From assembly GCA_963791435.1 (NCBI GenBank), contig CAWBSL010000003.1:421035-485034 (forward strand): a DNA stretch of 64,000 bases, given 5' to 3'. Position numbers and translations under genes: made by a program. Below, piece after piece: positions 1 through 64,000 of the stretch. Positions within the stretch are counted from its first letter, which is position 1, and each line of letters begins with the position of its first letter. Below the pieces are notes generated by a model. That model made no database searches, had not been told where the DNA came from, and was given only the letters and a program-made list of their open reading frames with translations. The DNA is from Candidatus Dormiibacterota bacterium. Lineage in GTDB: Bacteria; Chloroflexota; Dormibacteria; Aeolococcales; Aeolococcaceae.

Positions 1-3000
1 ATCAACCGCTCCTCGAGGCGATCCCGATGTTTGCCCAGGTGGCGATCCTCGCGCTGGGCGGGTGGCTCGCCCTCCAGCACGACATCACGCTCGGCACGTT
101 CCTGGCGTTTTCGACCTATGTCACGCAGCTCATGGCGCCGGCCCGCCAGCTCGCCGGCGTCCTGACCATCGGCCAGCAGGCTCGAGCGGGACTTGAGCGG
201 ATCTTCCAGCTCCTCGACCTCCCGCCGGCGATCGCCGACAAAGCTGATGCAGTCGACTTGCCCGAGCTCCGCGGCGACATCCATTTCTCGAATGTCCACT
301 TCCGATACGGCGACGGTGATCCGGTTCTTCAGGGCGTGGACCTGCACATCACGCCGGGCGAGCGCGTTGCCATCGTCGGTCCGAGCGGGAGCGGGAAGTC
401 GACGCTCGCGATGCTGGTCCCGCGCTTCTACGATCCCACCGAGGGAACGGTGTTCATCGATGGGCACGATGTCCGCGATGTCACGCTCCGATCCCTGCGC
501 CGCCAGGTGGGCGTTGTCTTCGAGGACAGCTTCCTTTTCTCCGATTCGGTGCGAGCCAATATCGCGTACGGGCATCCCGATGCCACCGATGAACAGATCG
601 AGGCGGCGGCCCGCGCCGCGCAGGCGCACGACTTCATCACCGAGCTGCCGCGCGGTTACGACACCGCAATCGGTGAGCGGGGACTGACGCTCTCGGGTGG
701 GCAGCGCCAGCGCGTCGCGCTAGCGCGGGCGATCCTCTATGACCCGCGCATCCTGATCCTCGACGACGCCACGAGCGCGATCGATGCGCGGGTCGAGGCC
801 GCGGTGCACGACGCGTTGCGAGCAGTGATGGCTGACCGGACGACGCTGCTCATCGCGCATCGCCAGTCCACGCTGCATCTCGCCGACAGGATCGTCGTGC
901 TGTCCGACGGTCTCGTGGTGGAGTCCGGCACCCATGCGGAGCTCATTGCTCGAAGCGCGCTCTATCGAACGCTCGTGTCCGGCCTCGAGGAGCTCGACGC
1001 CGAGAAGATCGGTGACTCGATCGAGGCGCTTGCGACCATCGCGTCCGCGGCCGGAGCGGACGGTATCACCGCGTCCGCTTGGGCGGGTGACTGGCAGCGT
1101 TCGGGCAGCAGGACCGCAGCACGGTCGACCGGCGCATCCATCGGCGCGCCCTCGCTCGGCCCGGGTCTCGGTGGCGGCGGGGGCGGCTGGAGGCTCAACC
1201 TCGCGCCAACGCCCGAGCTGCTCGCGCGCGTGGCGCGGCTCCGCCCGGTGCGCGACGTGGCGAAGGTGAACCTGGAGTACGAGTCGCGCCACGACAAGCA
1301 CTTCACGCTGTTGCGACTCCTCCGCGAGTTCCGCCGTCCGTTGTTGCTCGGGCTCGTGCTCGTGATCATCGACGGCGTAGCGACGCTTGCAGGCCCGGTG
1401 CTGGTGAAGACAGGTCTCGATAACGGGGTGGCGAAGGGATCGTCCTTCGTGCTCTTCGCCGCTGCCGGCGTGTTCCTGCTCGTGACGTGCATCGACCTCA
1501 TCGACGAGATCGCCGAGACGTTTGTCACCGGGCGCGCGGCGCAGCGAATCATGCTGTCGCTCCGCATCCGAATCTGGGCGCAGCTGCAACGGCTTTCGCT
1601 CGACTACTACGAGCGCGAGATGGCGGGTCGAATCATGACCCGAATGACCACCGACGTCGACCAGTTCGAATCACTCATCGAGAACGGGCTGCTCAGCGCG
1701 CTCGTCTCCATCGTGACGTTCGTCGGCGTTGGCGTGGCGCTCGTGGTCATCAACACGGAGCTCGGACTCTGGACGCTGTCGGTCGCGATCCCGCTCGCCA
1801 TTGCCACAGTCATCTTCCGGCAGAGGGCCGCACGCCTCTACAGCATGTCGCGTGAGCGAATCGCCATCGTCAACGCCGATTTCCAGGAGAGCCTGTCCGG
1901 CGTGCGCGAGTTGCAGGCGTTCGTGCACGAGGGCGCTGCGATGGCGCAGTTCCACAGGCTCGGCCGCTCGTACCTCGAGACGCGTGTCGCTGCACAGCGG
2001 CTCGTCGCGACGTATTTCCCGTTCGTGCAGTTCATGTCAGCTGTGGCGGATGCGATCGTGCTCGGAGTCGGCGCGCGGCTCATCGAGACCGGATACCTCA
2101 CGTCGGGCGCGTTGATCGCGTTCCTGCTCTACATCGACCTCTTCTTCTCGCCGATCCAGCAGCTGTCGCAGGTCTTCGACGCGTGGCAGCAGACGCGCGT
2201 TTCGGTAGGGCGCATCTCCGAGCTCATGCAGCTCGACACGCTCACACCGGACCCAGTCGTGCCTGAGGAAACCGGCCGGCTGCATGGCGATATCAGCCTC
2301 GACCACGTCCGGTTCTCGTATCCGGTGCCGGCTGCGCGTGCCGGCTTCGAGGGAGCGCGTCCCGTCGATCGACGGGGGCCTCAGGATCCGCGCTTTCTCG
2401 TCTCTCGGGACGCCGCGTGGCGGAAGCCTCCGGAGGCGTTGAAAGGCATCGACCTGCGAATCGCCGCCGGCGAGACCGTCGCATTGGTCGGGGAGACCGG
2501 GGCGGGCAAGTCAACCGTCATGAAGCTGCTCGCGCGCTTCTACGACCCCGATGACGGCAGCGTCAACGTCGACGGCCACGACCTTCGCGCGATCGGTCTG
2601 CACGACTTCCGCCTGCAGCTGGGCTACGTGCCCCAGGAGGCATTCCTCTTCTCGGGCACGGTCCGAGACAACATCGCGTATGGACGCCCAGAGGCGAGCG
2701 ATGCCGAGGTGGAGTCGGCAGCGCGCGCGGTAGGTGCCCACGATTTCATCGCGCATCTCGCCGGTGGCTATCACCACGAGCTGACCGAGCGCGGCCGATC
2801 CCTGTCGTCAGGTCAGCGCCAGCTCATCGCGCTTGCCCGGGCCGAGCTGGTGGACCCGGTGTTGCTGCTGCTCGATGAGGCCACCTCGAACCTCGACCTC
2901 GTGACCGAGGCACACGTTGCGGCCGCGATGCAGGAGGTTTCGCAAGGCCGCACGACGGTGGTCATCGCGCACCGGCTGCAGACCGCGAAGGCGGCCGACC

Positions 3001-3140
3001 GCATCATCGTCCTGCACAGCGGGGAGGTGGTGGAGGCGGGTACGCATAACGAGCTGCTCGCGAAGCGGGGTACGTACGCCGCGATGTGGGACGTGTTCGA
3101 CGTCGTGGGCGGCACGACGCCGACGCCTCAGCGCCGCTAG
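1..3140 (+). CDS. Fused full-length ABC exporter (TMD-NBD-TMD-NBD in one polypeptide); 5' end lies outside the window
   Basis: The reading frame is open from base 3. Two Walker A motifs (GPSGSGKST, GETGAGKST) and two ABC signatures (LSGGQRQR, LSSGQRQL) are present, and a second six-helix TMD starts near LLRLLREFRRPLLLGLVLVIIDG. A Gly-rich linker (GGGGGGW) joins the halves with no stop codon. Confidence 0.85.
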   Translation, partial: QPLLEAIPMFAQVAILALGGWLALQHDITLGTFLAFSTYVTQLMAPARQLAGVLTIGQQARAGLERIFQLLDLPPAIADKADAVDLPELRGDIHFSNVHFRYGDGDPVLQGVDLHITPGERVAIVGPSGSGKSTLAMLVPRFYDPTEGTVFIDGHDVRDVTLRSLRRQVGVVFEDSFLFSDSVRANIAYGHPDATDEQIEAAARAAQAHDFITELPRGYDTAIGERGLTLSGGQRQRVALARAILYDPRILILDDATSAIDARVEAAVHDALRAVMADRTTLLIAHRQSTLHLADRIVVLSDGLVVESGTHAELIARSALYRTLVSGLEELDAEKIGDSIEALATIASAAGADGITASAWAGDWQRSGSRTAARSTGASIGAPSLGPGLGGGGGGWRLNLAPTPELLARVARLRPVRDVAKVNLEYESRHDKHFTLLRLLREFRRPLLLGLVLVIIDGVATLAGPVLVKTGLDNGVAKGSSFVLFAAAGVFLLVTCIDLIDEIAETFVTGRAAQRIMLSLRIRIWAQLQRLSLDYYEREMAGRIMTRMTTDVDQFESLIENGLLSALVSIVTFVGVGVALVVINTELGLWTLSVAIPLAIATVIFRQRAARLYSMSRERIAIVNADFQESLSGVRELQAFVHEGAAMAQFHRLGRSYLETRVAAQRLVATYFPFVQFMSAVADAIVLGVGARLIETGYLTSGALIAFLLYIDLFFSPIQQLSQVFDAWQQTRVSVGRISELMQLDTLTPDPVVPEETGRLHGDISLDHVRFSYPVPAARAGFEGARPVDRRGPQDPRFLVSRDAAWRKPPEALKGIDLRIAAGETVALVGETGAGKSTVMKLLARFYDPDDGSVNVDGHDLRAIGLHDFRLQLGYVPQEAFLFSGTVRDNIAYGRPEASDAEVESAARAVGAHDFIAHLAGGYHHELTERGRSLSSGQRQLIALARAELVDPVLLLLDEATSNLDLVTEAHVAAAMQEVSQGRTTVVIAHRLQTAKAADRIIVLHSGEVVEAGTHNELLAKRGTYAAMWDVFDVVGGTTPTPQRR

Positions 3141-3147
3141 CTACGCG

Positions 3148-3846
3148 TCAGGGCTGCGCGGCTGCGGCGGGAGGCGGTGCCACCGATGGGTGCCAGGTGG
3201 GTTCGAGACCGGTTGCCACCGCGCCGGCAGCGAGTGCCGCTAGCAGAGCCCATACGATCACTTTCTCCGGTCGGTTGACGGCGGTGGCGGCGAGGCTCCT
3301 CGCAGATGCTCGCAGCGCCTTGCGCAGATACACGGCGACATGCACGAGCACCACGACGCCGAGGGCGATGACCGCAGCGGTATGAATTGCCGCCCAGGTG
3401 CCGTGATCGGTGCCCTCGGCCCAGAGCACGACGCCGCTCGCGGTCGCAAGCACTGCGGCGATGGCCAGCGGTATCGCGATCAGGCGGGGCAGCAACCACG
3501 GCGCGCCGGCTGCCCGGTACGCCCCGCGCCGGAAGTAGTAGCTGATCGCCCGCCAGGCCGTGCTCGCGAGCTTGACCACGAGGAGGGGAATCAGCGCGAA
3601 CCCGAGGGCGAAGTGCACCGGCCGCAGTGGGGTGAACGCGAGCCCGCTCAGGTACAGGAGCACCAGTGCGAACGCGATGATCAGCCCGGCGTGCGAGGTG
3701 AGGATCAGGTTGCCGATCACCTGCGGCCGGGGGGTTGGATGCGGGCCATCCTCGAGAACGTCGAGCGCATGACCGAGGCCGCCTCGCGGGGTTGCGGCGA
3801 CGTCAGCCGCATCGTTGGTCGGCGTGCCGGAAGGGGTCCCCACCAC
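3148..3846 (-). CDS. Polytopic membrane protein of unknown function, with His residues inside the predicted helices
   Basis: 232-aa ORF with 4-5 hydrophobic helices (e.g. LILTSHAGLIIAFALVLLYL, AAIHTAAVIALGVVVLVHVAVYL). It lies directly downstream of the thioredoxin gene on the same strand. No family was recognised. Confidence 0.5.
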   Translation of the reverse strand: MVGTPSGTPTNDAADVAATPRGGLGHALDVLEDGPHPTPRPQVIGNLILTSHAGLIIAFALVLLYLSGLAFTPLRPVHFALGFALIPLLVVKLASTAWRAISYYFRRGAYRAAGAPWLLPRLIAIPLAIAAVLATASGVVLWAEGTDHGTWAAIHTAAVIALGVVVLVHVAVYLRKALRASARSLAATAVNRPEKVIVWALLAALAAGAVATGLEPTWHPSVAPPPAAAAQP

Positions 3847-3902
3847 ACGACTGTACCGATCCCGGCGTGTCGAACCCCCTTGCGCCGAGGGAGGCCCGGG
3901 GA

Positions 3903-4232
3903 CTACGCGGCGATCTGGAGTGCCTCGTCGATGAACGCGAGGAGCCGGCCCTTCGAAAGGAATCCGATCGTCTGCCGGACCGGCTCACCGCCGACAAAGA
4001 GGAGGAGGGTGGGCAGCGACATCACGCGATATTTCGCCTGGATCACGGGATTGACGTCGACGTCCAGTGTGCGCACCTCCAGGTGGTCCGACCGCTCCTC
4101 GGCGACCTCGTCGAGGATGGGCGCGAGCATCCGGCACGGCGGGCACCACGAAGCGCCGAACTCGACCAGCACCGGGGTCCTTGATGCGAGCACGTCGGCA
4201 TCAAATGTTGCGTCGTCGACGGTCTTGATCAT
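3903..4232 (-). CDS. Thioredoxin (WCPPC active site)
   Basis: MIKTVDDATFDADVL...FGASWCPPCRMLAPILDE... shows the thioredoxin fold signature. ATG at 4232 is preceded by GGAGAG. The longer ORF-track start at 4376 adds non-protein-like sequence. Confidence 0.9.
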   Translation of the reverse strand: MIKTVDDATFDADVLASRTPVLVEFGASWCPPCRMLAPILDEVAEERSDHLEVRTLDVDVNPVIQAKYRVMSLPTLLLFVGGEPVRQTIGFLSKGRLLAFIDEALQIAA

Positions 4233-4246
4233 TGGGGCTCTCCTGA

Positions 4247-4591
4247 TCACTGGCGGGTGGTGACCGCCTTGTAGGCGGCGCAATTCGAGAAGGTGTGCGT
4301 GGCGGTGCGAGCGCGTGAAGGCCGGCCACGTGCAGGCGGCGGCGGGTTCTGATCCTCGGCCGCGTAGCGGTCCCATACCGACTGGCGCGACATGCCGAGG
4401 AGGTCCGCGATGTCCTGCCAGCTCATCCCCTCGGCGCGCGCCGCGAGGACGGTGGATGCGCGCTTGCTCCCGAGCAGCACGGCGACCGACCGCAGGGCCA
4501 CCAGGCGGTCCTCAGTCTCCAGGGAGTTGAGCTCCTGGAGCACCGATGCCACGGCGGCATCGGCCTTGGGCGTCGAGGTCGAGTAGGTCAT
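4247..4591 (-). CDS. Small helix-turn-helix DNA-binding protein, first gene of the HTH-thioredoxin-membrane protein operon
   Basis: 114-aa ORF. MSWQDIADLLGMSRQSVWDRY reads as an HTH motif. Its ATG directly abuts an extended -10 box and a palindrome. Confidence 0.6.
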   Translation of the reverse strand: MTYSTSTPKADAAVASVLQELNSLETEDRLVALRSVAVLLGSKRASTVLAARAEGMSWQDIADLLGMSRQSVWDRYAAEDQNPPPPARGRPSRARTATHTFSNCAAYKAVTTRQ

Positions 4592-4631
4592 ATGTCAATT
4601 ATACATGACATAGAACGAACTCAAGCGCGGG
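4592..4631 (-). promoter_or_regulatory. Extended -10 promoter (TGTATAAT) with palindrome ATGTCA-N8-TGACAT abutting the ATG; predicts a leaderless mRNA
   Basis: Minus strand reads CTTGAGTtcgttctATGTCATGTATAATTGACAT followed immediately by ATG (4591). TATAAT ends 6 nt before the start codon. The palindrome spans 4592-4611. Confidence 0.45.
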
Positions 4632-5556
4632 CGGGTCTCCTGCTGGTCAATCGGCGTGGGAGCCTCGCGCCGCGGGTCACAGCGACGCCGGCGAGGCAGA
4701 GGACGCCGCCGACGAGCGCGAGCGCCGGCGGCACGTCACCGAGGATCAACCAGCCCATGAGAATGGTCACGGGTGGAACCAGGTATGCCATCGCGCCCAT
4801 GCGTCCGCCGCTGGTTCGCGCCAGGGCGTACGCCCAGAAGGTGAAGCCGATGGAGGTTGGAAACAGGCCGAGGTAGAGCATCCACGCGTCGGCACCGGCA
4901 TTCGAGGCGCCGAGGTCGTGCACGAGCTGTGGCGCGAACGGCAGGCAGACGACGGCGCCGATCGTGCAGGCGAGCCACGTGATGGTGAGCGCCGAATTGC
5001 GCCGCAGCAGCGGCTTCTCCGCGGTGACGCCACCCGCGTACGCGGCCGCAGCGACGATGCAGAGGAGCGCGCCGAGGCCGGCCTGAAGACCATGGTTCGA
5101 CGTCGCGAAGCCGATGATCACCGCGCCCAGGAACCCGATCGTGCAGCCCACCACCACACGGCGCGGGAAGCCCTCAGCCAGGAAGAGACCGCTCAAGATG
5201 GCGACGAACACCGGACCGACGTTAACCAGCATCGCGGCGGTCCCAGCGTCGACGAGTCGCTCTGCCTGGTTGAGGACGATGTTGTAGACGCCGAACCAGA
5301 GCAGGCCGCAAACGAGCAGTCCGGGGAGGTCGGCGCGCCGTGGCAGCGGCTGCTTGCGCGCGAGCGTCAGGATGCCGAGCGCGACGCTCCCGACCGCCAG
5401 ACGTCCCAGTGCGAGCGATCCCGGCGACAGCACACGGCCCGCGGCACGGATCCCGACGAACGCAGACGCCCAGAGGACGACGGTGGCCAGCGCTGCGGCA
5501 AGCGCGAGCCGTCGCTCGGACTGCGGGACCACCTGAACGGCCGGGGTGAAAACCAT
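4621..5556 (-). CDS. EamA/DMT family transporter
   Basis: 311 aa, about 10 TM helices, two EamA-like repeats (LWASAFVGIRAA..., GGRMGAMAYLVPPVTILMGWLILGD). The start is uncertain because the ORF overlaps the ORF-track start of the divergent NUDIX gene. Confidence 0.85.
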   Translation of the reverse strand: MVFTPAVQVVPQSERRLALAAALATVVLWASAFVGIRAAGRVLSPGSLALGRLAVGSVALGILTLARKQPLPRRADLPGLLVCGLLWFGVYNIVLNQAERLVDAGTAAMLVNVGPVFVAILSGLFLAEGFPRRVVVGCTIGFLGAVIIGFATSNHGLQAGLGALLCIVAAAAYAGGVTAEKPLLRRNSALTITWLACTIGAVVCLPFAPQLVHDLGASNAGADAWMLYLGLFPTSIGFTFWAYALARTSGGRMGAMAYLVPPVTILMGWLILGDVPPALALVGGVLCLAGVAVTRGARLPRRLTSRRPARA

Positions 5557-6115
5557 CCGCGAAGCCTATCCCGCGAACGGTTCGGCGGTGGCGGAAGTAT
5601 CTCCGCTGTACGGTTGGGTGGTGGGAACCGATTTCGACGACGCACCGGTTCGAGCGGCCGCCCGCGCGCTCATCGTTGACTCCGAAGACCGCGTGCTGCT
5701 CTTTCGAGGTGAGCTCCCCGACCGCCACCCGTGGTGGTTCGCACCTGGCGGCGCGCTGGATGCCGGCGAGACGTACGAGGCTGCCGTGGTTCGCGAGGTG
5801 ATGGAGGAGACCGGTCTTGCCGTTGACATCACGACGCTCTCATCGCCTGTGTGGTTGCGTGATGTCGCCTTTCCTTGGAACGGAGTTGTCGAGCGACACG
5901 TCGAGGAGTACTTCCTGATACGCGTCGATTCGCATCAGGTTGATACCACGGGGTTCGAGCCGGAGGAGGCTGCAATGATCAGAGCGCATCGCTGGTGGAC
6001 TCTCGATGCAATCATCAAGAGTGACGAGATCTTCGCTCCCGCAGACTTTGGCGCACGTCTCGAAGAGCTGCTGCGATGGGAGGTGCCGGAAACACCCGTG
6101 GTGGTAGGGGAGTGA
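5546..6115 (+). CDS. NUDIX hydrolase
   Basis: Nudix box GALDAGETYEAAVVREVMEETGL matches GX5EX7REUXEEXGU. The true start may be GTG 5588 rather than 5546. Confidence 0.85.
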   Translation: MKTIREAYPANGSAVAEVSPLYGWVVGTDFDDAPVRAAARALIVDSEDRVLLFRGELPDRHPWWFAPGGALDAGETYEAAVVREVMEETGLAVDITTLSSPVWLRDVAFPWNGVVERHVEEYFLIRVDSHQVDTTGFEPEEAAMIRAHRWWTLDAIIKSDEIFAPADFGARLEELLRWEVPETPVVVGE

Positions 6116-6122
6116 TGGCGCA

Positions 6123-7409
6123 TTACAGCGACGTGATGAGCAGCCCGAGGGCTGCAGCGGTCATCACGCCGGTGGTGAGCCAGAGCAGCACGTTGCTCAG
6201 CGCGCCATTGGTCTGGTCTTGCATGACCGTACGGTCGCGACCGAGCAGGGCGATGAGCGCGAGCATCGGCGGCGCGACGATGCCGTTGATGATGGCGGTG
6301 AACACCAGCGCCTTGATCGGGTCAATCCCGAGCAGGCTGATCACGAGCCCTCCCGCGAGTGCGCACGTGAGGACAGCGTAGAAGGCGGGTCGCGACCGTG
6401 CCTTGTCTGCAAGCGTGCCCTTCATGCCGAAGAACTCCTTGACAGCGTAGGTCGCGGAGCCACTGAGGATTGGAATCGCGAGGATTCCCGTCCCGATGAT
6501 CCCCACGGAGAAGAGGATGAACGCGAACGGTCCGGCAATCGGCTGCAGCGCCTGCGCCGCCTGCGCGGCGGTCGCCACGTTGGTATGACCGGACGCGTGG
6601 AGCACGGCTGCTCCCGTCAGGATGATGGAGAACATCACGACCTGCGAGTACCCCATCCCGACGAGCACGTCGACACGTGCATCGTGCATCTCCTGCCGGC
6701 TCACTCCCTGGCGCTCGACCTCGGTGTCGAGGCCGCGATCGACCATCTCGTCAACCTCGGAGCTCGCCTGCCAGAAGAACAGGTATGGCGAGATCGTCGT
6801 TCCGAGGATGGCCACGATGATCCCGATGAACCCTGCACTGAGCTGGATGTGCGGAGTGATCGTGGACTCGATCGTCATGAGAAAGGGTGGGTGCGACACG
6901 ATGACCGTCACCACATAGGCGAAGAGGGCGAGCGTCAGGAACTTGAAGACCCGAAAGATCACTGCGTACGAAAGCTCGTACTGGAGCACGAGGATGACCA
7001 CCGCAATTGGCGCAAGGAACCACGCCGCGTTCACGTGGCCGCGCGTGAGCAGGGATCCGGCGGCCGCCACCGCACCGAGGTCCGCGCCGACGTTGATCAT
7101 ATTGGCGAGGAAGAGCGCGGCGATACAAGCACCAACCAGCGACGTCGGAAACTTCCTTCGCAGTGAGACGCCAAGTCCCACGCCGGTCTGCAGCGCGATG
7201 CGTGCGCATGCCTCCTGGACCGCGAGCATCAACGGCAACGTGAAGAGCGCCGTCCAGAGCACGCTGTAGCCGAACTGGCTTCCCGCCTGGCTGTACGTGC
7301 CGATCCCGCTCGGATCGTCGTCACTCGCGCCGGTGATCAGGCCCGGCCCGAGGAGTTTCAGGACGCCGAGCACACGCTTGATCGTGCCGTGCGGTTTCGG
7401 GTGCGTCAC
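6123..7409 (-). CDS. NRAMP-family divalent metal cation transporter
   Basis: 428 aa. N-terminal GPGLITGASDDDPSGIGTYSQAG motif and about 11 TM helices. GTG start at 7409. Confidence 0.9.
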   Translation of the reverse strand: MTHPKPHGTIKRVLGVLKLLGPGLITGASDDDPSGIGTYSQAGSQFGYSVLWTALFTLPLMLAVQEACARIALQTGVGLGVSLRRKFPTSLVGACIAALFLANMINVGADLGAVAAAGSLLTRGHVNAAWFLAPIAVVILVLQYELSYAVIFRVFKFLTLALFAYVVTVIVSHPPFLMTIESTITPHIQLSAGFIGIIVAILGTTISPYLFFWQASSEVDEMVDRGLDTEVERQGVSRQEMHDARVDVLVGMGYSQVVMFSIILTGAAVLHASGHTNVATAAQAAQALQPIAGPFAFILFSVGIIGTGILAIPILSGSATYAVKEFFGMKGTLADKARSRPAFYAVLTCALAGGLVISLLGIDPIKALVFTAIINGIVAPPMLALIALLGRDRTVMQDQTNGALSNVLLWLTTGVMTAAALGLLITSL

Positions 7410-7439
7410 AGAGTTCTGGCATCGCTGTGGAGTTGGGGG

Positions 7440-9630
7440 CTAGGTTCGTCTTGTGCCGGACGCATGCTCGGCGGCAGCGTCAAGCGCGTGCCTGAGCACG
7501 ACAAGGGAGTGCGCCTGCATGGGGAGCTCGTCGCCCTGGTGATGCGTGCTCGAGCCGCGGTGACCCTCGGGGTCGTCCGAGTCCAGGATGAGACCCCAGC
7601 CGCCCTTCCAACCTGAGGGCATCTTCCACGTGATCGGCACGTCGCCACTGTGGAGCAGGACCATCAACGAGTTCGCCCGAGATGCGGTGACCGCGTGGAT
7701 CGCGATCGGGGATCTCTTCGCCATTGAGGATCATGCCAACGGAACGCTCGCCATCGTTGTCCCAGTCACCGTCGGTGAACTCCTCACCGTTGGGCAGCAG
7801 CCAGATGATGTCCTTGCGTCCCGAACGACGGGTTGCCTCGCCCGAGAAGAACCGCTTGCGCCGCAGCACCGGTTGTTCGCGTCGCAGCGCAACGACGCGT
7901 TGCACGTACCGCAGCATCACCGAGTCCAACGACGACCAGTCAAGCCAGGACAGCTCGTTGTCCTGACAGTACGCATTGTTGTTGCCCTGCTGGGTTCGGC
8001 CGATCTCGTCGCCGGCGCAGATCATCGGGCAGCCCTGGGAGAGCAGGACGGTTGCGATCAGGTTGCGGCGCTGGCGGTCGCGCAGGGTACGGATCTCGTC
8101 GTCATCGGTCTCACCCTCGGCACCGCAGTTCCATGAGCGGTTGTCGTTGGCGCCGTCGTCGTTGCCCTCGCCGTTGGCCTCGTTGTGCTTCTTGTTGTAC
8201 GACACGAGGTCGCGGAGCGTGAAGCCGTCGTGCGCCGTGACGAAGTTAATGCTCGCCCACGGGTGGCGACCGTCCCATTCGTATAGGCTGCTGGATCCGG
8301 TCAGGCAGTTCGCGATGTCGCGAACGCCTCCGGCCTCGCCGCGCCAGAAATCGCGGACGGTGTCGCGGTACGCGCCATTCCACTCGGCCCAGCGCACCGG
8401 GAAATTGCCGACGTGATAGCCGCCTTCGCCCACGTCCCACGGCTCCGCAACGAGCTTGACCCTCGACAGCACCGGGTCCTGATGAATGATGTCGAAGAAT
8501 GCGGAGAGCCGGTCGACGTCGTAGAACTGGCGCGCGAGCGCGGCTGCCAGGTCGAAACGGAAGCCGTCGACGTGCATCTCGGTCACCCAGTATCGAAGGC
8601 TGTCGGTGATCAATTGCAGGGTGATCGGACTGCTGACGTTGAGGCTGTTGCCGGTCCCGGTGACGTCGAAATAGAAGCGTGGCTCCTCCTCGACGAGCCG
8701 GTAGTAGGACGGGTTGTCGATGCCGCGAAAGCTCACCGTCGGGCCGAGGTGGTTGCCCTCCCCGGTGTGGTTGTACACGACATCCAGGATCACTTCGAGC
8801 CCGGCGGCGTGCAGCGCTCGCACCATCGCCTTGAACTCGCGGACCTGGTCGCCGTTGCCGCCTCCGGCCGAATAGCGACTCTCTGGCGAAAAGTATCCGA
8901 CCGAGTCGTACCCCCAGTAGTTCACCAGACCGCGATCGACGAGGTGGCCCGCATCGATGAAGTGGTGCACCGGCATGAGTTCGACCGCTGTCACTCCCAG
9001 CTGTTGCAGGTACTCGAGGGAGCTCGGGTGCGCAAGGCCCGCATACGTACCCCGCAGGTCCTCCGGGATGTCCGGATGACGCATCGTGAAGCCCTTGACG
9101 TGCAACTCGTAGATGACCGTGTCGGCCCACGCCGTATCGGGTCTGTGGTCATCGCCCCACGGAAAGCTCTTGTCGACAACCACACTCTTCGGCATGGCCG
9201 TCCGCGAATCGATGTCGCTGGCAACGAGATCGTCGCCGTCGAACGAGTAGCCGAAGAGCGCCGGCCCCTGCCGGAACCGACCCGCAATCGCCCGAGCATA
9301 GGGATCGAGCAGCAGTTTTTTCGGGTTGTGACGAAGACCGTGGAGCGGATCGTACGTCCCGTGGACTCGGAGCCCGTATCGCTGCCCCGGGCCGACCTGG
9401 TCGATGTACCCGTGCCAGACCAGATCGGTGCGCTCCTGCAGCTCATACACTGCCGTCTCAACTCCGTCGTCGTCGAGCAGCACGACGTCCACAGCCTCTG
9501 CCGAAGCCGAGTACACGGCGAAGTTCGTTCCCTCCCCATCCCACGTGGCACCGAGCGGCGACTCGCTCCCGGGCCATGCCTGGTGGCGCGGATTCGCGCG
9601 GCTCCCAGTACGACGGCTCGCCGTGGTCAT
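7440..9630 (-). pseudogene. glgX: Glycogen debranching enzyme GlgX with an apparent 1-nt frameshift near its C-terminus (possible assembly error)
   Basis: GH13 motifs are present ([41 protein letters not shown]). The main ORF 7480-9630 turns non-protein-like after ...DPRGHRI. The authentic C-terminus ([16 protein letters not shown]...SLVVLRH) continues in ORF 7440-7724. The junction lies at the CCC run 7676-7678. Confidence 0.85.
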
Positions 9631-9660
9631 TGCGGCGCAATGATGGCGCAGCGCCGAAAA

Positions 9661-9706
9661 TTGATAGGATCACGTGTATAAATGCTGATAGTACCGCTGA
9701 TAGTAC
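9661..9706. repeat. AT-rich divergent glgX/treY control region with tandem 12-nt repeat GCTGATAGTAC(C/G) x2 plus a third TGATAG copy
   Basis: GCTGATAGTAC occurs at 9684-9694 and 9696-9706, and TTGATAGG at 9661-9668. On the minus strand these read as TACTAT/CTATCA -10-like boxes. Confidence 0.4.
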
Positions 9707-9734
9707 GCGAATTCGGCTCGCTCCGGCAGCGCTT

Positions 9735-12143
9735 GTGAGGGCTGAGCCACGGGCCACGTACCGGGTGCAGCTCCGCAAAGAGTTCGACTTCGAGGCGGCC
9801 GCGGCAATCGTCCCGTACCTCGAGGAGCTCGGCATCTCGCACCTTTATTGCTCACCGTACATGCAGGCGGCGGAGGGCAGCACCCACGGCTATGACGTCG
9901 TCGACCCCACACGCATCAGCGCCGACCTGGGTGGTGAGCGAGGGCTGCACGAGCTCGACCAAGCGCTTCGGCGGTCACAGATGGGTCAGCTCCTCGACAT
10001 CGTGCCCAATCACATGTGCATCTCCGACCGCAGGAACACGTGGTGGTGGAGCGTGCTGCGTGATGGGCGCGGTAGTCGATATGCACGCTCCTTCGACATC
10101 GACTGGGACGCGCCGGCCCTCGACGGGCGCGTGCTCCTGCCTGTGCTGGCCGCGTCTCGCTCGCAGTTACTTGATGAAGCCGCGCTGCAGGTCGAGCCCG
10201 GGCCGGATGGCGAGCTGGAGCTCCGCTACGAACGCAGTGCCTTTCCGCTCGCGGCCGGCACAGCTACCGATACCGGCCCCGTGTCCCTTGCAACACTCGA
10301 GGGGCAGCACTACATCCTCGAGGATGCCGCGACCGGATCCGGACATCTCAACTACCGGCGCTTCTTCGATGTCTCGTCGCTGGCGGGTCTTCGCGTGGAG
10401 GATCCGCAGGTCAACGCGGCCGTTCTCGCCAGGGCGCTCGCGCTGCTCGACGACGGCACCGTCGACGGTCTCCGCATCGACCACATCGATGGCCTCCGAG
10501 ATCCCGCAGGCTTCGCCGGCCGCCTGCGGTCGGCGGTTCCAGGCGCCTGGCTGATCGCCGAGAAGATCCTCGCCGCCGGGGAACGCGTGCCACCGGCGTG
10601 GCCGATCGACGGCACCACCGGGTACGAGTTCGGATCCAGGATGACCGCACTCATGGTCCGCGCCGAAGGTCTTGCGGAGCTCGACGCCACGTACACCGAG
10701 TTCACCGGTGACCGCGGGCGCTTCCAGGCGCACTCGAACGAAGCGCGGCGTGAGATCGAGGAGACCGTGCTCAGTGCGGAGCTCGCGAGGCTCACACGCG
10801 TTGCCGCGGCAGCGGGCATCGTCGATGCCCACGACGAGCTGGTCGAGCTCATCGCGGGCATGCCTCGCTACCGGATCTATCCGCGCGCGAACGAGGCGCT
10901 GTCGGACGACGACGAGCGCGCCACCGGAGTCGCCGCAGCGAGTGCATTGCACTCCGGTCGCTGCGATGCAGGACGCCTCGATGCAATCCTCGCCGTCCTC
11001 CGTGCCGAGGGAGACGCGACTCCGGAACGGGAAGACCTTCGGGAGCGGTTCCAGCAGGTGGCGGGGGCGGTGATGGCCAAAGGAGTCGAGGACACCGCGT
11101 TCTACCGCTACGTCAGGCTCGTGGCACTGAACGAGGTGGGCTCGGACCCGGACGCGACGAGCACCCTCGACGAGTTTCATGCCATGTGTGTCTTCAACTC
11201 AGCGAAGCAGCCGATGACGCTGCTGGCGACGACGACGCACGACACCAAACGGTCGGAGGATGCCCGGCTGCGCATCGCCATGTTGTCGGAGATCCCCCGG
11301 CGATGGGGTGATGCTCTGACTGCACTGCACGCGTTGGCCGCGCGCCACGTTGGGGACCACATGCCCTCAAGGCAGGCGGAATATCTTTTCTATCAGACGC
11401 TCATCGGCGCGTATCCGCTCGATTCGGACCGCGCCTGGGCGTACATGCTCAAGGCGTCGCGCGAGGCAAAGGTCGAGACAAGCTGGATCGAACCAAACAA
11501 GCGCTACGAGGCAGCGCTCGAGGGCTTCGTCCGCGCCATGATCGACGACCAGGAGGTTCGCGCGGAGGTCAACGCCGTCATCGAGTGCATCACGCCGGAG
11601 TGGCAGATCCTCTCGCTCTCCCAGACCCTGATCAAGATGACGGCACCGGGGATACCCGATATCTACCAGGGCTCCGAGCTCTGGGACCTCCGGCTCGTCG
11701 ACCCTGACAACCGGACGCCTGTCGACTATGACGTTCGACGCCGGCTGCTTCGCGAGGTGACGGGAGCGGATGGTGGCGCGTTCATGTCCCGGCTCGACGA
11801 GGGTGCTCCGAAGCTGCGAGTGATCGCCCGCGCTCTCGCCGTGCGCGCCGGTCACATGGAGGCGTTCGGCAGGGATTCCGGGTATGAGCGACTGCCGGCC
11901 ACGGGCTCGCGCGCCGAAAACGCCATCTGCTTCGTGCGGACTCGCGCGGACGCCCAACCCGTGACGGTGACTGTCGCTTTGCGCTGGCCGATCCTGCTGC
12001 GCTCCGGTTGGCAGGACACGGTCGTGCAGCTTCCCGAAGGTCGATGGCGTGATGCGTTCACTGGGGCCGAGATCGATGGCGGCGAGCAGCGAGTCCAGGC
12101 GGTGGTCCCCGAGGCTCCGGTCGCCCTTCTGGAGCGCATGTGA
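9735..12143 (+). CDS. treY: Maltooligosyl trehalose synthase TreY
   Basis: ATYRVQLRKEFDFEAAAAIVPYLEELGISHLYCSPYMQA..STHGYDVVDP matches the N-terminus of the TreY family. I chose the in-frame GTG at 9735 because the ORF-track start at 9576 overlaps glgX. Confidence 0.9.
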   Translation: MRAEPRATYRVQLRKEFDFEAAAAIVPYLEELGISHLYCSPYMQAAEGSTHGYDVVDPTRISADLGGERGLHELDQALRRSQMGQLLDIVPNHMCISDRRNTWWWSVLRDGRGSRYARSFDIDWDAPALDGRVLLPVLAASRSQLLDEAALQVEPGPDGELELRYERSAFPLAAGTATDTGPVSLATLEGQHYILEDAATGSGHLNYRRFFDVSSLAGLRVEDPQVNAAVLARALALLDDGTVDGLRIDHIDGLRDPAGFAGRLRSAVPGAWLIAEKILAAGERVPPAWPIDGTTGYEFGSRMTALMVRAEGLAELDATYTEFTGDRGRFQAHSNEARREIEETVLSAELARLTRVAAAAGIVDAHDELVELIAGMPRYRIYPRANEALSDDDERATGVAAASALHSGRCDAGRLDAILAVLRAEGDATPEREDLRERFQQVAGAVMAKGVEDTAFYRYVRLVALNEVGSDPDATSTLDEFHAMCVFNSAKQPMTLLATTTHDTKRSEDARLRIAMLSEIPRRWGDALTALHALAARHVGDHMPSRQAEYLFYQTLIGAYPLDSDRAWAYMLKASREAKVETSWIEPNKRYEAALEGFVRAMIDDQEVRAEVNAVIECITPEWQILSLSQTLIKMTAPGIPDIYQGSELWDLRLVDPDNRTPVDYDVRRRLLREVTGADGGAFMSRLDEGAPKLRVIARALAVRAGHMEAFGRDSGYERLPATGSRAENAICFVRTRADAQPVTVTVALRWPILLRSGWQDTVVQLPEGRWRDAFTGAEIDGGEQRVQAVVPEAPVALLERM

Positions 12144-13936
12144 CCACGCGCCGGATCAGCGTCTGGGCACCCGACGCAAAACAGGTCGAGCTTCTGCTGG
12201 GTGACGACCGCAAGCGGATGGAGGAGAGTGGCGGCGGTTGGTTCGCTTGCAACGCGGTGGTCGCCGCTGACGACGACTACGCGTTCGGCGTCGATGGGAG
12301 TGAGCCGATGCCCGATCCTCGCTCGCGGTTTCAACCGGCGGGCGTCCACGGCGGGTCGCGCCTCGTTGCGCATCCACGCAAGCGTGGCCGCGACGACTGG
12401 CGAGGGTTTCCATCGCGAGACGCTGTCATCTATGAGCTGCACACGGGAACGTTCAGCGCCGAAGGCACGTTCGACGGTGCGATCGGTCACCTGGACCACC
12501 TCGTCGCTCTCGGCATCAATGCGATCGAGGTGATGCCGGTCGCGGAGTTCCCCGGCCGGCGCGGATGGGGATACGACGGCGTCGACCTCTTCGCGCCACA
12601 GAGCACCTACGGTGGCCCGTCCGGGTTCCACCGCCTTGTTGACGCGTGTCACCGCCGCGGTATCGCGGTGATCCTCGACGTCGTGTACAACCATGTTGGT
12701 CCTGAGGGCGACTACCTCGGATCGTTCGGCCCGTACTTCACCAATCGCTACGAGACGCCCTGGGGCAGCGCGTTCAACTTCGACGGCGAGCACTCGGACG
12801 AGGTCCGTCGTTTCGTGCTCGACAACGTGGAGATGTGGGTGCGCGAGTATGCAGTCGATGGGCTGCGGCTCGACGCAGTCCACGCCATCATCGACACCTC
12901 GCCGCTCCACATCCTCGAGGCGATCACGACGCGCGTGGCGGAGCTTGCGGCGGAACTCGGGCGGGAGGTGTGGGTCATCGCGGAGAGCGACAGCAACGAC
13001 CCGCGACTCGTGCGCGATCGAGACCGTGGGGGATACGGCTTGACCGGGCAGTGGAACGATGATTTCCATCACGCGCTGCACTCCGTGCTGACCGGCGAGC
13101 AACACGGGTACTACGAGGACTTCGGCCGCCCGGATGAGATCACCACCGCGCTGCTGCAGTCCTTTGTCTATGCGGGCCAGTACTCGCGACACCGCAAACG
13201 CACGGTCGGGCGCTACGCCGGCGATCTCCCCCAATCCCGATTCATCGTGTACTCACAGAATCACGACCAGGTCGGCAATCGCGCCGCCGGCGAGCGTCTC
13301 TGCCATCTGGTCAGTGACGGACGGGCTCGCATGGCAGCAGCTTTGACACTGCTCTCGCCGATGGTTCCCATGCTCTTCCAGGGCGAGGAATGGGCGGCGA
13401 GCACACCGTTTCAGTACTTCACCGACCTCGGCGATGCGCACCTTCGCAAGGCCGTTACCAACGGGAGGCGCCGTGAGTTCAGAGCGTTCGGCTGGCCCGC
13501 CGATGCTGTACCCGACCCGCAGTCACCCGCGACGTTTCAGCGGTCGGTATTGCGATGGGACGAGGTCCACGATGGAGTCCACGGGCGCATGCTCGGGTGG
13601 TACCGAGCGCTGATCGCACTCCGCCGTTCTCGGGACGAGGCTGTGGACGGCCAGGCCACAACCACCAACGCGTGGTATGACAGCGCCCGCAACCTGTTGC
13701 TGTATTCGCACGCCGACCTGCTCGTGTGTTGCAACTTCGGCGACACTCCCGTCCTCGTGCCCGAAGCCTCGGAGAAAACCCTTGTGCTGTCGCCGGACGA
13801 TGCTGCGTGCTCGGATACAACGCCGTCGCTCAACGCCGACTCGGTCGCCGTCTGGAGCGACGGCCCGGACACACGGGAGCAATCAGCCGGCGTCGGTCGC
13901 TTCCGGCTCCCACAACGGCAGCGACAGGACGAATGA
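12140..13936 (+). CDS. treZ: Maltooligosyl trehalose trehalohydrolase TreZ
   Basis: GH13 motifs [45 protein letters not shown]. The GTG start overlaps the treY stop (ATGTGA). The 3' end overlaps the convergent kinase by about 54 nt. Confidence 0.9.
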   Translation: MTTRRISVWAPDAKQVELLLGDDRKRMEESGGGWFACNAVVAADDDYAFGVDGSEPMPDPRSRFQPAGVHGGSRLVAHPRKRGRDDWRGFPSRDAVIYELHTGTFSAEGTFDGAIGHLDHLVALGINAIEVMPVAEFPGRRGWGYDGVDLFAPQSTYGGPSGFHRLVDACHRRGIAVILDVVYNHVGPEGDYLGSFGPYFTNRYETPWGSAFNFDGEHSDEVRRFVLDNVEMWVREYAVDGLRLDAVHAIIDTSPLHILEAITTRVAELAAELGREVWVIAESDSNDPRLVRDRDRGGYGLTGQWNDDFHHALHSVLTGEQHGYYEDFGRPDEITTALLQSFVYAGQYSRHRKRTVGRYAGDLPQSRFIVYSQNHDQVGNRAAGERLCHLVSDGRARMAAALTLLSPMVPMLFQGEEWAASTPFQYFTDLGDAHLRKAVTNGRRREFRAFGWPADAVPDPQSPATFQRSVLRWDEVHDGVHGRMLGWYRALIALRRSRDEAVDGQATTTNAWYDSARNLLLYSHADLLVCCNFGDTPVLVPEASEKTLVLSPDDAACSDTTPSLNADSVAVWSDGPDTREQSAGVGRFRLPQRQRQDE

Positions 13937-16274
13937 GGTGCCACCGCCGGGTGTCGATTCCGCGGTGATATCCCCACCGTGGAGCCGAGCAAGCTCGCGC
14001 GAGAGATAGAGCCCGAGTCCCGTGCCGGAGATGTGGCTGTTCTCAGGAGTCACCAACCGGCTGAAGCGTGTGAACAAGCGGTGCATCTGCTCCTCCGGAA
14101 TCCCGAGTCCGTGGTCCATGACGGCGATGCGCGCAGAGCCGTCACTCGCCGTAGCGTCGCAGCTGATCTCGCCGCCGTCCGGTGAGAACTTGATCGCATT
14201 GTCGAGGAGATTCCGGAGGACGGTCTCGATCCTCCCCGCATCGACGTTCACGATCACCGTGTCACCGGGCAGACGAACGTCGAGACGGTGGCCCGCGGTG
14301 AGCTGCGGCTGAATCGCCGACGTTGCGGCGGTGACGATCGCGCGCAGGCGTTGGGGTTGCCGGTCGAGGCGCGTGATCCCCTCCTCGAGACGCGCGGTCT
14401 CGAGCATCTCGTTCACGAGCGCGTTCATCTCATCGAGCTTGCGTTCGATGACCGGCATCGCACGTTCGAGCGCCTCGCCGTCGAGCGATTTGTCCGCCAT
14501 CATCGAGAAGTACCCGCGGACGATGGCGATCGGTCCGCGCAATTCGTGCGATGCGAGCTTGAGAAAATCGGAGCGCATCTGCTCCATGGCCCGGGTGCGC
14601 TCGATGTGCTCGTGCAGGCGTTGCGCCTCAGCGTCGGCAAGGGCGCGCATCCGGTGCTCGGACGCCTTGATCTGCCAGACGAGTCCGGCGGCGAACGCGG
14701 CCAGCTGCAACGTCCACGCGTCCTCGTCGCTGAACCCGCCGGGATAGATCGGTTCGTGTGCGGCCAGGACACCAAGGCGTAGTGCTCCAGCGCGCCAGGA
14801 GACCGACATGGTGTCGACGGCCTCCGAACCGTCTTGGCGGACAGGCACGCTCGTGCCGAGCTCGTTCGCATGTCCGCGAAACACGGCATCGCCAAAGACA
14901 ACACGGTCGCGATCCGATGTGCCGCTGGGGTCGCACGGGACCGGTCGCAACTGCGCGAACTCGTCGTCGGTGACACCGTAGGCCCCGGCCGCGGGTGTCA
15001 AACGGGTGCGGTCGGTGCTGAGCCTCCACAGCAACACCCGGCGCGCTCCCACGAGCTCTGCGACGGTTCCGGCGAAGCGTGCGAAGAGATCGGCATCCGA
15101 GGTCGCCGCATCGAGATGGTCGGACACGCTGAGCAGCACCCGCAACGCCTTTTGCTGCGCCTCCTTGGTTTCTGCAAACAGGCTGGCGTTGCGCAATGCG
15201 AGCGCGGCGGAGAGCGCGATCTGTTCGAGGTTTTCCAGGTCGAGCTGCGCGAACTCTTGATTCGAGCGACGGCTCACGGCGAGAATGCCGAGCGCATGGC
15301 CGCTGGTCCGGAGAGGCACGATGACGCGCCGGCGCACGTCGGACAGCTGTTCCTGCATGTCTTCGGGCATGCCAGGCACGTCGGAGAAACCTTCAAACGC
15401 GCCCTCGCCGCTCTCGATCGCGGCGCGAATCTCCGGAGTCAACTCCCATCTCGCCCCGATTCGCGCGGGAGCGCGATCACGGTCGTACCCGGCAATGGCC
15501 TCGATGGAATCCGGCCAGAATTTGGTCACCGTGATGCGATCGACGTCGACTTGCTCGGCGATCCGCTCGACGATTGCCTGAACAACGCGCGACGGGTCGA
15601 GTGACGCCGAAAGCTCACGCGTCGCTTCACTCGTCAGACGCAGGCGTTCGACCAGACGCTGAGTTCGATTCGCGGGCGTCGTCGCCGAGGACGATGATGC
15701 TGATCAAGCGGGTGAAGCGATCCATCACGGCTCTGTCGACGTCGTTGAATGGCCGGCTCTCCGCGCGCCAGAACCCGACAACTCCCGTCGCGACGCGTCC
15801 GTCGGGGAGCGGTGTGCCGGTCGACAAGGGGACGAGGCGTCCCACCCGGATCCGCTCGCGGAACACGTCCGGGGCGGCGCTGTCCGCCGCAGGGTCGGTG
15901 GTCTCGACGGGGGTCTGGTGGAGAATCGCCCGCCCGTGGAGCATTCCTTCGTGGAGCGGCCATTCCCTGCCGATCAGTTCCTCCGCCCAGGGACCGGATC
16001 CGGCGACGACCTGAAAGACGTCCGGTCGCGCGGCGGAGACGATCGAGATGACGCACTCGGCGTCGTCGACGAGATAGGTCGCCTCGACCGCCATGAGTTG
16101 GAGCACCTCCCGGAGTGGGATGGGCGCGCGGGGGTCGCTCGGAACGTCGAGGAGCCGTCCGACGAGGCGCCCGATTGCCTCGTCAACACTTCGCGCAGCA
16201 TCGTCTGGAGGCGGGCTGGTTCCAGGCGCAGCAATCTCAGACGGCGATTCGCTCCGGCTCCCTTCGAGCACCAC
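13883..16274 (-). pseudogene. Soluble multi-GAF sensor histidine kinase HK1; the ORF track splits it into a 215-aa GAF protein and a 548-aa kinase because of an apparent 1-nt frameshift
   Basis: H-box ASHELRGPIAIVRGY and HATPase N/G boxes (LLDNAIKFSPDGG, GTGLGLYLSRELARLHGG); no TM segment. The kinase frame stays open for about 35 codons upstream of GTG 15529, encoding the start of a GAF domain (LRLTSEATRELSASLDPSRVVQAIVERIAEQVDVDRITV) with no ATG/GTG/TTG. It meets the GAF ORF (15627-16274) at the GGG run 15674-15676. Confidence 0.75.
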
Positions 16275-16295
16275 TATACGACGCGTAGACTGACC

Positions 16296-16324
16296 ATTTT
16301 ACTGATATCGACTATATCACCCAA
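16296..16324 (-). promoter_or_regulatory. Candidate sigma70-type promoter for HK1 (TTGGGT-N17-TAAAAT)
   Basis: Minus strand reads TTGGGTgatatagtcgatatcagTAAAAT, about 21 nt upstream of GTG 16274. Confidence 0.35.
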
Positions 16325-16369
16325 GCCACCAGTCTCCTGACGGACGTTCCGATGCTGGTCCACCCAGGC

Positions 16370-16400
16370 TATAGTGACACTATAAGATTTTGTGACAATG
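16370..16400 (+). promoter_or_regulatory. MerR1 control region: perfect 15-nt palindrome TATAGTGACACTATA overlapping island motif CTAT-N9-TGACAATG
   Basis: The palindrome spans 16370-16384. CTATAAGATTTTGTGACAATG spans 16380-16400. TATAAG is a -10-like hexamer. Confidence 0.45.
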
Positions 16401-16474
16401 TGCAAGCCCGACCGATGCTCGATCCCCCATAGCCCGGCGAGGGCGGCAACGCCTTGCCATCCGGAGGCGGCCTG

Positions 16475-16792
16475 ATGAACGGAACAGTCCAGCTCGAGAA
16501 GCCCTTGTACACCCTCGACGTAGCGGCAGAGATGCTGGGAAGCCATCCGCGCACCCTGATCCTCTACGAGGAGCTGGGGGTCGCGAGACGATCAGCCGCC
16601 GGCACCAACAAATGGCGTTTCACGCTTCGCGACATCCTTGCACTGCGAGCGGTTTCGAGGCTGCGCCGCCAGTATCAGATGAACCTGGACGGCGCTCGTC
16701 AGCTGATCCGGTGCGTGCAACTCCTCGATGCGCATCACATCCCTCGGCCCCGCGAGTTGCGAGGCTTTGATCTTGAGCACGTCTCCATCTAA
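16475..16792 (+). CDS. MerR-family regulator, HspR-like HTH (paralog 1 of 3)
   Basis: LEKPLYTLDVAAEMLGSHPRTLILYEELGV reads as a MerR/HspR-type HTH. C-terminus CVQLLDAHHIPRPRELRGFDLEH is shared with the two paralogs. ATG 16475 has GGAGG 8 nt upstream; the ORF-track start is TTG 16454. Confidence 0.85.
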   Translation: MNGTVQLEKPLYTLDVAAEMLGSHPRTLILYEELGVARRSAAGTNKWRFTLRDILALRAVSRLRRQYQMNLDGARQLIRCVQLLDAHHIPRPRELRGFDLEHVSI

Positions 16793-18011
16793 GCGCGTCG
16801 AGGCAACGCGTCGCGGCCGCGCCGCGAACAGCGGTCAATCGGCCCCACGCGCGGCGCGCCCCGCAGCGAGCCGCCCGCGCATCCGTCCGCTCCTCGAGTC
16901 TCGTTCGCTGAAGGCGCTGGTCTGGCTCGCCATCATCCTGGCGCTCATCTGGATCTGCGAAGGCGCGGCGTTCATCCTCGTCCATGTTTTCAACGTGCTG
17001 CTGCTCTTCATCTTCGCGGGCATCATCGCGCTGATCCTCACGCCGCTCGTCGACCGGATGGAGCGAGTGCCACCGTTTCGCGGGCATCGTTCGATCACGG
17101 TTCTACTGATCTACATCGTGGGACTCGCGATTGTCGCGGGCGCCGTGATGTTGTTGCTTCCGACCGTTGTGGCGCAGGTCAAAAGTCTCCCGGCACTCAT
17201 GCAGACCGTCGAGGATCAGTTGCGCCATCACGGCATTTCGTTCAGCGTCGCATCGCTGATCAAAGCGCTGAACGGACAGCAACTCGGTGTCGCGATCGGT
17301 GTCGCGACCGCGTTTGTCTCCGGACTGCTCAGCGTGGTGCTGATCCTGGTGATCTCCATCTACCTGCTCATCGAAGGCCGCGCGGTGGTCGCCACTGCGC
17401 GCAACCTCTTCCCGAGCCGCCAACGGGAGTTCGACTTCGCCGCGCTGGCCGTCGGATCGACCGTGGCGGCCTACGTGCGCGGGCAGATCGTCATGTCATT
17501 TGTCATCGGCGCCTACACCGGCGTCGCACTGACGCTTGTCGGCGTCAAGTACGCGATCCTCATCGGCATCGCCGCATTCTTCCTCGAGTTCGTGCCGATC
17601 GTGGGTGCGGTCGTTGCGATGGGTCTCGCCATTGCCGTTGCGCTCCTGCAAAGCCCGGCGCTCGCGCTGTTTGCGTGCGGCGTCGGCCTCGTCGGGCACG
17701 CGATCGACGCTTACGTGCTCGGTCCACGAGTCTACGGACGCGTGACCAGGCTCCATGCGCTCGTGGCGATGGCCGCGCTGCTGGTCGGCGCCGAACTTGC
17801 AGGAATCCTGGGTGCCCTCTTCGCCGTCCCGGTTGCGGCCGTCGCGAACATCTTCCTTGGCGCTGTGTACCGGGCCCAGCGCGGTGAGCAGGCGATGAGC
17901 ACCGCTCCCGATGAATCGGTGACCGTCGACACGTTGCCGCGTCTCGGCGAAGAGGTCAGCTCGGTGGAGGAGGAGGGGGTCAAGAAGGAGCCCGTGCCGC
18001 ACGGCGTCTGA
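16728..18011 (+). CDS. AI-2E (PerM/UPF0118) family transporter
   Basis: Eight TM helices and the family-typical FLEFVPIVGAVVAMGLAIAVALLQSP. The start is uncertain: in-frame TTG codons at 16767 and 16773 would reduce the overlap with MerR1. Confidence 0.85.
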   Translation: MRITSLGPASCEALILSTSPSKRVEATRRGRAANSGQSAPRAARPAASRPRIRPLLESRSLKALVWLAIILALIWICEGAAFILVHVFNVLLLFIFAGIIALILTPLVDRMERVPPFRGHRSITVLLIYIVGLAIVAGAVMLLLPTVVAQVKSLPALMQTVEDQLRHHGISFSVASLIKALNGQQLGVAIGVATAFVSGLLSVVLILVISIYLLIEGRAVVATARNLFPSRQREFDFAALAVGSTVAAYVRGQIVMSFVIGAYTGVALTLVGVKYAILIGIAAFFLEFVPIVGAVVAMGLAIAVALLQSPALALFACGVGLVGHAIDAYVLGPRVYGRVTRLHALVAMAALLVGAELAGILGALFAVPVAAVANIFLGAVYRAQRGEQAMSTAPDESVTVDTLPRLGEEVSSVEEEGVKKEPVPHGV

Positions 18012-18044
18012 GCGCTGCGCCGGACGGCAGCGACTGGCGCGTCT

Positions 18045-18488
18045 TCAGTACGGGGTATCGGCCGAAGGGATCGCCTGCGACTTGCGCGTCTGCTCGACCT
18101 TGGTGGAGAGCTGAGCCGGGGTGGTGTCCGCTTTGACCAGGAACTCGAGGGCGCCCAACTTGAGGCCGCGCTCGCGCAGCTCGGGTTCCCCGTAGTTGCT
18201 GAGGATGATCACCGGGATGTGGGTCGTCGCGGGCTCGCCACGGAGGTGCTCGAGCACCTCGAACCCGTCGAGACCGGGAAGCCGGAGGTCGAGGTAGATG
18301 AAGTCCGGCGCTTCGTCGGCCGCCATTCGCAGCCCTTCCTCGCCGTCATGAGCCACGACGACCGTGTAGCCGTCTGCCGCGAGGCGCAGCCGGTACATCT
18401 CCGCCGCAGACGAGTTGTCCTCGATCAACAGAACCTTGACGTCGTCATCCACCAAGCTCTCTCCTCTGACCTCCGCCATCGGCGACAA
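18045..18488 (-). CDS. Stand-alone receiver (CheY-like) response regulator RR1, no output domain
   Basis: VKVLLIEDN...DFIYLDLRLPGLDGFEVL...PVIILSN...LEFLVKA has all receiver motifs (DD, phospho-Asp, T/S, K). The protein ends about 15 aa after the receiver. Confidence 0.9.
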   Translation of the reverse strand: MSPMAEVRGESLVDDDVKVLLIEDNSSAAEMYRLRLAADGYTVVVAHDGEEGLRMAADEAPDFIYLDLRLPGLDGFEVLEHLRGEPATTHIPVIILSNYGEPELRERGLKLGALEFLVKADTTPAQLSTKVEQTRKSQAIPSADTPY

Positions 18489-18613
18489 CCCCTGGCATCT
18501 GCGCCCATCTCACTGCGTTGGTTCTCATGCTCACGACTGTCTCTTCCGTACGGTAGCGCACAAACCGGGACGATTGGCGGTGGTACCGACGCTCCAACCC
18601 TCGACCGCATGGC

Positions 18614-18634
18614 CATTGTCAAACATTATGATAG
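18614..18634 (-). promoter_or_regulatory. Island motif copy upstream of RR1: CTATCATAATGTTTGACAATG
   Basis: Read on the minus strand, it has the same CTAT-N9-TGACAATG spacing as the MerR1 copy. TATCAT/CATAAT are -10-like. Confidence 0.4.
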
Positions 18635-18744
18635 CGGCTATAGGATGCTCGAGGGGGAGGTGCGGCCGGCGACCAGGCGCCCTGGGTCGTCTGATGGCCG
18701 CCCTATGGCCGCCTCATGCCTGCTGGCAGAAACGACAGTGCACG

Positions 18745-18786
18745 CTATAAGATAACTTGACAGTGCGGATGTCAAGGTGCTAGTGT
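18745..18786 (+). promoter_or_regulatory. MerR2 promoter: island motif CTATAAGATAACTTGACAGTG, TTGACA-N18-TAGTGT, and HAIR-like inverted repeat CTTGACA-N7-TGTCAAG
   Basis: TTGACA at 18757-18762 and TAGTGT at 18781-18786. The perfect 7-N7-7 inverted repeat at 18756-18776 overlaps the -35 box and spacer. Confidence 0.5.
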
Positions 18787-18978
18787 CGTCGCAGGGGGAA
18801 GGTCCACTCGTGAATCAAGAATTCCCCTCCCCAAAGCCCACCCCGCCGGGGTTCATCCCCCGGCCGGGGTGGCCAATCCAAGAGGCGGCATCGGCCGCTC
18901 TGTGGGTGCAGCCAGCGAGGTATACACTCGCGCTGATGACCGCGTTGGCTCAACGCTGAGCTCGTCGATGCGTCGCCG

Positions 18979-19323
18979 GTGACGCGCGGCGCTCCTGCGA
19001 GCAGCGCCGTGCAGAAGCTGAATCTCGACAAGCCGCTGTACACCATCGGGATCGCGGCGGAAATCCTCTCCACGCATACGCGGACATTGATGATGTACGA
19101 GCATCTCGGTCTCGTCGTCCCCAGCCGCACCACAACAAACCGCCGGCTGTATTCGCAGCGCGACATCATCACTCTGAGCGCGATCCAGCAGCTCACGCGC
19201 AAGTTCGGGCTCAACCTGATCAGCGCGAAGTATCTGATCCTCTGCCTGCAGCTGCTCGACGTGCACGGTGTCCCGCGGCCGGCCGGCCTCGCGGATCTCG
19301 ACGTCGAGCACGCGAGAGTCTGA
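18979..19323 (+). CDS. MerR-family regulator, HspR-like HTH (paralog 2 of 3)
   Basis: LDKPLYTIGIAAEILSTHTRTLMMYEHLGLVVPSRTTTNRRLYSQRDI; C-terminus CLQLLDVHGVPRPAGLADLDVEH. GTG start. Confidence 0.85.
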   Translation: MTRGAPASSAVQKLNLDKPLYTIGIAAEILSTHTRTLMMYEHLGLVVPSRTTTNRRLYSQRDIITLSAIQQLTRKFGLNLISAKYLILCLQLLDVHGVPRPAGLADLDVEHARV

Positions 19324-19333
19324 GGTTGCTCCC

Positions 19334-20083
19334 CTACTGTTCGATGCTGTCGGAGCGGTCCCTGAATCGCGCCACCGCGTCGGAGATGGTCTCCTCGAGA
19401 TACCGGTAGAACAGGCGACGCTGGGAGATGTCGATCGCCGCTTCGACGTCCTGCCCCTCTCGACGCCGCGCGATCCACGGTGGCACGCCGTCGGCGACCG
19501 TTTCGGTGCCCACGCGGACGTGCACGAGTGAGTCGTTGTCCTCCGCGACGTGGAGAGTCACGTTGAGGATCGGTCCGGTGTGCTCGACGAGGCGCCAGCT
19601 GCGCTCCCACCTGGTGTTGCGATGGAAGTCGTGCGTGCGTCGCGCCGCGTTGTCGGCGATCACGCTCTCTCCGGGGCGCGCCGCGCGTGCGAGGAGCCTC
19701 CGGATGTCTCTGTCGATATCACGACCGATGAAGTCGACGAGCGACGGCGCACGGTCGTCAACATCCGGGTGTCCGCTCTGGTCGCGGGCGAGCTCGCCGA
19801 TCGCCTGAACGGTCCCTGCATGACGGCGGCAGTACACGACGCCGCCGAGCGAGATGCTGTGCGCTGGGCAGATGGTGGCTGAGCACGTGCGCTCGCGACG
19901 GTCGCGATAGGCGCAGAGCTGCGCGGTGTTGTTGGTGCACCCTCGCATCGTGCAGGTGATGCCCGATGCCGTCTGCGGTGGCGGTGCGGGATGCTCGCGG
20001 CGCCGGAACAGTGCTGTCGCGGGGAGCGCACCGAGTCGTCGAAGTGCGCCCGTTTCCTTGCGGGGAGTTTCCACAGTCAGCAC
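19334..20083 (-). CDS. Hypothetical protein with an N-terminal Cys/His-rich (putative metal-binding) segment; last gene of the MerR3 operon
   Basis: 249-aa ORF. ITCTMRGCTNNTAQLCAYRDRRERTCSATICPAHSISLGGVVYCRRHAG has 7 Cys and 2 His in 50 residues. Codon third positions are G/C-rich. No family was recognised. Confidence 0.6.
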   Translation of the reverse strand: MLTVETPRKETGALRRLGALPATALFRRREHPAPPPQTASGITCTMRGCTNNTAQLCAYRDRRERTCSATICPAHSISLGGVVYCRRHAGTVQAIGELARDQSGHPDVDDRAPSLVDFIGRDIDRDIRRLLARAARPGESVIADNAARRTHDFHRNTRWERSWRLVEHTGPILNVTLHVAEDNDSLVHVRVGTETVADGVPPWIARRREGQDVEAAIDISQRRLFYRYLEETISDAVARFRDRSDSIEQ

Positions 20084-20240
20084 GTTACGTGTCCTCCAAG
20101 TCCCACTCTCTTGCGCGGGCCACCCTCGCTCGCGCTACTGAGGTAATCAGACCCCACCGACGGCGCGGTCGTGGGCGTATGCGACGGTTTGCGATGCAGC
20201 GTTCACACGCGGTGACGCGAGGCAACCGCGGCCCCAGGCG

Positions 20241-20621
20241 TTATGCGGGTTCGGTGCCCGAAGACGCCTGCAGGGCGGCGATGCGCTCCTGCCAGAACTC
20301 GAGTCGCCGCTCGAAACGAGCCGCTTCTGCGGTGAGCACCTTGAGGTCCGTCTCCTCAACCTCCGACCCCGCGTCGTCATGCATCTCCTCCATCCGCTCC
20401 TCGGCGACCGAGAGGAGATCCCGTTTGAAGTCGAGCAATTCCAGATAGACCTTGGCCCAGTGCATGGCGTCGTCGAGGTACGCGGTGTTCTCGTCCTCGC
20501 CTTCGAGCAGCCGCTCGGGCTCGACCGCGTCGAGTGCCGCCTTGCGCGCCTCGCGAGGCGGCGGCGGTTCGGGGAGGTCGCTGCCCGCTGCCGAGGCCTC
20601 CGGCGTGTCAATGCTGCTCAC
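20241..20621 (-). CDS. Hypothetical acidic helical (coiled-coil-like) protein, translationally coupled to RR2
   Basis: 126-aa ORF rich in E/D/L/R (AKVYLELLDFKRDLLSVAEERMEEMHDDAGSEVEETDLKVLTAEAARFERRLEFWQERIAAL). Its start overlaps the RR2 stop (20618-20621). Confidence 0.55.
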   Translation of the reverse strand: MSSIDTPEASAAGSDLPEPPPPREARKAALDAVEPERLLEGEDENTAYLDDAMHWAKVYLELLDFKRDLLSVAEERMEEMHDDAGSEVEETDLKVLTAEAARFERRLEFWQERIAALQASSGTEPA

Positions 20622-21001
20622 GACAGCATCTTTCGCGTCGCCTCGGCGAGAGCCGCCGGCGGCGTGTGCGCTTTGACGAGATAGTCGTGCGCGCCAAGGG
20701 CTCGCCCGCGCTCGACCAACTCCGGTTCGCTGAAATTGGTGAGGATGACGACGGGTATGCGAGCCGTCGCCGGCCCGGCGCGAAGCTGCTGCAGAACGTC
20801 GAAGCCGTGCATCTCCGGGAGGCCGAGGTCGAGATAGATGAGGTCTGGGGCTTCCGTTCCGGCGCGGCGGATCGCTTCCTTGCCCGAGTGCGCGGTGATG
20901 ACCTGAAATCCGTGGGCGGCGAGCTGCATCTCGTACATGGTCGCGACGTCAACATCGTCGTCGACGAGCAGCAGTCGGATTCCGTGTGACCCATCAGGCA
21001 T
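20618..21001 (-). CDS. Stand-alone receiver response regulator RR2
   Basis: MPDGSHGIRLLLVDDD...DLIYLDLGLPEMHGFDVL...PVVILTN...DYLVKA. ATG 21001 overlaps the HK2 stop (20994-20996). The 75 extra N-terminal residues in the ORF track are not protein-like. Confidence 0.9.
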   Translation of the reverse strand: MPDGSHGIRLLLVDDDVDVATMYEMQLAAHGFQVITAHSGKEAIRRAGTEAPDLIYLDLGLPEMHGFDVLQQLRAGPATARIPVVILTNFSEPELVERGRALGAHDYLVKAHTPPAALAEATRKMLS

Positions 21002-22877
21002 CGTCTCTCCCCGCTGGCCTTTGACGTCCGCGCGGCAAACGCAGCGTGAATGTACTCCCTTCGCCAGGGTGCGATGCGACGTCGATGTCCCCGCCCTGGG
21101 CTTGCGCAAGGCCACGCGAGAGGTGCAGGCCGAGGCCCGTTCCCTGTATCCCTGCGGCGACGGCTTCCGGCAGCCGGCCGAATGGTTGAAACAACTTCGG
21201 CAGGTCCGCGTCAGCGATGCCCTCACCGTGATCGGTCACGTCGACGGCAGCCCATCGCGGCTCCGCGCGCACCGTCATGGTGACCGCACCACCGTCAGAT
21301 GAGTACTTCACCGCGTTGGAGACGAGGTTGCTGAGTATCGTCTCGACCTGTTCCGGGTCGGCGCGGACGCGGACCCGCCCGGCCGACTGCACGCTGACGG
21401 TCCGCGCGGCTTGCCCCGAGACCGCGTTGCCCGCTGCAGCGGCCACCGATCGCGCCAGAGCGTCGAGGCTGAACTCTTTCGTGTGCTGACCACGGGCGCG
21501 AATCTCCATCCGGCTGGTGGTGAGCATCCGGTCGACCAGCGCACTCATGTGCCGCATTCGTGCGGCCATCAAGGGCACGACTTTCGCGGCGGGCGCCGGA
21601 AGATCGCCGAGCGATCCGTCCTCGAGCATCGAGAGGTAGCCACTCACCAGCGTGATCGGTCCGCGGAGCTCGTGTGACGCCAGCTGGAGGAACTCCGACT
21701 TCTGCTGCTCGAGCTCCGCCATCCGCTGCGCGTGCGTCTCGAGCCTGTCGAGCTCTGCCGCCTGCAATCCCTGGGCACGCTGTTCAGCGGCATAGCCCTG
21801 CCAGACGAGCGCCGACGACCGTGCAGCGAGACGGATGATCCACTCGTCCTGGTCGCTGAAGCCCGCGATCGAGTTCCATGCGGCGAGAATGCCGAGCGGG
21901 ATCGCCGCGGTGCGCCAGGGCACGGCCAGCACGTCATGCGCGCCGAGGCGGGCGATCATCGAGCCGGGATGCGTCGCCAGGTACGCGTCATCCAGGCTGA
22001 GCCGGACGGCCTCGCCAGAGAAGAGGAGTTGAGCAAGGTCCGTGTCGCCCCTCGCGTCGAGCACCCCGCGTGCCGGCCGCCCCGCGGCTGCTTGCTCAAC
22101 CGCGGTGCCGGGCTGATGGAGCGGGATCAGCTCCTCGCCCGTGAGCTGCCAGAAGCCGGCATGCTCGGCTGAGACCAGGCTCGCCACGGTCTCGCTCATC
22201 TTCTCGAAGTACGTGGCCGGCTCCACGCTGGACGCCATGTGTCGCGACATCTGCGTCAGCGCGTCCAGCCCACGGCGCTGTGCGCTCCGAACCTCGTCGA
22301 CGAGGCGCGCGTTGCGCAACGCGAGGATGGCCAGGGGTCCGACCTGCTGCAGGCCTTCGAGCTCGCGCGGGACGAAGGGGCGATCGCTGCGCCTGCTGAG
22401 GATCAGGACCGCGCCCACGGTCTCCCCGATCGCAAGAGGAACGATCGCGGTATGGCGGATCGACAGCAATGACGGCGCGAGCTCGGGCTCGGAGGCCGCT
22501 CGGGCGCCGAGGCTGCCGCCGAAGACGATCGCACCGGTCGTGACCGCTTCGCTGAGCAAGGGCTGCCTCGCCAGCCAGGCCATGGGGTACTCGTGACCCA
22601 CGAAGTCAGGCCGGCCGCCAGGCTCGTAACTTGCTTCGACTCGAAGGACGTTCTGGTCGAGGCTGGTCAGGGTGCAGCGGTCGACATCGACGTTCTCAGC
22701 CGCAAAGCGCACGAGACGTTCCATGATCTCGTGCGGCTCACCACGGGACACCAGATCCGCCTCGATCGACCCTGCGAGATGGGCCGGTTCCGGCGCCTGG
22801 GGTGGAAGGTCAGAGACGAACGTGCTCGATGTCAATTCCGGCGAGCTCCGGTGGCCGAGGGATGCCGTGGGCGTCAA
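20994..22877 (-). CDS. Soluble GAF-GAF sensor histidine kinase HK2
   Basis: H-box ASHELRGPITLVSGY; HATPase motifs LVSNAVKYSSDGG and GTGLGLHLSRGLAQAQGG; two GAF-like regions; no TM segment. The ORF-track start is TTG 22877 and overlaps MerR3 by 68 nt; ATG 22724 (MERLVRFAAENV) is an alternative start. Confidence 0.85.
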   Translation of the reverse strand: MTPTASLGHRSSPELTSSTFVSDLPPQAPEPAHLAGSIEADLVSRGEPHEIMERLVRFAAENVDVDRCTLTSLDQNVLRVEASYEPGGRPDFVGHEYPMAWLARQPLLSEAVTTGAIVFGGSLGARAASEPELAPSLLSIRHTAIVPLAIGETVGAVLILSRRSDRPFVPRELEGLQQVGPLAILALRNARLVDEVRSAQRRGLDALTQMSRHMASSVEPATYFEKMSETVASLVSAEHAGFWQLTGEELIPLHQPGTAVEQAAAGRPARGVLDARGDTDLAQLLFSGEAVRLSLDDAYLATHPGSMIARLGAHDVLAVPWRTAAIPLGILAAWNSIAGFSDQDEWIIRLAARSSALVWQGYAAEQRAQGLQAAELDRLETHAQRMAELEQQKSEFLQLASHELRGPITLVSGYLSMLEDGSLGDLPAPAAKVVPLMAARMRHMSALVDRMLTTSRMEIRARGQHTKEFSLDALARSVAAAAGNAVSGQAARTVSVQSAGRVRVRADPEQVETILSNLVSNAVKYSSDGGAVTMTVRAEPRWAAVDVTDHGEGIADADLPKLFQPFGRLPEAVAAGIQGTGLGLHLSRGLAQAQGGDIDVASHPGEGSTFTLRLPRGRQRPAGRDDA

Positions 22878-23154
22878 GCAGCTGGAGGCACTTGATCACG
22901 TACCGGGCCCCCGCGATGTTCAGGCCGGACTGGCGCGTCAGCCGCTGGATCGCACTCAGCGTGAGGATGTCGCGCTGGGAATACCGCCGCCGGTTCGTGG
23001 CAGTTCGCTCCGGAACGCCGAGACCCATCGTCTCGTACATCATCAGTGTACGTGGGTGGCTGGCAAGGATCTCAGCGGCGACGCTGATCGTATAGAGCGG
23101 CTTGTCGAGGTCGAGCAGCCGCTCCGACGTCGGAATACCCGCCTCAGCAGGCAT
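22810..23154 (-). CDS. MerR-family regulator, HspR-like HTH (paralog 3 of 3)
   Basis: LDKPLYTISVAAEILASHPRTLMMYETMGLGVPERTATNRRRYSQRDI; C-terminus CLQLLDAHGIPRPPELAGIDIEH. Confidence 0.85.
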   Translation of the reverse strand: MPAEAGIPTSERLLDLDKPLYTISVAAEILASHPRTLMMYETMGLGVPERTATNRRRYSQRDILTLSAIQRLTRQSGLNIAGARYVIKCLQLLDAHGIPRPPELAGIDIEHVRL

Positions 23155-23241
23155 ACGGCTCGCGAGCGGCAGGCATCATCACCGCGATTCTATATGCCTG
23201 TCGCCGCGTCGCTCGCCGAGGTGCATCCTCGGCGGATCGCG

Positions 23242-23445
23242 TCAGACGAGGCTGGCGCTGGTGACGGGGCGCTGGCGGAAGAACTGCACGCGGCAGTGGT
23301 CGCAGCGGAAGACGAGACGCAGCCCGAGGCGTCCAAGGACGTTGGTGATGCGCGAACTGCATTGCGGGCAGGTCGCGGCCTCTTCGAGGTAGGGTCCTTC
23401 CACCGGCTTGACGTCGAGTTGAATCGGCTTGTATTTGCGAGCCAT
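23242..23445 (-). CDS. 67-aa zinc-ribbon mini-protein (CPQC...CDHC), first gene of the MerR3-HK2-RR2 operon
   Basis: MARKYKPIQLDVKPVEGPYLEEAATCPQCSSRITNVLGRLGLRLVFRCDHCRVQFF. GGAGG lies 7 nt upstream of ATG 23445. The longer ORF-track model (to 23712) is not supported. Confidence 0.6.
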   Translation of the reverse strand: MARKYKPIQLDVKPVEGPYLEEAATCPQCSSRITNVLGRLGLRLVFRCDHCRVQFFRQRPVTSASLV

Positions 23446-23498
23446 CGGGTACCTCCAGGTGTCGTGGGACATTGCTCCCGTCCCCACTGCCAGGAATA

Positions 23499-23519
23499 TC
23501 CTATCACAAAACATGATAG
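23499..23519 (-). promoter_or_regulatory. Island motif copy upstream of the zinc-ribbon/MerR3 operon: CTATCATGTTTTGTGATAGGA
   Basis: Read on the minus strand, it has the same CTAT-N9-TGAYA spacing. The region also forms CTATCA-N7-TGATAG and CATGATAG-N12-CTATCATG inverted repeats (23501-23539). Confidence 0.4.
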
Positions 23520-23547
23520 TGGCGCTATTGGCTATCATGTGACGACC

Positions 23548-23715
23548 ATGATCGAGATGTTCTCCCCGGATGGGACGCAGGTACCCGCCGCGCGCCGTCC
23601 GCGCTCGGTGAGACGGCGGCGCAGGCGTGACGTTCGCGCACTGGTGACCGGCGCTGCCCTCGTGATGGCCGTCGCCTGGACGATGGTCCTCGGAGCCGGC
23701 ATCTTCCTCCACTGA
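23548..23715 (+). CDS. Candidate 55-aa Arg-rich single-pass membrane mini-protein upstream of RR3-HK3
   Basis: MIEMFSPDGTQVPAARRPRSVRRRRRRDVRALVTGAALVMAVAWTMVLGAGIFLH. Codon third positions are strongly G/C. A TATCAT box lies about 9 nt upstream of the ATG. It is not listed separately in the ORF track (it forms the tail of 22672-23715). Confidence 0.4.
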   Translation: MIEMFSPDGTQVPAARRPRSVRRRRRRDVRALVTGAALVMAVAWTMVLGAGIFLH

Positions 23716-23844
23716 ACGGGGAGTTGGGTGCGGTCTGTCACCGCGTCATCGAACGTGTGAGCAGTTGGTTTGCTACCGTACCTATGACGTCGTTTGGCAT
23801 TCGCCGAAGGAGCGAAAGCTTCAGCGGCCAAGGAGGAGTGTGTA

Positions 23845-24240
23845 GTGGAGGATGACGTCAAAGTCCTGCTCATCGAGGACGACGTCGCCGCTGCGGAGAT
23901 GTACCGCCTGCGCCTCGTCGCCGACGGCTATGTGGTCGTCATCGGGCACGACGGGGCCGAGGGGCTGCGTCTGGCGTCCGAAGAATCCCCCGACTTCATC
24001 TATCTGGACCTGCGCATGCCCGGGCTTGACGGCTTCGAGGTGCTCGAGCGGCTTCGCGCCGAGCCCGCGACGATGAACATCCCGGTGATCATCCTGACCA
24101 ACTTCGGCGAGCCCGAGTTGCGCGAACGCGGCATGCGGCTCGGAGCACTCGAATTCCTGGTGAAGGCGGACACCACCCCTGCTCACCTCTCTGAGAGCGT
24201 CGAGCGGGCTGTCGGCCCGCGCGCACTTCCGTCGGCCTGA
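23845..24240 (+). CDS. Stand-alone receiver response regulator RR3 (close paralog of RR1)
   Basis: VKVLLIEDD...DFIYLDLRMPGLDGFEVL...PVIILTN...LEFLVKADTTPA. GTG 23845 is preceded by AAGGAGGAG. The ORF-track start is 23794. Confidence 0.9.
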   Translation: MEDDVKVLLIEDDVAAAEMYRLRLVADGYVVVIGHDGAEGLRLASEESPDFIYLDLRMPGLDGFEVLERLRAEPATMNIPVIILTNFGEPELRERGMRLGALEFLVKADTTPAHLSESVERAVGPRALPSA

Positions 24241-24283
24241 GGCCGGCGGCTCGTCGTCCGCCCCGCCCCGGTATTCAGCGTGG

Positions 24284-25396
24284 ATGACCTTGCGCTCATC
24301 GAGGGCGCCTCAGGTGCGTTCCTTCGCGACGCCGTCCAACTTGCCTCGCGTCGTTGCGTCTGGCACGGGTGCCCCTCGGCAGACGTGGTTGTTGCTCCTT
24401 CGAGGCGATCTCCTGACCTGCGTCGCGGCGTCCGGAACCCGCGACGGCGCAATCTCCCGCGCGTATCGCGTGGCAGATCGCCCGAGCTTCGAGGAAGCGA
24501 TCACATCGGGCGAGATCACAGCCGGTCCGGCTGAGGTGCTCGTTCCTGTTCACAGTGACGGTGCCGTGGTGGGGCTCCTGATGATCGACGGGGGGCACGA
24601 TCTCAGCGACCACGATCGACACACCTGGTCGACGCTCGCCGGCCTCATGGGGTTTGGGATCAGCCAGGCCGCCACGGTCGATCACCTCCAGCAGGAGGCC
24701 GAACGCAGCCGCGGCCTCGAAAGCCTCAAGGGCGAGTTTCTCAATATCGCCGCGCACGAGTTGCGCAGCCCGCTGGGGATCATCCGGGGCTACGCCTCGA
24801 TGCTCAGCGAGGGGACGCTTCCCGAGGCGGACCGGGGCACGGCGCTGGCGCGCATCGCGGAGAAGGCCGAGGAGATGGCACGCCTCATCTCCGACATGCT
24901 GGAGACAGCCCGCCTGGAGACCCTCGGCCTCGAACTGGAACTCGAGCCGGTCGATCTCCTCCGCGTCATCGATATGGCGGTAGGCGAGATGCGGCCGCTC
25001 CTCGGCAACAAGCATCGGTTTGCGGTCGCGGAGCATCCGGATTCGATCGCTGTGGTGGCCGATCAAAAGCGTCTCACGGCGATGCTCACCAACCTGATCG
25101 ACAACGCCATCAAATACTCGCCGGGCGGCGGCGACATCGAGGTGGCGTGCGAGCACGACGGCCGGGTGGCGAGGGTCACGGTCCGCGACCATGGCATCGG
25201 CATCAACGCCGAGCAGGCCCACATGCTCTTCACCCGGTTCGGTCGCCTCGTGACGCCGGAGACGAGCCATATTCGCGGGACTGGGCTCGGGCTCTACCTC
25301 GCCCGCGAAACCGCCCGCCTTCATGGCGGTGACATCCAGGGAAGCTCGACGCCCGGCGGCGGCAGCACGTTCACGGTGGTGCTTCCGCTCGCCTGA
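24284..25396 (+). CDS. Soluble GAF sensor histidine kinase HK3 (kinase core paralogous to HK1)
   Basis: H-box AAHELRSPLGIIRGY; HATPase motifs LIDNAIKYSPGGG and GTGLGLYLARETARLHGG. LFTRFGRLVTPETSHIRGTG is nearly identical to the HK1 equivalent. No TM segment. Confidence 0.85.
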   Translation: MTLRSSRAPQVRSFATPSNLPRVVASGTGAPRQTWLLLLRGDLLTCVAASGTRDGAISRAYRVADRPSFEEAITSGEITAGPAEVLVPVHSDGAVVGLLMIDGGHDLSDHDRHTWSTLAGLMGFGISQAATVDHLQQEAERSRGLESLKGEFLNIAAHELRSPLGIIRGYASMLSEGTLPEADRGTALARIAEKAEEMARLISDMLETARLETLGLELELEPVDLLRVIDMAVGEMRPLLGNKHRFAVAEHPDSIAVVADQKRLTAMLTNLIDNAIKYSPGGGDIEVACEHDGRVARVTVRDHGIGINAEQAHMLFTRFGRLVTPETSHIRGTGLGLYLARETARLHGGDIQGSSTPGGGSTFTVVLPLA

Positions 25397-25425
25397 CCTC
25401 CCTGAGGGCGATGCGTTAAAGCGAT

Positions 25426-25469
25426 GAGTCCACCCGGGTCGGGGCTAGGGGGCCCGGCCGGGTGGACTC
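25426..25469. terminator. 12-bp GC hairpin between convergent HK3 and hemerythrin genes (no U-tract)
   Basis: GAGTCCACCCGG (25426-25437) pairs with CCGGGTGGACTC (25458-25469). Confidence 0.4.
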
Positions 25470-25573
25470 GAGGGGAGGGGTGGGGACCGGCGGTTGGACG
25501 CCGCCGACCTTTCGAGACTAGTCGTGGCGTACCAAACGTGTCAACTCGACTGCCTGCGGACCCGTACCGGTGA

Positions 25574-26095
25574 TCAGGAGCCCTCGGGCGGCGCGTTCTC
25601 CTCCACGTATTCCTCGGGATCCCTGTCCTCGATGGTGATGCCTCGCGCGCCGGCATGCTCGGTTTCGAACGCCGCGAACGCCGTGGCCAGCTCGGCCTGC
25701 TCGCCAGACGACGCGGCATCGTCGAACTCGATGAGCGGTCCTTTCTCCTCCTCATCCATGTGCTCGGTGTTGGCGTCGTCGGTGGCCTTGACGGCGTCCC
25801 ACCAGGCGTTCTCGCCGATGGCATGCTGCTCGGCCTCGCGGATGCCGTCGCGGATCTCGTTGTGGTCCCTGATCGCATCCTTGGTGTCGTCAACGGAGTC
25901 GGAATCGTCCTTGAGCAGGCGTGGGTAGAAGAGCGTCTCCTCGGCTGCCGCATGCACCTCGAGGCGAGCTGACAGCACCGTCCAGATCGAGGTGACGGTT
26001 GCTTCGTCGCCCCGCGCGGCATCGAGCGCCGCGAACTGACTCCGGAACCAGATGTGGTCCATGCGGATGATGTCGGTCACACGGTTCGTTTGCAT
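25574..26095 (-). CDS. Hemerythrin (HHE cation-binding) domain protein
   Basis: MDHIWFRSQF, EVHAAAEETLFYP, IRDHNEIRD and EHMDEEE give the His/Glu ligand pattern of hemerythrin-like domains. ATG 26095 is preceded by GAGGAG. Confidence 0.8.
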   Translation of the reverse strand: MQTNRVTDIIRMDHIWFRSQFAALDAARGDEATVTSIWTVLSARLEVHAAAEETLFYPRLLKDDSDSVDDTKDAIRDHNEIRDGIREAEQHAIGENAWWDAVKATDDANTEHMDEEEKGPLIEFDDAASSGEQAELATAFAAFETEHAGARGITIEDRDPEEYVEENAPPEGS

Positions 26096-26205
26096 GCGAC
26101 TCCTCGTCAGTGGACGGAGGCGGGGCCCAGCCTCGAGTGAGCACCCCCCACGCCAGTCTGAAGGTGTTGGATTTAGTGATAGTACAGATGTTGCAAACTG
26201 GCGGT

Positions 26206-26358
26206 ATGAACATTCCAATGGTCCCGCCGCCAATGCCGACGCCCGAGCCTGACCCGGAACCGGAGATCAGAGAGCCCGATCCAGAACCTCCGGAGATCGA
26301 GGATCCCGATCGATCGGCGGAGACCGACGCTCCCGAGACCCGTCCGGACGAGGGCTAG
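26206..26358 (+). CDS. Candidate 50-aa Pro/Glu/Asp-rich mini-ORF (weak)
   Basis: MNIPMVPPPMPTPEPDPEPEIREPDPEPPEIEDPDRSAETDAPETRPDEG. Low-complexity sequence, no clear RBS; divergent from the hemerythrin gene. Confidence 0.2.
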   Translation: MNIPMVPPPMPTPEPDPEPEIREPDPEPPEIEDPDRSAETDAPETRPDEG

Positions 26359-26409
26359 GCTCCTGCGCTCCTCATTGGGGCGTCAGGCGAAGCCTCAGCG
26401 GGAAAGGGG

Positions 26410-26712
26410 CTAGAGCGACCCCAGTCGGGGCCGGATTCCACCGGGCACCGCGCCGGCATTGCGGGCCGGTACGGCGTCGATATGGGCCGACTGCCACTTG
26501 TTCGGGGCGAAGATGCCGATCGTCGTCCCGCCGATCGAGTCCCTGATGATCAGGTGGCCGTCAACGACCTCGATGTACCGGCCGGTCTGGTACTGGTGCT
26601 TGTCACCACCAGGGTCGACCACGATCACCATGCGCTCGGTTGCTCCAGGAATCCAAAGGCTGCGCGAATGCGCCGCGTTTCGGCGGGAACATAGCACCGG
26701 GAGATCGCTCAC
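26410..26712 (-). CDS. Hypothetical small protein downstream of the S9 peptidase
   Basis: 100-aa ORF that starts 25 nt after the peptidase stop codon. No recognisable motif. Confidence 0.35.
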   Translation of the reverse strand: MSDLPVLCSRRNAAHSRSLWIPGATERMVIVVDPGGDKHQYQTGRYIEVVDGHLIIRDSIGGTTIGIFAPNKWQSAHIDAVPARNAGAVPGGIRPRLGSL

Positions 26713-26736
26713 ACACCCTGCGCACCCGATCGTCGC

Positions 26737-28562
26737 CTAGATGTTGAGGTTCTTTCGCAGAAAGGCCAGCATCCTGGGCAAAGCGTCCAGACGATTGGCG
26801 CGCTTGGCAAGCCCATGGCCCTCGTCCTCGTAGATCAGCAACTCGCTTTGGATGCCCCTCGCCACGAGCGACTCATACAGTTGCCGCGCCTCGCCAACCG
26901 GGACGCGGGGGTCGTTGGCGCCGTGAATCAGCATCAGCGGTGCTCGGATGTCGTCGACGTGGGTCATCGGCGACGCCTCGATCAGGAAGTCCCGATCGGT
27001 GTCGAGGAAGCCGTATTCCACCTCGCGGACCCGGCGCCTGTACGGTGAGGTGTTCTCGAGAAACGTCACCAGGCTGCTGATCCCGACGGTCGCGATCCCC
27101 GCCGCCCACAGGTTGGGGTAAAAGGCGAGGGCGGCGAGCGTCATATAGCCACCGTAGGAGCCACCGATCACGGCGACCCGTGACGCGTCGACCTCGCGAT
27201 CCGCGAGCGACGCGTGCACGGCCGTGAGATCGCGCACCGAGTTGAGACGGAGCCGGCGATCGTCGAGAGAGACAAAGCGCCGCCCCCATCCCGCCGAGCC
27301 ACGAACGTTCGGCGCCGCCACCGCGATGCCCTCGGCGACCAGCCGGATGATGAAGGGGTCGTAGCGGGGCGCAAAGCGCGCCTCCGGGCCGCCATGGACC
27401 ACCACCACGACCGGCGGATTCTCGACGGCAGGCTTGTAGAGGAAGTAGGTGATCTCCTCACCGTCGAACGAGGCGATCTTCTGCAACTCCGGTGTGACGA
27501 GTTCCGGCTTCACCACCTGGTCAATCGGCAGGAGTGGTGCGGGCGTTGCGGCTCCGGCCACGTCGATGCGAAGTGGATGCAACGGTGTTGCGGTCGTCGT
27601 GTACGTGAGGAGCGCCCTGGCGCCGTCGGAGGAGAGATAGGGCCGTGCGATCAGGGGCAGACCGAATCCGGTGCCGGCCTCCGGCAGCGGGATGTCCCGG
27701 ACGTGCGCGAGGTTCGCGCCATCGTGCAGCTGCAGGCGGGTGATCGCGTTCTCGGCGTGAACGATCAGCGCACTCCGGCCGTCGCTGCTCAACACGGCCT
27801 CGCTGTCCCAGTCCGTCTCCAGCACGTACTGCCAGCTCGCCGTTGCGATGTCGTATCTCCCGATCGACGCGACGTCGCGACCCGAAGTCCGTGCTGAAGA
27901 GGAAGGCCGACGAGTCCGGGTACCAGGCTGGAGCGATAGCGATTCCGGGACCTGTGCGCGTGACCACCATTCGGACCTCGGCACGTCTCGACGTGGACGA
28001 GCAGGAGGTCGTTGCTGATCGCGAATGCACCGTCGAGGCGGGCGACCGCAAGCCAGCGGCCGTCGGGGGAGAAGCACTCGACGCGGTTCCAGCCGCCTTC
28101 GAGCACGCAGCGGATCCGGCCGTCAACCCGGTTGAGGACGTAGGCGTCGATATCGACGCCGTTTCGCTTCGTCGACGTGAAGGCGATGAGGTTCCCGTCG
28201 GTGCTGACGTCACCGAGATCGTGCTTGACATTGTCCTCGACCATCAGCGCCCGCGGTTCACCACCGTTGCGGTCCACGAGCCAGAGCTGATAGACCTCGT
28301 TACCGCCACGATCGACAGCAACAACGATGTCATCGGCACCCGGGATATAGAGTGCCGCGGCGACGGGCTCGGCAAGAAACGTCAACTGGACGAGATCGCC
28401 CCCACCAGCCGAAACCCGGTACACCTGCATGCTGCCGCTGTCATCGCATCGGACGAGGAGCTCCTCGCCGTCAGAGGCAACATCGGCGATCACCGCGGAC
28501 CGGGCCTCCAGGAGGCGCGTCAGGAGATCGTCAGCCACACGCTCATCTTCCCATCCATACAC
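26737..28562 (-). pseudogene. S9 prolyl oligopeptidase / acylaminoacyl-peptidase family serine peptidase, broken by two frameshifts
   Basis: The N-terminal beta-propeller is in ORF 27789-28562. A middle piece (AEVRMVVTRTGPGIAIAPAWYPDSSAFLFSTDFG) is in ORF 27521-28231. The catalytic domain is in ORF 26737-28077 (GGSYGGYM nucleophile, HGANDPRV, EGHGL). The junctions lie near 27983-27986 and at the CCC run 27881-27883. Confidence 0.8.
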
Positions 28563-28617
28563 GATGCCGTGTCAGGAGACGGCAGCGCAGGATCGATGCG
28601 ATTGACGCCTCACCCGG

Positions 28618-29109
28618 CTACTCGCCGGGCAGCAGGGAATCGATGAGCGCAACGACTTCGGGCGCATCCGGGGACGTGCGTGAGCGGAATCGGGCGACCA
28701 CCTCGCCCTCCGGCGACACGACGAACTTCTCGAAGTTCCACGCCACATCACCGGCCTTGCCGTCCGCGTCCGCGATGGTGGTGAGCTGCGCATAGAGCGG
28801 ATGACGCCCCGGTCCATTGACGTCGATCTTCTCGAACATCGGAAAGGTGACACCGTAGTTGTCGGCACAGAAGCTTGCGATTTCTTCCGCGGTGCCCGGC
28901 TCCTGCTCTCCGAACTGGTTGCACGGAAACCCGAGCACGGTGAATCCCTTGCCCGCGTAGCGTTCCTGCAATTCCTCGAGCTGCGTGTACTGCTTCGTGT
29001 AGCCGCACTTCGACGCGACGTTCACGATGAGCAGCGCCTCACCCTTGTAGTCGGTCAGCGATGCAGGGTCGCCCTGCAGCGTTTTCACCGGAGCGTTGTA
29101 GATGGACAC
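28618..29109 (-). CDS. Glutathione peroxidase
   Basis: LIVNVASKCGYT, LGFPCNQFGEQEPG and WNFEKF are the three GPx signature blocks. Confidence 0.9.
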   Translation of the reverse strand: MSIYNAPVKTLQGDPASLTDYKGEALLIVNVASKCGYTKQYTQLEELQERYAGKGFTVLGFPCNQFGEQEPGTAEEIASFCADNYGVTFPMFEKIDVNGPGRHPLYAQLTTIADADGKAGDVAWNFEKFVVSPEGEVVARFRSRTSPDAPEVVALIDSLLPGE

Positions 29110-29201
29110 AGGCGTCCTCCAGAACGATGCCTTTCGCAGTCACGTTCGAGCCTAGCATCGAGCGCGCGCGACCCGACTCCGGATCGAGGTGCGGACCCGG
29201 T

Positions 29202-30272
29202 TCAGCCGTTCCAGGTTGTGGCGCCGCGGTAGTCGCCCTGGATCATCGAATCGAGCTGCCCGATCAGCGCGCTGCTGCGGATGATGACACCCAGCTCGCG
29301 GTTGTAGCGGAGCGACTCCGTGGAGAAGTTCTGCGAGCCGGCAAAGGCCTCCTGGTCGCTTGACCCCGGATCGCGAACGAGCACCTTGGCGTGGATGTAC
29401 AGCGACGCGTCGGGTGAGTACACGCGGAGGTGGACTCCGGCATCCGAGAGCTCTCGGAATGCGGAGTCCCAGCTGCTCGAGTTGGTCATGCAGACCTCGA
29501 CGCTGACGCCGCGCCGAGCGGCCGCCACGAGCGCGTCGGTGATGTCGGAGTTGTCCATCTCCTCGTTCTCGACGTAGAGGGACCGAGTTGCACCGTCGAT
29601 GACGCCGAGCAGGCTGGTGAGCGAGGTCGTGGGTGACCAGACGAGGTCGGCGCCGGATGGCGGGGTGGTGGCGGCTCCGTCGTAGTCGGCGTTGAACGTG
29701 GCCTGGATCGCCGCGATGTCAGCCGGCGATCGATCGATCACGGCGACGTCGCGTGTGTCGTAGTAATAGCGGCTCGTCCAGTTGAGGGTCATGACCACAC
29801 TCACCGAGGTGTCGATAACGAGCGTCTTCTGATGGGTCAACGCGTATCGCGAACTGGCCCAGTGGACGTGCACTCCGTGCGCCTGGAGGAGCGCGAACGC
29901 AGCGTCGTTGTCCGATCGCGTGTACGAGCTGTTGAGGATGACCCGCACGTCGACGCCGCGCTCGGAATCGGCCGCGAGGGCTGCCTCTGCCCGGGTGTCC
30001 TCGAGCTCGTACATGGTGAGGTCGACCGTATGCCTCGCCGAGGCGATCAGCGAGTAGATCTCTCCCATGCCCGCGGCGGGCTCGATGAGCAACGAGAGCG
30101 CCGGTGGGGGAGGGGCGGTCGCGGACGCACGGGGCGATGCCCCGGACGGCGACGCGGATGCGGCCGGGCTCGTCGTGGGCTGGGTGGTGGCGGCCGCGCT
30201 GGCAGGCGCTGCTCCGCAGCCCGCAATCGCCACCGTGGCGATCAGTCCGAGCAGCGCCCGCGGAGGGGTCAT
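29202..30272 (-). CDS. Secreted phospholipase D-family (two HKD motifs) lipoprotein
   Basis: Lipobox LIATVAIAGCG. HKD motifs HQKTLVID and HAKVLVRD, each followed by GS/N. Confidence 0.85.
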   Translation of the reverse strand: MTPPRALLGLIATVAIAGCGAAPASAAATTQPTTSPAASASPSGASPRASATAPPPPALSLLIEPAAGMGEIYSLIASARHTVDLTMYELEDTRAEAALAADSERGVDVRVILNSSYTRSDNDAAFALLQAHGVHVHWASSRYALTHQKTLVIDTSVSVVMTLNWTSRYYYDTRDVAVIDRSPADIAAIQATFNADYDGAATTPPSGADLVWSPTTSLTSLLGVIDGATRSLYVENEEMDNSDITDALVAAARRGVSVEVCMTNSSSWDSAFRELSDAGVHLRVYSPDASLYIHAKVLVRDPGSSDQEAFAGSQNFSTESLRYNRELGVIIRSSALIGQLDSMIQGDYRGATTWNG

Positions 30273-30511
30273 TCAGTCAGTATGCGGACCGCTTTGACAC
30301 CACTTTCGGGACAGTCTCGAGCGGGCCAATCGCTCATTTGATCTCCAGTGGGCCATCTGGAGCGTTCGAATCGAACGAACCCCTTGCGTCTCCCGCGTCC
30401 AGCGCGCCACAATCCTCACCTCAAAGCCGCCGATGTCGAGAGGGTCCGTATGCAGTCTCGTTTTGTAGCAAGAGCGTTTGGCGCAATTTCGCGCCGCCCA
30501 GGAGGAGTTGC

Positions 30512-32605
30512 ATGACATCAATCCGATCGTGGGCCGCGCTGGCCTCGGTGGGTCTCGCGGTATCAGCCGCGACCGTGGCCTCCGTGAGCCCGGCTTCGGC
30601 AGCAGGAACATCGGCCCGAGCGGCGCTGGCAGGGTCCCTGACCCCGGCCTCCGAGCGGTCCAAACCAGAAGGCCGTGCGGCCGCCGGCGGCAGCATCAGC
30701 TTCGATCTCAACCTCACCCTGCGCAACGCCGCAGCAGCGAAGGCGCTGGTGACAGCGGTCTCGACGCCCGGTTCGGCGCAGTACCGCCACTTCGTGACCC
30801 AGGCTCAGTGGATCGGCAGCTTCGCGCCGACATCGGCAGCCGTCGCCTCCGCAGAGAACTGGCTCCGCCAGAATGGCTTCACGGTCGGGGCGGTCCCCGC
30901 AGACCGTTTGTTCGTCCCTGCCAGCGGCACCGCCGCCCAGGTTGAGCAGGCCTTCGGCACCACGCTCGGCACCTACAAGGTGAACGGCGTCTCCGTGCGC
31001 CTCGCCAACAGCGCGCTGTCCGTTCCCGCCTCGATTGCCGGCGTCGTCGCCGGCGTGGTTGGCGTCAACCAGGCGGTCGCGACGAACGACCTCAGCGCGG
31101 GCACTGCGGCCACGACGGCCTCCAAGGCAGGCTCGGCCAGCCAGGAGCCCCCGCCACCCGCTGCCTTCAGGAACCCGCAGCCCTGCGGTAGCGCCTTCGG
31201 CTCGAAGGTCGACACGACGGACAACGCGTCGCTCTACGCACCCTTCACAAGCCCGCAGCCGTACGACATCTGCGGCTACAAGCCCGCCCAGCTCGAAGGA
31301 GCCTACGGACTCGCGAGCGGCATCGCCAACGGTACGGCCAGCGGCAAGGGCGTCTCGATCGCGATCGTCGATGCCTATGACTCGCCGACACTGCTTGCCG
31401 ACGCGCAGCAGTACTTCAGCAAGAACGATCCTTCGATCGCGCTGAAGTCGAGCCAGTTCACCAACATCAAGCCAAAGTCGGTTGGCAACGAGGCGGAATG
31501 CGGCGCAAGCGGTTGGTATCCGGAGCAGGCGCTCGACCTCGAAGCCGAGCACACGATGGCGCCGGGTGCCCACATCATCTTTGTTGGTGCGGTCGACTGC
31601 CTGGACCAGAGCCTGCTGAACGCGGAGAATACCGCGATCACCAGCGGCGCATCGGCCGTCAGCAATTCCTGGGGCGACACCATGGGTGACCTGCTCACCG
31701 ATGCCGCGACCAAGACCGCCTTCGACGACACGTTCATCATGGCGGACTCAACCGGAGTTAGCGTGCTCTTCTCGAGCGGCGACGACGGTGACAACTTCGC
31801 CGACTTCGGCCTCACCGTTCCTGATTACCCGGCGACCAGCCCGTTCGTGACCGCCGTCGGCGGCACCTCGCTGGAAGTCGGCAAGGGTGACAGCCGGACA
31901 GCCGAATACGGTTGGTCGACGGCCAAGCAGGTTCTTTGCGAGCCCGCCACGACCAATTGCGGCTCTGCGACCACACCCCTCGGCACGCTCGCGTGGCAGG
32001 CCGGCGGTGGTGCAGGAACGAGCTACACCTACATCCAGCCCCCGTACCAGGCGAACGTGGTGCCCGCGGCACTCGCGCTCAGGAACGAGGCACTCTTCGG
32101 ACCGCAACCGCTCCGCGTGATCCCGGACATCTCGATGGATGCGGACGCCTCGACCGGAATGCTCATCGGGCTGACCCAGACCTTCCCTGACGGTACTGTC
32201 AAGTACTCGCAGTTCAAGGAAGGCGGGACGAGCCTCGCATCGCCACTGCTCGCCGGTGTCACCGCTGACGCCGATCAGGCAGCCGGCGCCTCGATCGGGT
32301 TCCTCAACCCGACGCTGTACTCGGTCGACCAGCACCATCCGACAGCCTTCAATGACATCGTGCCGGCAGCGAACCCGGACGCAACCGCTGTGGTCCGCGT
32401 CGACTTCGCCAACACGGTCAACGCCTCGGACGGTTACGTCGTGAGCCTTCGGGCGATCGACTACCAGGGCACCGAGACCTACTGCGACGCGACCGGTAAC
32501 TGCGCATCGCGCCTCGTTACAGTCAACACCGCGGTCGGCTTCGACGGCATGACCGGCATCGGGTCGGTCGGACCAAGGTTCATCAAGTGGATGGCCGCAG
32601 CCTGA
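30512..32605 (+). CDS. Secreted S53 (sedolisin/kumamolisin-like) serine peptidase with pro-domain
   Basis: ATG 30512 follows GGAGGAG and is followed by a signal peptide. A pro-kumamolisin-like activation domain is present (SAQYRHFVTQAQW...VEQAFGT). Catalytic-domain blocks include EQALDLEAEH and GGTSLASPLLAGV. The 136 extra residues in the ORF track overlap the divergent PLD gene. Confidence 0.85.
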   Translation: MTSIRSWAALASVGLAVSAATVASVSPASAAGTSARAALAGSLTPASERSKPEGRAAAGGSISFDLNLTLRNAAAAKALVTAVSTPGSAQYRHFVTQAQWIGSFAPTSAAVASAENWLRQNGFTVGAVPADRLFVPASGTAAQVEQAFGTTLGTYKVNGVSVRLANSALSVPASIAGVVAGVVGVNQAVATNDLSAGTAATTASKAGSASQEPPPPAAFRNPQPCGSAFGSKVDTTDNASLYAPFTSPQPYDICGYKPAQLEGAYGLASGIANGTASGKGVSIAIVDAYDSPTLLADAQQYFSKNDPSIALKSSQFTNIKPKSVGNEAECGASGWYPEQALDLEAEHTMAPGAHIIFVGAVDCLDQSLLNAENTAITSGASAVSNSWGDTMGDLLTDAATKTAFDDTFIMADSTGVSVLFSSGDDGDNFADFGLTVPDYPATSPFVTAVGGTSLEVGKGDSRTAEYGWSTAKQVLCEPATTNCGSATTPLGTLAWQAGGGAGTSYTYIQPPYQANVVPAALALRNEALFGPQPLRVIPDISMDADASTGMLIGLTQTFPDGTVKYSQFKEGGTSLASPLLAGVTADADQAAGASIGFLNPTLYSVDQHHPTAFNDIVPAANPDATAVVRVDFANTVNASDGYVVSLRAIDYQGTETYCDATGNCASRLVTVNTAVGFDGMTGIGSVGPRFIKWMAAA

Positions 32606-32629
32606 CGCTTCGCTGATCTGACTGACACA

Positions 32630-32660
32630 GGGGCGCCGGGAAACCGGCGCCCCTTTTCTT
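32630..32660 (+). terminator. Intrinsic terminator after the sedolisin gene
   Basis: GGGGCGCCGG-GAAA-CCGGCGCCCC is a perfect 10-bp stem followed by TTTTCTT. Confidence 0.8.
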
Positions 32661-33459
32661 GCCGAGCGGCATGCACGTTTCGGTAGGCGATGATCTGCGG
32701 GTGGATGAAGGTCAGCGGCCCGTCACGGTCATCACCGGGGCGGGGAGGGGGATCGGCGCGGCGACTGCGCTCCACCTTGCGCAGCTGGGCCATGACGTGG
32801 TGGTGAACTACCGGAAGGACCACGATGCCGCCGCGCGAGTCGTTGCGTTGGCACGGGACGCGGGCGCACGCGCGATCGCCGTACAGGCAGATGTCACGCT
32901 CGAAGATGACGTTACGCGGCTGTTCGCGGTGGCCGTCGACGCGCTCGGCCCGGTGCGCTCCCTCGTCAGCAACGCCGGCGCGACGATGCACATCGGAGAT
33001 CTCGCCGATACGCCGGTTGCGACGATCAAGGCGGTCCTCGACGTCAACCTGCTCAGCACGATTCTCTGTGCGCGTCGGGCCGCGCAATTGATGTCGACGA
33101 GTCGCGGAGGCGCGGGGGGTGCGATCGTCAACGTCTCATCCGCAGCCTCCACACTGGGAAGTGCGCACGAGTACGTGCACTACGCAGCCGCGAAAGCGGG
33201 CGTCGATGCGCTCACCGTCGGGCTCGCCAAAGAGCTTGCGGGCGATGGCGTTCGGGTCAATGCGGTCGCGCCGGGGATCGCGTTGACCGAGATTCACGCG
33301 GGCGCAGGCGCGCCCGATCGAGCGCAGCGTTTAGCGAGCCGAATGCCGCTCGGCCGGGCCGCCGATGCGCGCGAAATCGCCGTCGCGATCGCATGGCTGC
33401 TCGGTCCAGAGGCGACGTATGTCACCGGGACCGTGCTGCGCGTCGCGGGTGGAATGTAG
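32659..33459 (+). CDS. Short-chain dehydrogenase/reductase (SDR)
   Basis: TGAGRGIGAA cofactor motif, NAG, and catalytic YAAAKAG. The start may be GTG 32701. Confidence 0.85.
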   Translation: MPSGMHVSVGDDLRVDEGQRPVTVITGAGRGIGAATALHLAQLGHDVVVNYRKDHDAAARVVALARDAGARAIAVQADVTLEDDVTRLFAVAVDALGPVRSLVSNAGATMHIGDLADTPVATIKAVLDVNLLSTILCARRAAQLMSTSRGGAGGAIVNVSSAASTLGSAHEYVHYAAAKAGVDALTVGLAKELAGDGVRVNAVAPGIALTEIHAGAGAPDRAQRLASRMPLGRAADAREIAVAIAWLLGPEATYVTGTVLRVAGGM

Positions 33460-33496
33460 GCATTGTTTCGGCTGACGCCCTCTCTCATGCAGCCCG

Positions 33497-34888
33497 GTGA
33501 CGTTTGGCGAACGCGCTAGGCTTGCGGCCGTGACAGTCGCGCCACGCCAGATCGCCGATGCGGCGGAGATCGCACGCCAGTGGATTCGCTACCAGGCGAT
33601 GCGATGGCAGATTCCCGGCATCTCCTTCGGAATGAGCCACCGTGGCCAGGTGGTGCTGCTGGACGCGTGGGGCAACGCAGACATTGCGTCGCAGCGCGCT
33701 GCAGCTCCCGACGCCACGAGCTATCGATGCGCGTCCATCACCAAGACGATGACGGCGACGCTCGTGATGCAGCAGGTGGAGGCCGGTCGGCTGCGCCTGG
33801 ACGAGTCGATCGCCACGTATGTCGACTGGACACGCCGGCTGCCACACGCGAAGGACATCAGCATCCGCCACCTCCTCGTGCACGGCAGCGGTGTGATACG
33901 GGATGGATCGAACCCCTGGGGAGACGATGACTTTCCCGATCGCGACACCGTGCGCAGCGAAGTCCGGCAGCAACTCAGCTTTGCCGAGCCGGCGACGACC
34001 TTTCGCTACTCGAACATCGCGTACGTGCTGCTCGGTGAGGTGCTCGAAGCAGTCACCGGCAGGCCTTTTGAGGCGCTGCTGCAACGCGATGTCCTCGGCC
34101 CGCTCGGCATGACGGGGAGTGCGCCTTCCCTGCTGCCTCGCGTGCGCAAGACGCTCGCGACCGGCTACTACCATCGACGCCCTGGTGAGGAGCCGCGCCA
34201 GACGCGGCACGCAGAAGCACGTGCCTTCGGGCCCGCCGGCGGCCTCGTTTCGACGGTGCCGGATCTGCTCGCGTATCAACAAGCGCATTTCCCCGGCGCA
34301 GGACGGCTCATCTCCGACCTGTCACGGCGGGAGATGCAACGCACGCAGTGGATGCGCCACGAGGAGCCGAATCACGGCCTTGGCTGGATGATCTGGCACG
34401 TCGACGGCATCACCATCCGCGGGCACAGCGGGGGGTATCCGGGATTCTCGACAAAGATCGGGTTCTCGCCGGAATGGGGCCTTGCCGCGGCGGTCCTCAA
34501 CAACACGAACAGTCCTGTGCCGAATCTCGCGGTCGACGCCATGTTCCACAGCGTGGCGTGGGTTGCAAGGCGCTGGGGGGACGCTGCCGACACTGCGCGA
34601 GGGCATTCGCGAGCGAGCGTGGGCCGTTTCGCGGGCCACTACCGCGGCGATGTGGGCGAGATGACCGTCGCGCGCATTAACCGAGCGCTGTATCTCTTCG
34701 ACCCTGAGATGATCATGCCGCTCGCGTCGGCGGCGCGTTTGCATCCGACCGGAGCGCGGCGATTCACCATCGTCGAAGGTGATGACTACGGTCACTTCGG
34801 CGAGGAGGTGAGCTTTGCGTTGGACAGCAGAGGGCATTCGACGGCAATGCGATACGGGCCGCACACGCTGCATCGGGCTGACGTCTAG
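33497..34888 (+). CDS. Beta-lactamase-fold serine hydrolase (class C / PBP-like)
   Basis: SxxK motif CASITKTMTATLVMQ, YSN motif (FRYSNIAYVLLG), and HSGGYPG near the C-terminal part of the domain. Confidence 0.8.
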   Translation: MTFGERARLAAVTVAPRQIADAAEIARQWIRYQAMRWQIPGISFGMSHRGQVVLLDAWGNADIASQRAAAPDATSYRCASITKTMTATLVMQQVEAGRLRLDESIATYVDWTRRLPHAKDISIRHLLVHGSGVIRDGSNPWGDDDFPDRDTVRSEVRQQLSFAEPATTFRYSNIAYVLLGEVLEAVTGRPFEALLQRDVLGPLGMTGSAPSLLPRVRKTLATGYYHRRPGEEPRQTRHAEARAFGPAGGLVSTVPDLLAYQQAHFPGAGRLISDLSRREMQRTQWMRHEEPNHGLGWMIWHVDGITIRGHSGGYPGFSTKIGFSPEWGLAAAVLNNTNSPVPNLAVDAMFHSVAWVARRWGDAADTARGHSRASVGRFAGHYRGDVGEMTVARINRALYLFDPEMIMPLASAARLHPTGARRFTIVEGDDYGHFGEEVSFALDSRGHSTAMRYGPHTLHRADV

Positions 34889-34935
34889 CGTCGCCTCGTG
34901 CCTGCGGGCCGTCGCTTACCCAAAGCTGCAGCCGG

Positions 34936-37314
34936 TTACTCGAGCGAGCCGCTCCGATCTGCTGCGGCGACCAGCTCGTGCAGTCGCTCGAGACGGCTCG
35001 AGCGCTCGCGGACGAAGCGCCCGATGCCCTCGAGGATGTACGCCGGCGTCAGGTGCGCTTCGTCCATCACCTCGTCGACTGATCCGCCGGTGCGCCAGCG
35101 ATTGTCCCAGTCGGCGCCCATCGAGTACTCGGCGGCGAGCGGTCCGTCGACCCAGTCGCGCATGAGCTTGACTGTACGGTTGGTGATGGCCATCGCATCA
35201 AGACGGTCGGCCGGCGCGAGCACGGCGTCGCGATACGAGGTGGACTGCAGCCGGAACAGCTGAGGGCTGATCGCGGCAACGATCTTGACGTTGAGGCCAA
35301 GCTTGTCGAGATCTGGAAGGAGCTTGACCAGGTTGGCAGTTGTGGTCGTGCCCTGGACGAAGACTGTGCCCATCGCCGGAGCGTCACCGCGGAATGCACG
35401 GAGCACATACGCGCCGCGAGCCGCCTCGAAGTGGCTCGGCATCCCCAGTGCATCGCGGTCGGGAATCTCGACGGCGGGGCGCGTCAGGTGCAGCGCGATG
35501 ATCGGGACGTCCGTCGCCAGGGCGGCAGCCAGGACCACCGGTACCTCGTTGTACTCCCACGGATGCAGGTCCACCACCTTGCCTTCCGGGAAGAGTTGCG
35601 TCACCCCGGGCTCGTAGATCCCGAAGTGGGTTCGCGAGTCCTCGGCAGTTTCGGGACCGGAATGGCCGGCGACCCAGAGCACCTTGCCGACCATCAACTC
35701 GCAGTCCTGCGCGAGCTGGCTGAAGAGGCGCATCTCGCCGTACTTCAGGTAGCTGAAGGAACCATACGTCGAACACGCACCCCAGAATCCGGTGAAGGAC
35801 TCGAACGGATCCGCGGACATGTTCACGGTGGCGAGCCCGACGATCATCCCGGCGTTGGTGAACTCCGTGATCTCGGTGGGGAGGAGCGCGCCATCCGGGT
35901 TCGTGTCCCGCTGATACCAGCCGGAGCCCGGCATGTCACCGAAGTCCTTGCCGAAGCCGGAGAGGTTTGTCGAGTCGGCGAGGTCGGCCGAGGCGGCGAT
36001 GAACAGTGGGCGTCCGTAGTCCTGTAGGGCCACAGCGTTGACCCATGAACTCCAGGCGCCGAATGCGGCGCGGTTGGCCTGCCGTTCTCCAGGTTTGCGA
36101 TAGATCGCGGCAGGATAGCTGAGGAAATCGGTCAGTCGCGGATCGCTGAACACCTCCGCACCACGACCGCGAACGGAAACCCCGGCGATCTCATCGGGAA
36201 CATCGCCCGCAATGGCCACGAGGCGATCGGAAATCGCGTTGACGGTCGCAGTGTGGTTCGAGAGCACTCCGGCTGCGCGGCGCAGATTGTCCGCGGCCTG
36301 CTCGAGCACGGCTGCCGCATCTGACGGCGCGGCTGCGTCGACGCCGGCATATTCCATGCCGTACTTCGCCATGAACGCCTTGCGCAGCTCCCAGAACAGC
36401 TCGCTGTTCATAGCGTGCGGCGAGCCGTGACTCTTGTTGTCGTACTTGAGGTATCCGCGTCCTTTGCGGGTGCGAAACCAGCCGACCGACGGCACGTGGT
36501 TGGGGTTCTCGCCGCGCGCGGCATCGAGGACCGTCTTCGTGACCGGCGCCCATTCACTCCCGTCCATGGTTCCGCTGACGCGCCAGTCATACGCGCCGAA
36601 CCACGTCGCCGGCGTTCCGGGCACCACCGACGAGGCCGCGAAGTCGTCGATGCCGTAGTCGTTCCAGTCGACCAGGAACACGAGGTTCGAGAGCCCGAGG
36701 CCCCATGCAGCATTGCGCGTCTCGTGACTGGCACCGGCGGTCAGCCCGCCCTCGCCTTCCACGACGAAAACACGAACGTCGCCCGCCCCAGCGAGCTTGA
36801 GCGCGAGCGCCTCACCTGCGGATGGCGGCATGCCGTGCCCTGAGGGTCCGGTGTTGAACTTGAAGAACAACGTCTTGCCTGCCATCTCCGGATGGCCTGC
36901 GAGGCCGCCACGGTGGCGCAGCCGGAGCAGGTCCTCGAAGGTCAGCGCCCAGCGCCCCTCATCCGGAAATGCGAAGGCTCGGTCTGAATCGCGGGATGCG
37001 CGGATGCGAAGGACCTCGTTGAGCGCCGCGAGCGTTGCGTAGACAACCGGAGCCGTGTGCCCCGCCGAGAGTACGAAGCGATCCGCAAAAGGCAACCACG
37101 GCCGGCGGATGTCCCAGCGCATCGCACCGGACAGCATCGTGGCGAGCAAGAGATGCACTTTCGAGCGCGAGCCTCCGGGGTGCCCGCTCTGGCGATAGTT
37201 GAGGGCAAGATCGATGAACTCATCGACGACGTCCTTGACGATTTCCCAGTCGGCGAAGGACGCCTCCAACTCGGCATACAAGCGCTCGACAGAATCGGCT
37301 TTCAGCGTCTCCAC
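34936..37314 (-). CDS. Long transketolase-family thiamine-diphosphate enzyme (about 790 aa)
   Basis: NYRQSGHPGGS, VVEGEGGLTAGASHE and HSGPETAEDSRTHFG correspond to transketolase TPP-binding and pyrimidine-binding blocks. I chose GTG 37314 (VETLKADS...). The ORF-track N-terminus (to 37908) is not protein-like and overlaps the M20 gene. Confidence 0.75.
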   Translation of the reverse strand: METLKADSVERLYAELEASFADWEIVKDVVDEFIDLALNYRQSGHPGGSRSKVHLLLATMLSGAMRWDIRRPWLPFADRFVLSAGHTAPVVYATLAALNEVLRIRASRDSDRAFAFPDEGRWALTFEDLLRLRHRGGLAGHPEMAGKTLFFKFNTGPSGHGMPPSAGEALALKLAGAGDVRVFVVEGEGGLTAGASHETRNAAWGLGLSNLVFLVDWNDYGIDDFAASSVVPGTPATWFGAYDWRVSGTMDGSEWAPVTKTVLDAARGENPNHVPSVGWFRTRKGRGYLKYDNKSHGSPHAMNSELFWELRKAFMAKYGMEYAGVDAAAPSDAAAVLEQAADNLRRAAGVLSNHTATVNAISDRLVAIAGDVPDEIAGVSVRGRGAEVFSDPRLTDFLSYPAAIYRKPGERQANRAAFGAWSSWVNAVALQDYGRPLFIAASADLADSTNLSGFGKDFGDMPGSGWYQRDTNPDGALLPTEITEFTNAGMIVGLATVNMSADPFESFTGFWGACSTYGSFSYLKYGEMRLFSQLAQDCELMVGKVLWVAGHSGPETAEDSRTHFGIYEPGVTQLFPEGKVVDLHPWEYNEVPVVLAAALATDVPIIALHLTRPAVEIPDRDALGMPSHFEAARGAYVLRAFRGDAPAMGTVFVQGTTTTANLVKLLPDLDKLGLNVKIVAAISPQLFRLQSTSYRDAVLAPADRLDAMAITNRTVKLMRDWVDGPLAAEYSMGADWDNRWRTGGSVDEVMDEAHLTPAYILEGIGRFVRERSSRLERLHELVAAADRSGSLE

Positions 37315-37611
37315 GCGCGCAGGATAGCCGGGTTGATCGCACCCGAGGCGCCTCCCCCGCCGGGGGATCAGCCGGTGGTGCGCCGGCGGTAGAGGTGTGT
37401 CGCGAGAGGCACGAACACCAGCAGGATGGCAACCGACCAGGCGAGTGCCGCGAGCACCGGTACGCCTGGTCAGTGCCGTGGGCGCGATCATGGGCGCATT
37501 GGTGCTCTCAGGAGATCTGCTCAAGAATGTCCCCTCGAATGAGCTGTCGGAGCTCATGCGGGACGCGATTGGGGACCTCCTGGTCAGCCGGCCGGCCACA
37601 AGGAGAAGGCG

Positions 37612-38829
37612 ATGACCACGACCAGCGTGCCCGACCTGCACACGTCGATCCACGACGTGGTGCGAAGCTCCGCCGCCGACCTCTTGACTGCTTCGCGCGC
37701 GATCCACGCGCTGGCGGAGATCGGCTTCGAGGAGGTCGAATCGTCGCGTCTGCTCAGCGGGCTCATCGCGCAGCGCGGATTTCAGGTCGAGCTCGGTGTC
37801 TCCGGCATGCCCACAGCCTTTGTAGCGAGGCGCGGCAGGAGCGGGCCACACGTGGCGTTTCTCTGCGAGTACGACGCGCTGCGCGGCCTCGGCCACGCGT
37901 GCGGTCATAACCTCATCGCGACGTCATCCGCGGGAGCAGGTATCGCGCTCGCGGAGTCGCTGCAGGCAGCCGGTGTCGATGCGCGCGTGACCATCGTCGG
38001 CACACCGGCGGAGGAGGGTGGAGGCGGCAAGATCCCGCTCTGTCACGACGGCTTGTTCGACGACTGCGATTCCGTGCTCATCTTCCATCCGTCGGACCGC
38101 ACGGCATCCGTGCAGTACGCGCTCGCGTGCACGCATTGGGAATGGGCGTTCCGTGGCAGGGCCGCGCACGCTGCGGGGCATCCCGACCACGGCATCAACG
38201 CGCTCGACGCGTTTGTCCAGGCGTACAGCGGCGTGTCGCTGTGGCGGCAGCAGCTGCGCGACGACGCGCGCGTGCACGGCATCGTCATCGAGGGCGGCAC
38301 AGCGCCGAACATCATTCCGGAGCTGACGCGCGGCGAGTATCTGACTCGCGCTCGTGATGGCGAGTACCTGCGCACGATGAACACGCGCTTCCGCGCGATC
38401 TTCGAAGCGGCAGCGCTCGCCACCGGGTGTGAGCTCGAGCTCGTCGAGCGCGAGACCTATCTTGACCTCAGGTCCAATGCAGTCCTTGCCGAGCTTGCGA
38501 AGACGCATCTCGCCGGCGTCGGACTCTCAGAGGATCACGTGGTGCCGTGGGAGCGCACCGGCTCCACCGACGTGGGTGACGTGTCCTACGCGGCGCCGAC
38601 GCTGCATCCGGAATTCGCCATCGCCGACGACGGCATCGGCCCGCACACACACGCATTTCGCGAGGCTGCGCTTTCCCCGCGGGGCGAGGAGGCGATGCTC
38701 AAGGCCGCCGAGGTGCTCGCGAGAATCGGCGCGGATGTGATCCTCGATTCACACGTGCGTCAGCGGGTTCGAGATGCGTTCCTCGCGCAGCCGCAGCACC
38801 GCGAGGAGTGGAGCGGTTCCGGCGCGTGA
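37612..38829 (+). CDS. M20-family amidohydrolase/peptidase
   Basis: GHACGHNLIATSSAG metal-ligand block and GTPAEEGGGGK. AAGGAGAAGG RBS lies before ATG 37612. Confidence 0.85.
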   Translation: MTTTSVPDLHTSIHDVVRSSAADLLTASRAIHALAEIGFEEVESSRLLSGLIAQRGFQVELGVSGMPTAFVARRGRSGPHVAFLCEYDALRGLGHACGHNLIATSSAGAGIALAESLQAAGVDARVTIVGTPAEEGGGGKIPLCHDGLFDDCDSVLIFHPSDRTASVQYALACTHWEWAFRGRAAHAAGHPDHGINALDAFVQAYSGVSLWRQQLRDDARVHGIVIEGGTAPNIIPELTRGEYLTRARDGEYLRTMNTRFRAIFEAAALATGCELELVERETYLDLRSNAVLAELAKTHLAGVGLSEDHVVPWERTGSTDVGDVSYAAPTLHPEFAIADDGIGPHTHAFREAALSPRGEEAMLKAAEVLARIGADVILDSHVRQRVRDAFLAQPQHREEWSGSGA

Positions 38830-38888
38830 CCGCCGGCCAGAGCTCTCCGAGGCTCGATACGACGGACACGGCTCCCTCGGCGCATTCC

Positions 38889-39909
38889 TCAGACGGGCGT
38901 TTCGGGCTTGCGAGCGCGGCTCGGCGCCACGCGTGAAGGCTCGTTCGGCATCTTCGGATACTGCGGCGGCCAGGGTGCGTCGGGAAGACCGGCGGCCGTG
39001 TCGCGTTCATGGAGTGCCAGCACCGGCTCGAGCGATTGTGGTGCGGACGACATCGACAGCCACGGGTCTCCGCCGGCTGCAACCCGCGGCGGGACGGTCT
39101 GGATGGTGAGGACGTCCGGCGTGATGTCTTCCAGCTCATCCCAGGCGAAGGGCGTCGAGACCTGCGCTCCGGGTCGAGCGCGCACCGACCACGCCCCGAA
39201 GATCGTTTTGTGCGGAGCGTTCTGGTTGAAGTCGACAAAGACCCGGCGTCCGCGTTCCTCCTTCCACCACGCGCCGGTGATGAGGTCGGGGCGGCGCCGC
39301 TCGAGCTCGCGCGCCACTGCCACGGCCGCTGAGCGCACTTCGTACGAGGTCCAGCGCGGCTGTAGGCGGACGTAGACATGAATTCCGCGGTTGCCGGTCG
39401 TCTTCGGCAGGCACTGCACGCCGAGCTCGTCGAAGAGCGCGCGCACATCCCGGGCAGCCTCGCGAAGCATCGCGAACGTGACGCCGGGGCTCGGATCGAG
39501 GTCGATGCGGAGCTCGTCAGCGCGTTCGGGGTCGGCTGCCTGCGACGGCCAGACATGAAACCCCAGGCAGCCGAGGTTCACGGCCCAGAGCACGTGCGCG
39601 AGGTCGGCGGCCACCAGTGCCTGTGAGGTCGTGCCGTTCGGGGTGCTGACGATCGTGGTCTCGAGCCAATCCGGACGCGAACTCGGGGACACGCTTCTGG
39701 AAGAAGGACGGTCCGCCTGCGCCGTTCGGAAAACGCTGGAGGAGCACCGGTCGCCCGCCCATGGCGCGAAGCAGCGGCTCCTCGACCGCCTGGTAGTACT
39801 GGACGAGGTCGAGCTTGGTGTCGCCGCGCTCGTTGAAATAGACCTTGCCGGGGTTGGTGATCGGCACCTCGCGCCCCGACGCCTCGATCAGAACGACGTC
39901 GTCAGCCAT
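38889..39909 (-). pseudogene. Stand-alone LigD polymerase/primase (PrimPol) domain protein with a 1-nt frameshift
   Basis: ITNPGKVYF and LQRFPNGAGGPSFFQK are in ORF 39517-39909. DWLETTIV..., KTTGNRGIHVYVRL and VFVDFNQNA are in ORF 38889-39692. The junction lies at the GGGG run 39685-39688. Confidence 0.8.
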
Positions 39910-39976
39910 CGAGGCCGAGCATAGACGCGGCGGCGCTCTTACGCGGTTCCCTGCGCTTCGGGGACAATCCGGCCAG

Positions 39977-41449
39977 ATGGAGGAACACGTAGTGGCTCAG
40001 GAATCCTCGGAGCCCCAGAAGTCCGACGAGGAGTCCGGCCAGGCCGAGGACTTCGCATCGCTCATCGACTTCCACCCCTATCGCGATCGCTTCGAGGCCA
40101 ACCACCGGATCCCGGTGGAGCCGCGGTCCCGGGAGAGCATCCTCGCCGAACTCGGCGCAATGGCCGATGAGGAAGACCAGATGGGGAACGCGGGGCGCGT
40201 CTCCGGCTCCATCTATCACGGGGGTCACGACCACTATCAATTCCTCATCGAGGCGTACGGGCTCTTCGCCCACGCCAATGTCCTGCAGCGCGACATGTAT
40301 CCGAGCGCGACGAAGCTCGAGGGCGAGATTGTGGCGATGACGGCGTCGCTGCTCCACGCCGAGGCCGTGGCCGAACATCACCCCGGCGAGGAGGTTTCCG
40401 GCGTCGTGACGTTCGGCGGCACGGAGAGCCTGATCAACCCGATGCTCGTCTACCGCGAGCGCGGTCGCATCGAGAAGGGGATCACGGCCCCCGAGGTGAT
40501 CATCCCGATCACGGCTCACGTGGCCCTGCAGAAAGCGGCGCACATGCTTGGGATCACGCTCCTCCAGGCGCCTGTCGGAGAGGACTGGCGTGCCGACGTC
40601 GACTGGATGCGTGATCACGTGACCGGGAACACCGTCGCGATCGTCGGATCGGCGGGGAACTACCCGCACGGACTCATCGATCCGATCGAGGAGCTGTCGG
40701 CGGTCGCGCTCGAGCACGACCTGGGGCTGCATGTCGACGGGTGCATGGGCGGTTTCATCCTGCCCTGGGCGGAACGTCTCGGTTACCCGATCCCGACCTT
40801 CGATTTCCGGCTCCCCGGAGTCACGTCGATCTCTGCCGACACGCACAAGTTCGGGTATGCCCTCAAGGGCACCTCAGTGCTGCTGTACCGCAACAGCACA
40901 CTCCGGCGATACCAGTACTTCAGCTACCCGGACTGGCCGGGTGGCATCTACATGTCACCGGGGCTTTCCGGGAGCCGCTCCGGCGGGATCGTCGCGGCAG
41001 CGTGGGCGGCGATGCTGAGCCTCGGCGAGCAGGGATACATGGAGATCGCCGAGCGCATCTTCGAGACTGCGGCGACGATTCTCACCGGCGTCGCCGAGAT
41101 CCCGGAGCTCGAGATCTTCGGCGATCCGACGTTCATCATCGCCTTCCGCGGGCGGGGCATCGATATCTACCACGTCAACGATTTCCTGATCAGCAAGGGA
41201 TGGCGTCTCAACGCGCTCCAACTCCCACCGGGCCTTCATTTCTGCGTCACCCGGCCCAACACGGCTGAGGGCGTCGCGGAGGCGTTCCTCGCGGATCTCC
41301 GCGACGCGGTGGCGTACGCGAAGACCCCGGGGCTCGGCCCGGCGCGCAGCGGCGCTCTCTATGGGCTCGGCGGCTCGCCGGAGGGCAATGAGGCGCTCGA
41401 CATGCTGTTCGCCGCAGCACTCGACGCCATGTACGACGTGGTGCCGTAA
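39977..41449 (+). CDS. PLP-dependent group II decarboxylase / sphingosine-1-phosphate-lyase-like enzyme
   Basis: SGSIYHGGHDHY, TFGGTESL and SADTHKFGYALKGTSVLLYR (PLP lysine). I chose ATG 39977 (MEEHVVAQ). Confidence 0.8.
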   Translation: MEEHVVAQESSEPQKSDEESGQAEDFASLIDFHPYRDRFEANHRIPVEPRSRESILAELGAMADEEDQMGNAGRVSGSIYHGGHDHYQFLIEAYGLFAHANVLQRDMYPSATKLEGEIVAMTASLLHAEAVAEHHPGEEVSGVVTFGGTESLINPMLVYRERGRIEKGITAPEVIIPITAHVALQKAAHMLGITLLQAPVGEDWRADVDWMRDHVTGNTVAIVGSAGNYPHGLIDPIEELSAVALEHDLGLHVDGCMGGFILPWAERLGYPIPTFDFRLPGVTSISADTHKFGYALKGTSVLLYRNSTLRRYQYFSYPDWPGGIYMSPGLSGSRSGGIVAAAWAAMLSLGEQGYMEIAERIFETAATILTGVAEIPELEIFGDPTFIIAFRGRGIDIYHVNDFLISKGWRLNALQLPPGLHFCVTRPNTAEGVAEAFLADLRDAVAYAKTPGLGPARSGALYGLGGSPEGNEALDMLFAAALDAMYDVVP

Positions 41450-41454
41450 GGGAG

Positions 41455-43015
41455 ATGGCCGAACCCTGGATCCTCGCGGTGGATCTCGGAACGGGAGGCC
41501 CGAAGACAGGCGCGGTCACGCTGGAGGGCGAACTCCTCGCAGTGGCCCATCGAACGGTGGAGACCACGTACACCGACGATGGGGGAGCCGTGCAGGATCC
41601 CGCGACCTGGTGGGACGGCATCCGCGAGGGCCTGGCGGAAATCCTCGGCCAGGGCGTTTCGGGCGGCGACGCGGTGGGAGTCGGCATCACCGGGCAGTGG
41701 GGATCGACGGTGCCGGTCGGGTCGAACGGTGACGCCGTCGGCCCCTGCCTCCTCTGGTCGGACACGCGTGGGAGGGCGCTCGCGGCCGAGCGCCTCGGCG
41801 GCCCGATCAGCATCGTCGGCTATTCGCCGGGCAACCTACTGAGCTGGCTTCGCATGACCGGTGGGGCGCCTTCGCCGGGTGGCGCCGACCCGCTGGGTCA
41901 CCATCTCCATCTCGCCATCCGTGAGCCCGGCATGTACAGCCAGGTGGAAACGTTGCTGGAGCCGCTCGACTATCTCGGCATGCGCTTCACAGGACGGCGG
42001 GCCGCAACCCAGGCCTCGATGATCCTGTCCTGGCTCACCGACAACCGACCTCGCGGCAGCGGCGGATACCAGCCGTCACTGGTGCGCCGCTCCGGTCGCG
42101 AGGCGGCGAAGCTTCCGGAGTTGATCCCCACCGGGAGCGTGCTCGGTGGCCTGCGTGCAGCCGTCGCGACCTCGCTCGGTCTTCCTGCGGACGTCCCGGT
42201 AGTTGCCGGCATCCCGGACCTCCACACCGGGTACATCGGCTCCGGTGCTGTGGCGCCATACGCGGGACACGTCACCATCAGCACCAGCGCGTGGATCGGC
42301 TGCGAGGTGCCGTTCAAGCGGACGGACGTCCTGCATCAGGTCGCCTCCGTTCCCGGGCTCCACGCCGGCTCGTATCTCGTCGCCAACAATCACGAGACCG
42401 CCGGCATCTGCCTGCAGTGGTTGCGAGACTCGGTCGGCGCGGGCGACGGTGTCGAGACCGCCGCGAACGCCGGGTACGAACAACTCACCGCGCTCGCTTC
42501 GACCGCTCCCGTGGGGGCGGGCGGCGTGATGTTCACGCCGTGGCTCAACGGTGAGCGCAGCCCTGTGGACGATCGGACGCTGCGCGCAGCGTTTCTCAAC
42601 GTCTCGATGACCACCGAGCGCGCGCATCTTGTGCGCGCGGTCCTCGAGGGAGTCGCGTTCAACGCCCGCTGGCTGCTCGAACTCGGTGGAGCGCTTCATC
42701 AAGCGCCCCATGCCGGTTCTTCGCATCCTGGGTGGGGGCGCCATATCCGACCTCTGGTGCCAGATCCACGCAGACATCCTCGACCGGCGCATCGAGCGCG
42801 TTGCCGCGCCGATGTACGCGAACCTGCGCGGCGCCGCGCTCTTCGCGTCGATGTCGCTCGGGAACATCGACCTGGCGGGCGCAGCGACGCAAGTCCACGT
42901 CGACGCAACGTTCGAGCCCGATCCTCGTGCTCACGCCGTGTACAAGCCGATGTACGCGGAATATCGGCGCCTCTATCATCGCCTCCACGGGATGTACGAA
43001 AGGTTGAACGCATGA
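41455..43015 (+). pseudogene. FGGY-family carbohydrate kinase with a 1-nt frameshift; the ORF track fuses it artificially to the downstream MFS gene
   Basis: N-terminus AVDLGTGGPKTG and FGGY middle blocks lie in frame 41455. The authentic C-terminus VERFIKRPMPVLRILGGGAISDLWCQIHADI lies in ORF 42629-43015. The junction lies at 42685-42686. Confidence 0.8.
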
Positions 43016-44223
43016 GCAGCACGGGGGTTCGCGCGCCTTCCATACGGTGGGCGATCCTTGTCGTCTACGCGGTCCTCGCCGCATGCACGCAACTGCTCTG
43101 GCTCAGCTTCGCGGCGATCGATACCAACTCCGCGCGTGTCCTGCACACCGACGTCGGCACCGTCGGTGACCTCGCGGCGATCTTTCCGTTCATCTACGTG
43201 GTGCTCGCGCTCCCGGTCGGGCGCTGGCTTGATGCCCGGTTCACGCACGCACTCGCGATCGGCGCCGTGCTCACCGGTGTCGGGGCGATCGTCCGAGTTA
43301 TCGCGCCTTCGTCATTCGTCGTGCAGCTCGCCGGGCAGGTCGTGATCGCCGCGGGTCAGCCATTTGTCCTGAACAGCATCACGAAGGTTGCCGCGCGGTA
43401 TTTTCCGCAGAAGGAGCGCGCGACAGCGATCTCGATCGGCAGCGTCGCGTTGTTCGTCGGGATCCTCGCGTCTGTCCTCATCGCGGCGCCGCTCTTCGCC
43501 GCGGGCGGTCTGGGGTTGGTGCTGGCCGTGGAAGCCATTCCGTCGGTCGTTGCCGGTGCGCTGATGCTGTTGTTGCTGCGCGTCCCCGCGATCTACCCGG
43601 ACGACGCGTCGACGTCAGTCAGCATGCGCTGGCTCGTCAACGACAAATTCATGTGGCTCCTCGCCGGTCTCATCTTCATCGGCATGGGCGTGTACAACGC
43701 AGTCGCGACGTGGCTCCAGCCGGTGCTCGCGAACTTTGGCGAGGGCGGCGCTGCGGGCAACCTCATCGCGGTCCTCACCGCCGGAGGCATCGTCGGCGCA
43801 GCGATCCTGCCGCCGATCGTGGCCGCGCGCAATCAGCGACGCACGATGCTGGTGGTCGCACTCGCATTCAGCGCGGTCGCGTTCGCCGCCACCGATCTGC
43901 AGCACGGCGTCGTCTGGCTCGGCGTGTGGTTCTTCGCAACGGGATTCGCGATCATGACCTGCCTGCCGGTCGTTCTCGACTGGTCGGCGATCCACGCAGG
44001 AATTGCGCGCGAAGGTGCTGCCGCCGGGTTCCTGCTGATGGCCGGCAATCTCGGCGGCGTGGTGCTCGTCCTGGTGATCCAGGTGTTGATGGGCAACGCC
44101 TACGTGCCGCTCGCCGCCCTGGCCGTCATCGGCGTGCTCGGGCTGCCACTTGCGCTCGCGCTACCGGGACGGTCAGTCGCCGTTCGCGCGCAGGCCGTCG
44201 CGACGCTTGACGGCGAGCGCTGA
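43012..44223 (+). CDS. MFS transporter
   Basis: MSSTGVRAPSIRWAILVVY... followed by about 12 TM helices. The ATG overlaps the kinase stop (ATGA at 43012-43015). Confidence 0.8.
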   Translation: MSSTGVRAPSIRWAILVVYAVLAACTQLLWLSFAAIDTNSARVLHTDVGTVGDLAAIFPFIYVVLALPVGRWLDARFTHALAIGAVLTGVGAIVRVIAPSSFVVQLAGQVVIAAGQPFVLNSITKVAARYFPQKERATAISIGSVALFVGILASVLIAAPLFAAGGLGLVLAVEAIPSVVAGALMLLLLRVPAIYPDDASTSVSMRWLVNDKFMWLLAGLIFIGMGVYNAVATWLQPVLANFGEGGAAGNLIAVLTAGGIVGAAILPPIVAARNQRRTMLVVALAFSAVAFAATDLQHGVVWLGVWFFATGFAIMTCLPVVLDWSAIHAGIAREGAAAGFLLMAGNLGGVVLVLVIQVLMGNAYVPLAALAVIGVLGLPLALALPGRSVAVRAQAVATLDGER

Positions 44224-45186
44224 GATGGCCTCGAGCAGGCAGCGATGCGCGTTCTGCGAGGTGAGTTCCGCCCAGTCGTAGGGCGGGGACACCTCGACGA
44301 CGTCCATGGCCACCACGTCCGTCCGCAGCACGATCTGCCGGATGGCACGAAGCAGATCGAGCGGTTGCATGCCCCCGGGCTCGGGAGTACCCGTGCCGGG
44401 CGCGAATCCGGGATCGAGCACGTCGATGTCGACCGAGAGATAGATGTGCTCGGGGCCGTCGAGCGCTTCGGCGATGGCGTCCTCGATGACCGGCGCCACG
44501 CCCCGGTCGCGGAGTTCGCCCATCAGATGCCAGCGCATCCCCTGCGCACGCATCCATTCGAAGACGTGCTTCGGCGGCCAGTATCCGCGCAGTCCGACCT
44601 GGACGAAGTTGCGCCCGGGCACGACGCCGGACTCGATGAGCCGGCGCATCGGAGACCCGTGCGAGTACAGGTTTCCCCACTGGTTGTCACCGGTGTCCGC
44701 ATGAGCATCGAAGTGCACGATGCCGAGACTCCCGGGAGGATACGCCGCCGCAACGGCGGTCGCCGACGGCCACGTGATGGAGTGATCGCCGCCGATCACC
44801 ATCGGGATGATGGAGCGTTGTGCGACCTCGCCCACGCGCGTGCGGATCGCGGTGTGCGACGCCTCGGTCATGCCGGGCAGGCACAGCGCGTCGCCGTAGT
44901 CGACGACCCGCAACACCTCGAGAGGCGCGACCTCGAGCTCGAGGTGCCACTCGGCCGCTTGATACGTCGCGGTTCGCACGCTCCGTGGTCCAAAACGGGC
45001 GCCCGGGCGGTAGGTGACGCCTTCGTCCCAGGGGGCGCCGACGATGGCGACATCGGGCTTCGCCTCGTCGAGCTCTGCCTCGTTTGTCAGGAGCGGGACC
45101 TTGCAGAACGTGGTCGGACCCAGGTACGCGGGGCTGTCGGCGTAGCGGTCCATCGCGGCGAAGACTATCGCTTCCGTTGCGGGCAA
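44173..45186 (-). CDS. Agmatinase/arginase-family ureohydrolase
   Basis: Mn-ligand blocks GGDHSIT, HFDAHADTGD and SVDIDVLDPGFAPGTGTPEPGG. Confidence 0.85.
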   Translation of the reverse strand: MPATEAIVFAAMDRYADSPAYLGPTTFCKVPLLTNEAELDEAKPDVAIVGAPWDEGVTYRPGARFGPRSVRTATYQAAEWHLELEVAPLEVLRVVDYGDALCLPGMTEASHTAIRTRVGEVAQRSIIPMVIGGDHSITWPSATAVAAAYPPGSLGIVHFDAHADTGDNQWGNLYSHGSPMRRLIESGVVPGRNFVQVGLRGYWPPKHVFEWMRAQGMRWHLMGELRDRGVAPVIEDAIAEALDGPEHIYLSVDIDVLDPGFAPGTGTPEPGGMQPLDLLRAIRQIVLRTDVVAMDVVEVSPPYDWAELTSQNAHRCLLEAISALAVKRRDGLRANGD

Positions 45187-45223
45187 TGGACCTCGGAGCG
45201 ACCGATGCCGTACAACTGCATCG

Positions 45224-45946
45224 ATGAGACTGTCCGACGCAGAAGCGCTGAGCTTTGATTGCTACGGCACGTTGATCGACTGGGAGGCGGGGATCGGCGC
45301 CGTGCTGGTGCCGTGGGCGCGCGTGCATCACATCGACATCAGTGTCGAGGGGCTGCTCGAGCGATACGCCGTTGCGGAGGCCCGCCAGGAGGAGCTGACA
45401 CCTCGTGCGCTCTACCCGGACATCATCGATGCGGCGATGCACAGTCTCGGGAAAGCCCTCGGCGTTGATGTCAGCGCAGAGGAGAGCGAGCGCCTCGCCG
45501 CCTCGGTCCCAGACTGGCCGGCCTTCCCGGATTCAGCAAGCGCGCTGGCGGAGCTCGCGACGCGCTACAAGCTCGTCATTCTCTCCAACATCGACCGGGC
45601 GTCCTTTGCGGCAAGCAACACCAGGCTTGACATACGGTTCGACGCGATCATCACAGCCCAGGACATCGGCTCGTACAAACCATCGCCACGAAACTTCGAG
45701 GTACTGGTGCAGACGGTGCGCGAACTGGGAGTCGCGGACGGCCGGTTGATGCATGTCGCGCAGAGCCTTTTCCACGACCACGTCCCGGCAAAGAGACTCG
45801 GGTTGCCGACCGTGTGGATCGACCGGCGTGGCGAGCGCAGCGGATGGGGGGCGACGCCTCCGCCAGGAATCGAGGTGGAGCCGGATTTCACGTTTCCGTC
45901 GATGGCCGCTTTCGCGGCCGCCTGTTTCGCGTCGGACGACGACTGA
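45224..45946 (+). CDS. HAD-superfamily hydrolase (haloacid dehalogenase type II-like)
   Basis: Motif I FDCYGTLIDW, then SN (ILSNID), then K...HVAQSLFHD. Confidence 0.8.
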   Translation: MRLSDAEALSFDCYGTLIDWEAGIGAVLVPWARVHHIDISVEGLLERYAVAEARQEELTPRALYPDIIDAAMHSLGKALGVDVSAEESERLAASVPDWPAFPDSASALAELATRYKLVILSNIDRASFAASNTRLDIRFDAIITAQDIGSYKPSPRNFEVLVQTVRELGVADGRLMHVAQSLFHDHVPAKRLGLPTVWIDRRGERSGWGATPPPGIEVEPDFTFPSMAAFAAACFASDDD

Positions 45947-45977
45947 GGGATGCCGGCTGACCGCCGGCATCCCTTGT
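45947..45977. terminator. Hairpin terminator between the HAD gene and the convergent binding-protein remnant
   Basis: GGGATGCCGG-ctgaccg-CCGGCATCCC is a perfect 10-bp stem followed by TTGT. Confidence 0.6.
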
Positions 45978-46008
45978 CGATGTCGCTGGACGCGTGGAGC
46001 AGTTCGGC

Positions 46009-46970
46009 TCAGGACCAGCGCCAGTTCTCCGGGTAGATCTGCAACAGCGGATCCTGGGGCCCGGTGCCCTTGAGGTCCTTGTTGATTTCGGAGCGTTGCG
46101 CGTACGCGACGGGGAGCCAGATGACGGGGAGTTGCTTGGCGAGATAGTTCTCGTACGTGTACATGGCCTGCACGTTGCTGCTCGTTTCGGTTGCGAGGAT
46201 GTCGCTCTCCGCCTGCGGGTCACAGTAGCCGCCGGAGTCGGAGCCCGCGTACTGAACGCTTGCGCCGGATCCGGTGCACGACCAGAGCTCGTCACTGGTT
46301 GGCTCGTAGTCTGGTGCGGAGATCCAGCCACCACCCCAGAACTCCATGTCCCAGGTGCACGCCTGACCGTCCATCCGTTGGCCTTGAGCAGGGACACCGC
46401 CTTGCTCGGGTCATACGGGTATGGATTGCTCTTCTCGAACGAGTCGACGAAGTTCGAGGATGGCTTGGTCGGCACCGGGCCGTACGTCGGGTACGCGTAC
46501 CCGAAGAACGCCTTGCTGATGAACGTGTTCTGGTCGACCAGTTCCTGCATCGCCTGTCTGAAGTACAGCTGTTTGCAGATCGGCCCGCTCACCGGGTTGG
46601 TGAAGTTCGCAGGGAAGAACAGCACCTGCCACCCGGTCCACGGCTCGAAGTTATAGACGTTGTCGAGCGAGTTCTTCTGCAGTGCGTCGTTTGCGGGCAG
46701 ATAGCCGTAGTCCACGACGGTGTTGGTGACCGACGTCGCCGACTTGAGCTGATTGAACTCCTCGCCGGCCTGCGTGAACGGCACCTCGAAGAACTCCTTG
46801 AGAGCCGGCTTGATCGGTCCGCCGTAGCCGGGGTTCGGCACCATCGCAACGTTTCCTGCGGTGTCGATCGACTTCAGCTTCCATGGACCCGAATCCACCT
46901 GCCAGAGCGGGTTGGTGTTGTAGGTCGCGATGGATTTCGACTGCTGGTCGAGGAACTGAATGGCCTGCGG
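46009..46970 (-). pseudogene. Remnant of a family-5 (peptide/oligosaccharide) ABC substrate-binding protein: N-terminus missing, one frame change, probable internal deletion
   Basis: The middle part (NPLWQVDSGPWKLKSID...YPYDPSKAVSLLKANGW) is in ORF 45888-46898. The C-terminal part (WDMEFWGGGWISAPDYEPTSDELW...YCDPQAESDI...) is in ORF 46009-46374. The upstream frame closes with a stop near 47010 without a signal peptide or start codon. No cognate permease or ATPase genes lie nearby. Confidence 0.7.
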
Positions 46971-46981
46971 GCTCCGACGAA

Positions 46982-47192
46982 AAGTGGCACAGACGAACGG
47001 TCATCGCGTTGCGCGACGCGCTCGTGCCAGACTGCTCCGTCGCGTCACGTAGGTGGAACCACTGACAGCGACGTGCAAAAGATCATTCTGTTGGGTGATG
47101 AGTAACTCTCAGCAAACGCACAGAATGGCACGATGGTGTACGCGCGAAATGGCACATGCGAATGGCGTGGGCGAGACGCGCGGAAGTGGTAC
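46982..47192 (+). repeat. Array of five direct A(A/G)TGGCAC-like repeats in a lower-GC spacer upstream of the MocR regulator gene
   Basis: AAGTGGCAC 46982-46990; AATGGCAC 47124-47131; AATGGCAC 47148-47155; AATGGCG 47161-47167; AAGTGGTAC 47184-47192. Confidence 0.4.
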
Positions 47193-47323
47193 TCGCGTTT
47201 TCGAAGAGCGCACGTCACGCTGATATCGCTTGACCGTCGTCGTGACGTTTGTCTCTGCCCCGAGACGATGCAGGTATCGCCTTCTTGGTCCCCGGCGGTC
47301 AAGCACTCCGGACCGACGCGCCG

Positions 47324-48799
47324 ATGAAGGCTGCTCCCACAGCAGGGCTCACGCCCTACATCCCGTTCGATCGCGGTTCCGGCGTTCCCTTCTACACGCA
47401 GATCTACGAGGGGTATCGCACGGCCATCCTTGCCGGCCAGCTCGGATCCGGGCAACGGCTCCCGTCAACCCGCACACTTGCCGCCGAGCTCCGGATCTCT
47501 CGCCTCCCGGTTCTGAACGCCTTCGAGCAACTGCTGCACGAGGGCTATCTCGAAGGCAAGGTCGGCTCCGGCACGTACGTCCGGGACTGCATTCCCGACG
47601 AGGTCGCGCGGCCCATGCGCGTGCCGTCGCCGGCACGTTCCCGGCGGGTGCTCACGCTTGCGCCAGGCGCGGTTCGCAGCCGCCGGGATGATGGCTCAGG
47701 AACCTTCAAGAGCCTGCCGGCGCTTGACCACTTTCCACACGAGACGTTCGCGCGGCTGATCCGCAGGCACGCCGCACGCCTGAGCGATGACCTGCTGGCC
47801 TACGGCGATCCGGCAGGCTACGCGCCACTGCGTGAAGCGATCGCTGCATACCTGCGCACGGCACGAGCGGTCGACTGCGACCCGGAGCAGGTGATCATCG
47901 TATCCGGCTCGCAGCTTGGTCTTCGAGTCGCCGCCATGGCGCTGACCACCGGCGAGTCGGTGGCCTGTATGGAGGATCCGGGATATCGCGGGGCACGGCA
48001 GGCACTTGCCGTATCGGCTGCGAGTGTGGTTCCGATTCCCGTGGACAGGGAGGGCATCCACGTTGCGTCGCTTGCACGATTGGGCGCGCGCGCGAAACTC
48101 GCCTACGTCACACCATCGCATCAATACCCACTCGGCGTCTCGCTTGGTGTGTCGCGGCGCCTCGAACTTCTGGCGTGGGCAGAGCGAAACGACTCGTGGA
48201 TCCTCGAAGACGACTACGACAGCGAGTTTCGATACTCGAGCCGGACTCTTGGTGCGCTGCAGGGAATGGACGCAAATGACCGCGTGATCTATCTCGGCAC
48301 GTTCAGCAAGGTGCTGTTCCCGGCGCTGCGCCTCGGCTATCTGGTGGTGCCACACGAGCTGATCACGCGTTTCGTGCGAACGCGCGAAACCCTCGACCTC
48401 TGCTCGCCTTTGCTGTATCAGCTCGTGCTCACCGACTTTCTCAACGAAGGGCACTTCGCGCGACATCTGCGGCGCATGCGCGCCGTGTATCTCCGCCGCC
48501 GCGATGCCGTGATCGCTGCCGTCCGCGAGCACGCCGCCGACGTGATGACGATCGAGAACACCGATGCGGGACTCCATCTGCTGGCATTCCTGCACGACGG
48601 GGTTGACGATCGAGCGCTCGTGCGCCGCGCTGCACAAGAGGACCTGTACCCAACGTCGCTTTCGGCCCTCTACATGAGTGCCTCTTCGCGCACCGGGTTG
48701 ATCCTGGGCTTCGGGGGATCGGACGAGGCGACCCTGTCGGACGGCGTTCGGACGCTGGCCGGTTTGATCCGCGAGGCCGGCGAACCCCGGACCGCCTGA
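47324..48799 (+). CDS. MocR/GabR-type regulator (GntR HTH fused to a fold-type I aminotransferase domain)
   Basis: PFYTQIYEGYRTAILAGQLGSGQRLPSTRTLAAELRISRLPVLNAFEQL (GntR winged HTH), plus the aminotransferase blocks YGDPAGYAPLREAI and GTFSKVLFPALRLGY (PLP lysine). Confidence 0.85.
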   Translation: MKAAPTAGLTPYIPFDRGSGVPFYTQIYEGYRTAILAGQLGSGQRLPSTRTLAAELRISRLPVLNAFEQLLHEGYLEGKVGSGTYVRDCIPDEVARPMRVPSPARSRRVLTLAPGAVRSRRDDGSGTFKSLPALDHFPHETFARLIRRHAARLSDDLLAYGDPAGYAPLREAIAAYLRTARAVDCDPEQVIIVSGSQLGLRVAAMALTTGESVACMEDPGYRGARQALAVSAASVVPIPVDREGIHVASLARLGARAKLAYVTPSHQYPLGVSLGVSRRLELLAWAERNDSWILEDDYDSEFRYSSRTLGALQGMDANDRVIYLGTFSKVLFPALRLGYLVVPHELITRFVRTRETLDLCSPLLYQLVLTDFLNEGHFARHLRRMRAVYLRRRDAVIAAVREHAADVMTIENTDAGLHLLAFLHDGVDDRALVRRAAQEDLYPTSLSALYMSASSRTGLILGFGGSDEATLSDGVRTLAGLIREAGEPRTA

Positions 48800-48904
48800 C
48801 CCCGAGGACCGGCTCGCTCCGAGACCTCACCCAAGGCGACGAACCGCCCTTCTGCGGTATGATGCTTGCCAGCAAACAAGTATCTTGATGGCAGGAGCGC
48901 AACC

Positions 48905-49408
48905 ATGGCACGGACGGTGACGATCACCAGGCCGGACACGGCGGCAGGCGAGGGGTCGGAGTTGAACACGGCCCGACTTCGCATCGCCGTCGCACGCCTC
49001 TCGCGTCGGCTCAAACCCACTGCGGCCGCGGGCTCCATGACCACCACCGAGGTGGATGTGCTCGTCGCCATCGATCGACACGGGCCGCTCCGGCTCTCGG
49101 ACCTCGCCGGGTTCGCCGGATTGAACCCGACGATGCTCTCGCGGCTCATCCCCAAGCTCGAGGTGGCGGGGGTGATGCGTCGCCTGGTCGCGGAGGGGGA
49201 CCGGCGAGTCTGTCGTGTCGAGATCACGGCGAAGGGGCGCCGGCTCCTCGAGCGCATCCGATCGGAGCGCAACGATTCGCTGTCACGCCTGCTCGCTTCC
49301 CTGAACGACGCGGACCGGGAGACACTGGTGGCTGCGGTTCCGGTGCTCGAAACGCTGGCCGAGCGGATGCTGGAACATGCTCCCGCTGCGCGGACGGCTG
49401 TCGGGTGA
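48905..49408 (+). CDS. MarR-family transcriptional regulator
   Basis: TTTEVDVLVAIDRHGPLRLSDLAGFAGLNPTMLSRLIPKLEVAGVMRR...DRRVCRVEITAKG reads as a winged HTH. The stop overlaps the start of the MFS gene (GTGA). Confidence 0.85.
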   Translation: MARTVTITRPDTAAGEGSELNTARLRIAVARLSRRLKPTAAAGSMTTTEVDVLVAIDRHGPLRLSDLAGFAGLNPTMLSRLIPKLEVAGVMRRLVAEGDRRVCRVEITAKGRRLLERIRSERNDSLSRLLASLNDADRETLVAAVPVLETLAERMLEHAPAARTAVG

Positions 49409-50730
49409 GCCGCATCCTGGCGGTCAGCCGGCGGACCTTTTCCGCGCTCTCGATCCCCAACTTCCGGCGGTACTTCTTCGGCCAGAGCACGTCGCTGATC
49501 GGGACGTGGATGCAGTCGGTCGCGCAGTCGTGGCTCGTCTTCACGCTGACGCACTCGGCCACCGCCATCGGCTTTGTGCTCGCGCTGCAGACATTGCCGG
49601 TGCTCATCCTCGGGCCGTATGGCGGGGTGATCGCGGACCGGGTCGACAAACGCCGGCTGATGATAGCGCTCCAGACAATGATGGGCATTCAGGCGCTCGT
49701 GCTCGGCCTGCTGGTCGTGATGCACGTCGTGGTGTTCTGGGAGATCTGCGTGCTCGCGGTTGTGCTCGGGCTCAACAACTGTTTCGAGAATCCGGCGCGT
49801 CAGTCTTTCGTTCGCGAGATGGTCGGCGCCGGTCAGGTGCGCAATGCCGTCAGCCTCAATTCCACGATGGTGAACGCCGCTCGCGCGGTCGGTCCCGCCG
49901 TCGCCGGCCTGCTCATCGCAACGGTCGGCGTGGGCGTCTGCTTCCTTGTGAACGCGGTGAGCTTCGTCGCCGTCGTCTACTCGCTCGTCTCCATGGATAC
50001 CAAGGCGCTGTCACCCAGCGAGCCGACTGCTCGCGCGCGAGGCCAACTTCGCGAGGGATTCCGCTACGTCGCACACACGCCGCGGCTCGGAGTCCCGCTG
50101 TTGATGATGGCGATCGTCGGCACGCTCGCCTACGAGTTCCAGGTCACCCTGCCGGTTCTGGCCAAGGTGACCTTCGGCGGCAACGCGGCCACTTATGGGT
50201 TTCTCACGTCGGCGATGGGCATCGGCGCGGTTGCGGGAGGCCTCGTCACCGCAACCCGCGGGCGCACGGGGTTGCGCCCGCTGACGGTTGCCGCCTGCAC
50301 GTTCGGCGTTGCAATGCTCTGCGCCGCGCTTTCGCCGGTCCTGGCTGTGGCCTTTGTCGCGCTGGCCGCCATGGGATGGACCAGCGTCACCTTTCTTGCC
50401 ACGGGCAACACGACCCTCCAGCTCGAGGCCGCGCCCACGATGCGCGGTCGCGTCATGGCCCTCTGGGCGGTGGCGTTCATGGGCTCGACCCCTGTCGGTG
50501 GGCCGGTGATCGGCTGGGTCGTGGCCCTCGCCGGAGCGCGAATCGGTCTCGGGGTCGGCGCGATGTCAGCCTTTCTTGCCGCTGCAATCGGACTCGCCTT
50601 CGTCATGAAGCTGGGGTCGCTGCACGAACGCAAGGAGGCTCGGGCGGATGTCGCCGAGGACACCGGCCCGGGGTCCTCCGACCTCGACGGCGTCACCGAA
50701 GGCGCCGAGGTGGCTGAGGTCGCGGTCTAG
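49405..50730 (+). CDS. MFS transporter (EntS/MFS_3-like efflux)
   Basis: FRRYFFGQSTSLIGTWMQSVAQSWLV is a typical N-terminus, followed by about 12 TM helices. It is coupled to the MarR gene. Confidence 0.85.
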   Translation: MSRILAVSRRTFSALSIPNFRRYFFGQSTSLIGTWMQSVAQSWLVFTLTHSATAIGFVLALQTLPVLILGPYGGVIADRVDKRRLMIALQTMMGIQALVLGLLVVMHVVVFWEICVLAVVLGLNNCFENPARQSFVREMVGAGQVRNAVSLNSTMVNAARAVGPAVAGLLIATVGVGVCFLVNAVSFVAVVYSLVSMDTKALSPSEPTARARGQLREGFRYVAHTPRLGVPLLMMAIVGTLAYEFQVTLPVLAKVTFGGNAATYGFLTSAMGIGAVAGGLVTATRGRTGLRPLTVAACTFGVAMLCAALSPVLAVAFVALAAMGWTSVTFLATGNTTLQLEAAPTMRGRVMALWAVAFMGSTPVGGPVIGWVVALAGARIGLGVGAMSAFLAAAIGLAFVMKLGSLHERKEARADVAEDTGPGSSDLDGVTEGAEVAEVAV

Positions 50731-50813
50731 GGCCGGTCGCGGTCCTGCCGCGTATCGTTGCGCACGGACGCGCACGAGCGGTGACAACGGATTGACGTGG
50801 AGGTTGACGCAGC

Positions 50814-52448
50814 ATGCTGTCCTACGCATCAGGGCCGAGTTCGTTGCCGCTGCTGGGCGAGACCATCGGCGAGAATCTCCGCCGGACCGTGGCGCGGCAC
50901 GGGGATTCCGACGCACTCGTGGTGCCGCACCAGGACTACCGGGCCACGTACCGTCAGCTCTGGGCCGAGGTGTCGCTGATAGCTCGCGGGCTCGTCAGTC
51001 GGGGGGTCCAGCGCGGAGATCGGGTTGGCATCTGGTCGCCCAATCGATTCGAGTGGGTGGTCACGCAGTATGCGACTGCTCGCATCGGCGCAATCCTCGT
51101 GAACATCAACCCGGCATACCGCACAACGGAATTGGCGTATGCGCTCGAACAGTCCGGTGTTTCCTTCCTCATCCTGGCGCGGGCATTTCGTCAGGCCGAC
51201 TATGTGCGGATGGTCGACGAGGTGCGAGGACAGTGCCCGGAGCTGCGTGAAGCGCTCGTGCTTGAGGACGACTGGGACGCGCTCCTTCACGACGGTCGCG
51301 CAGTCCCCGAGACAGCACTTGTGGCGATCGAATCCACGCTGCAGTTCGATGATCCCATCAACATTCAGTACACGTCAGGCACCACGGGGTTTCCGAAGGG
51401 CGCCACGCTGTCACACCACAACATCCTCAACAACGGCTTCTTCATCGGCGAGGCGGTCAGATACACCGCCATGGATCGCGTCTGCATCCCCGTGCCCTTC
51501 TACCACTGCTTCGGGATGGTTCTCGGCAACCTCGCATGCACGTCACATGGCGCGTGCATCGTGGTGCCGGGGGAGGGGTTCGATGCTGACACAACGCTGC
51601 GCGTCACCGAGCAGGAGGGGTGTACGTCGCTCTACGGGGTCCCGACCATGTTCATCGCCGAGCTCGAGCACCCCGGCTTCGAGAGTCACGATCTGAGCCG
51701 TCTGCGCACCGGCATCATGGCCGGCTCCCCGTGCCCGGTGGAGGTGATGAAGAAGGTCCAGTCGCGGATGAACATGCGCGAGGTGACCATCTGCTATGGG
51801 ATGACCGAGACATCGCCCGTTTCGACGCAGAGTGCGCTCGACGACCCGCTCGACAAGCGAGTGGGCACGGTCGGTCGCGTGCATCCGCACGTGGAGGTGA
51901 AGGTCGTCGATCCCGAGACGGACGCGATCGTCGGGCGTGGCGCGTCGGGAGAGCTGTGCACACGCGGCTACAGCGTGATGCTCGGCTACTGGAACAACGA
52001 TGCGGCGACGCGCAGTGCCATCGATGGCGCGCGTTGGATGCACACCGGAGACCTCGCAACGATGGACGACGACGGCTACGTGAACATCGTCGGCCGCATC
52101 AAGGACATGATCATTCGTGGCGGGGAGAACATCTACCCGCGCGAGGTCGAGGAATTTCTCTACGCGCACCCGGACGTGAGTGACGTCCAGGTGATTGGCG
52201 TCCCCTCCGAGCGATACGGTGAGGAGGTGATGGCCTGGGTGAAGCCCAAGGATGGTGCGACACCGACTGTGGAATCCCTTGAGGCCTTCTGCCGCGGCAG
52301 AATCGCCACGAACAAGATTCCGCGCTACTGGAAGTTCGTGGACGGATTTCCGATGACGGTCACCGGGAAAGTGCAGAAATACCGGATGCGCGAAACCTCT
52401 GTCGAAGAGCTGGGACTGCAGGCCGCCGCCTCGGTGACAACCGCCTGA
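50814..52448 (+). CDS. AMP-dependent acyl-CoA synthetase/ligase
   Basis: [15 protein letters not shown]-binding motif, GYWNN, TGDLA, and the C-terminal [10 protein letters not shown] lysine motif. Confidence 0.9.
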
Positions 52449-52528
52449 GCATTGCGCTGGCGCTTGCCGCGGCGGCACTCTGGGGAAGCGGAGACTTCCT
52501 CGGCGGTCTTGCCAACCGGCGCGCGTCC

Positions 52529-53275
52529 TTGCTGTCGGTCCTTGCGATCTCGCAGGGTGTGGGTCTGTTCGGGATGCTGATCGTGGCGATCGTGATCGGC
52601 GGGCATCCGAGCGGAGCGGATCTTGGCTATGGCGCCATAGCGGGGCTCGCCGGCGCTGCCGGGGTGGCGATGCTCTACCGCGGCCTGGCATCGGGGTCGA
52701 TGTCGCTCGTCGCGCCGATCACCGGCGTGGTGGCCGTCGTGGTACCGATCGCCGTCGGGGTCGGTGGCGGCGAGCGCCCGGCGAGTCTTCAGTACGTGGG
52801 CATCGTCGCGGCGCTCGCCGCTGTCGCCCTGCTCAGCGGCGGCGGCACCAGGTCCGCCCGCCTTGGACGCGGCACTCTGCTGCTCGCGCTCGGCGCCGGC
52901 CTCGGCTTCGGCCTCTTCTACGTCGCCATCGCGAAAACGTCCATGGACGCCAACCTCTGGCCACTCGTGGCCGCTCGCGGCGCGTCCGTGGCGATCCTGC
53001 TCGGCGTTGTGGGAGCGAGACGGCAACCACCGAGCTTCGGGGCCGCGAGCCCGCTCGTGATCATCGGCGCGGGAGTGCTCGACGTTTCGGCCAACGCGCT
53101 GTACCTGCTCGCGGTGCATGGGGGCCTGCTCAGCATCGTCGCGGTCCTGGTGTCGCTGTACCCGGTCGCCACCGTGCTGTGCTCGATGGTCGTGCTCGGC
53201 GAGCGTCTGCGTGCGCCGCAGCTCGCCGGCGTGGGAGCGGCACTGCTTGCCGTCGTGCTGATCACCGCGGGGTGA
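52529..53275 (+). CDS. EamA/DMT family transporter (start unresolved)
   Basis: About 9 TM helices after TTG 52529. A further helix ([20 protein letters not shown]) is encoded in frame upstream (from about 52445) but without an ATG/GTG/TTG. Confidence 0.75.
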   Translation: MLSVLAISQGVGLFGMLIVAIVIGGHPSGADLGYGAIAGLAGAAGVAMLYRGLASGSMSLVAPITGVVAVVVPIAVGVGGGERPASLQYVGIVAALAAVALLSGGGTRSARLGRGTLLLALGAGLGFGLFYVAIAKTSMDANLWPLVAARGASVAILLGVVGARRQPPSFGAASPLVIIGAGVLDVSANALYLLAVHGGLLSIVAVLVSLYPVATVLCSMVVLGERLRAPQLAGVGAALLAVVLITAG

Positions 53276-53832
53276 CCGCAGGCGGTCGACGCTTTCCCGG
53301 CGCCAGCGAGCTCCGTCTCGAACGCGTGCACGCGGCGCTGAATGCGGCTGTCCGGAAGCGAGGGCATCAGCCCGAAGAACCGGAGTTGGGATCGGTGACC
53401 TCCAAGCCCGTGCTGAGGGTCATCAACAGCGTTTCCGAAGCAGATCACCACATGCACGTCGTGCGTTGTGGCGGATGTGACAGTGCCGAACGACGCCCGG
53501 GTATGTGCGCTAACGAACCGACCACCCGTCAGGGGCTGGCGCAGGTTGCGCGAGACGGAAGTGGAATGAACGGCTTCATGGCAGTGCTCGCGGTGTGGGC
53601 ACCGGTTTACGCTGCACCGCGTTCACTGGCCATGCGCCGTGTAGCAAGGCTGAACCGCTGTTCGATGCTCCGACATTGCGCGGCGGGTGCTTGTGTTCCG
53701 TTACGGGCCGGGCGCGTCCCAGGTGACCACCCTATGCTCAGCGCGCTCGGAACGCGCCGACGCCGTTGCGTGAACGATCGGAGGTTACGCGATGCCAGCT
53801 GTGGCCTGCGGGCGCACGACTGCAATGGGTCA

Positions 53833-56148
53833 ATGCGACCTCATCGTCTATGCAGTGTGCGTGTGGAGAGTCACCTGAGAACCCCACGCGGGGCTCTCAC
53901 GCGGCGGGACGGGTCCGAGCGGCTGATTGTGACCCCACCCAAGCGAGCGAAGTCGTCTCCCATCGTGCTCGCGCACGCCAATGAGGATCTGCGCTTCGTC
54001 CGCGCGGCGTTTTGCGCCATGCGTGACCTGGTTGCCGTGTGCGACCCCTACGGGCGCGTGACGTTGATCAACAACGCCATGGCACTGTTCTCGGGTATCG
54101 ACGCGCGCGGTGCCCTGCCGGAGCCATGGACCGACTACGGCGAGATCTCCCACCTCGACGGAGAGCCCATCGCCGATGGGGCCGACCCGATGAGCAGAGC
54201 GCTTCGCGGCGAAACCGTTCGCGACGTCGAGATGATCATGATCAGCAAATCAGGGCAGCGGCGGAAGATGATCGCCGACGGCGAGCCGCTGCTCGACGGG
54301 TCGGGCGAGCTTCTCGGCGCGATCGTCGTCTGGCATGACATCACCGAGCGCCGGCTCGCCGAGGACCAGCTCGCCTTTCAGACCCATCACAATGCGCTGA
54401 CAGGACTCCCGAATCGGGACCTGTTCGTTCTGCTCGTCCGCGATGCGCTCGTGAGGGCGCCGTCGCTCCGGGGATGGACGGCGGTGCTCGCTGTGAACAT
54501 CGATCACTTCGCCGACATTGCGACACGCCTAGGCGACCGCTCGGGCGATCACTCCGGCGATGCGTTTGTTGCCGAGATTGCGCGCCGCATCGACGAGTCC
54601 CTCCGTCGCAGAACCGGGTCGCGATCGATCGACACACTTGCGCACACGGGCGGCGACAACTTTCTCGTGCTGTGTGAAGACGTCGCCGACGTGAGCGCCG
54701 CCAAGTTGATTGCCCGCAGGATCGCGGGGGCGCTCGTGGCACCCATGTCACTCGCCGGTGAGGAGCTCAGTGTCACCGCATGTATCGGCATCACGCTGAC
54801 GCGCGACCCGGGCCGCGAGCCAGAGCCGCTCATCCGCGAATCCGAGGCGGCGATGCAACGTGCGCAGCGCCGCGGAGCCGGACGGCACGAGATGTTCACC
54901 GGCGAGATGCACGCGCAGCGCCTGGTCAGGATCGCCAACGAGTTGTCGCTGCGCGAGGCACTTGTGCGGGGGGAGTTCTATGTGGACTACCAGCCCAAGA
55001 TCTCCCTCGTCACCGACAGAACGGTCGGCGTCGAAGCCTTGATTCGCTGGATGCACCCGGAACGCGGACTCATCGCCCCACTCGACTTCATCCCACTTGC
55101 GGAGGAGTCGGGAATCATCGTGCAGATCGGGACCTGGGTGCTCGAGCAGGTATGCCGCGACGCCGTTCGCTGGCGCACGGCGCTCCCTGGTGGTCAACCG
55201 CTCATGGTGGCCGTGAACGTCTCGCCGCGCCAGTTCGAATCCGATCTCGCCGAGACCTTCGGCGGCATCATCGGGCGCTCGGGCATCGATCCCGCAACGG
55301 TGTGTCTCGAGGTCACCGAGAGCATGGTCATGCAGGATGCGGAGCTCGCGATCGCGACGCTCCGCGAGCTCAAGTCGCTCGGCCTCAGCATCTCGGTCGA
55401 CGACTTCGGCACCGGATTCTCTTCGCTGGCATATCTGAAACGATTCCCTCTCGACGAGCTCAAGATCGACAAGTCGTTCGTGGACGGCCTCGGACACGAT
55501 TTCGAGGCGACCGCGATTGTTGCGGCCGTGATGGGCATGGCGCACGCACTTGATCTTCGCGTTGTCGCCGAGGGCGTCGAGACGGCGGATCAGGTGATCC
55601 GACTGCGCACGCTGGGATGCGATGAAGCGCAGGGATTCTTCTACGCGCGGCCCGGCCCTGCTGTCGACATTGACGCCCGTCTGCTCGCCGAGGCGCGAGC
55701 AAACGTTGGCGGAACCAAGCACGCGGACCGCAAGCACGCCGAGAGCGCCCACATTGGGAAGATTCTCGTCGTCGACGACGCCGACGATGTCCGTCAGCTG
55801 GCGCGTTCGAGCCTTGCAGCGGTGGGCTTCGAGGTTCGTGAGGCCACCACTGGTGAGGACGCGGTCACGATGGCGCGTCACTTCAAGCCCGACTGCCTGG
55901 TGCTCGATGTGAATCTCCCGGGGATCAGCGGCTTCGACGTGTGCCGGATCCTTCGCGACGATCCCGCCAACCAGCGCACGACCATCGTCATTCTCACCGG
56001 CGACGCCGCGCCGAGCGAGAAGGTGATGGCGTTTTCCCTGGAAGCGGATGACTACATGGTCAAACCGTTCAGCCCACGCGACCTGGTGAGCCGGGTCACT
56101 GCCGCCATCCGGAGGCGCGGCGAGATGTTCGCCTCGAATCCTCCGTGA
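53833..56148 (+). CDS. PAS - degenerate GGDEF (GGDNF) - EAL - C-terminal receiver protein; likely a c-di-GMP phosphodiesterase
   Basis: PAS (VAVCDPYGRVTLINNA...WHDITERR). GGDEF domain with RSID...GGDNF. EAL blocks GVEALIRW, DDFGTGFSSL, KIDKSF and EGVET. Receiver KILVVDDADD...LVLDVNLPGISG...DYMVKPF. The start is uncertain (ATG 53833 or later GTG codons). The ORF-track start at 53179 overlaps the EamA gene. Confidence 0.85.
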   Translation: MRPHRLCSVRVESHLRTPRGALTRRDGSERLIVTPPKRAKSSPIVLAHANEDLRFVRAAFCAMRDLVAVCDPYGRVTLINNAMALFSGIDARGALPEPWTDYGEISHLDGEPIADGADPMSRALRGETVRDVEMIMISKSGQRRKMIADGEPLLDGSGELLGAIVVWHDITERRLAEDQLAFQTHHNALTGLPNRDLFVLLVRDALVRAPSLRGWTAVLAVNIDHFADIATRLGDRSGDHSGDAFVAEIARRIDESLRRRTGSRSIDTLAHTGGDNFLVLCEDVADVSAAKLIARRIAGALVAPMSLAGEELSVTACIGITLTRDPGREPEPLIRESEAAMQRAQRRGAGRHEMFTGEMHAQRLVRIANELSLREALVRGEFYVDYQPKISLVTDRTVGVEALIRWMHPERGLIAPLDFIPLAEESGIIVQIGTWVLEQVCRDAVRWRTALPGGQPLMVAVNVSPRQFESDLAETFGGIIGRSGIDPATVCLEVTESMVMQDAELAIATLRELKSLGLSISVDDFGTGFSSLAYLKRFPLDELKIDKSFVDGLGHDFEATAIVAAVMGMAHALDLRVVAEGVETADQVIRLRTLGCDEAQGFFYARPGPAVDIDARLLAEARANVGGTKHADRKHAESAHIGKILVVDDADDVRQLARSSLAAVGFEVREATTGEDAVTMARHFKPDCLVLDVNLPGISGFDVCRILRDDPANQRTTIVILTGDAAPSEKVMAFSLEADDYMVKPFSPRDLVSRVTAAIRRRGEMFASNPP

Positions 56149-56194
56149 TCGCGCCGCAATCATCACCGCCAGTCATGACCATGGAGGGTCTGCA

Positions 56195-59100
56195 TTGACC
56201 ATCGTCGTCGTACTCGTCTCAGTTGTCGCCACGCTTGCTCTGGTGGCGCTGTTCGTCGCGACGATCGGGCCGGTGAGCCGCCGGTTCCGGATCGTGAGGA
56301 CGTCATCTCCGATCGCATCCCCGCAATCATCTCCGGGCATTTCGCTCAGGGACGAAGTCGACGAGCTTGCCCAGTTCCTTGCTGCGTGGCAGCGAGTGAC
56401 CGTCGATCGTCTCAGCGGGCGAGTCGAGCAGTCCGAGGTCCTCGACAAGGGCCTGCTCGCCCACGTCGCCAAATTGCTCGGTGCCGAACGTATCGTCATC
56501 AGCCTGCTCGACCCCAGCGGTTTGCGCATCGTTGACGGACATCCGGACGTCGAGGAGTCGGTCGTCGTGGGCGATTCGCCCAGCCGCCGCGCAGTCCACT
56601 CCGGTCAGATCTATATCGGCGACCTCTGCGCCGAGCCCTGGGGTCAGGACACGATCGCCTATCGCGACCTGACGAACACTGGTCCTGTCATGGCCATTCC
56701 GATGGTGAGTGGGGGAGAGAGCATCGGCGCGGTCATGGTGCTCCGCAGCGCCGGAGAGATTCAGTTCACGCGTGTCGAGTCCGACCGCGCGCGAATCCTC
56801 GTCCCGCCGCTTGCCGGTGCGGTGCGTCTCAGCAGCCTGTCCGACCAGCTGCGCAGCGACAACATCGCAGCCGACGTGGAGCGGACGCGCCTGTCCAACA
56901 GCCTTCGCATGCTCCTCGAGTTTGCCGGTGAGGGCATCTACGGCATCGACGCCGACGGGCGTTGCACGTTCATGAACACCGCTGCCGCCGGCGCGCTCGG
57001 CGTCGACGTCTCGAGTGTCATGGGTGAGCTCACGCACCCGCTCTTCCACCACAACCGGTCCGACGGCTCGGTGATCGCATTCATTGACAGCCCCATCTAC
57101 AAGGCGATGCACGGCGGCGGGAGCTGTCGTGTCGCGACCGAGGTGATGTGGCGCAGCAACGGGAGCTCGTTCCCCGCCGAGTATTCGGCCTTCCCGATCG
57201 TCGACGAGGCCGCCGTCACCGGTGAGGCCACCGGTGCCGTGATCACCTTCAACGACATCACCGAGCGCAAGCGCATCGAGGACGACCTCGCCGTCGCGCA
57301 CGCGCAGGCCATGGAGGCCTCGCGGCTGAAGTCGGAGTTCCTGGCCAACATGAGCCATGAGATCCGCACGCCGATGAACGGGGTGATCGGGATGACCGGC
57401 CTGCTGTTCACGACGAGCCTGAACGGCGAGCAGCGCGAGTACGCGGAGGCGATCAGCCAGTCCGCGGAGTCGCTGCTCACCGTGATCAACGACATCCTCG
57501 ACTTCTCGAAGATCGAGGCGGGAAAGATCGACATCGAGGTGATCGACTTCGACCTGCGTGTTGTCGTGGAGGAGGCGGCCAAGGTGGTGGCGCCGAAGGC
57601 CGATGAGAAGGACCTCGAGCTCGCCGTCATGGTCGATCCGCAGATGACCATGCGCGTTCGCGGCGACCCGGGCCGGATCCGCCAGATCCTCATCAACATG
57701 CTCGGCAACGCGGTCAAATTCACCGACGCCGGGGAGGTCATCCTCAGAGTCCGTAAGGAATCGGAGCATGGGACCGCGATGGGCTTGCGCTTCGAGATCA
57801 CCGACACCGGGATCGGCATCGACGCTACGCAGCGGGCGCGGCTCTTCGAGAGCTTCATCCAGGCGGACGCGTCGACGACACGCCGCTTCGGCGGGACCGG
57901 ACTCGGACTGGCGATCTGCAAGAAGCTCGTCGAGCGGATGGGCGGCCAGGTCGGCGTGGAGAGCGAGGCCGGGATCGGGAGCACGTTCTGGTTCACGCTC
58001 ACCCTGGAAACCGCGACGCGAGCGCTCAGCAGGCCGGCACCGTCGCGGAATGCGCTCCAGGACGTGCGCGTCCTCGTGGTGGACGACAACAGCACCAACC
58101 GGGTGATCCTCGAGCAGAACCTCCGAGTGTGGGGCGCTCGCTCAGCGAGTTTCGAGAGCGGCCCGGATGCCCTCGCCGGGCTCCGACATGCGGTGGATGC
58201 CGGAGATCCCTACCGGCTCGCGATCCTCGACTACCAGATGCCGGGGATGGACGGCATCGACCTCACCAGGGCAATCCGTCGCGATCCGGTCTACGCCGCC
58301 GTGGGACTGATCCTCCTGACTTCGTCGTCGCGCCCTGGCGACACGCAGATCGCGGAGCAGGCGGGCATCAACGCGTTCCTGACCAAGCCGGCGCGCATCG
58401 CCAATCTCTACGACTGCCTCGCGACACTTCTCGTCCGTTCGGACGAGGATGGCGGGGATCAGGTCATCACGGAAAGCCTCCGATACTCGTTTACAGAGGT
58501 GTCACCGGAGCTGCGCTCGCGGATCCTCGTCGTTGACGACAACCCGGTGAATCAACGTGTCGCCGTGCGCATGCTCGAGAAGATGGGTCACATCGTCGAC
58601 ATCGCGGACAACGGCATCGGAGCACTTGCGGCTCTCGGCCGGGTCCGATATGACGCGGTGCTGATGGACTGCCAGATGCCTGAGATGGACGGATTCGAGG
58701 CAACTCGTGAAGTTCGCCGGCGTGAAGGCTCTGACCGCCACACCGTGATCATTGCGATGACCGCCGGCGCCATGGCCGGGGATCAGGAGAAATGCCTCGC
58801 GGCCGGGATGGACGCATACCTGAGCAAGCCGGTCAAGGCCGACAAGCTCGCCGCCATGGTGGCCCTCTGGACCGGAGCGGACCTCCACGGAAAGGTTCCG
58901 ACGCAGGATCCTGCGATAGCCGGCCTTCTCGATCAGACCTACGTGTCGGGGCTTCGGGAGCTGGGCACCGACGAGTTCGACAAGCTGATCAAGCTCTTCC
59001 TCACGGACGGGCAGACGCGCGTCGACGGGCTGCGCGCGGCGCAGGTGGCCGGCGATACGTCAGCGATGGTCAAGCTCGCGCACAGTCTCAAGGGAAGCGC

Positions 59101-59302
59101 GAGCAGTTTCGGTGCCGGAACACTGGCGGCGCGCTGCGGAGAGCTCCAGGCCCGGGCGCGCGCGGCGGATGCAGCCGAGGACGCCAGGATGATCGATCGC
59201 GTGGACGCCGAGTTCGTGCTCGCGAGCGCCGCGTTGCGTGAGGAACTCGCCCCGGAGCCGGCTGTCGCCCAGGTCGATGGCGCGCGCCCTAAAGGCGGGT
59301 GA
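56195..59302 (+). CDS. Membrane-anchored hybrid histidine kinase: TM-GAF-PAS-HisKA-HATPase-REC-REC-HPt
   Basis: N-terminal TM helix. MSHEIRTPMNGVIGM H-box. GTGLGLAICKKLVERMGG. Receivers with ILDYQMPGMDG and VLMDCQMPEMDG. HPt motif HSLKGSASSFGA. TTG start with GGAGGG upstream. Confidence 0.9.
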   Translation: MTIVVVLVSVVATLALVALFVATIGPVSRRFRIVRTSSPIASPQSSPGISLRDEVDELAQFLAAWQRVTVDRLSGRVEQSEVLDKGLLAHVAKLLGAERIVISLLDPSGLRIVDGHPDVEESVVVGDSPSRRAVHSGQIYIGDLCAEPWGQDTIAYRDLTNTGPVMAIPMVSGGESIGAVMVLRSAGEIQFTRVESDRARILVPPLAGAVRLSSLSDQLRSDNIAADVERTRLSNSLRMLLEFAGEGIYGIDADGRCTFMNTAAAGALGVDVSSVMGELTHPLFHHNRSDGSVIAFIDSPIYKAMHGGGSCRVATEVMWRSNGSSFPAEYSAFPIVDEAAVTGEATGAVITFNDITERKRIEDDLAVAHAQAMEASRLKSEFLANMSHEIRTPMNGVIGMTGLLFTTSLNGEQREYAEAISQSAESLLTVINDILDFSKIEAGKIDIEVIDFDLRVVVEEAAKVVAPKADEKDLELAVMVDPQMTMRVRGDPGRIRQILINMLGNAVKFTDAGEVILRVRKESEHGTAMGLRFEITDTGIGIDATQRARLFESFIQADASTTRRFGGTGLGLAICKKLVERMGGQVGVESEAGIGSTFWFTLTLETATRALSRPAPSRNALQDVRVLVVDDNSTNRVILEQNLRVWGARSASFESGPDALAGLRHAVDAGDPYRLAILDYQMPGMDGIDLTRAIRRDPVYAAVGLILLTSSSRPGDTQIAEQAGINAFLTKPARIANLYDCLATLLVRSDEDGGDQVITESLRYSFTEVSPELRSRILVVDDNPVNQRVAVRMLEKMGHIVDIADNGIGALAALGRVRYDAVLMDCQMPEMDGFEATREVRRREGSDRHTVIIAMTAGAMAGDQEKCLAAGMDAYLSKPVKADKLAAMVALWTGADLHGKVPTQDPAIAGLLDQTYVSGLRELGTDEFDKLIKLFLTDGQTRVDGLRAAQVAGDTSAMVKLAHSLKGSASSFGAGTLAARCGELQARARAADAAEDARMIDRVDAEFVLASAALREELAPEPAVAQVDGARPKGG

Positions 59303-59312
59303 CCGCCTCTGG

Positions 59313-61277
59313 TTAGTTGAACGAGTGCGCCACTGCGCGCGGTCGCAGCGCGCTGAGTGCGGCGCGGTCGGCAAGCGCAGTGGCGACGTCCTCGATGTCG
59401 GCTGCCATCGTGGGTTTGCCGAGACCGAATCCCTGCCCGAGCTTGATGCCACCCGCCTTCATCAGGTCCGCGACGAATTCGTTCTCGACACCTTCAGCAA
59501 TAACAACCGCACCGCTTACACGTGCGAATGCCAGGGTCGCATCCATTGCCGCGCGCGATCCCAGCTTCGTCGACGTCATGGTGAGGCTGCGTCCCAGCTT
59601 GAGGAACTCGCTCGCGGAGGCTGCCAGGAGCTCGAGGGTGGAATGCCCTTCGCCCACATCATCGAGCGCGAAGCGGATCCCCTCAGCGCGATATGAGGCG
59701 AGCACGCGTGCCAGCACCTCGTAGTCGCGAATGCGCTCGTGCTCGGTGATCTCCAGAATCACGGACGTGGGCGCACGGCCGGCAGTCCTCAGCAGCAGCA
59801 GGAGCTGGTCGACGCCGTGCACGGGGTCGAGGAGTGCCGCGGCGCTGATGTTGAGAAACAGCGGCTTGTCGGGTGGTAGTTCACGGGCCTCCTCGACTGC
59901 TTTGCGCCGGCAGAGCCAATCGAGGTCGCGAATCTGACCACCCGTACGAGCAGCCTCGAAGACCGGCTCCACCGAGTCCATCGATGCGAAGCCCTCCGGC
60001 CGCGCGAGCGCCTCGTATCCCACGACCGTGCCGTCGTCGAGGCTGACGATCGGCTGGAACATGGTCGTTATGGATCCGCCCTTGAGAACTCGCGCAACGA
60101 CGTCTGAATACGAGCGTTCGGCGATATCGGCCGCCTCGCCACCCTCGTACGACGACCCCGCGATGCGGTCACCACCGGCACGCTTGGCGTGGTACAGGGA
60201 CTCGTCGGCACGCTGCCACACCGACGGTGGATCAGCTCCCGCCGGGGCAGCGCTCCATCCAACCGTGATGCGTACCGGCCCAGTCGGAAGCACGAGTGAA
60301 TGCATCGCCACACGCATGCGTTCCGCAACCAGTTGGGCGCCGAACGCGCCGATCTCGGGCAGGAGCGCGGCGAACTCGTCGCCGCCGATGCGAGCCATGA
60401 CGTCCCAACCGCGCACGAGCAGTCCGAGCGTGTGACCGACGACCCGGAGCAACGCGTCTCCGGCGGCATGTCCCTGGGAATCATTGATGTCCTTGAGGTG
60501 GTCGACGTCCACGGAGAGCACGGCGAATGGAAGACGCGGAATGGTGCGCAGCGCGCGGTCGAATTCACGCCGGTTCTTGAGCCCGGTGAGCGCGTCCGTG
60601 GACGCGAGCGCCGCAAGTTCGATGGCCGCCGCATGCATCGCCGCTTCGCCGCGGGATCGATCGATGAATCGACCGAGGTGATGGCAGATCGTCGACATCG
60701 ATGCCAGTGTCCTGCTGTCGGGGCGAACGGCCGGCTCGCGGAACACCGCGAGAACACCGACGATGTCACCGCTCCTGCCAATCGGGAAGGTCACGGCGCT
60801 GTGGATGCCCGCGGCTGCGGCCTCCGCGGCGCGGCCCCCTTTGCCTCCGGCGATGACGGATGCGACCGCCGAACCGCGACCTGTCCTGACGACGCGGCTG
60901 ACCAGCGCCGGTCCCGTGCCGACTCCCAGCGCGCGGCCGCCTGCCTCGAAAGCGGCGACATCCGGCGCGCCGTCGGACGATGAGTACTGCAGTTCGACAT
61001 CGCGCGCGGCGCCGTCACGCAACCAGATCTCGCCGATGCGCCCGTCGAGCGCGGCGGTGAGCATGGTGAGCGTCATGCCGAGGGTGACGTCCAGGTCGGT
61101 CGACTCGTTGAAAAGCGCGAGAATCGCGATCAGCAGCTCGTCCGACGAGTGGATTGCGGGGACAAGTGAATGCCGGTCGACGCGTCCGACCACGTTGCGA
61201 TGCACATCGGCGACGAGACGCACGACCGCGCCATCAGGCACTTCCGCGTCTGAGTGGTCGATGGGCAGAACCGACAC
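59313..61277 (-). CDS. GAF-GGDEF-EAL protein (both catalytic motifs intact)
   Basis: RGWD-x5-GGDEF (I-site plus A-site). EAL blocks GYEALARP, DDVGEGHSTL and EGVENE. An N-terminal GAF-like region is present. Confidence 0.9.
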   Translation of the reverse strand: MSVLPIDHSDAEVPDGAVVRLVADVHRNVVGRVDRHSLVPAIHSSDELLIAILALFNESTDLDVTLGMTLTMLTAALDGRIGEIWLRDGAARDVELQYSSSDGAPDVAAFEAGGRALGVGTGPALVSRVVRTGRGSAVASVIAGGKGGRAAEAAAAGIHSAVTFPIGRSGDIVGVLAVFREPAVRPDSRTLASMSTICHHLGRFIDRSRGEAAMHAAAIELAALASTDALTGLKNRREFDRALRTIPRLPFAVLSVDVDHLKDINDSQGHAAGDALLRVVGHTLGLLVRGWDVMARIGGDEFAALLPEIGAFGAQLVAERMRVAMHSLVLPTGPVRITVGWSAAPAGADPPSVWQRADESLYHAKRAGGDRIAGSSYEGGEAADIAERSYSDVVARVLKGGSITTMFQPIVSLDDGTVVGYEALARPEGFASMDSVEPVFEAARTGGQIRDLDWLCRRKAVEEARELPPDKPLFLNISAAALLDPVHGVDQLLLLLRTAGRAPTSVILEITEHERIRDYEVLARVLASYRAEGIRFALDDVGEGHSTLELLAASASEFLKLGRSLTMTSTKLGSRAAMDATLAFARVSGAVVIAEGVENEFVADLMKAGGIKLGQGFGLGKPTMAADIEDVATALADRAALSALRPRAVAHSFN

Positions 61278-61498
61278 CGGGCTTCACCTGGAACGGACGA
61301 AGTAACCCTCGTACTGCACGTTGCTGACGGTCCAGATCGTGGTCTGTACGCAAACAGACTTATGCCGCTCTCCGCGACAGCACTGCCATGTGCGGTTGCA
61401 GAGCGGTCATGTAGAGGACACGGAGATGACAGCGCTGTAATACGCGACGAGGGTGCACGGGTGTCTGCGTCAGGGATGAAGGCGCCCGGGCAGGTACC

Positions 61499-61660
61499 AT
61501 GACGGCGATGGACAAGGACGCGGGGCTGGTCACGCGTGAGGTGATCGAGGGTCCGCCGATCGCCTCGCTGTACCGGCTCACGCCGGGAGACGAGGCACTG
61601 CGGCCGGCGCTTCTGGCGCTCGGGGCGCGGGCGGACGCACATCTGAGCACGCACGCTTGA
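61499..61660 (+). CDS. Candidate 53-aa ORF translationally coupled to the ABC-2 ATPase gene
   Basis: MTAMDKDAGLVTREVIEGPPIASLYRLTPGDEALRPALLALGARADAHLSTHA. Codon third positions are almost all G/C. The TGA stop (61658-61660) overlaps the TTG start (61657) of the next gene. It is below the ORF-track size cut-off. Confidence 0.3.
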   Translation: MTAMDKDAGLVTREVIEGPPIASLYRLTPGDEALRPALLALGARADAHLSTHA

Positions 61661-62592
61661 GCGGCGCACCACCGGGCGTCGATGGTCGCATCGTCGCGAC
61701 CGACCTCACCAAGGTCTTCGGTGACATCAAGGCGGTGGACGGGTTGTCGTTCACCGTCGAGCCGGGGTCGGTCACCGGATTTCTCGGACCCAACGGTGCC
61801 GGCAAGACCACGACCCTCCGAATGATCCTCGGGCTGGCGGCGCCGACGTCCGGTACCGGAACCATCAGCGGCGTCACCTACGAGCATCTGCCGTCGCCAG
61901 GCCTCACTGTCGGGGCGGTCCTGGAGGCGACGAGCTTTCACCCGGGGCGCTCGGCTCGCAACCACCTGCGCGTCTTCTGTGCGGCGGCGGGGCTGCCCGA
62001 CCGACGAGCGGACGAGGTGCTCGACATCGTCGGGCTCACTCAGGCTGCTCGGTATTCCGTGGGAGGGTTCTCGTTGGGCATGCGCCAGAGGCTCGGGCTG
62101 GCCACCGCCCTGCTCGGAAACCCTAGGGTGCTGCTCCTCGATGAGCCCGCAAACGGGCTCGACCCCGAAGGCATCGCGTGGCTCCGCGGCCTGCTTCGGT
62201 ACTTCGCGGACAACGACGGGAGAACGGTGCTGGTCTCGAGCCACGTCCTCTCCGAGGTGGAGCAGACGGTGGACCGCGTCGTGATCATCGCGCGGGGGCG
62301 GCTCATCTACGAGGGCAAGCTCGCGGACCTCGAAGGAGCCAGCGCAGGGGTTGTCGTGCGGACCCCGACCCCCGATCAGCTGAGCGCTGCGTTGGGTCCG
62401 CTCAATGCCAAGGTCACCGCTCGCCCTGACGGGTCGGTCGCAGTCGTCGGCGCGACTCCCGAAGCTGTCGGACGCGCCGCGTGGCAGGCACACGTCGAGT
62501 TGCACGAGTTGCGCGCCGGGAGCTCCAGTCTCGAGGAGACGTTCCTCCGCCTGACGGCCGACGCTCAGCCGCCCGAGGCGCCGAACGCGTGA
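61657..62592 (+). CDS. ABC-2 type transporter ATP-binding protein
   Basis: Walker A GPNGAGKTT, signature-like FSLGMRQRLG, Walker B LLLDEPANGLD, H-loop SSHVL. Confidence 0.9.
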   Translation: MSGAPPGVDGRIVATDLTKVFGDIKAVDGLSFTVEPGSVTGFLGPNGAGKTTTLRMILGLAAPTSGTGTISGVTYEHLPSPGLTVGAVLEATSFHPGRSARNHLRVFCAAAGLPDRRADEVLDIVGLTQAARYSVGGFSLGMRQRLGLATALLGNPRVLLLDEPANGLDPEGIAWLRGLLRYFADNDGRTVLVSSHVLSEVEQTVDRVVIIARGRLIYEGKLADLEGASAGVVVRTPTPDQLSAALGPLNAKVTARPDGSVAVVGATPEAVGRAAWQAHVELHELRAGSSSLEETFLRLTADAQPPEAPNA

Positions 62593-63353
62593 TCAATCTC
62601 CTCCGCGCCGAATGGCGAAAGGTGCTCACCGTCAAGCTCGGGTGGGGAATGCTCCTCGGTGCCATGGCGCTGGCGGCGCTTGGTGTTGTGGCCCAGATCG
62701 CCAGCAACGGGGTCCGCGGCAGCGCCGCGCAGCCACTCACGGCGGCAGCGACCCAGAAGTCGGTCGCGGCTTCCGCGAGTTCGGCGTATCTCTTCGCAGT
62801 CGTGGTGGGCATCATCATCATCACGACAGAGTTCCGCCACTTCACGTCGCGACCAACCTTCCTCATCGAACCGCGACGTGGACTGGTGATCGTGGCGAAA
62901 ATCGTCATCGCCGCTGTGACCGGGGTCATTTACGGACTCGTCTGTGCGGCGCTGACGGCGGCGATCATGATCCCGTGGTTCGCGGCGAAGGGAATCACCA
63001 TCGGCTGGATCGATTACGGGGTGCTCCAGTCGCTGGTTGCCGACATCATCGTGATCGCGATCTTTGCCGTTGTCGGCATCGGCGTCGGGGTACTGGTGCG
63101 CAACCAGATAGCCGCGGTGATTGGAACGCTCGTGTATCTCTTCGTGCTCGAGCCGCTCGTCAACATCGTCCCTGTCATCCAGAACGCCTACCCCTATCTC
63201 CCCGGCGCAGCAGCCGCAGCGATCACTGGCGCGACGCGTGGTGCGGGAAACTCACCGCTCACCGCGCTCGAGGGCGGGCTGGTACTGCTCGGCTGGGGAC
63301 TGTTCTTCGCCGCAGTCGGGTGGATCTTCACGATCCGCCGCGACGTCCCGTAG
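62589..63353 (+). CDS. ABC-2 type transporter permease
   Basis: VINLLRAEWRKVLTVKLGW... followed by six TM helices. The GTG start overlaps the ATPase stop (GTGA). The ORF-track start at 62481 lies inside the ATPase gene. Confidence 0.8.
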   Translation: MINLLRAEWRKVLTVKLGWGMLLGAMALAALGVVAQIASNGVRGSAAQPLTAAATQKSVAASASSAYLFAVVVGIIIITTEFRHFTSRPTFLIEPRRGLVIVAKIVIAAVTGVIYGLVCAALTAAIMIPWFAAKGITIGWIDYGVLQSLVADIIVIAIFAVVGIGVGVLVRNQIAAVIGTLVYLFVLEPLVNIVPVIQNAYPYLPGAAAAAITGATRGAGNSPLTALEGGLVLLGWGLFFAAVGWIFTIRRDVP

Positions 63354-63365
63354 GAGGAGCCGGCT

Positions 63366-64000
63366 TCAGGTCCCGGAGACGACGTTCGGAGCGGTGGGGC
63401 GCGGTGCGCGCCGGCGGGGCAGCGCGATGATCCGGGCCCTGCCCGGGCTCGGAGTTGCACTCACGGAGCGGTCCCTGCCCTCGTGCTTTGCGGAGTACAT
63501 GGCGCGGTCGGCCGCACCCAGCAACTGATCCAGGGTGGCCCCGTGGGCGGGGTACGTCGCGATGCCGATGGAAGCGGTCAGGCCCTCGAGGATGCCGCCT
63601 TCCGGCATGACGACGTCGCGAACCGCGAGCCGGACCGCTTCGGCCGCGACCCAGGCGCCTTCGGCGGAGCACTCGTTGAGGAGCACGACGAATTCCTCGC
63701 CGCCGAGCCGCACCACAGCATCGGCGCCGCGCACGGTCGTGCGCAGCTGCGCCGCGACGCGCTGGAGCACGACGTCACCGATTGCGTGCCCGCTGCTGTC
63801 GTTGACGGCCTTGAAGTGATCGAGGTCGACGAGCAGCAATGACAGCGGTTTGTTGTCGCGTGCCGCACGGGCAATATCGCGTTCGCCGGCGTCTCGCAGC
63901 CATCTGCTGTTGTAGAGACCGGTGAGTGGGTCGGTCATGGCGGCGTTGACCAGATCGCCATAGAGCTGCGCGTTGCGCCAGGCCGACGCGGCCACGTGCG
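63366..64000 (-). CDS. GGDEF diguanylate cyclase (C-terminal part; 5' end outside the window)
   Basis: DPLTGLYNSRW, RGAD-x5-GGEEF (I-site plus active A-site), SIGIATYP. The ORF is open to the window edge. Confidence 0.85.
   Translation of the reverse strand, partial: HVAASAWRNAQLYGDLVNAAMTDPLTGLYNSRWLRDAGERDIARAARDNKPLSLLLVDLDHFKAVNDSSGHAIGDVVLQRVAAQLRTTVRGADAVVRLGGEEFVVLLNECSAEGAWVAAEAVRLAVRDVVMPEGGILEGLTASIGIATYPAHGATLDQLLGAADRAMYSAKHEGRDRSVSATPSPGRARIIALPRRRAPRPTAPNVVSGT

Follow-up and report, generated by a model that had tools for sequence, protein, structure and literature searches.

How can three histidine kinases and three receivers without output domains reach the genes they control, when the DNA-binding proteins encoded beside them are small MerR proteins? 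This question is raised by positions 13.9-25.4 kb of the window, the 64-kb stretch of DNA analysed here, which comes from Candidatus Dormibacterota, an uncultured soil phylum. The island encodes three MerR proteins (105-114 aa), three receiver-only response regulators and three GAF-sensor kinases lacking transmembrane helices, assigned by Pfam except for RR2, which was recognised by alignment and a REC HMM. The arrangement is beyond chance, the gene order being kept in many species. What the island encodes is a paralogous set of cytoplasmic signalling proteins, so far known from Candidatus Dormibacterota only, and its DNA-binding components are a lineage-specific mini-MerR family. The genes of this family lie beside those of receiver-only regulators, of soluble kinases with GAF sensors and of two very small partner proteins, which suggests a pathway in which the output protein is encoded apart from the receiver. 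The literature searched on such signalling systems and on Dormibacterota held no description of a comparable system, in agreement with the original prediction.

Gene content of the island

The genes are listed below in order of position.

13883..16274, minus strand: HK1, soluble kinase, GAF0-GAFa-GAFb-HisKA-HATPase_c (Pfam and our own HMM map)
16475..16792, plus strand: MerR1, type I mini-MerR (Pfam MerR_1, E 4e-8)
16728..18011, plus strand: AI-2E family (PerM-like) membrane transporter, downstream of MerR1 (Pfam AI-2E_transport, E 6e-45)
18045..18488, minus strand: RR1, receiver-only (Response_reg as sole Pfam domain)
18979..19323, plus strand: MerR2, type I mini-MerR (Pfam MerR_1, E 5e-13), convergent with the Cys-rich gene
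19334..20083, minus strand: Cys-rich protein, 249 aa, GTG start after the ribosome-binding site GGAGG; island position conserved
20241..20624, minus strand: acidic helical-hairpin protein (Acid), start overlapping the RR2 stop by 7 nt
20618..21001, minus strand: RR2, receiver-only (alignment to RR1 and RR3 and a REC HMM based on the window's three receivers, not Pfam)
20994..22877, minus strand: HK2, soluble kinase, GAF-GAF-HisKA-HATPase_c (Pfam)
22810..23154, minus strand: MerR3, type I mini-MerR (Pfam MerR_1, E 1.5e-14)
23242..23445, minus strand: Zn-ribbon mini-protein (ZnR), 67 aa, CPxC...CDxC (weak Zn_ribbon_PaaD match)
23548..23715, plus strand: membrane ORF, 55 aa, one hydrophobic helix (Kyte-Doolittle 2.19), upstream of RR3
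23794..24240, plus strand: RR3, receiver-only (Response_reg as sole Pfam domain)
24284..25396, plus strand: HK3, short soluble kinase, HisKA and HATPase_c (Pfam)
25574..26098, minus strand: hemerythrin gene (Pfam Hemerythrin, E 7e-13), convergent with HK3

All three receivers are short (127-148 aa). Since Response_reg is the only domain of RR1 and RR3, and RR2, at 127 aa, is alignable to them across about 120 residues, no room is left for an output domain in any of them, and the classical two-component arrangement, a response regulator with its own output domain, is absent from the island. The start of RR3 is probably GTG 23845, which is preceded by a ribosome-binding site and gives 131 aa, the length of the homolog in the related locus L007. 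RR1 retains the catalytic D/D/S/K residues and is the cognate partner of HK1, its neighbour in the same orientation in two relatives (L018 and L026).

HK1 is one gene of about 800 aa with three GAF domains. Its frame is disrupted in the window by a 1-nt frameshift, a single extra A at 15659-15671 by comparison with five relatives, so that GAF, HisKA and HATPase_c lie in ORF 13883-15703 (minus strand) and the third GAF in ORF 15627-16274; homologs in relatives are single ORFs of about 800 aa (e.g. L007). HK2 likely starts at GTG 22751 after a GAGG ribosome-binding site, and its L007 homolog is called at 579 aa. The N-terminus of HK3 is degenerate and GAF-like, with a GAF_2 match of 18.4 bits, below the cut-off of 28.6. 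An H-box histidine in HisKA (SHELRGP/AHELRSP) and HATPase_c are present in all three kinases, and no 19-residue window in any of them is transmembrane-like, the highest Kyte-Doolittle value (1.83, HK2) lying inside a GAF domain.

These results confirmed the original prediction of three receiver-only proteins and the lack of a DNA-binding output among them, and they corrected several details. RR1 and RR3, described as nearly identical, share 74.6% identity, and RR2 shares about 54% with either. The kinases are soluble as proposed, the GAF match of HK3 is sub-threshold and HK1 proved larger than described. The cores of HK1 and HK3, thought to be close paralogs, share 48.5% identity, while the other kinase pairs reach 38-40%; they are the closest pair, yet not close. 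Tight coupling of the MerR3 gene string (ZnR-MerR3-HK2-RR2-Acid-Cys), in which ZnR comes first, MerR3 second and the Cys-rich gene last, held for the overlaps HK2/RR2 (8 nt) and RR2/Acid (7 nt); it did not hold for MerR3-HK2, where a start of HK2 at GTG 22751 leaves a gap of about 58 nt, nor for Acid and the Cys-rich gene, which are 157 nt apart.

The mini-MerR proteins resemble GlnR in anatomy

The MerR_1 scores of MerR1, MerR2 and MerR3 all exceed the Pfam gathering score, which places their winged HTH (wHTH) in the MerR superfamily. In an alignment of 14 sequences (A1) both predicted motifs are visible, the common one in the HTH and C(L/V)QLLDxH..PRP..L..(D)xEH at the C-terminus. The first residue of the HTH is 12 in MerR1 and 21 in both MerR2 and MerR3, and an invariant L-D-K-P comes just before it. 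Cys89 is invariant in all 14 aligned sequences, most of them type I, and is substituted in type II copies and some type I copies. The AF2 model of MerR3, of moderate confidence (pLDDT 68), contains the wHTH, a 17-residue helix (80-96) and an 18-residue tail; the long C-terminal antiparallel coiled coil and effector-binding region of canonical MerR proteins are absent from it. The mini-MerR is an HspR/GlnR-like winged HTH in which the 17-residue helix replaces the MerR coiled coil, with a conserved C-terminal tail and without a ligand-binding domain. The tail is also conserved in a sister clade without adjacent receivers, and hence is not receiver-specific.

GlnR/TnrA was the best PDB sequence-profile match (4r4e, E 1e-8) and GlnR also the best fold match, with about 32-33% identity over the wHTH. 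Proteins of the TnrA/GlnR family carry about 11-20 extra residues ahead of the wHTH and, in place of a coiled coil, a C-terminal sensor that binds protein (PMC4335299). The mini-MerRs have the same anatomy in alignment A1 and the AF2 model: like GlnR/TnrA of Bacillus (110-135 aa) they are small, extended at the N-terminus before the wHTH and free of a long coiled coil. They are not members by sequence, as the TnrA equivalog model gave window MerRs 20.1 and 26.5 bits against a cut-off of 140, and the tail sequences differ. The partner of GlnR/TnrA is glutamine synthetase, whereas the mini-MerRs lie beside the Zn-ribbon protein, the acidic hairpin and receivers; no glnA was found in the annotated flanks of L001-L010.

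The proteins had been called HspR-like, and this stands for the HTH, to which the resemblance is confined. HspR (NF047375) is the top NCBIfam match of the three MerRs, yet their scores of 78.8, 70.2 and 46.2 bits fall below the equivalog cut-off of 105. Many homologs are named 'heat shock protein HspR' by JGI, and HTH-only matches outside the family include proteins with DnaJ_C and Clp_N segments. Against this, no dnaK, grpE, dnaJ or clpB was found in the flanks of L001-L010 (Pfam-annotated) or of L061, L075, L095 and L106 (gene calls). The HAIR operator of HspR has the consensus CTTGAGT-N7-ACTCAAG. Reading three island intergenic regions revealed no such sequence; a different conserved palindrome, TGATA-N7-TATCA, occurs instead. 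The protein partner of HspR is DnaK. HspR of Actinobacteria, Helicobacter and Deinococcus is also partner-modulated, for example by CbpA (PMC7074700); the window MerRs differ from it in a shorter C-terminus and in having several paralogs per genome. Sub-cut-off scores, no chaperone linkage in these flanks and no HAIR operator in these three regions together argue against a bona fide HspR identity.

Linkage to receivers is conserved across Dormibacterota

The MerR family is confined to Dormibacterota MAGs and has multiplied within them, with three or more paralogs per genome, each in its own fixed non-chaperone context. A REC gene lies within 1.5 kb of 65 of 110 MerR copies (59%), compared with 4.4% expected from the REC density elsewhere in the same Dormibacterota loci, an enrichment of about 13-fold. 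The MerR tree has five clades, each with a distinct context, and the MerR-ZnR sister lineage is the sixth. Four clades abut REC or kinase genes, in the orders ZnR-MerR-HK-RR, HK<>MerR, REC-HK<>MerR and MerR-REC-MerR. The last is a tricistronic operon without a kinase inside, in which the REC ORF and the downstream MerR ORF overlap by 16 nt in L075; it may encode a heteropair of type I and type II MerR. In context C (L059-L062, L065), a pair of the RR3-HK3 type likewise diverges from a MerR gene. MerR1 evolves fast; its gene diverges from HK1 and precedes that of the AI-2E transporter, and the context of its clade is fixed, with GAF0 on the opposite strand and AI2E on the same strand. The start codon of the transporter gene is uncertain, and its synteny is kept in relatives.

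All MerR-linked receivers form one dedicated clade, separate from other receivers of the same DNA, with the RR2 group as its earliest branch. In 92 of them aligned to CheY, the acidic pocket, phospho-Asp, Ser/Thr and Lys are conserved, and conservation is highest from beta4 to beta5.

Two small proteins also accompany the family. ZnR is the deepest conserved partner, ahead of the receiver: in the sister lineage, whose flanks contain neither receiver nor kinase, a homolog immediately follows MerR at 74 of 80 loci, and the order ZnR-MerR is found in the island and in L010. The acidic helical hairpin is the next partner, and a frequent one. Many MerR3-like copies are accompanied by it only (context B); these loci have no two-component genes, and the Acid homolog follows MerR within about 0.1-1.3 kb. 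Acid has 141 homologs among 5.8 billion proteins, and all given source names are Dormibacterota or a misbinned MAG. Its AF2 model (pLDDT 77) has helices 50-80 and 84-123, and a fold search gave no informative match, only generic hairpins. The Cys-rich protein has no Pfam or NCBIfam match. HK2-RR2 is missing from the operon in some species (L018, L031 and L043), where MerR, Acid and Cys remain.

The original prediction had staked its case on MerR genes occurring with receiver or GAF-kinase genes in related genomes, and this linkage is conserved in four of six MerR clades. Its repeated MerR-REC-HK module is borne out as linkage and is incomplete as a description, given ZnR as the deeper partner, the frequent Acid, the receiver-free lineage and the HK2-RR2 losses.

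A candidate operator lies in the shared promoters

Three intergenic elements, with no strand assigned, were recorded in the island.

16303..16319: exact palindrome TGATATCGACTATATCA (TGATA-N7-TATCA), candidate MerR operator, between HK1 and MerR1
18629..18775: RR1/MerR2 intergenic elements, TGATAGCGGCTATAGGA with two mismatches to the candidate operator, plus a second palindrome
23499..23545: invariant footprint between divergent operons, from an alignment of 23 species

TGATATCGACTATATCA at 16303 is the sole exact copy of TGATA-N7-TATCA in the window and a conserved block in a seven-species footprint. The palindrome is footprinted upstream of MerR1/HK1 and MerR3/RR3, and also in contexts B and C. 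The MerR3/RR3 footprint holds TGATAG/CTATCA half-sites with 5-N7-5 spacing; it includes TGATAGTGGCGCTATTG at 23514 and, read on the minus strand, the core block CTATCAYGTTTTGTGATAGGAT with an ATGATAG half-site upstream of the core. Between RR1 and MerR2, the second element is a perfect palindrome, TTGACA-N7-TGTCAA, at 18757-18775; this region is not conserved, because coding sequence precedes MerR2 in most relatives. With up to one mismatch, 117 sites were found in 1.41 Mb of loci compared with about 5 expected by our own calculation from base composition, for a motif drawn by eye from footprints and overlapping AT-rich promoter elements. In relatives, TGATA-N7-TATCA sites (such as L013 6977) occur at the position that, in L007 coordinates, immediately precedes the hemerythrin gene; the site is degenerate in the window, and the hemerythrin gene is a possible regulon member. 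The operator of GlnR/TnrA, TGTNA-N7-TNACA, has the same 5-N7-5 geometry and a different sequence.

A receiver may act on a separate MerR protein

The domains, the linkage and its conservation, the separate receiver clade, the conserved palindromes and the anatomy shared with GlnR are observed, whereas the binding partners among island proteins, whether regulation is positive or negative and which signal is sensed are inferred. The explanation that we favour as a whole, with a confidence just below an even chance, is that the mini-MerR is switched by partners, with receiver-to-MerR control in the two-component-linked paralogs. Each mini-MerR would recognise palindromes of the TGATA-N7-TATCA type, both in its own promoter and in the one that diverges from it. 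Its own operon and the kinase and receiver genes next to it would thereby come under its control, as would, probably, a hemerythrin gene. As the mini-MerR has no effector domain, it would be switched by protein partners, as GlnR/TnrA is by glutamine synthetase and BluR by BluF. In the two-component-linked paralogs, the soluble GAF kinases would sense an intracellular ligand and phosphorylate the cognate receiver-only regulator, the proposed pairs being RR1-HK1, HK2-RR2 and RR3-HK3. The phosphorylated receiver would then alter dimerisation or DNA binding of the mini-MerR, equivalent to a response regulator split over two polypeptides, with ZnR, the ancestral partner, and the acidic hairpin as additional modulators. 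This direct control by the phosphorylated receiver we infer with about the same confidence. Somewhat more tentative is the full 'split response regulator', in which the dedicated receiver clade, phosphorylated by soluble GAF kinases, docks on the separate mini-MerR and ZnR and Acid are obligatory subunits. If it is true, a MerR-type output in trans joins the known two-component outputs, and ZnR, Acid and the Cys-rich protein are three families without a Pfam or NCBIfam match above threshold.

Several observations count against receiver-to-MerR control: ZnR, not the receiver, is the most constant partner and the MerR-ZnR sister lineage has neither receiver nor kinase; HK2-RR2 was lost in some species; MerR3-like copies occur with Acid alone; and the tail is not receiver-specific. 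No REC-MerR fusion was seen among the ten longest proteins of 150 representatives among the matches listed. The moderate MerR3 model and the by-eye operator, overlapping AT-rich promoter elements, likewise count against the favoured explanation.

The strongest alternative, a real possibility though well short of an even chance, is that the mini-MerRs are ordinary local (auto)regulators with an input of their own, which would reach them via ZnR, Acid or both, or via the type I cysteine. The role of the receivers would lie elsewhere: they would serve as phosphate sinks, modulate kinases or work on other targets, and MerR would control the two-component genes, not the reverse. This would fit the universal partner ZnR, found with MerR where no receiver is nearby, the MerR-Acid pairs without two-component genes, the operator-like palindromes in kinase/receiver operon promoters, the operon left intact after HK2-RR2 loss and the invariant Cys89 of the mostly type I sequences in A1. 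However, Cys89 is replaced in type II and some type I copies, the receivers are left without an output, and two facts stay unexplained: the kinase-free MerR-REC-MerR operon, with its overlapping REC and second MerR ORFs in L075, and the single dedicated receiver clade that tracks the MerR family through four gene orders.

It is very unlikely that the island is a multi-step phosphorelay in which Acid, translationally coupled to RR2, serves as a Spo0B/ChpT/HPt-like histidine phosphotransferase between receivers. The 7-nt overlap, the three receiver-only proteins with three kinases, and an invariant His55 with Lys58 at +3 on a long helical hairpin speak for such a relay. Yet Acid has no HPt or HisKA Pfam match, its profile gave nothing when compared with DHp profiles from the island kinases (probability 0.1%), and the fold search gave generic hairpins only, so that no histidine phosphotransferase, HPt or DHp-like, was identified in the island; Acid also often lies beside MerR without an adjacent receiver, and a terminal regulator with an output domain is lacking. 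Least probable of all is that the mini-MerRs are bona fide HspR heat-shock repressors with DnaK as corepressor, placed beside two-component genes without functional meaning, given at least three paralogs per genome in fixed non-chaperone contexts and the evidence above.

Relation to known systems

CheY, DivK, Spo0F, SdrG and the PhyR-NepR partner switch are output-less receivers that act via protein contact or phosphotransfer, and the island receivers likewise lack an output domain. To our knowledge none of them targets a MerR-type transcription factor, and, unlike in those pathways, no HPt or anti-sigma component was identified in the island. DosS and DosT of mycobacteria are soluble tandem GAF-GAF kinases without a transmembrane segment, as is HK2. 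The island kinases differ from them in having HisKA (PF00512) as DHp and receiver-only partners in place of the NarL-type DosR; neither DosS nor DosT came up at E<=0.001 in a search with HK2, and the best stretch of every match was the kinase core, residues 340-625. For a MerR switched by a signalling protein, BluR-BluF (YcgE-YcgF) of E. coli offers a precedent, a MerR-like repressor antagonised by a directly bound signalling protein and not by a small ligand (PMC3509220). Its partner is a BLUF-EAL photoreceptor and not a receiver, BluR is full-length MerR-like, and the lineages are unrelated.

A conserved membrane ORF of 55 aa before RR3, absent from the original prediction, was also observed; it is called as a 60-aa gene in L007-L009, and the block is conserved in 21 of 23 aligned species.

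Gene content of the island

The window has a G+C content of 66%, and its genes were picked by ORF listing combined with codon-position G+C. The features of the island and its flank are listed below.

Features of the island and its flank, in window coordinates
16475-16792, plus strand: MerR1, mini-MerR protein (Pfam MerR_1)
18979-19323, plus strand: MerR2, mini-MerR protein (Pfam MerR_1)
22810-23154, minus strand: MerR3, mini-MerR protein (Pfam MerR_1)
18045-18488, minus strand: RR1, receiver with Response_reg as its sole Pfam domain
20618-21001, minus strand: RR2, receiver recognised by alignment to RR1 and RR3 and by a receiver (REC) HMM built in this analysis
23794-24240, plus strand: RR3, receiver with Response_reg as its sole Pfam domain
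23242-23445, minus strand: ZnR, zinc-ribbon mini-protein of 67 aa
20241-20624, minus strand: Acid, acidic helical-hairpin protein
19334-20083, minus strand: Cys, Cys-rich protein of 249 aa, family-less
23548-23715, plus strand: ORF of 55 aa, Arg-rich at its N-terminus and with one hydrophobic helix, directly before RR3-HK3
Downstream of MerR1: AI-2E transporter
25574-26098, minus strand: hemerythrin gene, convergent with HK3

Pfam and the REC alignment and HMM bore out the predicted inventory of three MerR proteins, three receivers and three kinases (HK1, HK2 and HK3), and no TM-like segment was found in any of the kinases. All three kinases carried HisKA and HATPase_c. The GAF sensors predicted for all of them were clear in HK1 and HK2, but the GAF_2 match of HK3 was sub-threshold. 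Two claims of close similarity did not hold at the level stated: RR1 and RR3, described as nearly identical, shared 74.6% identity, and the HK1 and HK3 cores, described as close paralogs, shared 48.5%. HK2 overlaps RR2 by 8 nt, and RR2 overlaps the next gene by 7 nt. The probable start of HK2 is GTG 22751, which follows a GAGG site and lies about 58 nt after MerR3, and the start of RR3 is probably GTG 23845.

HK1 had originally been drawn too short, as the ORF at 15627-16274 is its third GAF domain. In relatives HK1 is a single continuous ORF of about 800 aa (e.g. locus L007), and in the window one extra A in GAATCGAACTCAG (15659-15671) shifts the frame, producing two ORFs, 15627-16274 and 13883-15703. 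Megablast of this region against close loci gave no match, and the frameshift was settled by protein-level comparison, in which HK1 of five relatives read through at ...GDDARESTQ(H/R)LVERLRL.... It is either a homopolymer assembly error or a recent pseudogene. The 55-aa ORF was called as a gene in relatives, with a conserved block there in 21 of 23 aligned species, and its product might anchor HK3, which is otherwise soluble, or feed it.

Directly upstream of the island (9576-13936, plus strand), the translations read as TreY/TreZ-like maltooligosyl-trehalose synthase and trehalohydrolase; these genes run about 50 nt into the stop region of HK1, which is on the other strand. Trehalose-synthesis and hemerythrin genes beside the island hint at a stress or dormancy circuit.

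MerR genes are linked to receiver and kinase genes in Dormibacterota

Homologs of MerR3 carried the names Candidatus Dormibacteria or Dormibacterota. When one genome was scanned for each GTDB species, 330 relatives were obtained, nearly all in Dormibacterota MAGs; the few labelled otherwise look like misbinned contigs. Peat, palsa and Danish soils are among the sources of these MAGs. HMMER, run exhaustively against 1.84 billion representatives, gave only 16 clusters at E <= 1e-30; few matches ran through the MerR C-terminal tail, the remainder matching in the HTH alone, as HspR-like proteins do. Among ten distant tail-keeping clusters queried, a source name was present for two, both Dormibacteraeota.

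HMMs from the window proteins were mapped onto six-frame ORFs of 84 loci, and four recurrent contexts (A-D) were found. Context A is the complete island with the window arrangement, a synteny shared by more than 20 species, in the order HK3-RR3 <> ZnR-MerR3-HK2-RR2-Acid-Cys, followed by MerR2, RR1, AI-2E, (MerR1) and HK1. Context B consists of a MerR and then an Acid homolog within about 0.1-1.3 kb, two-component genes being absent. In context C an RR3/HK3-like operon is divergent from a MerR, and context D is a MerR-REC-MerR string with no kinase inside; in L075 the second MerR ORF overlaps the REC ORF by 16 nt. The MerR downstream in context D is type II, a more distant branch without the cysteine at position 89 (Cys89), so that the operon encodes a type I/type II pair around the receiver.

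A receiver lay within 1.5 kb of 65 of 110 MerR genes (59%), compared with 4.4% predicted by how densely receivers occur in these loci at distances above 5 kb (7 in 519 kb). Because these 110 copies are not independent, the relevant count is the five MerR clades of a neighbour-joining tree of 113 copies, each with its own fixed context, indicating that a MerR next to receiver or kinase genes was kept, or arose, in several independent arrangements. Linkage of the MerR to receiver or kinase genes in relatives, the check proposed with the original prediction, was conserved in contexts A, C and D, and some regulatory link between the MerR family and the receiver/kinase genes is likely.

All MerR-linked receivers (RR1, RR2, RR3 and those of contexts C and D) formed a single clade apart from other receivers of the same DNA. 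They retain the acidic pocket, the phospho-Asp, Ser/Thr and Lys, with conservation at its highest from beta4 to beta5. In L018 and L026 RR1 is directly upstream of HK1, which gives three cognate pairs by gene position: RR1-HK1, HK2-RR2 and RR3-HK3. DosS/DosT-like or bilin sensing by the kinase GAF domains was considered and rejected: every PDB match at E <= 0.001 had its best-scoring stretch in the kinase core and none in the GAF part, leaving no solved GAF relative, and no conserved Cys was seen when the GAF sequences were read. A second signalling cluster at 55750-58873 (plus strand) has a receiver, a kinase core and two more receiver domains, of the hybrid kinase type, and its receivers fall outside the MerR-linked clade.

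In many relatives MerR2 closes an operon whose other genes code for a 217-aa protein, a STAS protein and a MEDS-domain protein (L007 14698-16333, also L012, L013, L016, L021, L024 and L026). These other genes are absent from the window, and their products look like partner-switching components.

Receivers, ZnR and Acid as possible MerR partners

For the two-component-linked paralogs, the most economical reading is that the GAF kinase would sense a cytoplasmic ligand and phosphorylate its receiver-only partner, which would then act on the mini-MerR bound at the divergent promoter. The step from receiver to MerR is one that we infer, and direct control of this kind is put forward tentatively. 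Three observations limit the idea: MerR-ZnR pairs occur where receivers are absent, HK2-RR2 has been lost in places, and no REC-MerR fusion was found among the ten longest proteins (215-1015 aa) of 150 listed representatives. The fusions among those ten were tandem MerR, MerR-BON, MerR-B12 and DnaJ_C-MerR-Clp_N.

The MerR-ZnR pairs came largely from a second scan of metagenome contigs with the distant type II branch as query, which gave 80 loci (L085-L164). Their MerR proteins have the tail LLKxL..GVxPP..LxDxDVxQLD and lack that cysteine. A ZnR homolog directly followed the MerR in 74 of these 80 loci, and no receiver or kinase was found in the flanks of any. With the ZnR-MerR pair also standing by itself in L010, ZnR is the deepest conserved partner. 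The MerR-ZnR operon is flanked in two annotated sister-lineage loci by a divergent MntP-type manganese exporter and a Zincin_2 metallopeptidase, which hints at a metal- or redox-related role of the ancestral pair. HK2-RR2 was gone from the operon in L018, L031 and L043, with MerR, Acid and Cys retained. Short remnants of HK2 and RR2 remain between MerR3 and Acid (L018 10352-10685, L031 10383-11156) and show a recent deletion of the two-component pair in some species. These findings bear on the reverse arrangement, in which the MerR would only control the two-component genes, its own input arriving via ZnR or Acid; we regard it as only slightly less probable than direct receiver control.

Acid is the second frequent MerR partner, and its invariant His55 with Lys58 would suit a phosphorelay through this protein. 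Such a relay is nevertheless very unlikely, since Acid has no likeness to DHp or HPt: its candidacy as a DHp/HPt-like phosphotransferase was rejected with an hhalign probability of 0.1% against the kinase DHp and only generic hairpins in Foldseek. Among 5.8 billion proteins the Acid family had 141 matches and the ZnR family 14, with every source name given being Dormibacterota or a misbinned MAG, and no Pfam domain was found in either family.

In two species a stand-alone B12-binding domain protein is encoded about 3.5 kb downstream of a context B or ZnR-linked MerR (L001 13902-14243, L010 13307-13738), recalling CarH/LitR-type MerR-B12 regulators, and a MerR-B12 fusion (P0213) was present among distant HTH matches.

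The mini-MerRs resemble GlnR and TnrA

The MerR proteins had been called HspR-like, and HspR was indeed their best NCBIfam model, but the scores (78.8, 70.2 and 46.2 bits) stayed below the 105-bit cut-off. No chaperone genes were present in the MerR flanks inspected, and a bona fide HspR role is very unlikely. In the profile search the top PDB match was B. subtilis GlnR (E 1e-8), with other GlnR and TnrA chains next. The AlphaFold2 model (pLDDT 68) predicted a winged HTH, a single helix of 17 residues (80-96) and a tail, and Foldseek ranked GlnR-DNA first. The TnrA/GlnR branch has an N-terminal extension, no coiled coil and a C-terminal region that serves as a protein-binding sensor (Schumacher et al., PMC4335299). 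The window MerRs likewise have an N-terminal extension and no coiled coil; however, the TnrA model gave them only 20-26 bits against a cut-off of 140. As TnrA membership fails at this level, they are proposed to work like GlnR and TnrA, not to be members. Cys89 as a universal thiol sensor was rejected, with Leu, Thr or Gln at this position in type II and some type I proteins.

Mini-MerRs are known to be switched by a protein partner: glutamine synthetase acts on GlnR and TnrA, BluF on BluR and DnaK on HspR. Since the window proteins lack an effector domain and their nearest relatives respond to partner proteins, we think that they are switched by co-encoded small proteins. The island would join two known kinds of regulation, two-component signalling via stand-alone receivers and mini-MerRs under protein-partner control. 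In published censuses, stand-alone receivers make up about one-sixth of bacterial response regulators, and for most of these no target is known. Should a separately encoded transcription factor be the target here, the case would offer a testable model of how such receivers reach DNA and would extend protein-partner switching of mini-MerRs to phosphorylation-dependent partners; the strong comparative signal provides a concrete, testable target for orphan receivers.

The original prediction had not recognised the system as a described one, and literature searches on MerR, receiver-only and GAF-kinase systems or on any Dormibacterota regulator, including a term search of one Dormibacteraeota genome paper, gave no description. 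The parts of the island belong to familiar families, and their combination is not described in the literature searched. The same is true of the ZnR, Acid and Cys-rich families, which had no Pfam or NCBIfam match above threshold.

A candidate operator and other conserved DNA elements

In a 23-species alignment, the block CTATCAYGTTTTGTGATAGGAT and an upstream ATGATAG were invariant upstream of ZnR-MerR3 (window 23499-23545). The conserved block upstream of MerR1/HK1 was TGATAGCGACTATATCA, exact in the window at 16303-16319, and the blocks of contexts C and B were TATAGACTGACTATCA and TGATAGTGATACTATAA; context D had other conserved blocks. Judged from sequence conservation, the common core TGATA-N7-TATCA is a candidate MerR operator, and it shares the 5-N7-5 geometry of the TnrA/GlnR box. 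When no more than one mismatch was allowed, 117 such sites occurred in 1.41 Mb of loci, compared with about 5 expected as calculated from base composition. The core also recurred before the second ZnR gene and before HK1, in the latter case even in loci that have no MerR1. Within the window, five of nine sites with at most two mismatches fell in the three island intergenic regions. These sites came from phylogenetic footprinting; an inverted-repeat finder run on three intergenic regions missed such short 5-N7-5 sites. Upstream alignment gave no operator for MerR2, where the stretch is coding (217-aa/STAS/MEDS operon) in most relatives. Dormibacterota are abundant in soil and permafrost and uncultured, and the candidate operator makes regulon prediction possible in their complete genomes.

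CTATARGAT (3 matches against 0.04 expected) was rejected as an operator, since it behaves across loci as a -10-like promoter element, TTGACT-N17-TATAGGAT. A sigma-70 and terminator consensus scan of the island did no better than with shuffled sequence and is uninformative for this phylum.

In relatives, exact TGATA-N7-TATCA sites (L013 6977, L018 6947, L021 6874 and others) occupy the position which in L007 coordinates is just upstream of the hemerythrin gene, and the window site is degenerate, CAACA-N7-TATCA. Between RR1 and MerR2 (18756-18776) there is a perfect palindrome, CTTGACA-N7-TGTCAAG, unique in the window, with a TTGACA hexamer on both strands and a geometry resembling HAIR and TnrA boxes; relatives do not conserve it, their region being different. 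Between the 55-aa membrane ORF and RR3, about 70 nt upstream of RR3, lies the nearly invariant element GGTACGGTA(G/C)CA(G/A)AC (plus strand TGCTACCGTACC, window 23771-23787), which recurs in loci L007-L053 and might be either an internal promoter or an RNA element. Finally, the MerR-Acid pairs of context B (L001, L027-L054) are preceded by a highly conserved element, GCCCCATTTNNGGTGCACGCGACTAGAATCG, which is about 32 nt long, lies about 100-130 nt before the MerR start and has no relation to the TGATA palindrome.

Follow-up and report, generated by a model that had tools for sequence, protein, structure and literature searches.

Four repeated promoter-adjacent motifs in an island of MerR, GAF-kinase and receiver genes are worn copies of a single 19-bp inverted repeat, CTATCA-N7-TGATAG, and not a −10 box followed by a separate downstream block. 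The motifs lie in a 64-kb stretch of a Candidatus Dormibacterota soil MAG, referred to here as the window. On balance, we favor the interpretation, with modest confidence, that this dyad would serve as an auto- and cross-regulatory repressor operator bound by the island's own MerR paralogs, MerR1, MerR2 and MerR3. Candidatus Dormibacterota is a widespread uncultured soil phylum with dormancy traits; we know of no account of transcription control in this group, and our literature search returned no paper connecting it with these regulators.

The original prediction described two blocks with the combined form CTAT-N9-TGA(C/T)A(A/G)(T/G)G upstream of four island genes, and all four strings are present at 16380–16400 (+), 18614–18634 (−), 18745–18765 (+) and 23499–23519 (−). 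Written as CTAT-N9-TGAYARKR, the pattern matches five times in the 64-kb window. In 100 dinucleotide shuffles the expectation was 0.03 matches, and five were never reached (0/100); the fifth match (23501–23521, +) is the palindromic site 4 read in reverse. Because the pattern was composed after the sites were known, we added an independent test using a 19-column matrix trained solely on dyads of related loci, with the window left out. The four highest-scoring matrix hits in the 64 kb are sites 4, 2, 3 and 1, in that order (Table 1), and the fifth-ranked hit, at 26164, falls below the top score among 20 block-shuffles (13.5 bits). The motif is real, promoter-adjacent and, inside this window, confined to the island, as had been proposed. 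The further claim that the downstream string TGACA(A/G)TG is itself island-specific holds for three of its four copies in the window, the fourth being located within a gene at 53478. A suggested degenerate fifth copy of the motif (23174–23194) had to be abandoned: it scores −14 to −26 bits, and its core is a different conserved sequence, a TAGAAT box that is, from its sequence, a separate internal promoter-like element and not a dyad.

Table 1 Features of the window discussed in the text.
Feature	Position	Strand	Description
TGATAG boxes	9662–9703	+	Three directly repeated boxes, located between glgX and treY; no dyad arrangement, matrix scores ~0
Conserved block, HK1/GAF promoter region	16303–16320	−	TGATATCGACTATATCAC; as TGATAGCGACTATATCAC in MerR1-class loci
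Candidate −10	16370–16375	+	TATAGT directly 5' of site 1; aligns with TACACT hexamer conserved in MerR1 orthologs
Site 1	16380–16398	+	CTATAA-GATTTTG-TGACAA, upstream of MerR1 (ATG 16476); 19.1 bits
MerR1	16476–16792	+	Small HspR/GlnR-like winged-helix protein; Pfam MerR_1; NCBIfam HspR 45.9 bits
Site 2	18616–18634	−	CTATCA-TAATGTT-TGACAA, read toward RR1; 21.2 bits
Site 3	18745–18763	+	CTATAA-GATAACT-TGACAG, right arm overlapping −35; 20.1 bits
MerR2 core promoter	18757–18786	+	TTGACA 18757–62, 18-bp spacer, TGc TAGTGT 18778–86 (predicted)
Leader or sRNA-like element	18819–18873	+	55 nt, nearly invariant; C-rich stretch and 15-bp GC hairpin, 3' of site-3 promoter
MerR2	18979–19323	+	Paralog; Pfam MerR_1; NCBIfam HspR 70.2 bits
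MerR3	22810–23154	−	Paralog; Pfam MerR_1; NCBIfam HspR 78.8 bits; 94–99% identity across relatives
TAGAAT box before MerR3	23187–23192	−	TA(G/C)AATCGC kept in MerR3 orthologs
46-nt conserved block	23493–23538	−	Site 4, predicted extended −10 TGATAGGAT (23506–23498, −) and TATCAT (23533–38, +)
Site 4	23501–23519	−	Perfect dyad CTATCA-TGTTTTG-TGATAG, upstream of Zn-ribbon/MerR3/HK2/RR2 operon; 30.5 bits
Weak dyad-like site	26164–26182		One perfect TGATAG arm, upstream of hemerythrin gene; 9.9 bits, within shuffle range

To characterize the repeat beyond these four copies, we compared the window with 77 related loci totaling 604 kb (668 kb with the window). Allowing up to one mismatch, we counted 56 copies of CTATCA-Nx-TGATAG at x = 7 in this sequence, against 0–1 at each other spacing from 3 to 11. 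The resulting consensus, CTATCA-N7-TGATAG, has a 17-bp core of TATCA-N7-TGATA and a T-rich center. At least seven non-orthologous promoter classes carry it, in every case as (C)TATCA-N7-(T/C)GA(T/C)AG: those of two Zn-ribbon genes, MerR1, RR/STAS/MerR2, a 111-aa gene of unknown function, a DUF6582 gene and a small ORF beside queC. As the related loci were gathered using MerR genes as the anchor, the association between MerR genes and dyads is partly inherent in the sample. Among hits of at least 14 bits in the relatives, 76/94 fall within the 19% of DNA marked intergenic by a crude ORF caller, and the remaining 18 belong to the same promoter classes, lying beneath over-extended ORF calls. In these relatives the dyad is absent upstream of corA, a Cys-rich 249-aa gene, L25 and others, where different conserved boxes are found; it is thus not a generic promoter shape.

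Sites at orthologous positions are kept in dozens of genomes with a GC content of 66%. Site 4 is invariant in an alignment of 20 relatives and sits in a 46-nt block that is likewise invariant in 20 genomes, with intergenic DNA on both flanks that cannot be aligned. Orthologs of site 1 in eight relatives read nTATCA-N7-TGATAg, and the consensus of site 3 across 12 loci is ctATCAG.TTGCTTGACAg. We weighed these observations against the idea that the repeats are merely a chance likeness among AT-rich promoter regions of a GC-rich genome. The 15-base pattern is indeed frequent by chance in AT-rich metagenome contigs: a metagenome scan for CTATCANNTTTNNTGATAG listed chance matches from such contigs, with only 1/120 among the matches listed being a Dormibacterota Zn-ribbon site, and was uninformative. 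Yet the small number of matches expected in the window, the strict N7 spacing, the conservation at orthologous positions and the matrix ranking effectively refute this explanation, to which we attach next to no probability.

We next considered the proposal that the 5' block is a −10 hexamer. Sigma-70-type −10 elements follow TANNNT, in which the T at −7 is conserved and the middle positions are loose. In most dyad classes, the 5' block does not follow this rule: position 7, where a −10 would have its critical T, carries G or C in four out of seven classes, and half of the Zn-ribbon class has a C there, and positions that are loose in a −10 (C1, C5, A6) are nearly invariant (C5 and A6 at 90% or more) and mirrored in the other arm. 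The block therefore fails as a general −10. The companion suggestion of an operator survives in altered form, with both blocks jointly forming one dyad and the downstream block losing its status as a separate element.

The original model, or an alternative-sigma variant of it, would make CTATCA(T) a −10-type element belonging to a special promoter class and TGAYAG a conserved start-site or initial transcribed region, with no separate repressor. Several observations lend it some appeal. In most relatives, TATCAT stands ~7 nt ahead of an ATG, which suits a leaderless promoter for the small membrane ORF, and in the window TATCAT at 23533–38 (+) is a credible −10 for this ORF (ATG 23548), which would be near-leaderless. 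At the RR1 promoter, site 2 is the weakest dyad, with only the CTATCATAATGT half shared between the window and its nearest relative. The two arms are also unequal, with the promoter-distal (upstream) arm better conserved, and the T-rich spacer strand faces the gene in every case, which hints at a promoter-related polarity. Finally, as originally noted, CTATCA boxes do lie upstream of glgX (9667, 9691 and 9703, −), the hemerythrin gene (26182, −) and the small membrane ORF (23532, +), and those before glgX and the hemerythrin gene stand alone. Against this reading, most classes have a non-T at −7 and the nearly invariant positions are mirrored at a strict N7; in the MerR2 class the dyad covers the −35 of a conserved canonical promoter and extends upstream from it; and TAGGAT, TAGAAT or TACACT boxes serve other genes in these genomes with no dyad. 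Nor could we attribute the palindrome to a bidirectional −10: on the reverse strand, the left arm lacks a terminal T in every case and yields no valid −10. We consider a promoter element acting without a repressor to be improbable.

The dyad occupies different positions within the core promoter, where all −10, −35 and start-site calls were read off sequence conservation. It overlaps the predicted −35 at MerR2, the extended −10 at MerR1 and Zn-ribbon/MerR3, and the predicted start site in the other classes, which come from relatives. At MerR2, the −35, spacing and extended −10 are kept in 12 orthologous loci as TTGACA-N18-(TGn)TAGTGT; because the TTGACA of the 3' block is this conserved −35, the 5' block lies upstream of it. 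For MerR1 and the Zn-ribbon operon, extending the 3' block by 3 nt gives a predicted extended −10, TGATAGTGT or TGATAGGAT. If instead the TATAGT directly 5' of site 1 acts as the −10, transcription would start inside the left arm of that site. Such varied placement within the polymerase footprint is as expected of repressor operators, and, given these overlaps, occupancy of the dyad would exclude RNA polymerase. Public metatranscriptome contigs from relatives show expression of the Zn-ribbon gene together with its 5' UTR; the ends of these assembled contigs fall at the edges of the conserved Zn-ribbon block, but they are probably assembly-graph breaks and thus carry no start-site information.

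The same promoter geometry bears on whether the inverted repeat functions in RNA, through a 5' hairpin that alters stability or translation. Site 4 can fold into a 7-bp hairpin (−6.6 kcal/mol, z = −2.0). However, sites 1–3 fold no better than shuffles, on which ground we rejected this reading; the MerR2-class dyad, being upstream of the −35, would stay untranscribed, and in promoters with a −10 ahead of the dyad, a predicted start within the left arm would leave the stem truncated. An RNA hairpin is accordingly very improbable. Two other candidates near these sites were also discarded. A HAIR-like CTTGACA-N7-TGTCAAG at 18756–76 is window-specific, its second arm not being kept in orthologs, and a leaderless uORF starting at the ATG within TGACAATG is contradicted by MerR1 orthologs, which lack the ATG or have it in a different frame.

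We then asked which proteins might bind the dyad. The only DNA-binding domains encoded in the island are those of the three MerR paralogs (112–114 aa), each of which has a dyad site upstream; the receivers lack an output domain, and the kinases have a GAF-HisKA-HATPase architecture. HspR is the top-scoring NCBIfam profile for all three, with TnrA-type profiles scoring 20–26 bits, and the PDB sequences nearest to MerR3 are GlnR and TnrA. An AlphaFold model of MerR3 (pLDDT 86) is best matched by GlnR–DNA complexes, with a target-normalized TM of 0.81–0.86. In the proposed mechanism, dimers of these HspR-like, GlnR/TnrA-type proteins would occupy the dyad, with one recognition helix contacting each arm and the wings placed in the central A/T-rich minor groove. 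The outcome would be auto- and cross-repression of three MerR/GAF-kinase/receiver modules. Release would probably be governed by the C-terminal tail conserved among the regulators (LLDAHGIPRP...D.EH), by analogy to the partner control of TnrA/GlnR, whose C-terminal tail is bound by glutamine synthetase, and of HspR by DnaK; either the Zn-ribbon protein or the stand-alone receivers are candidates for the partner role.

The MerR paralogs share the MerR-family winged helix (Pfam MerR_1) with canonical MerR-type activators such as MerR, CueR and SoxR, whose dyad is located within a 19–20-bp −35/−10 spacer and which dimerize through a long coiled coil; the CueR operator is likewise an inverted repeat of ~19–21 bp. 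They differ from these activators in that the modeled 114-aa protein stops after helix 4 and a short tail, with no long coiled coil or effector domain. Furthermore, the MerR2 promoter has a normal 18-bp spacer with the dyad over and upstream of the −35, outside the spacer, and the position of the dyad shifts between promoters.

A closer parallel is found in the TnrA/GlnR boxes of Bacillus, TGTNA-N7-TNACA, which are 17-bp palindromes whose 5-bp arms must stand 7 bp apart (PMC4335299). The Dormibacterota dyad has the same 17-bp core, 5-bp arms and 7-bp spacer, and the proteins are comparably small (110–135 aa), have extra residues N-terminal to the winged helix, lack a long coiled coil and find their nearest solved structures, by both sequence and fold, in this group. 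The paralogs have ~18–22 residues before the first HTH helix and end 19 residues past helix 4 in the model, although the extra N-terminal helix of the TnrA/GlnR type was not predicted in the MerR paralog. Only the degenerate arms in the window, TGACA and TGTCA, agree with the TnrA consensus; the core of site 1, TATAAGATTTTGTGACA, is identical to the crystallized TnrA operator TGTAAGATTTCCTGACA at 14/17 positions. Nevertheless, the arms of the family as a whole are TATCA/TGATA, with A in place of the TnrA-critical G. Of the base-contacting TnrA residues, aligned through GlnR 4r4e, the Arg28 equivalent is conserved and the equivalents of Arg31 and Tyr32 are both Met; with two of three contacts changed, specificity is not transferable. 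The setting also differs, consisting here of one island with three paralogs whose neighbors are GAF kinases, receivers and a Zn-ribbon protein, and no glutamine synthetase or nitrogen-metabolism genes nearby.

The HspR operator HAIR, described in Streptomyces and Helicobacter, is CTTGAGT-N7-ACTCAAG, occurs as multiple copies or half-sites per promoter and depends on its spacer (PMC6102357). The N7 inverted repeat overlapping promoters, the multiple copies or half-sites and the importance of the spacer are shared properties, as would be autoregulated repression under the control of a partner protein, which characterizes HspR. On the other hand, the CTATCA/TGATAG arms are not those of HAIR, the HspR scores of the three MerRs lie under the NF047375 equivalog cut-off of 105, and, of the chaperone or protease genes that make up an HspR regulon, none of dnaK, clpB and groEL was found in the 668 kb comprising the window and 77 loci.

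The true binder could also be a protein other than the MerR paralogs: either the 67-aa Zn-ribbon protein, which is co-transcribed, or a regulator whose gene lies outside the island. The most perfect dyads belong to the two Zn-ribbon paralogs, and an exact half-site lies within 150 nt upstream of 86% of Zn-ribbon genes. Moreover, distant MerR homologs share the recognition helix HPRTLMMYE but mostly have no dyad nearby, and a search upstream of these homologs for a different N7 dyad found none. Conversely, the model of the Zn-ribbon protein is of low confidence (pLDDT 67) and its best structural match is not significant (E 0.18), giving no sign of a DNA-binding fold; the N7 geometry suits the GlnR/TnrA/HspR type of the MerR paralogs; and a site upstream of all three MerR genes (3/3) is the usual mark of autoregulation. 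A binder other than the MerR proteins is, in our estimation, rather unlikely.

This sharply defined, conserved putative operator and its probable regulators provide a concrete handle on transcription control in Dormibacterota: the dyad can be used for regulon prediction in any Dormibacterota genome, and no culture of the organism is needed to express and footprint the small regulators. It would extend the 7-bp-spaced geometry of HspR and TnrA/GlnR operators to a new half-site and a new signaling context. The principle itself is not new, as autoregulated repressors acting on palindromic operators within their promoters are textbook biology.

A bolder and less probable extension, which we regard as speculative, is a Dormibacterota-wide stress or dormancy regulon under an undescribed HspR/GlnR-TnrA-like subfamily, its binding gated by GAF-kinase/receiver and Zn-ribbon partners. 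One dyad promoter might then drive the C-rich small RNA at 18819–18873, and outlying TGATAG boxes might link the glgX-treYZ (trehalose/glycogen) and hemerythrin genes. An Rfam search over 14000–26000, including the leader or sRNA-like element, gave no match. The presence of TGATAG boxes at the glgX/treY and hemerythrin promoters, where they are single or directly repeated, counts against the proposed operator reading of the dyad. Within the island, the conserved block at 16303–16320 contains further TGATA/TATCA half-sites and is accompanied by a weak matrix hit at 16290.

Each of the four 21-nt strings originally picked out upstream of the island genes lies exactly where it was placed, and their shared pattern, CTAT-N9-TGAYARKR, matches the window five times compared with 0.03 matches expected from shuffles. 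Since site 4, before the zinc-ribbon/MerR3 operon, is a perfect palindrome (CTATCA-N7-TGATAG), the fifth match is this same site read on the opposite strand. In relatives, the element takes the form of a clean inverted repeat, and a 19-column position matrix trained on the relatives' dyads alone and then run on the 64-kb window ranked the four sites first (30.5, 21.2, 20.1 and 19.1 bits), with the runner-up at 9.9 bits and the best score among 20 block-shuffles at 13.5 bits. The motif as first noticed is thus correct and highly non-random. This ranking, taken with the clean dyads of the relatives, indicates that the window copies are somewhat degenerate members of the dyad family, departing from the consensus by CTATAA for CTATCA and TGACA for TGATA. 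Its two blocks form the paired arms of a single conserved, operator-like dyad within the island promoters. The CTATCA boxes before glgX, the hemerythrin gene and the small membrane ORF were found as described, while the supposed restriction of TGACA(A/G)TG to the island holds for three of its four window copies, the other being intragenic.

The window has a GC content of 66%, and the DNA runs containing its sequence are soil metagenomes. Flanked by glgX, treY and treZ on one side and the hemerythrin gene on the other, the island encodes three MerR paralogs (112-114 aa, 43-53% mutual identity), three receiver-only response regulators, three cytoplasmic GAF-HisKA-HATPase kinases, an AI-2E family transporter, a 67-aa zinc-ribbon protein and several unknown proteins; the MerR paralogs are its only recognisable DNA-binding proteins. 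Relatives were gathered by scanning one genome per species with a MerR alignment, yielding 77 loci (L001-L077), nearly all from Candidatus Dormibacterota metagenome-assembled genomes, with MerR1 of the closest relative 88% identical.

Allowing at most one mismatch, we recovered 32 perfect and 24 one-mismatch copies of CTATCA-N7-TGATAG, counts that include many orthologous sites; for each of the remaining spacings between 3 and 11, these arms gave 0 or 1 copy. These dyads occur in at least seven unrelated promoter classes (table). In the zinc-ribbon class, the dyad sits within a 46-nt block invariant in 20 genomes, the remaining intergenic DNA being unalignable. Matrix matches of at least 14 bits in the relatives were intergenic in 76 of 94 cases, intergenic DNA making up 19% of the total as set by a crude ORF caller, and the remaining 18 matches fall on these promoter sites too, where ORF calls had been over-extended. 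Exact half-sites precede 86% of zinc-ribbon genes, 86% of STAS genes and 67% of the 111-aa genes, and are also frequent before queC-side genes; none was found before corA, the Cys-rich 249-aa gene, L25 or numerous other genes, despite ample upstream space. Such dyad-free genes carry other conserved boxes, as in corA, where TAGGAT stands some 9 nt ahead of the ATG. Across these loci, the dyad does not behave as a generic promoter shape; it represents a new operator motif in an unstudied phylum and probably defines a new regulon, a useful finding whose principle is already known and unsurprising. In a metagenome-wide pattern scan, chance matches in AT-rich DNA swamped the listed results.

Coordinates of features in the window, followed by the consensus of each dyad class among relatives, written toward the downstream gene
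Feature	Position	Strand	Sequence
Site 1, before MerR1	16380	+	
Site 2, before RR1	18616	-	
Site 3, before MerR2	18745	+	
Site 3 promoter, -35	18757-62		TTGACA
Site 3 promoter, TGn and -10	18778-86		TGC-TAGTGT
Site 4, before zinc-ribbon/MerR3 operon	23501	-	
Proposed fifth copy	23174-23194		
Box before MerR3	23174-23197	-	TAGAAT, 7 nt, ATGATG
Intragenic TGACA(A/G)TG	53478		
55-nt element	18819-18873		GAATTCCCCTCCCCAAAGCCCACCCCGCCGGGGTTCATCCCCCGGCCGGGGTGGC
Conserved block with mini-ORF	18921-18959		GGTATACACT (TACACT 18923-28), 7 nt, ATG 18936
RR1 5' UTR element	~18540-18570	-	GGTTTGTGCGCTACCGTACGG
Block before 249-aa gene	20084-20240		GTTGCgcc.cGTCACCGC ... ATCGCAAACCGTCGCA ... GTCTGATTA
Boxes between glgX and treY	9662-9703		TGATAG, three
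Box before hemerythrin gene	26176-26185		GTACTATCA
Class 1, zinc-ribbon/MerR3 operon			CTATCA yGTTTTG TGATAG
Class 2, second zinc-ribbon gene			CTATCA TnTTTyC TGATAG
Class 3, MerR1			nTATCA ggTTTta TGATAg
Class 4, receiver/STAS/MerR2 region			ctATCA GnTTGCT TGACAg
Class 5, unknown 111-aa gene			CTATCA cnTTTAC CGACAG
Class 6, DUF6582 gene			cCATCA TtcTTaG TnATAG
Class 7, small hydrophobic ORF divergent from queC			cTATCA TatAATG CGATAG

We located the dyads relative to core promoter elements, reading the positions of -10 elements, -35 elements and start sites from conservation alone. Twelve loci of the MerR2 class have in common TTGACA, an 18-bp spacer, TGn and TAnccT, and because this promoter is conserved, the 3' block there corresponds to the -35 hexamer, with the 5' block further upstream. 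At sites 1 and 4, of the MerR1 and zinc-ribbon classes, the right arm together with three more bases forms TRTGnTAnnnT (TGATAGTGT or TGATAGGAT), which by its sequence is an extended -10 element. The MerR1, second zinc-ribbon and 111-aa-gene classes carry TAnnnT (TACACT or TATAGT, TAGTAT) at a distance of 2-5 nt before the left arm, so that the start site would fall inside the dyad, and the spacer of the queC-side class contains a consensus TATAAT. The dyad is therefore predicted to overlap the polymerase-occupied region in every class, as would be expected of a repressor operator. The predicted starts are at about 23491 (minus strand) for the zinc-ribbon operon, about 18793 for the MerR2 leader, and about 16382 or about 16408 for MerR1. 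The original prediction had read the 5' block as a -10 hexamer. This is convincing for the small membrane ORF, where TATCAT, about 7 nt and ATG form a leaderless-type promoter, and fails as a general description: the base at position 7 is G or C in four classes and, in addition, C in half the zinc-ribbon class, C1, C5 and A6 of the left arm are at least 87% conserved and mirrored by the opposite arm, and reading the left arm leftward never produces TAnnnT. We consider it improbable that the motif is purely a matter of promoter sequence. Nevertheless, some promoter-linked polarity of the dyad seems real, with the upstream arm better conserved than the downstream one and the T-rich spacer strand directed at the gene in all seven classes. 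Site 2 is the least secure dyad; there the nearest relative keeps CTATCATAATGT alone and the TGACAA arm is not conserved, a further point for the -10 reading. The inverted repeat is also unlikely to act as an RNA hairpin: site 4 does fold better than shuffles, but it is the only site to do so, and in the MerR2 class the -35 comes after the dyad.

As the most likely mechanism, we propose with moderate confidence that the island's HspR/GlnR-TnrA-like regulators would bind the dyad and repress the island promoters. The best NCBIfam model for all three MerR paralogs is HspR (46-79 bits, under the 105-bit cut-off), and their nearest PDB sequences are the DNA-binding domains of GlnR and TnrA. Modelled with AlphaFold (pLDDT 86), MerR3 most resembles GlnR-DNA complexes (target-normalised TM 0.81-0.86) and lacks a long coiled coil. 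TnrA and GlnR are weak dimers that form on DNA, place both wings within one central minor groove, and are controlled by a partner protein through a C-terminal tail; their minimal 17-bp site is TGTNA-N7-TNACA, in which the 7-bp spacing is essential (PMC4335299). HspR binds CTTGAGT-N7-ACTCAAG, often in multiple copies, and here too the spacer matters (PMC6102357). Like the TnrA/GlnR site, the dyad has a 5-N7-5 core; its centre is A/T-rich, and the site 1 core shares 14 of 17 bases with the TnrA operator that was crystallised. In alignment, the arginine equivalent to the GlnR reader of the critical G is conserved in the MerR paralogs, whereas the other two base-contacting residues are Met and Met, as would suit a half-site that is related yet not the same. 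Between genomes, MerR3 shows 94-99% identity, paralleling the invariant zinc-ribbon dyad. Dyad geometry, kinship with HspR and GlnR/TnrA, and this co-conservation make up the argument by which comparative genomics usually recognises an autoregulated factor, and suggest that the MerR paralogs are autoregulated dyad binders. Two points weaken the argument: MerR genes served as the anchors for gathering the loci, and the dyad is mostly missing from distant homologs that have this recognition helix. The main rivals, both much less likely, are the purely promoter-based reading above and binding by another protein, the zinc-ribbon protein among the candidates; that protein yielded a poor predicted model and no significant structural match.

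Several MerR1 orthologs (L004, L007, L008) have exchanged the recognition-helix arginine for glycine (PRTL to PGTL) and retain the upstream dyad; MerR1 DNA specificity may be lost or changed in these genomes. The distant HspR-like homologs of L056-L077, from bins labelled Chloroflexota, Actinomycetes and Acidobacteriota among others, lie in a conserved cluster of a trehalose-phosphatase-like gene, a small divergent ORF, MerR, a receiver, a second MerR, a small membrane protein and a class A penicillin-binding protein, with neither chaperone genes nor the dyad.

The degenerate fifth copy proposed just upstream of MerR3 does not belong to the motif, scoring -14 to -26 bits. Conserved there in MerR3 orthologs is the -10-like TA(G/C)AATCGC, between the zinc-ribbon gene and MerR3, and the TGATGATG portion shows no conservation. 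In the window, the ATGATG that follows begins an 11-codon ORF, which overlaps the start of MerR3. At other loci, MerR3-like paralogs have the same TAGAAT, 7 nt and ATGATG, and appear to be leaderless.

In assembled public metatranscriptomes, contig ends coincide with conserved-block edges and are probably breaks of assembly, not transcription starts. Further conserved blocks were seen outside the dyad. Just downstream of the dyad-bearing TTGACA/TAGTGT promoter, a 55-nt element is nearly invariant in 11 genomes (the window, L001, L003-L006, L043, L053, L059, L066 and L070) while its flanks diverge. Preceded by a variable hairpin, it combines a C-rich, anti-Shine-Dalgarno-like single strand with a 15-bp GC hairpin that is invariant; L070 has a 2-nt indel, which argues against a coding role, and Rfam gave no match. 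The element may be a small RNA or a regulatory leader. Beyond it, a conserved block with TACACT opens a 7-codon mini-ORF (MTALAQR* in the window, MIERAVV* in relatives) immediately before MerR2 or the STAS gene, an arrangement that resembles either a second promoter, of leaderless type, or a leader peptide. The long RR1 leader contains an element common to L001 and L003-L006, and the block before the Cys/His-rich 249-aa gene, conserved in 14 loci, is unrelated to the dyad. Between glgX and treY, the three TGATAG boxes are in direct orientation, two of them being GTACTATCAG repeats that lie 12 bp from each other on the strand of glgX, and the same GTACTATCA box precedes the hemerythrin gene; the trehalose/glycogen and hemerythrin genes may be tied to the same regulator through such non-palindromic sites.
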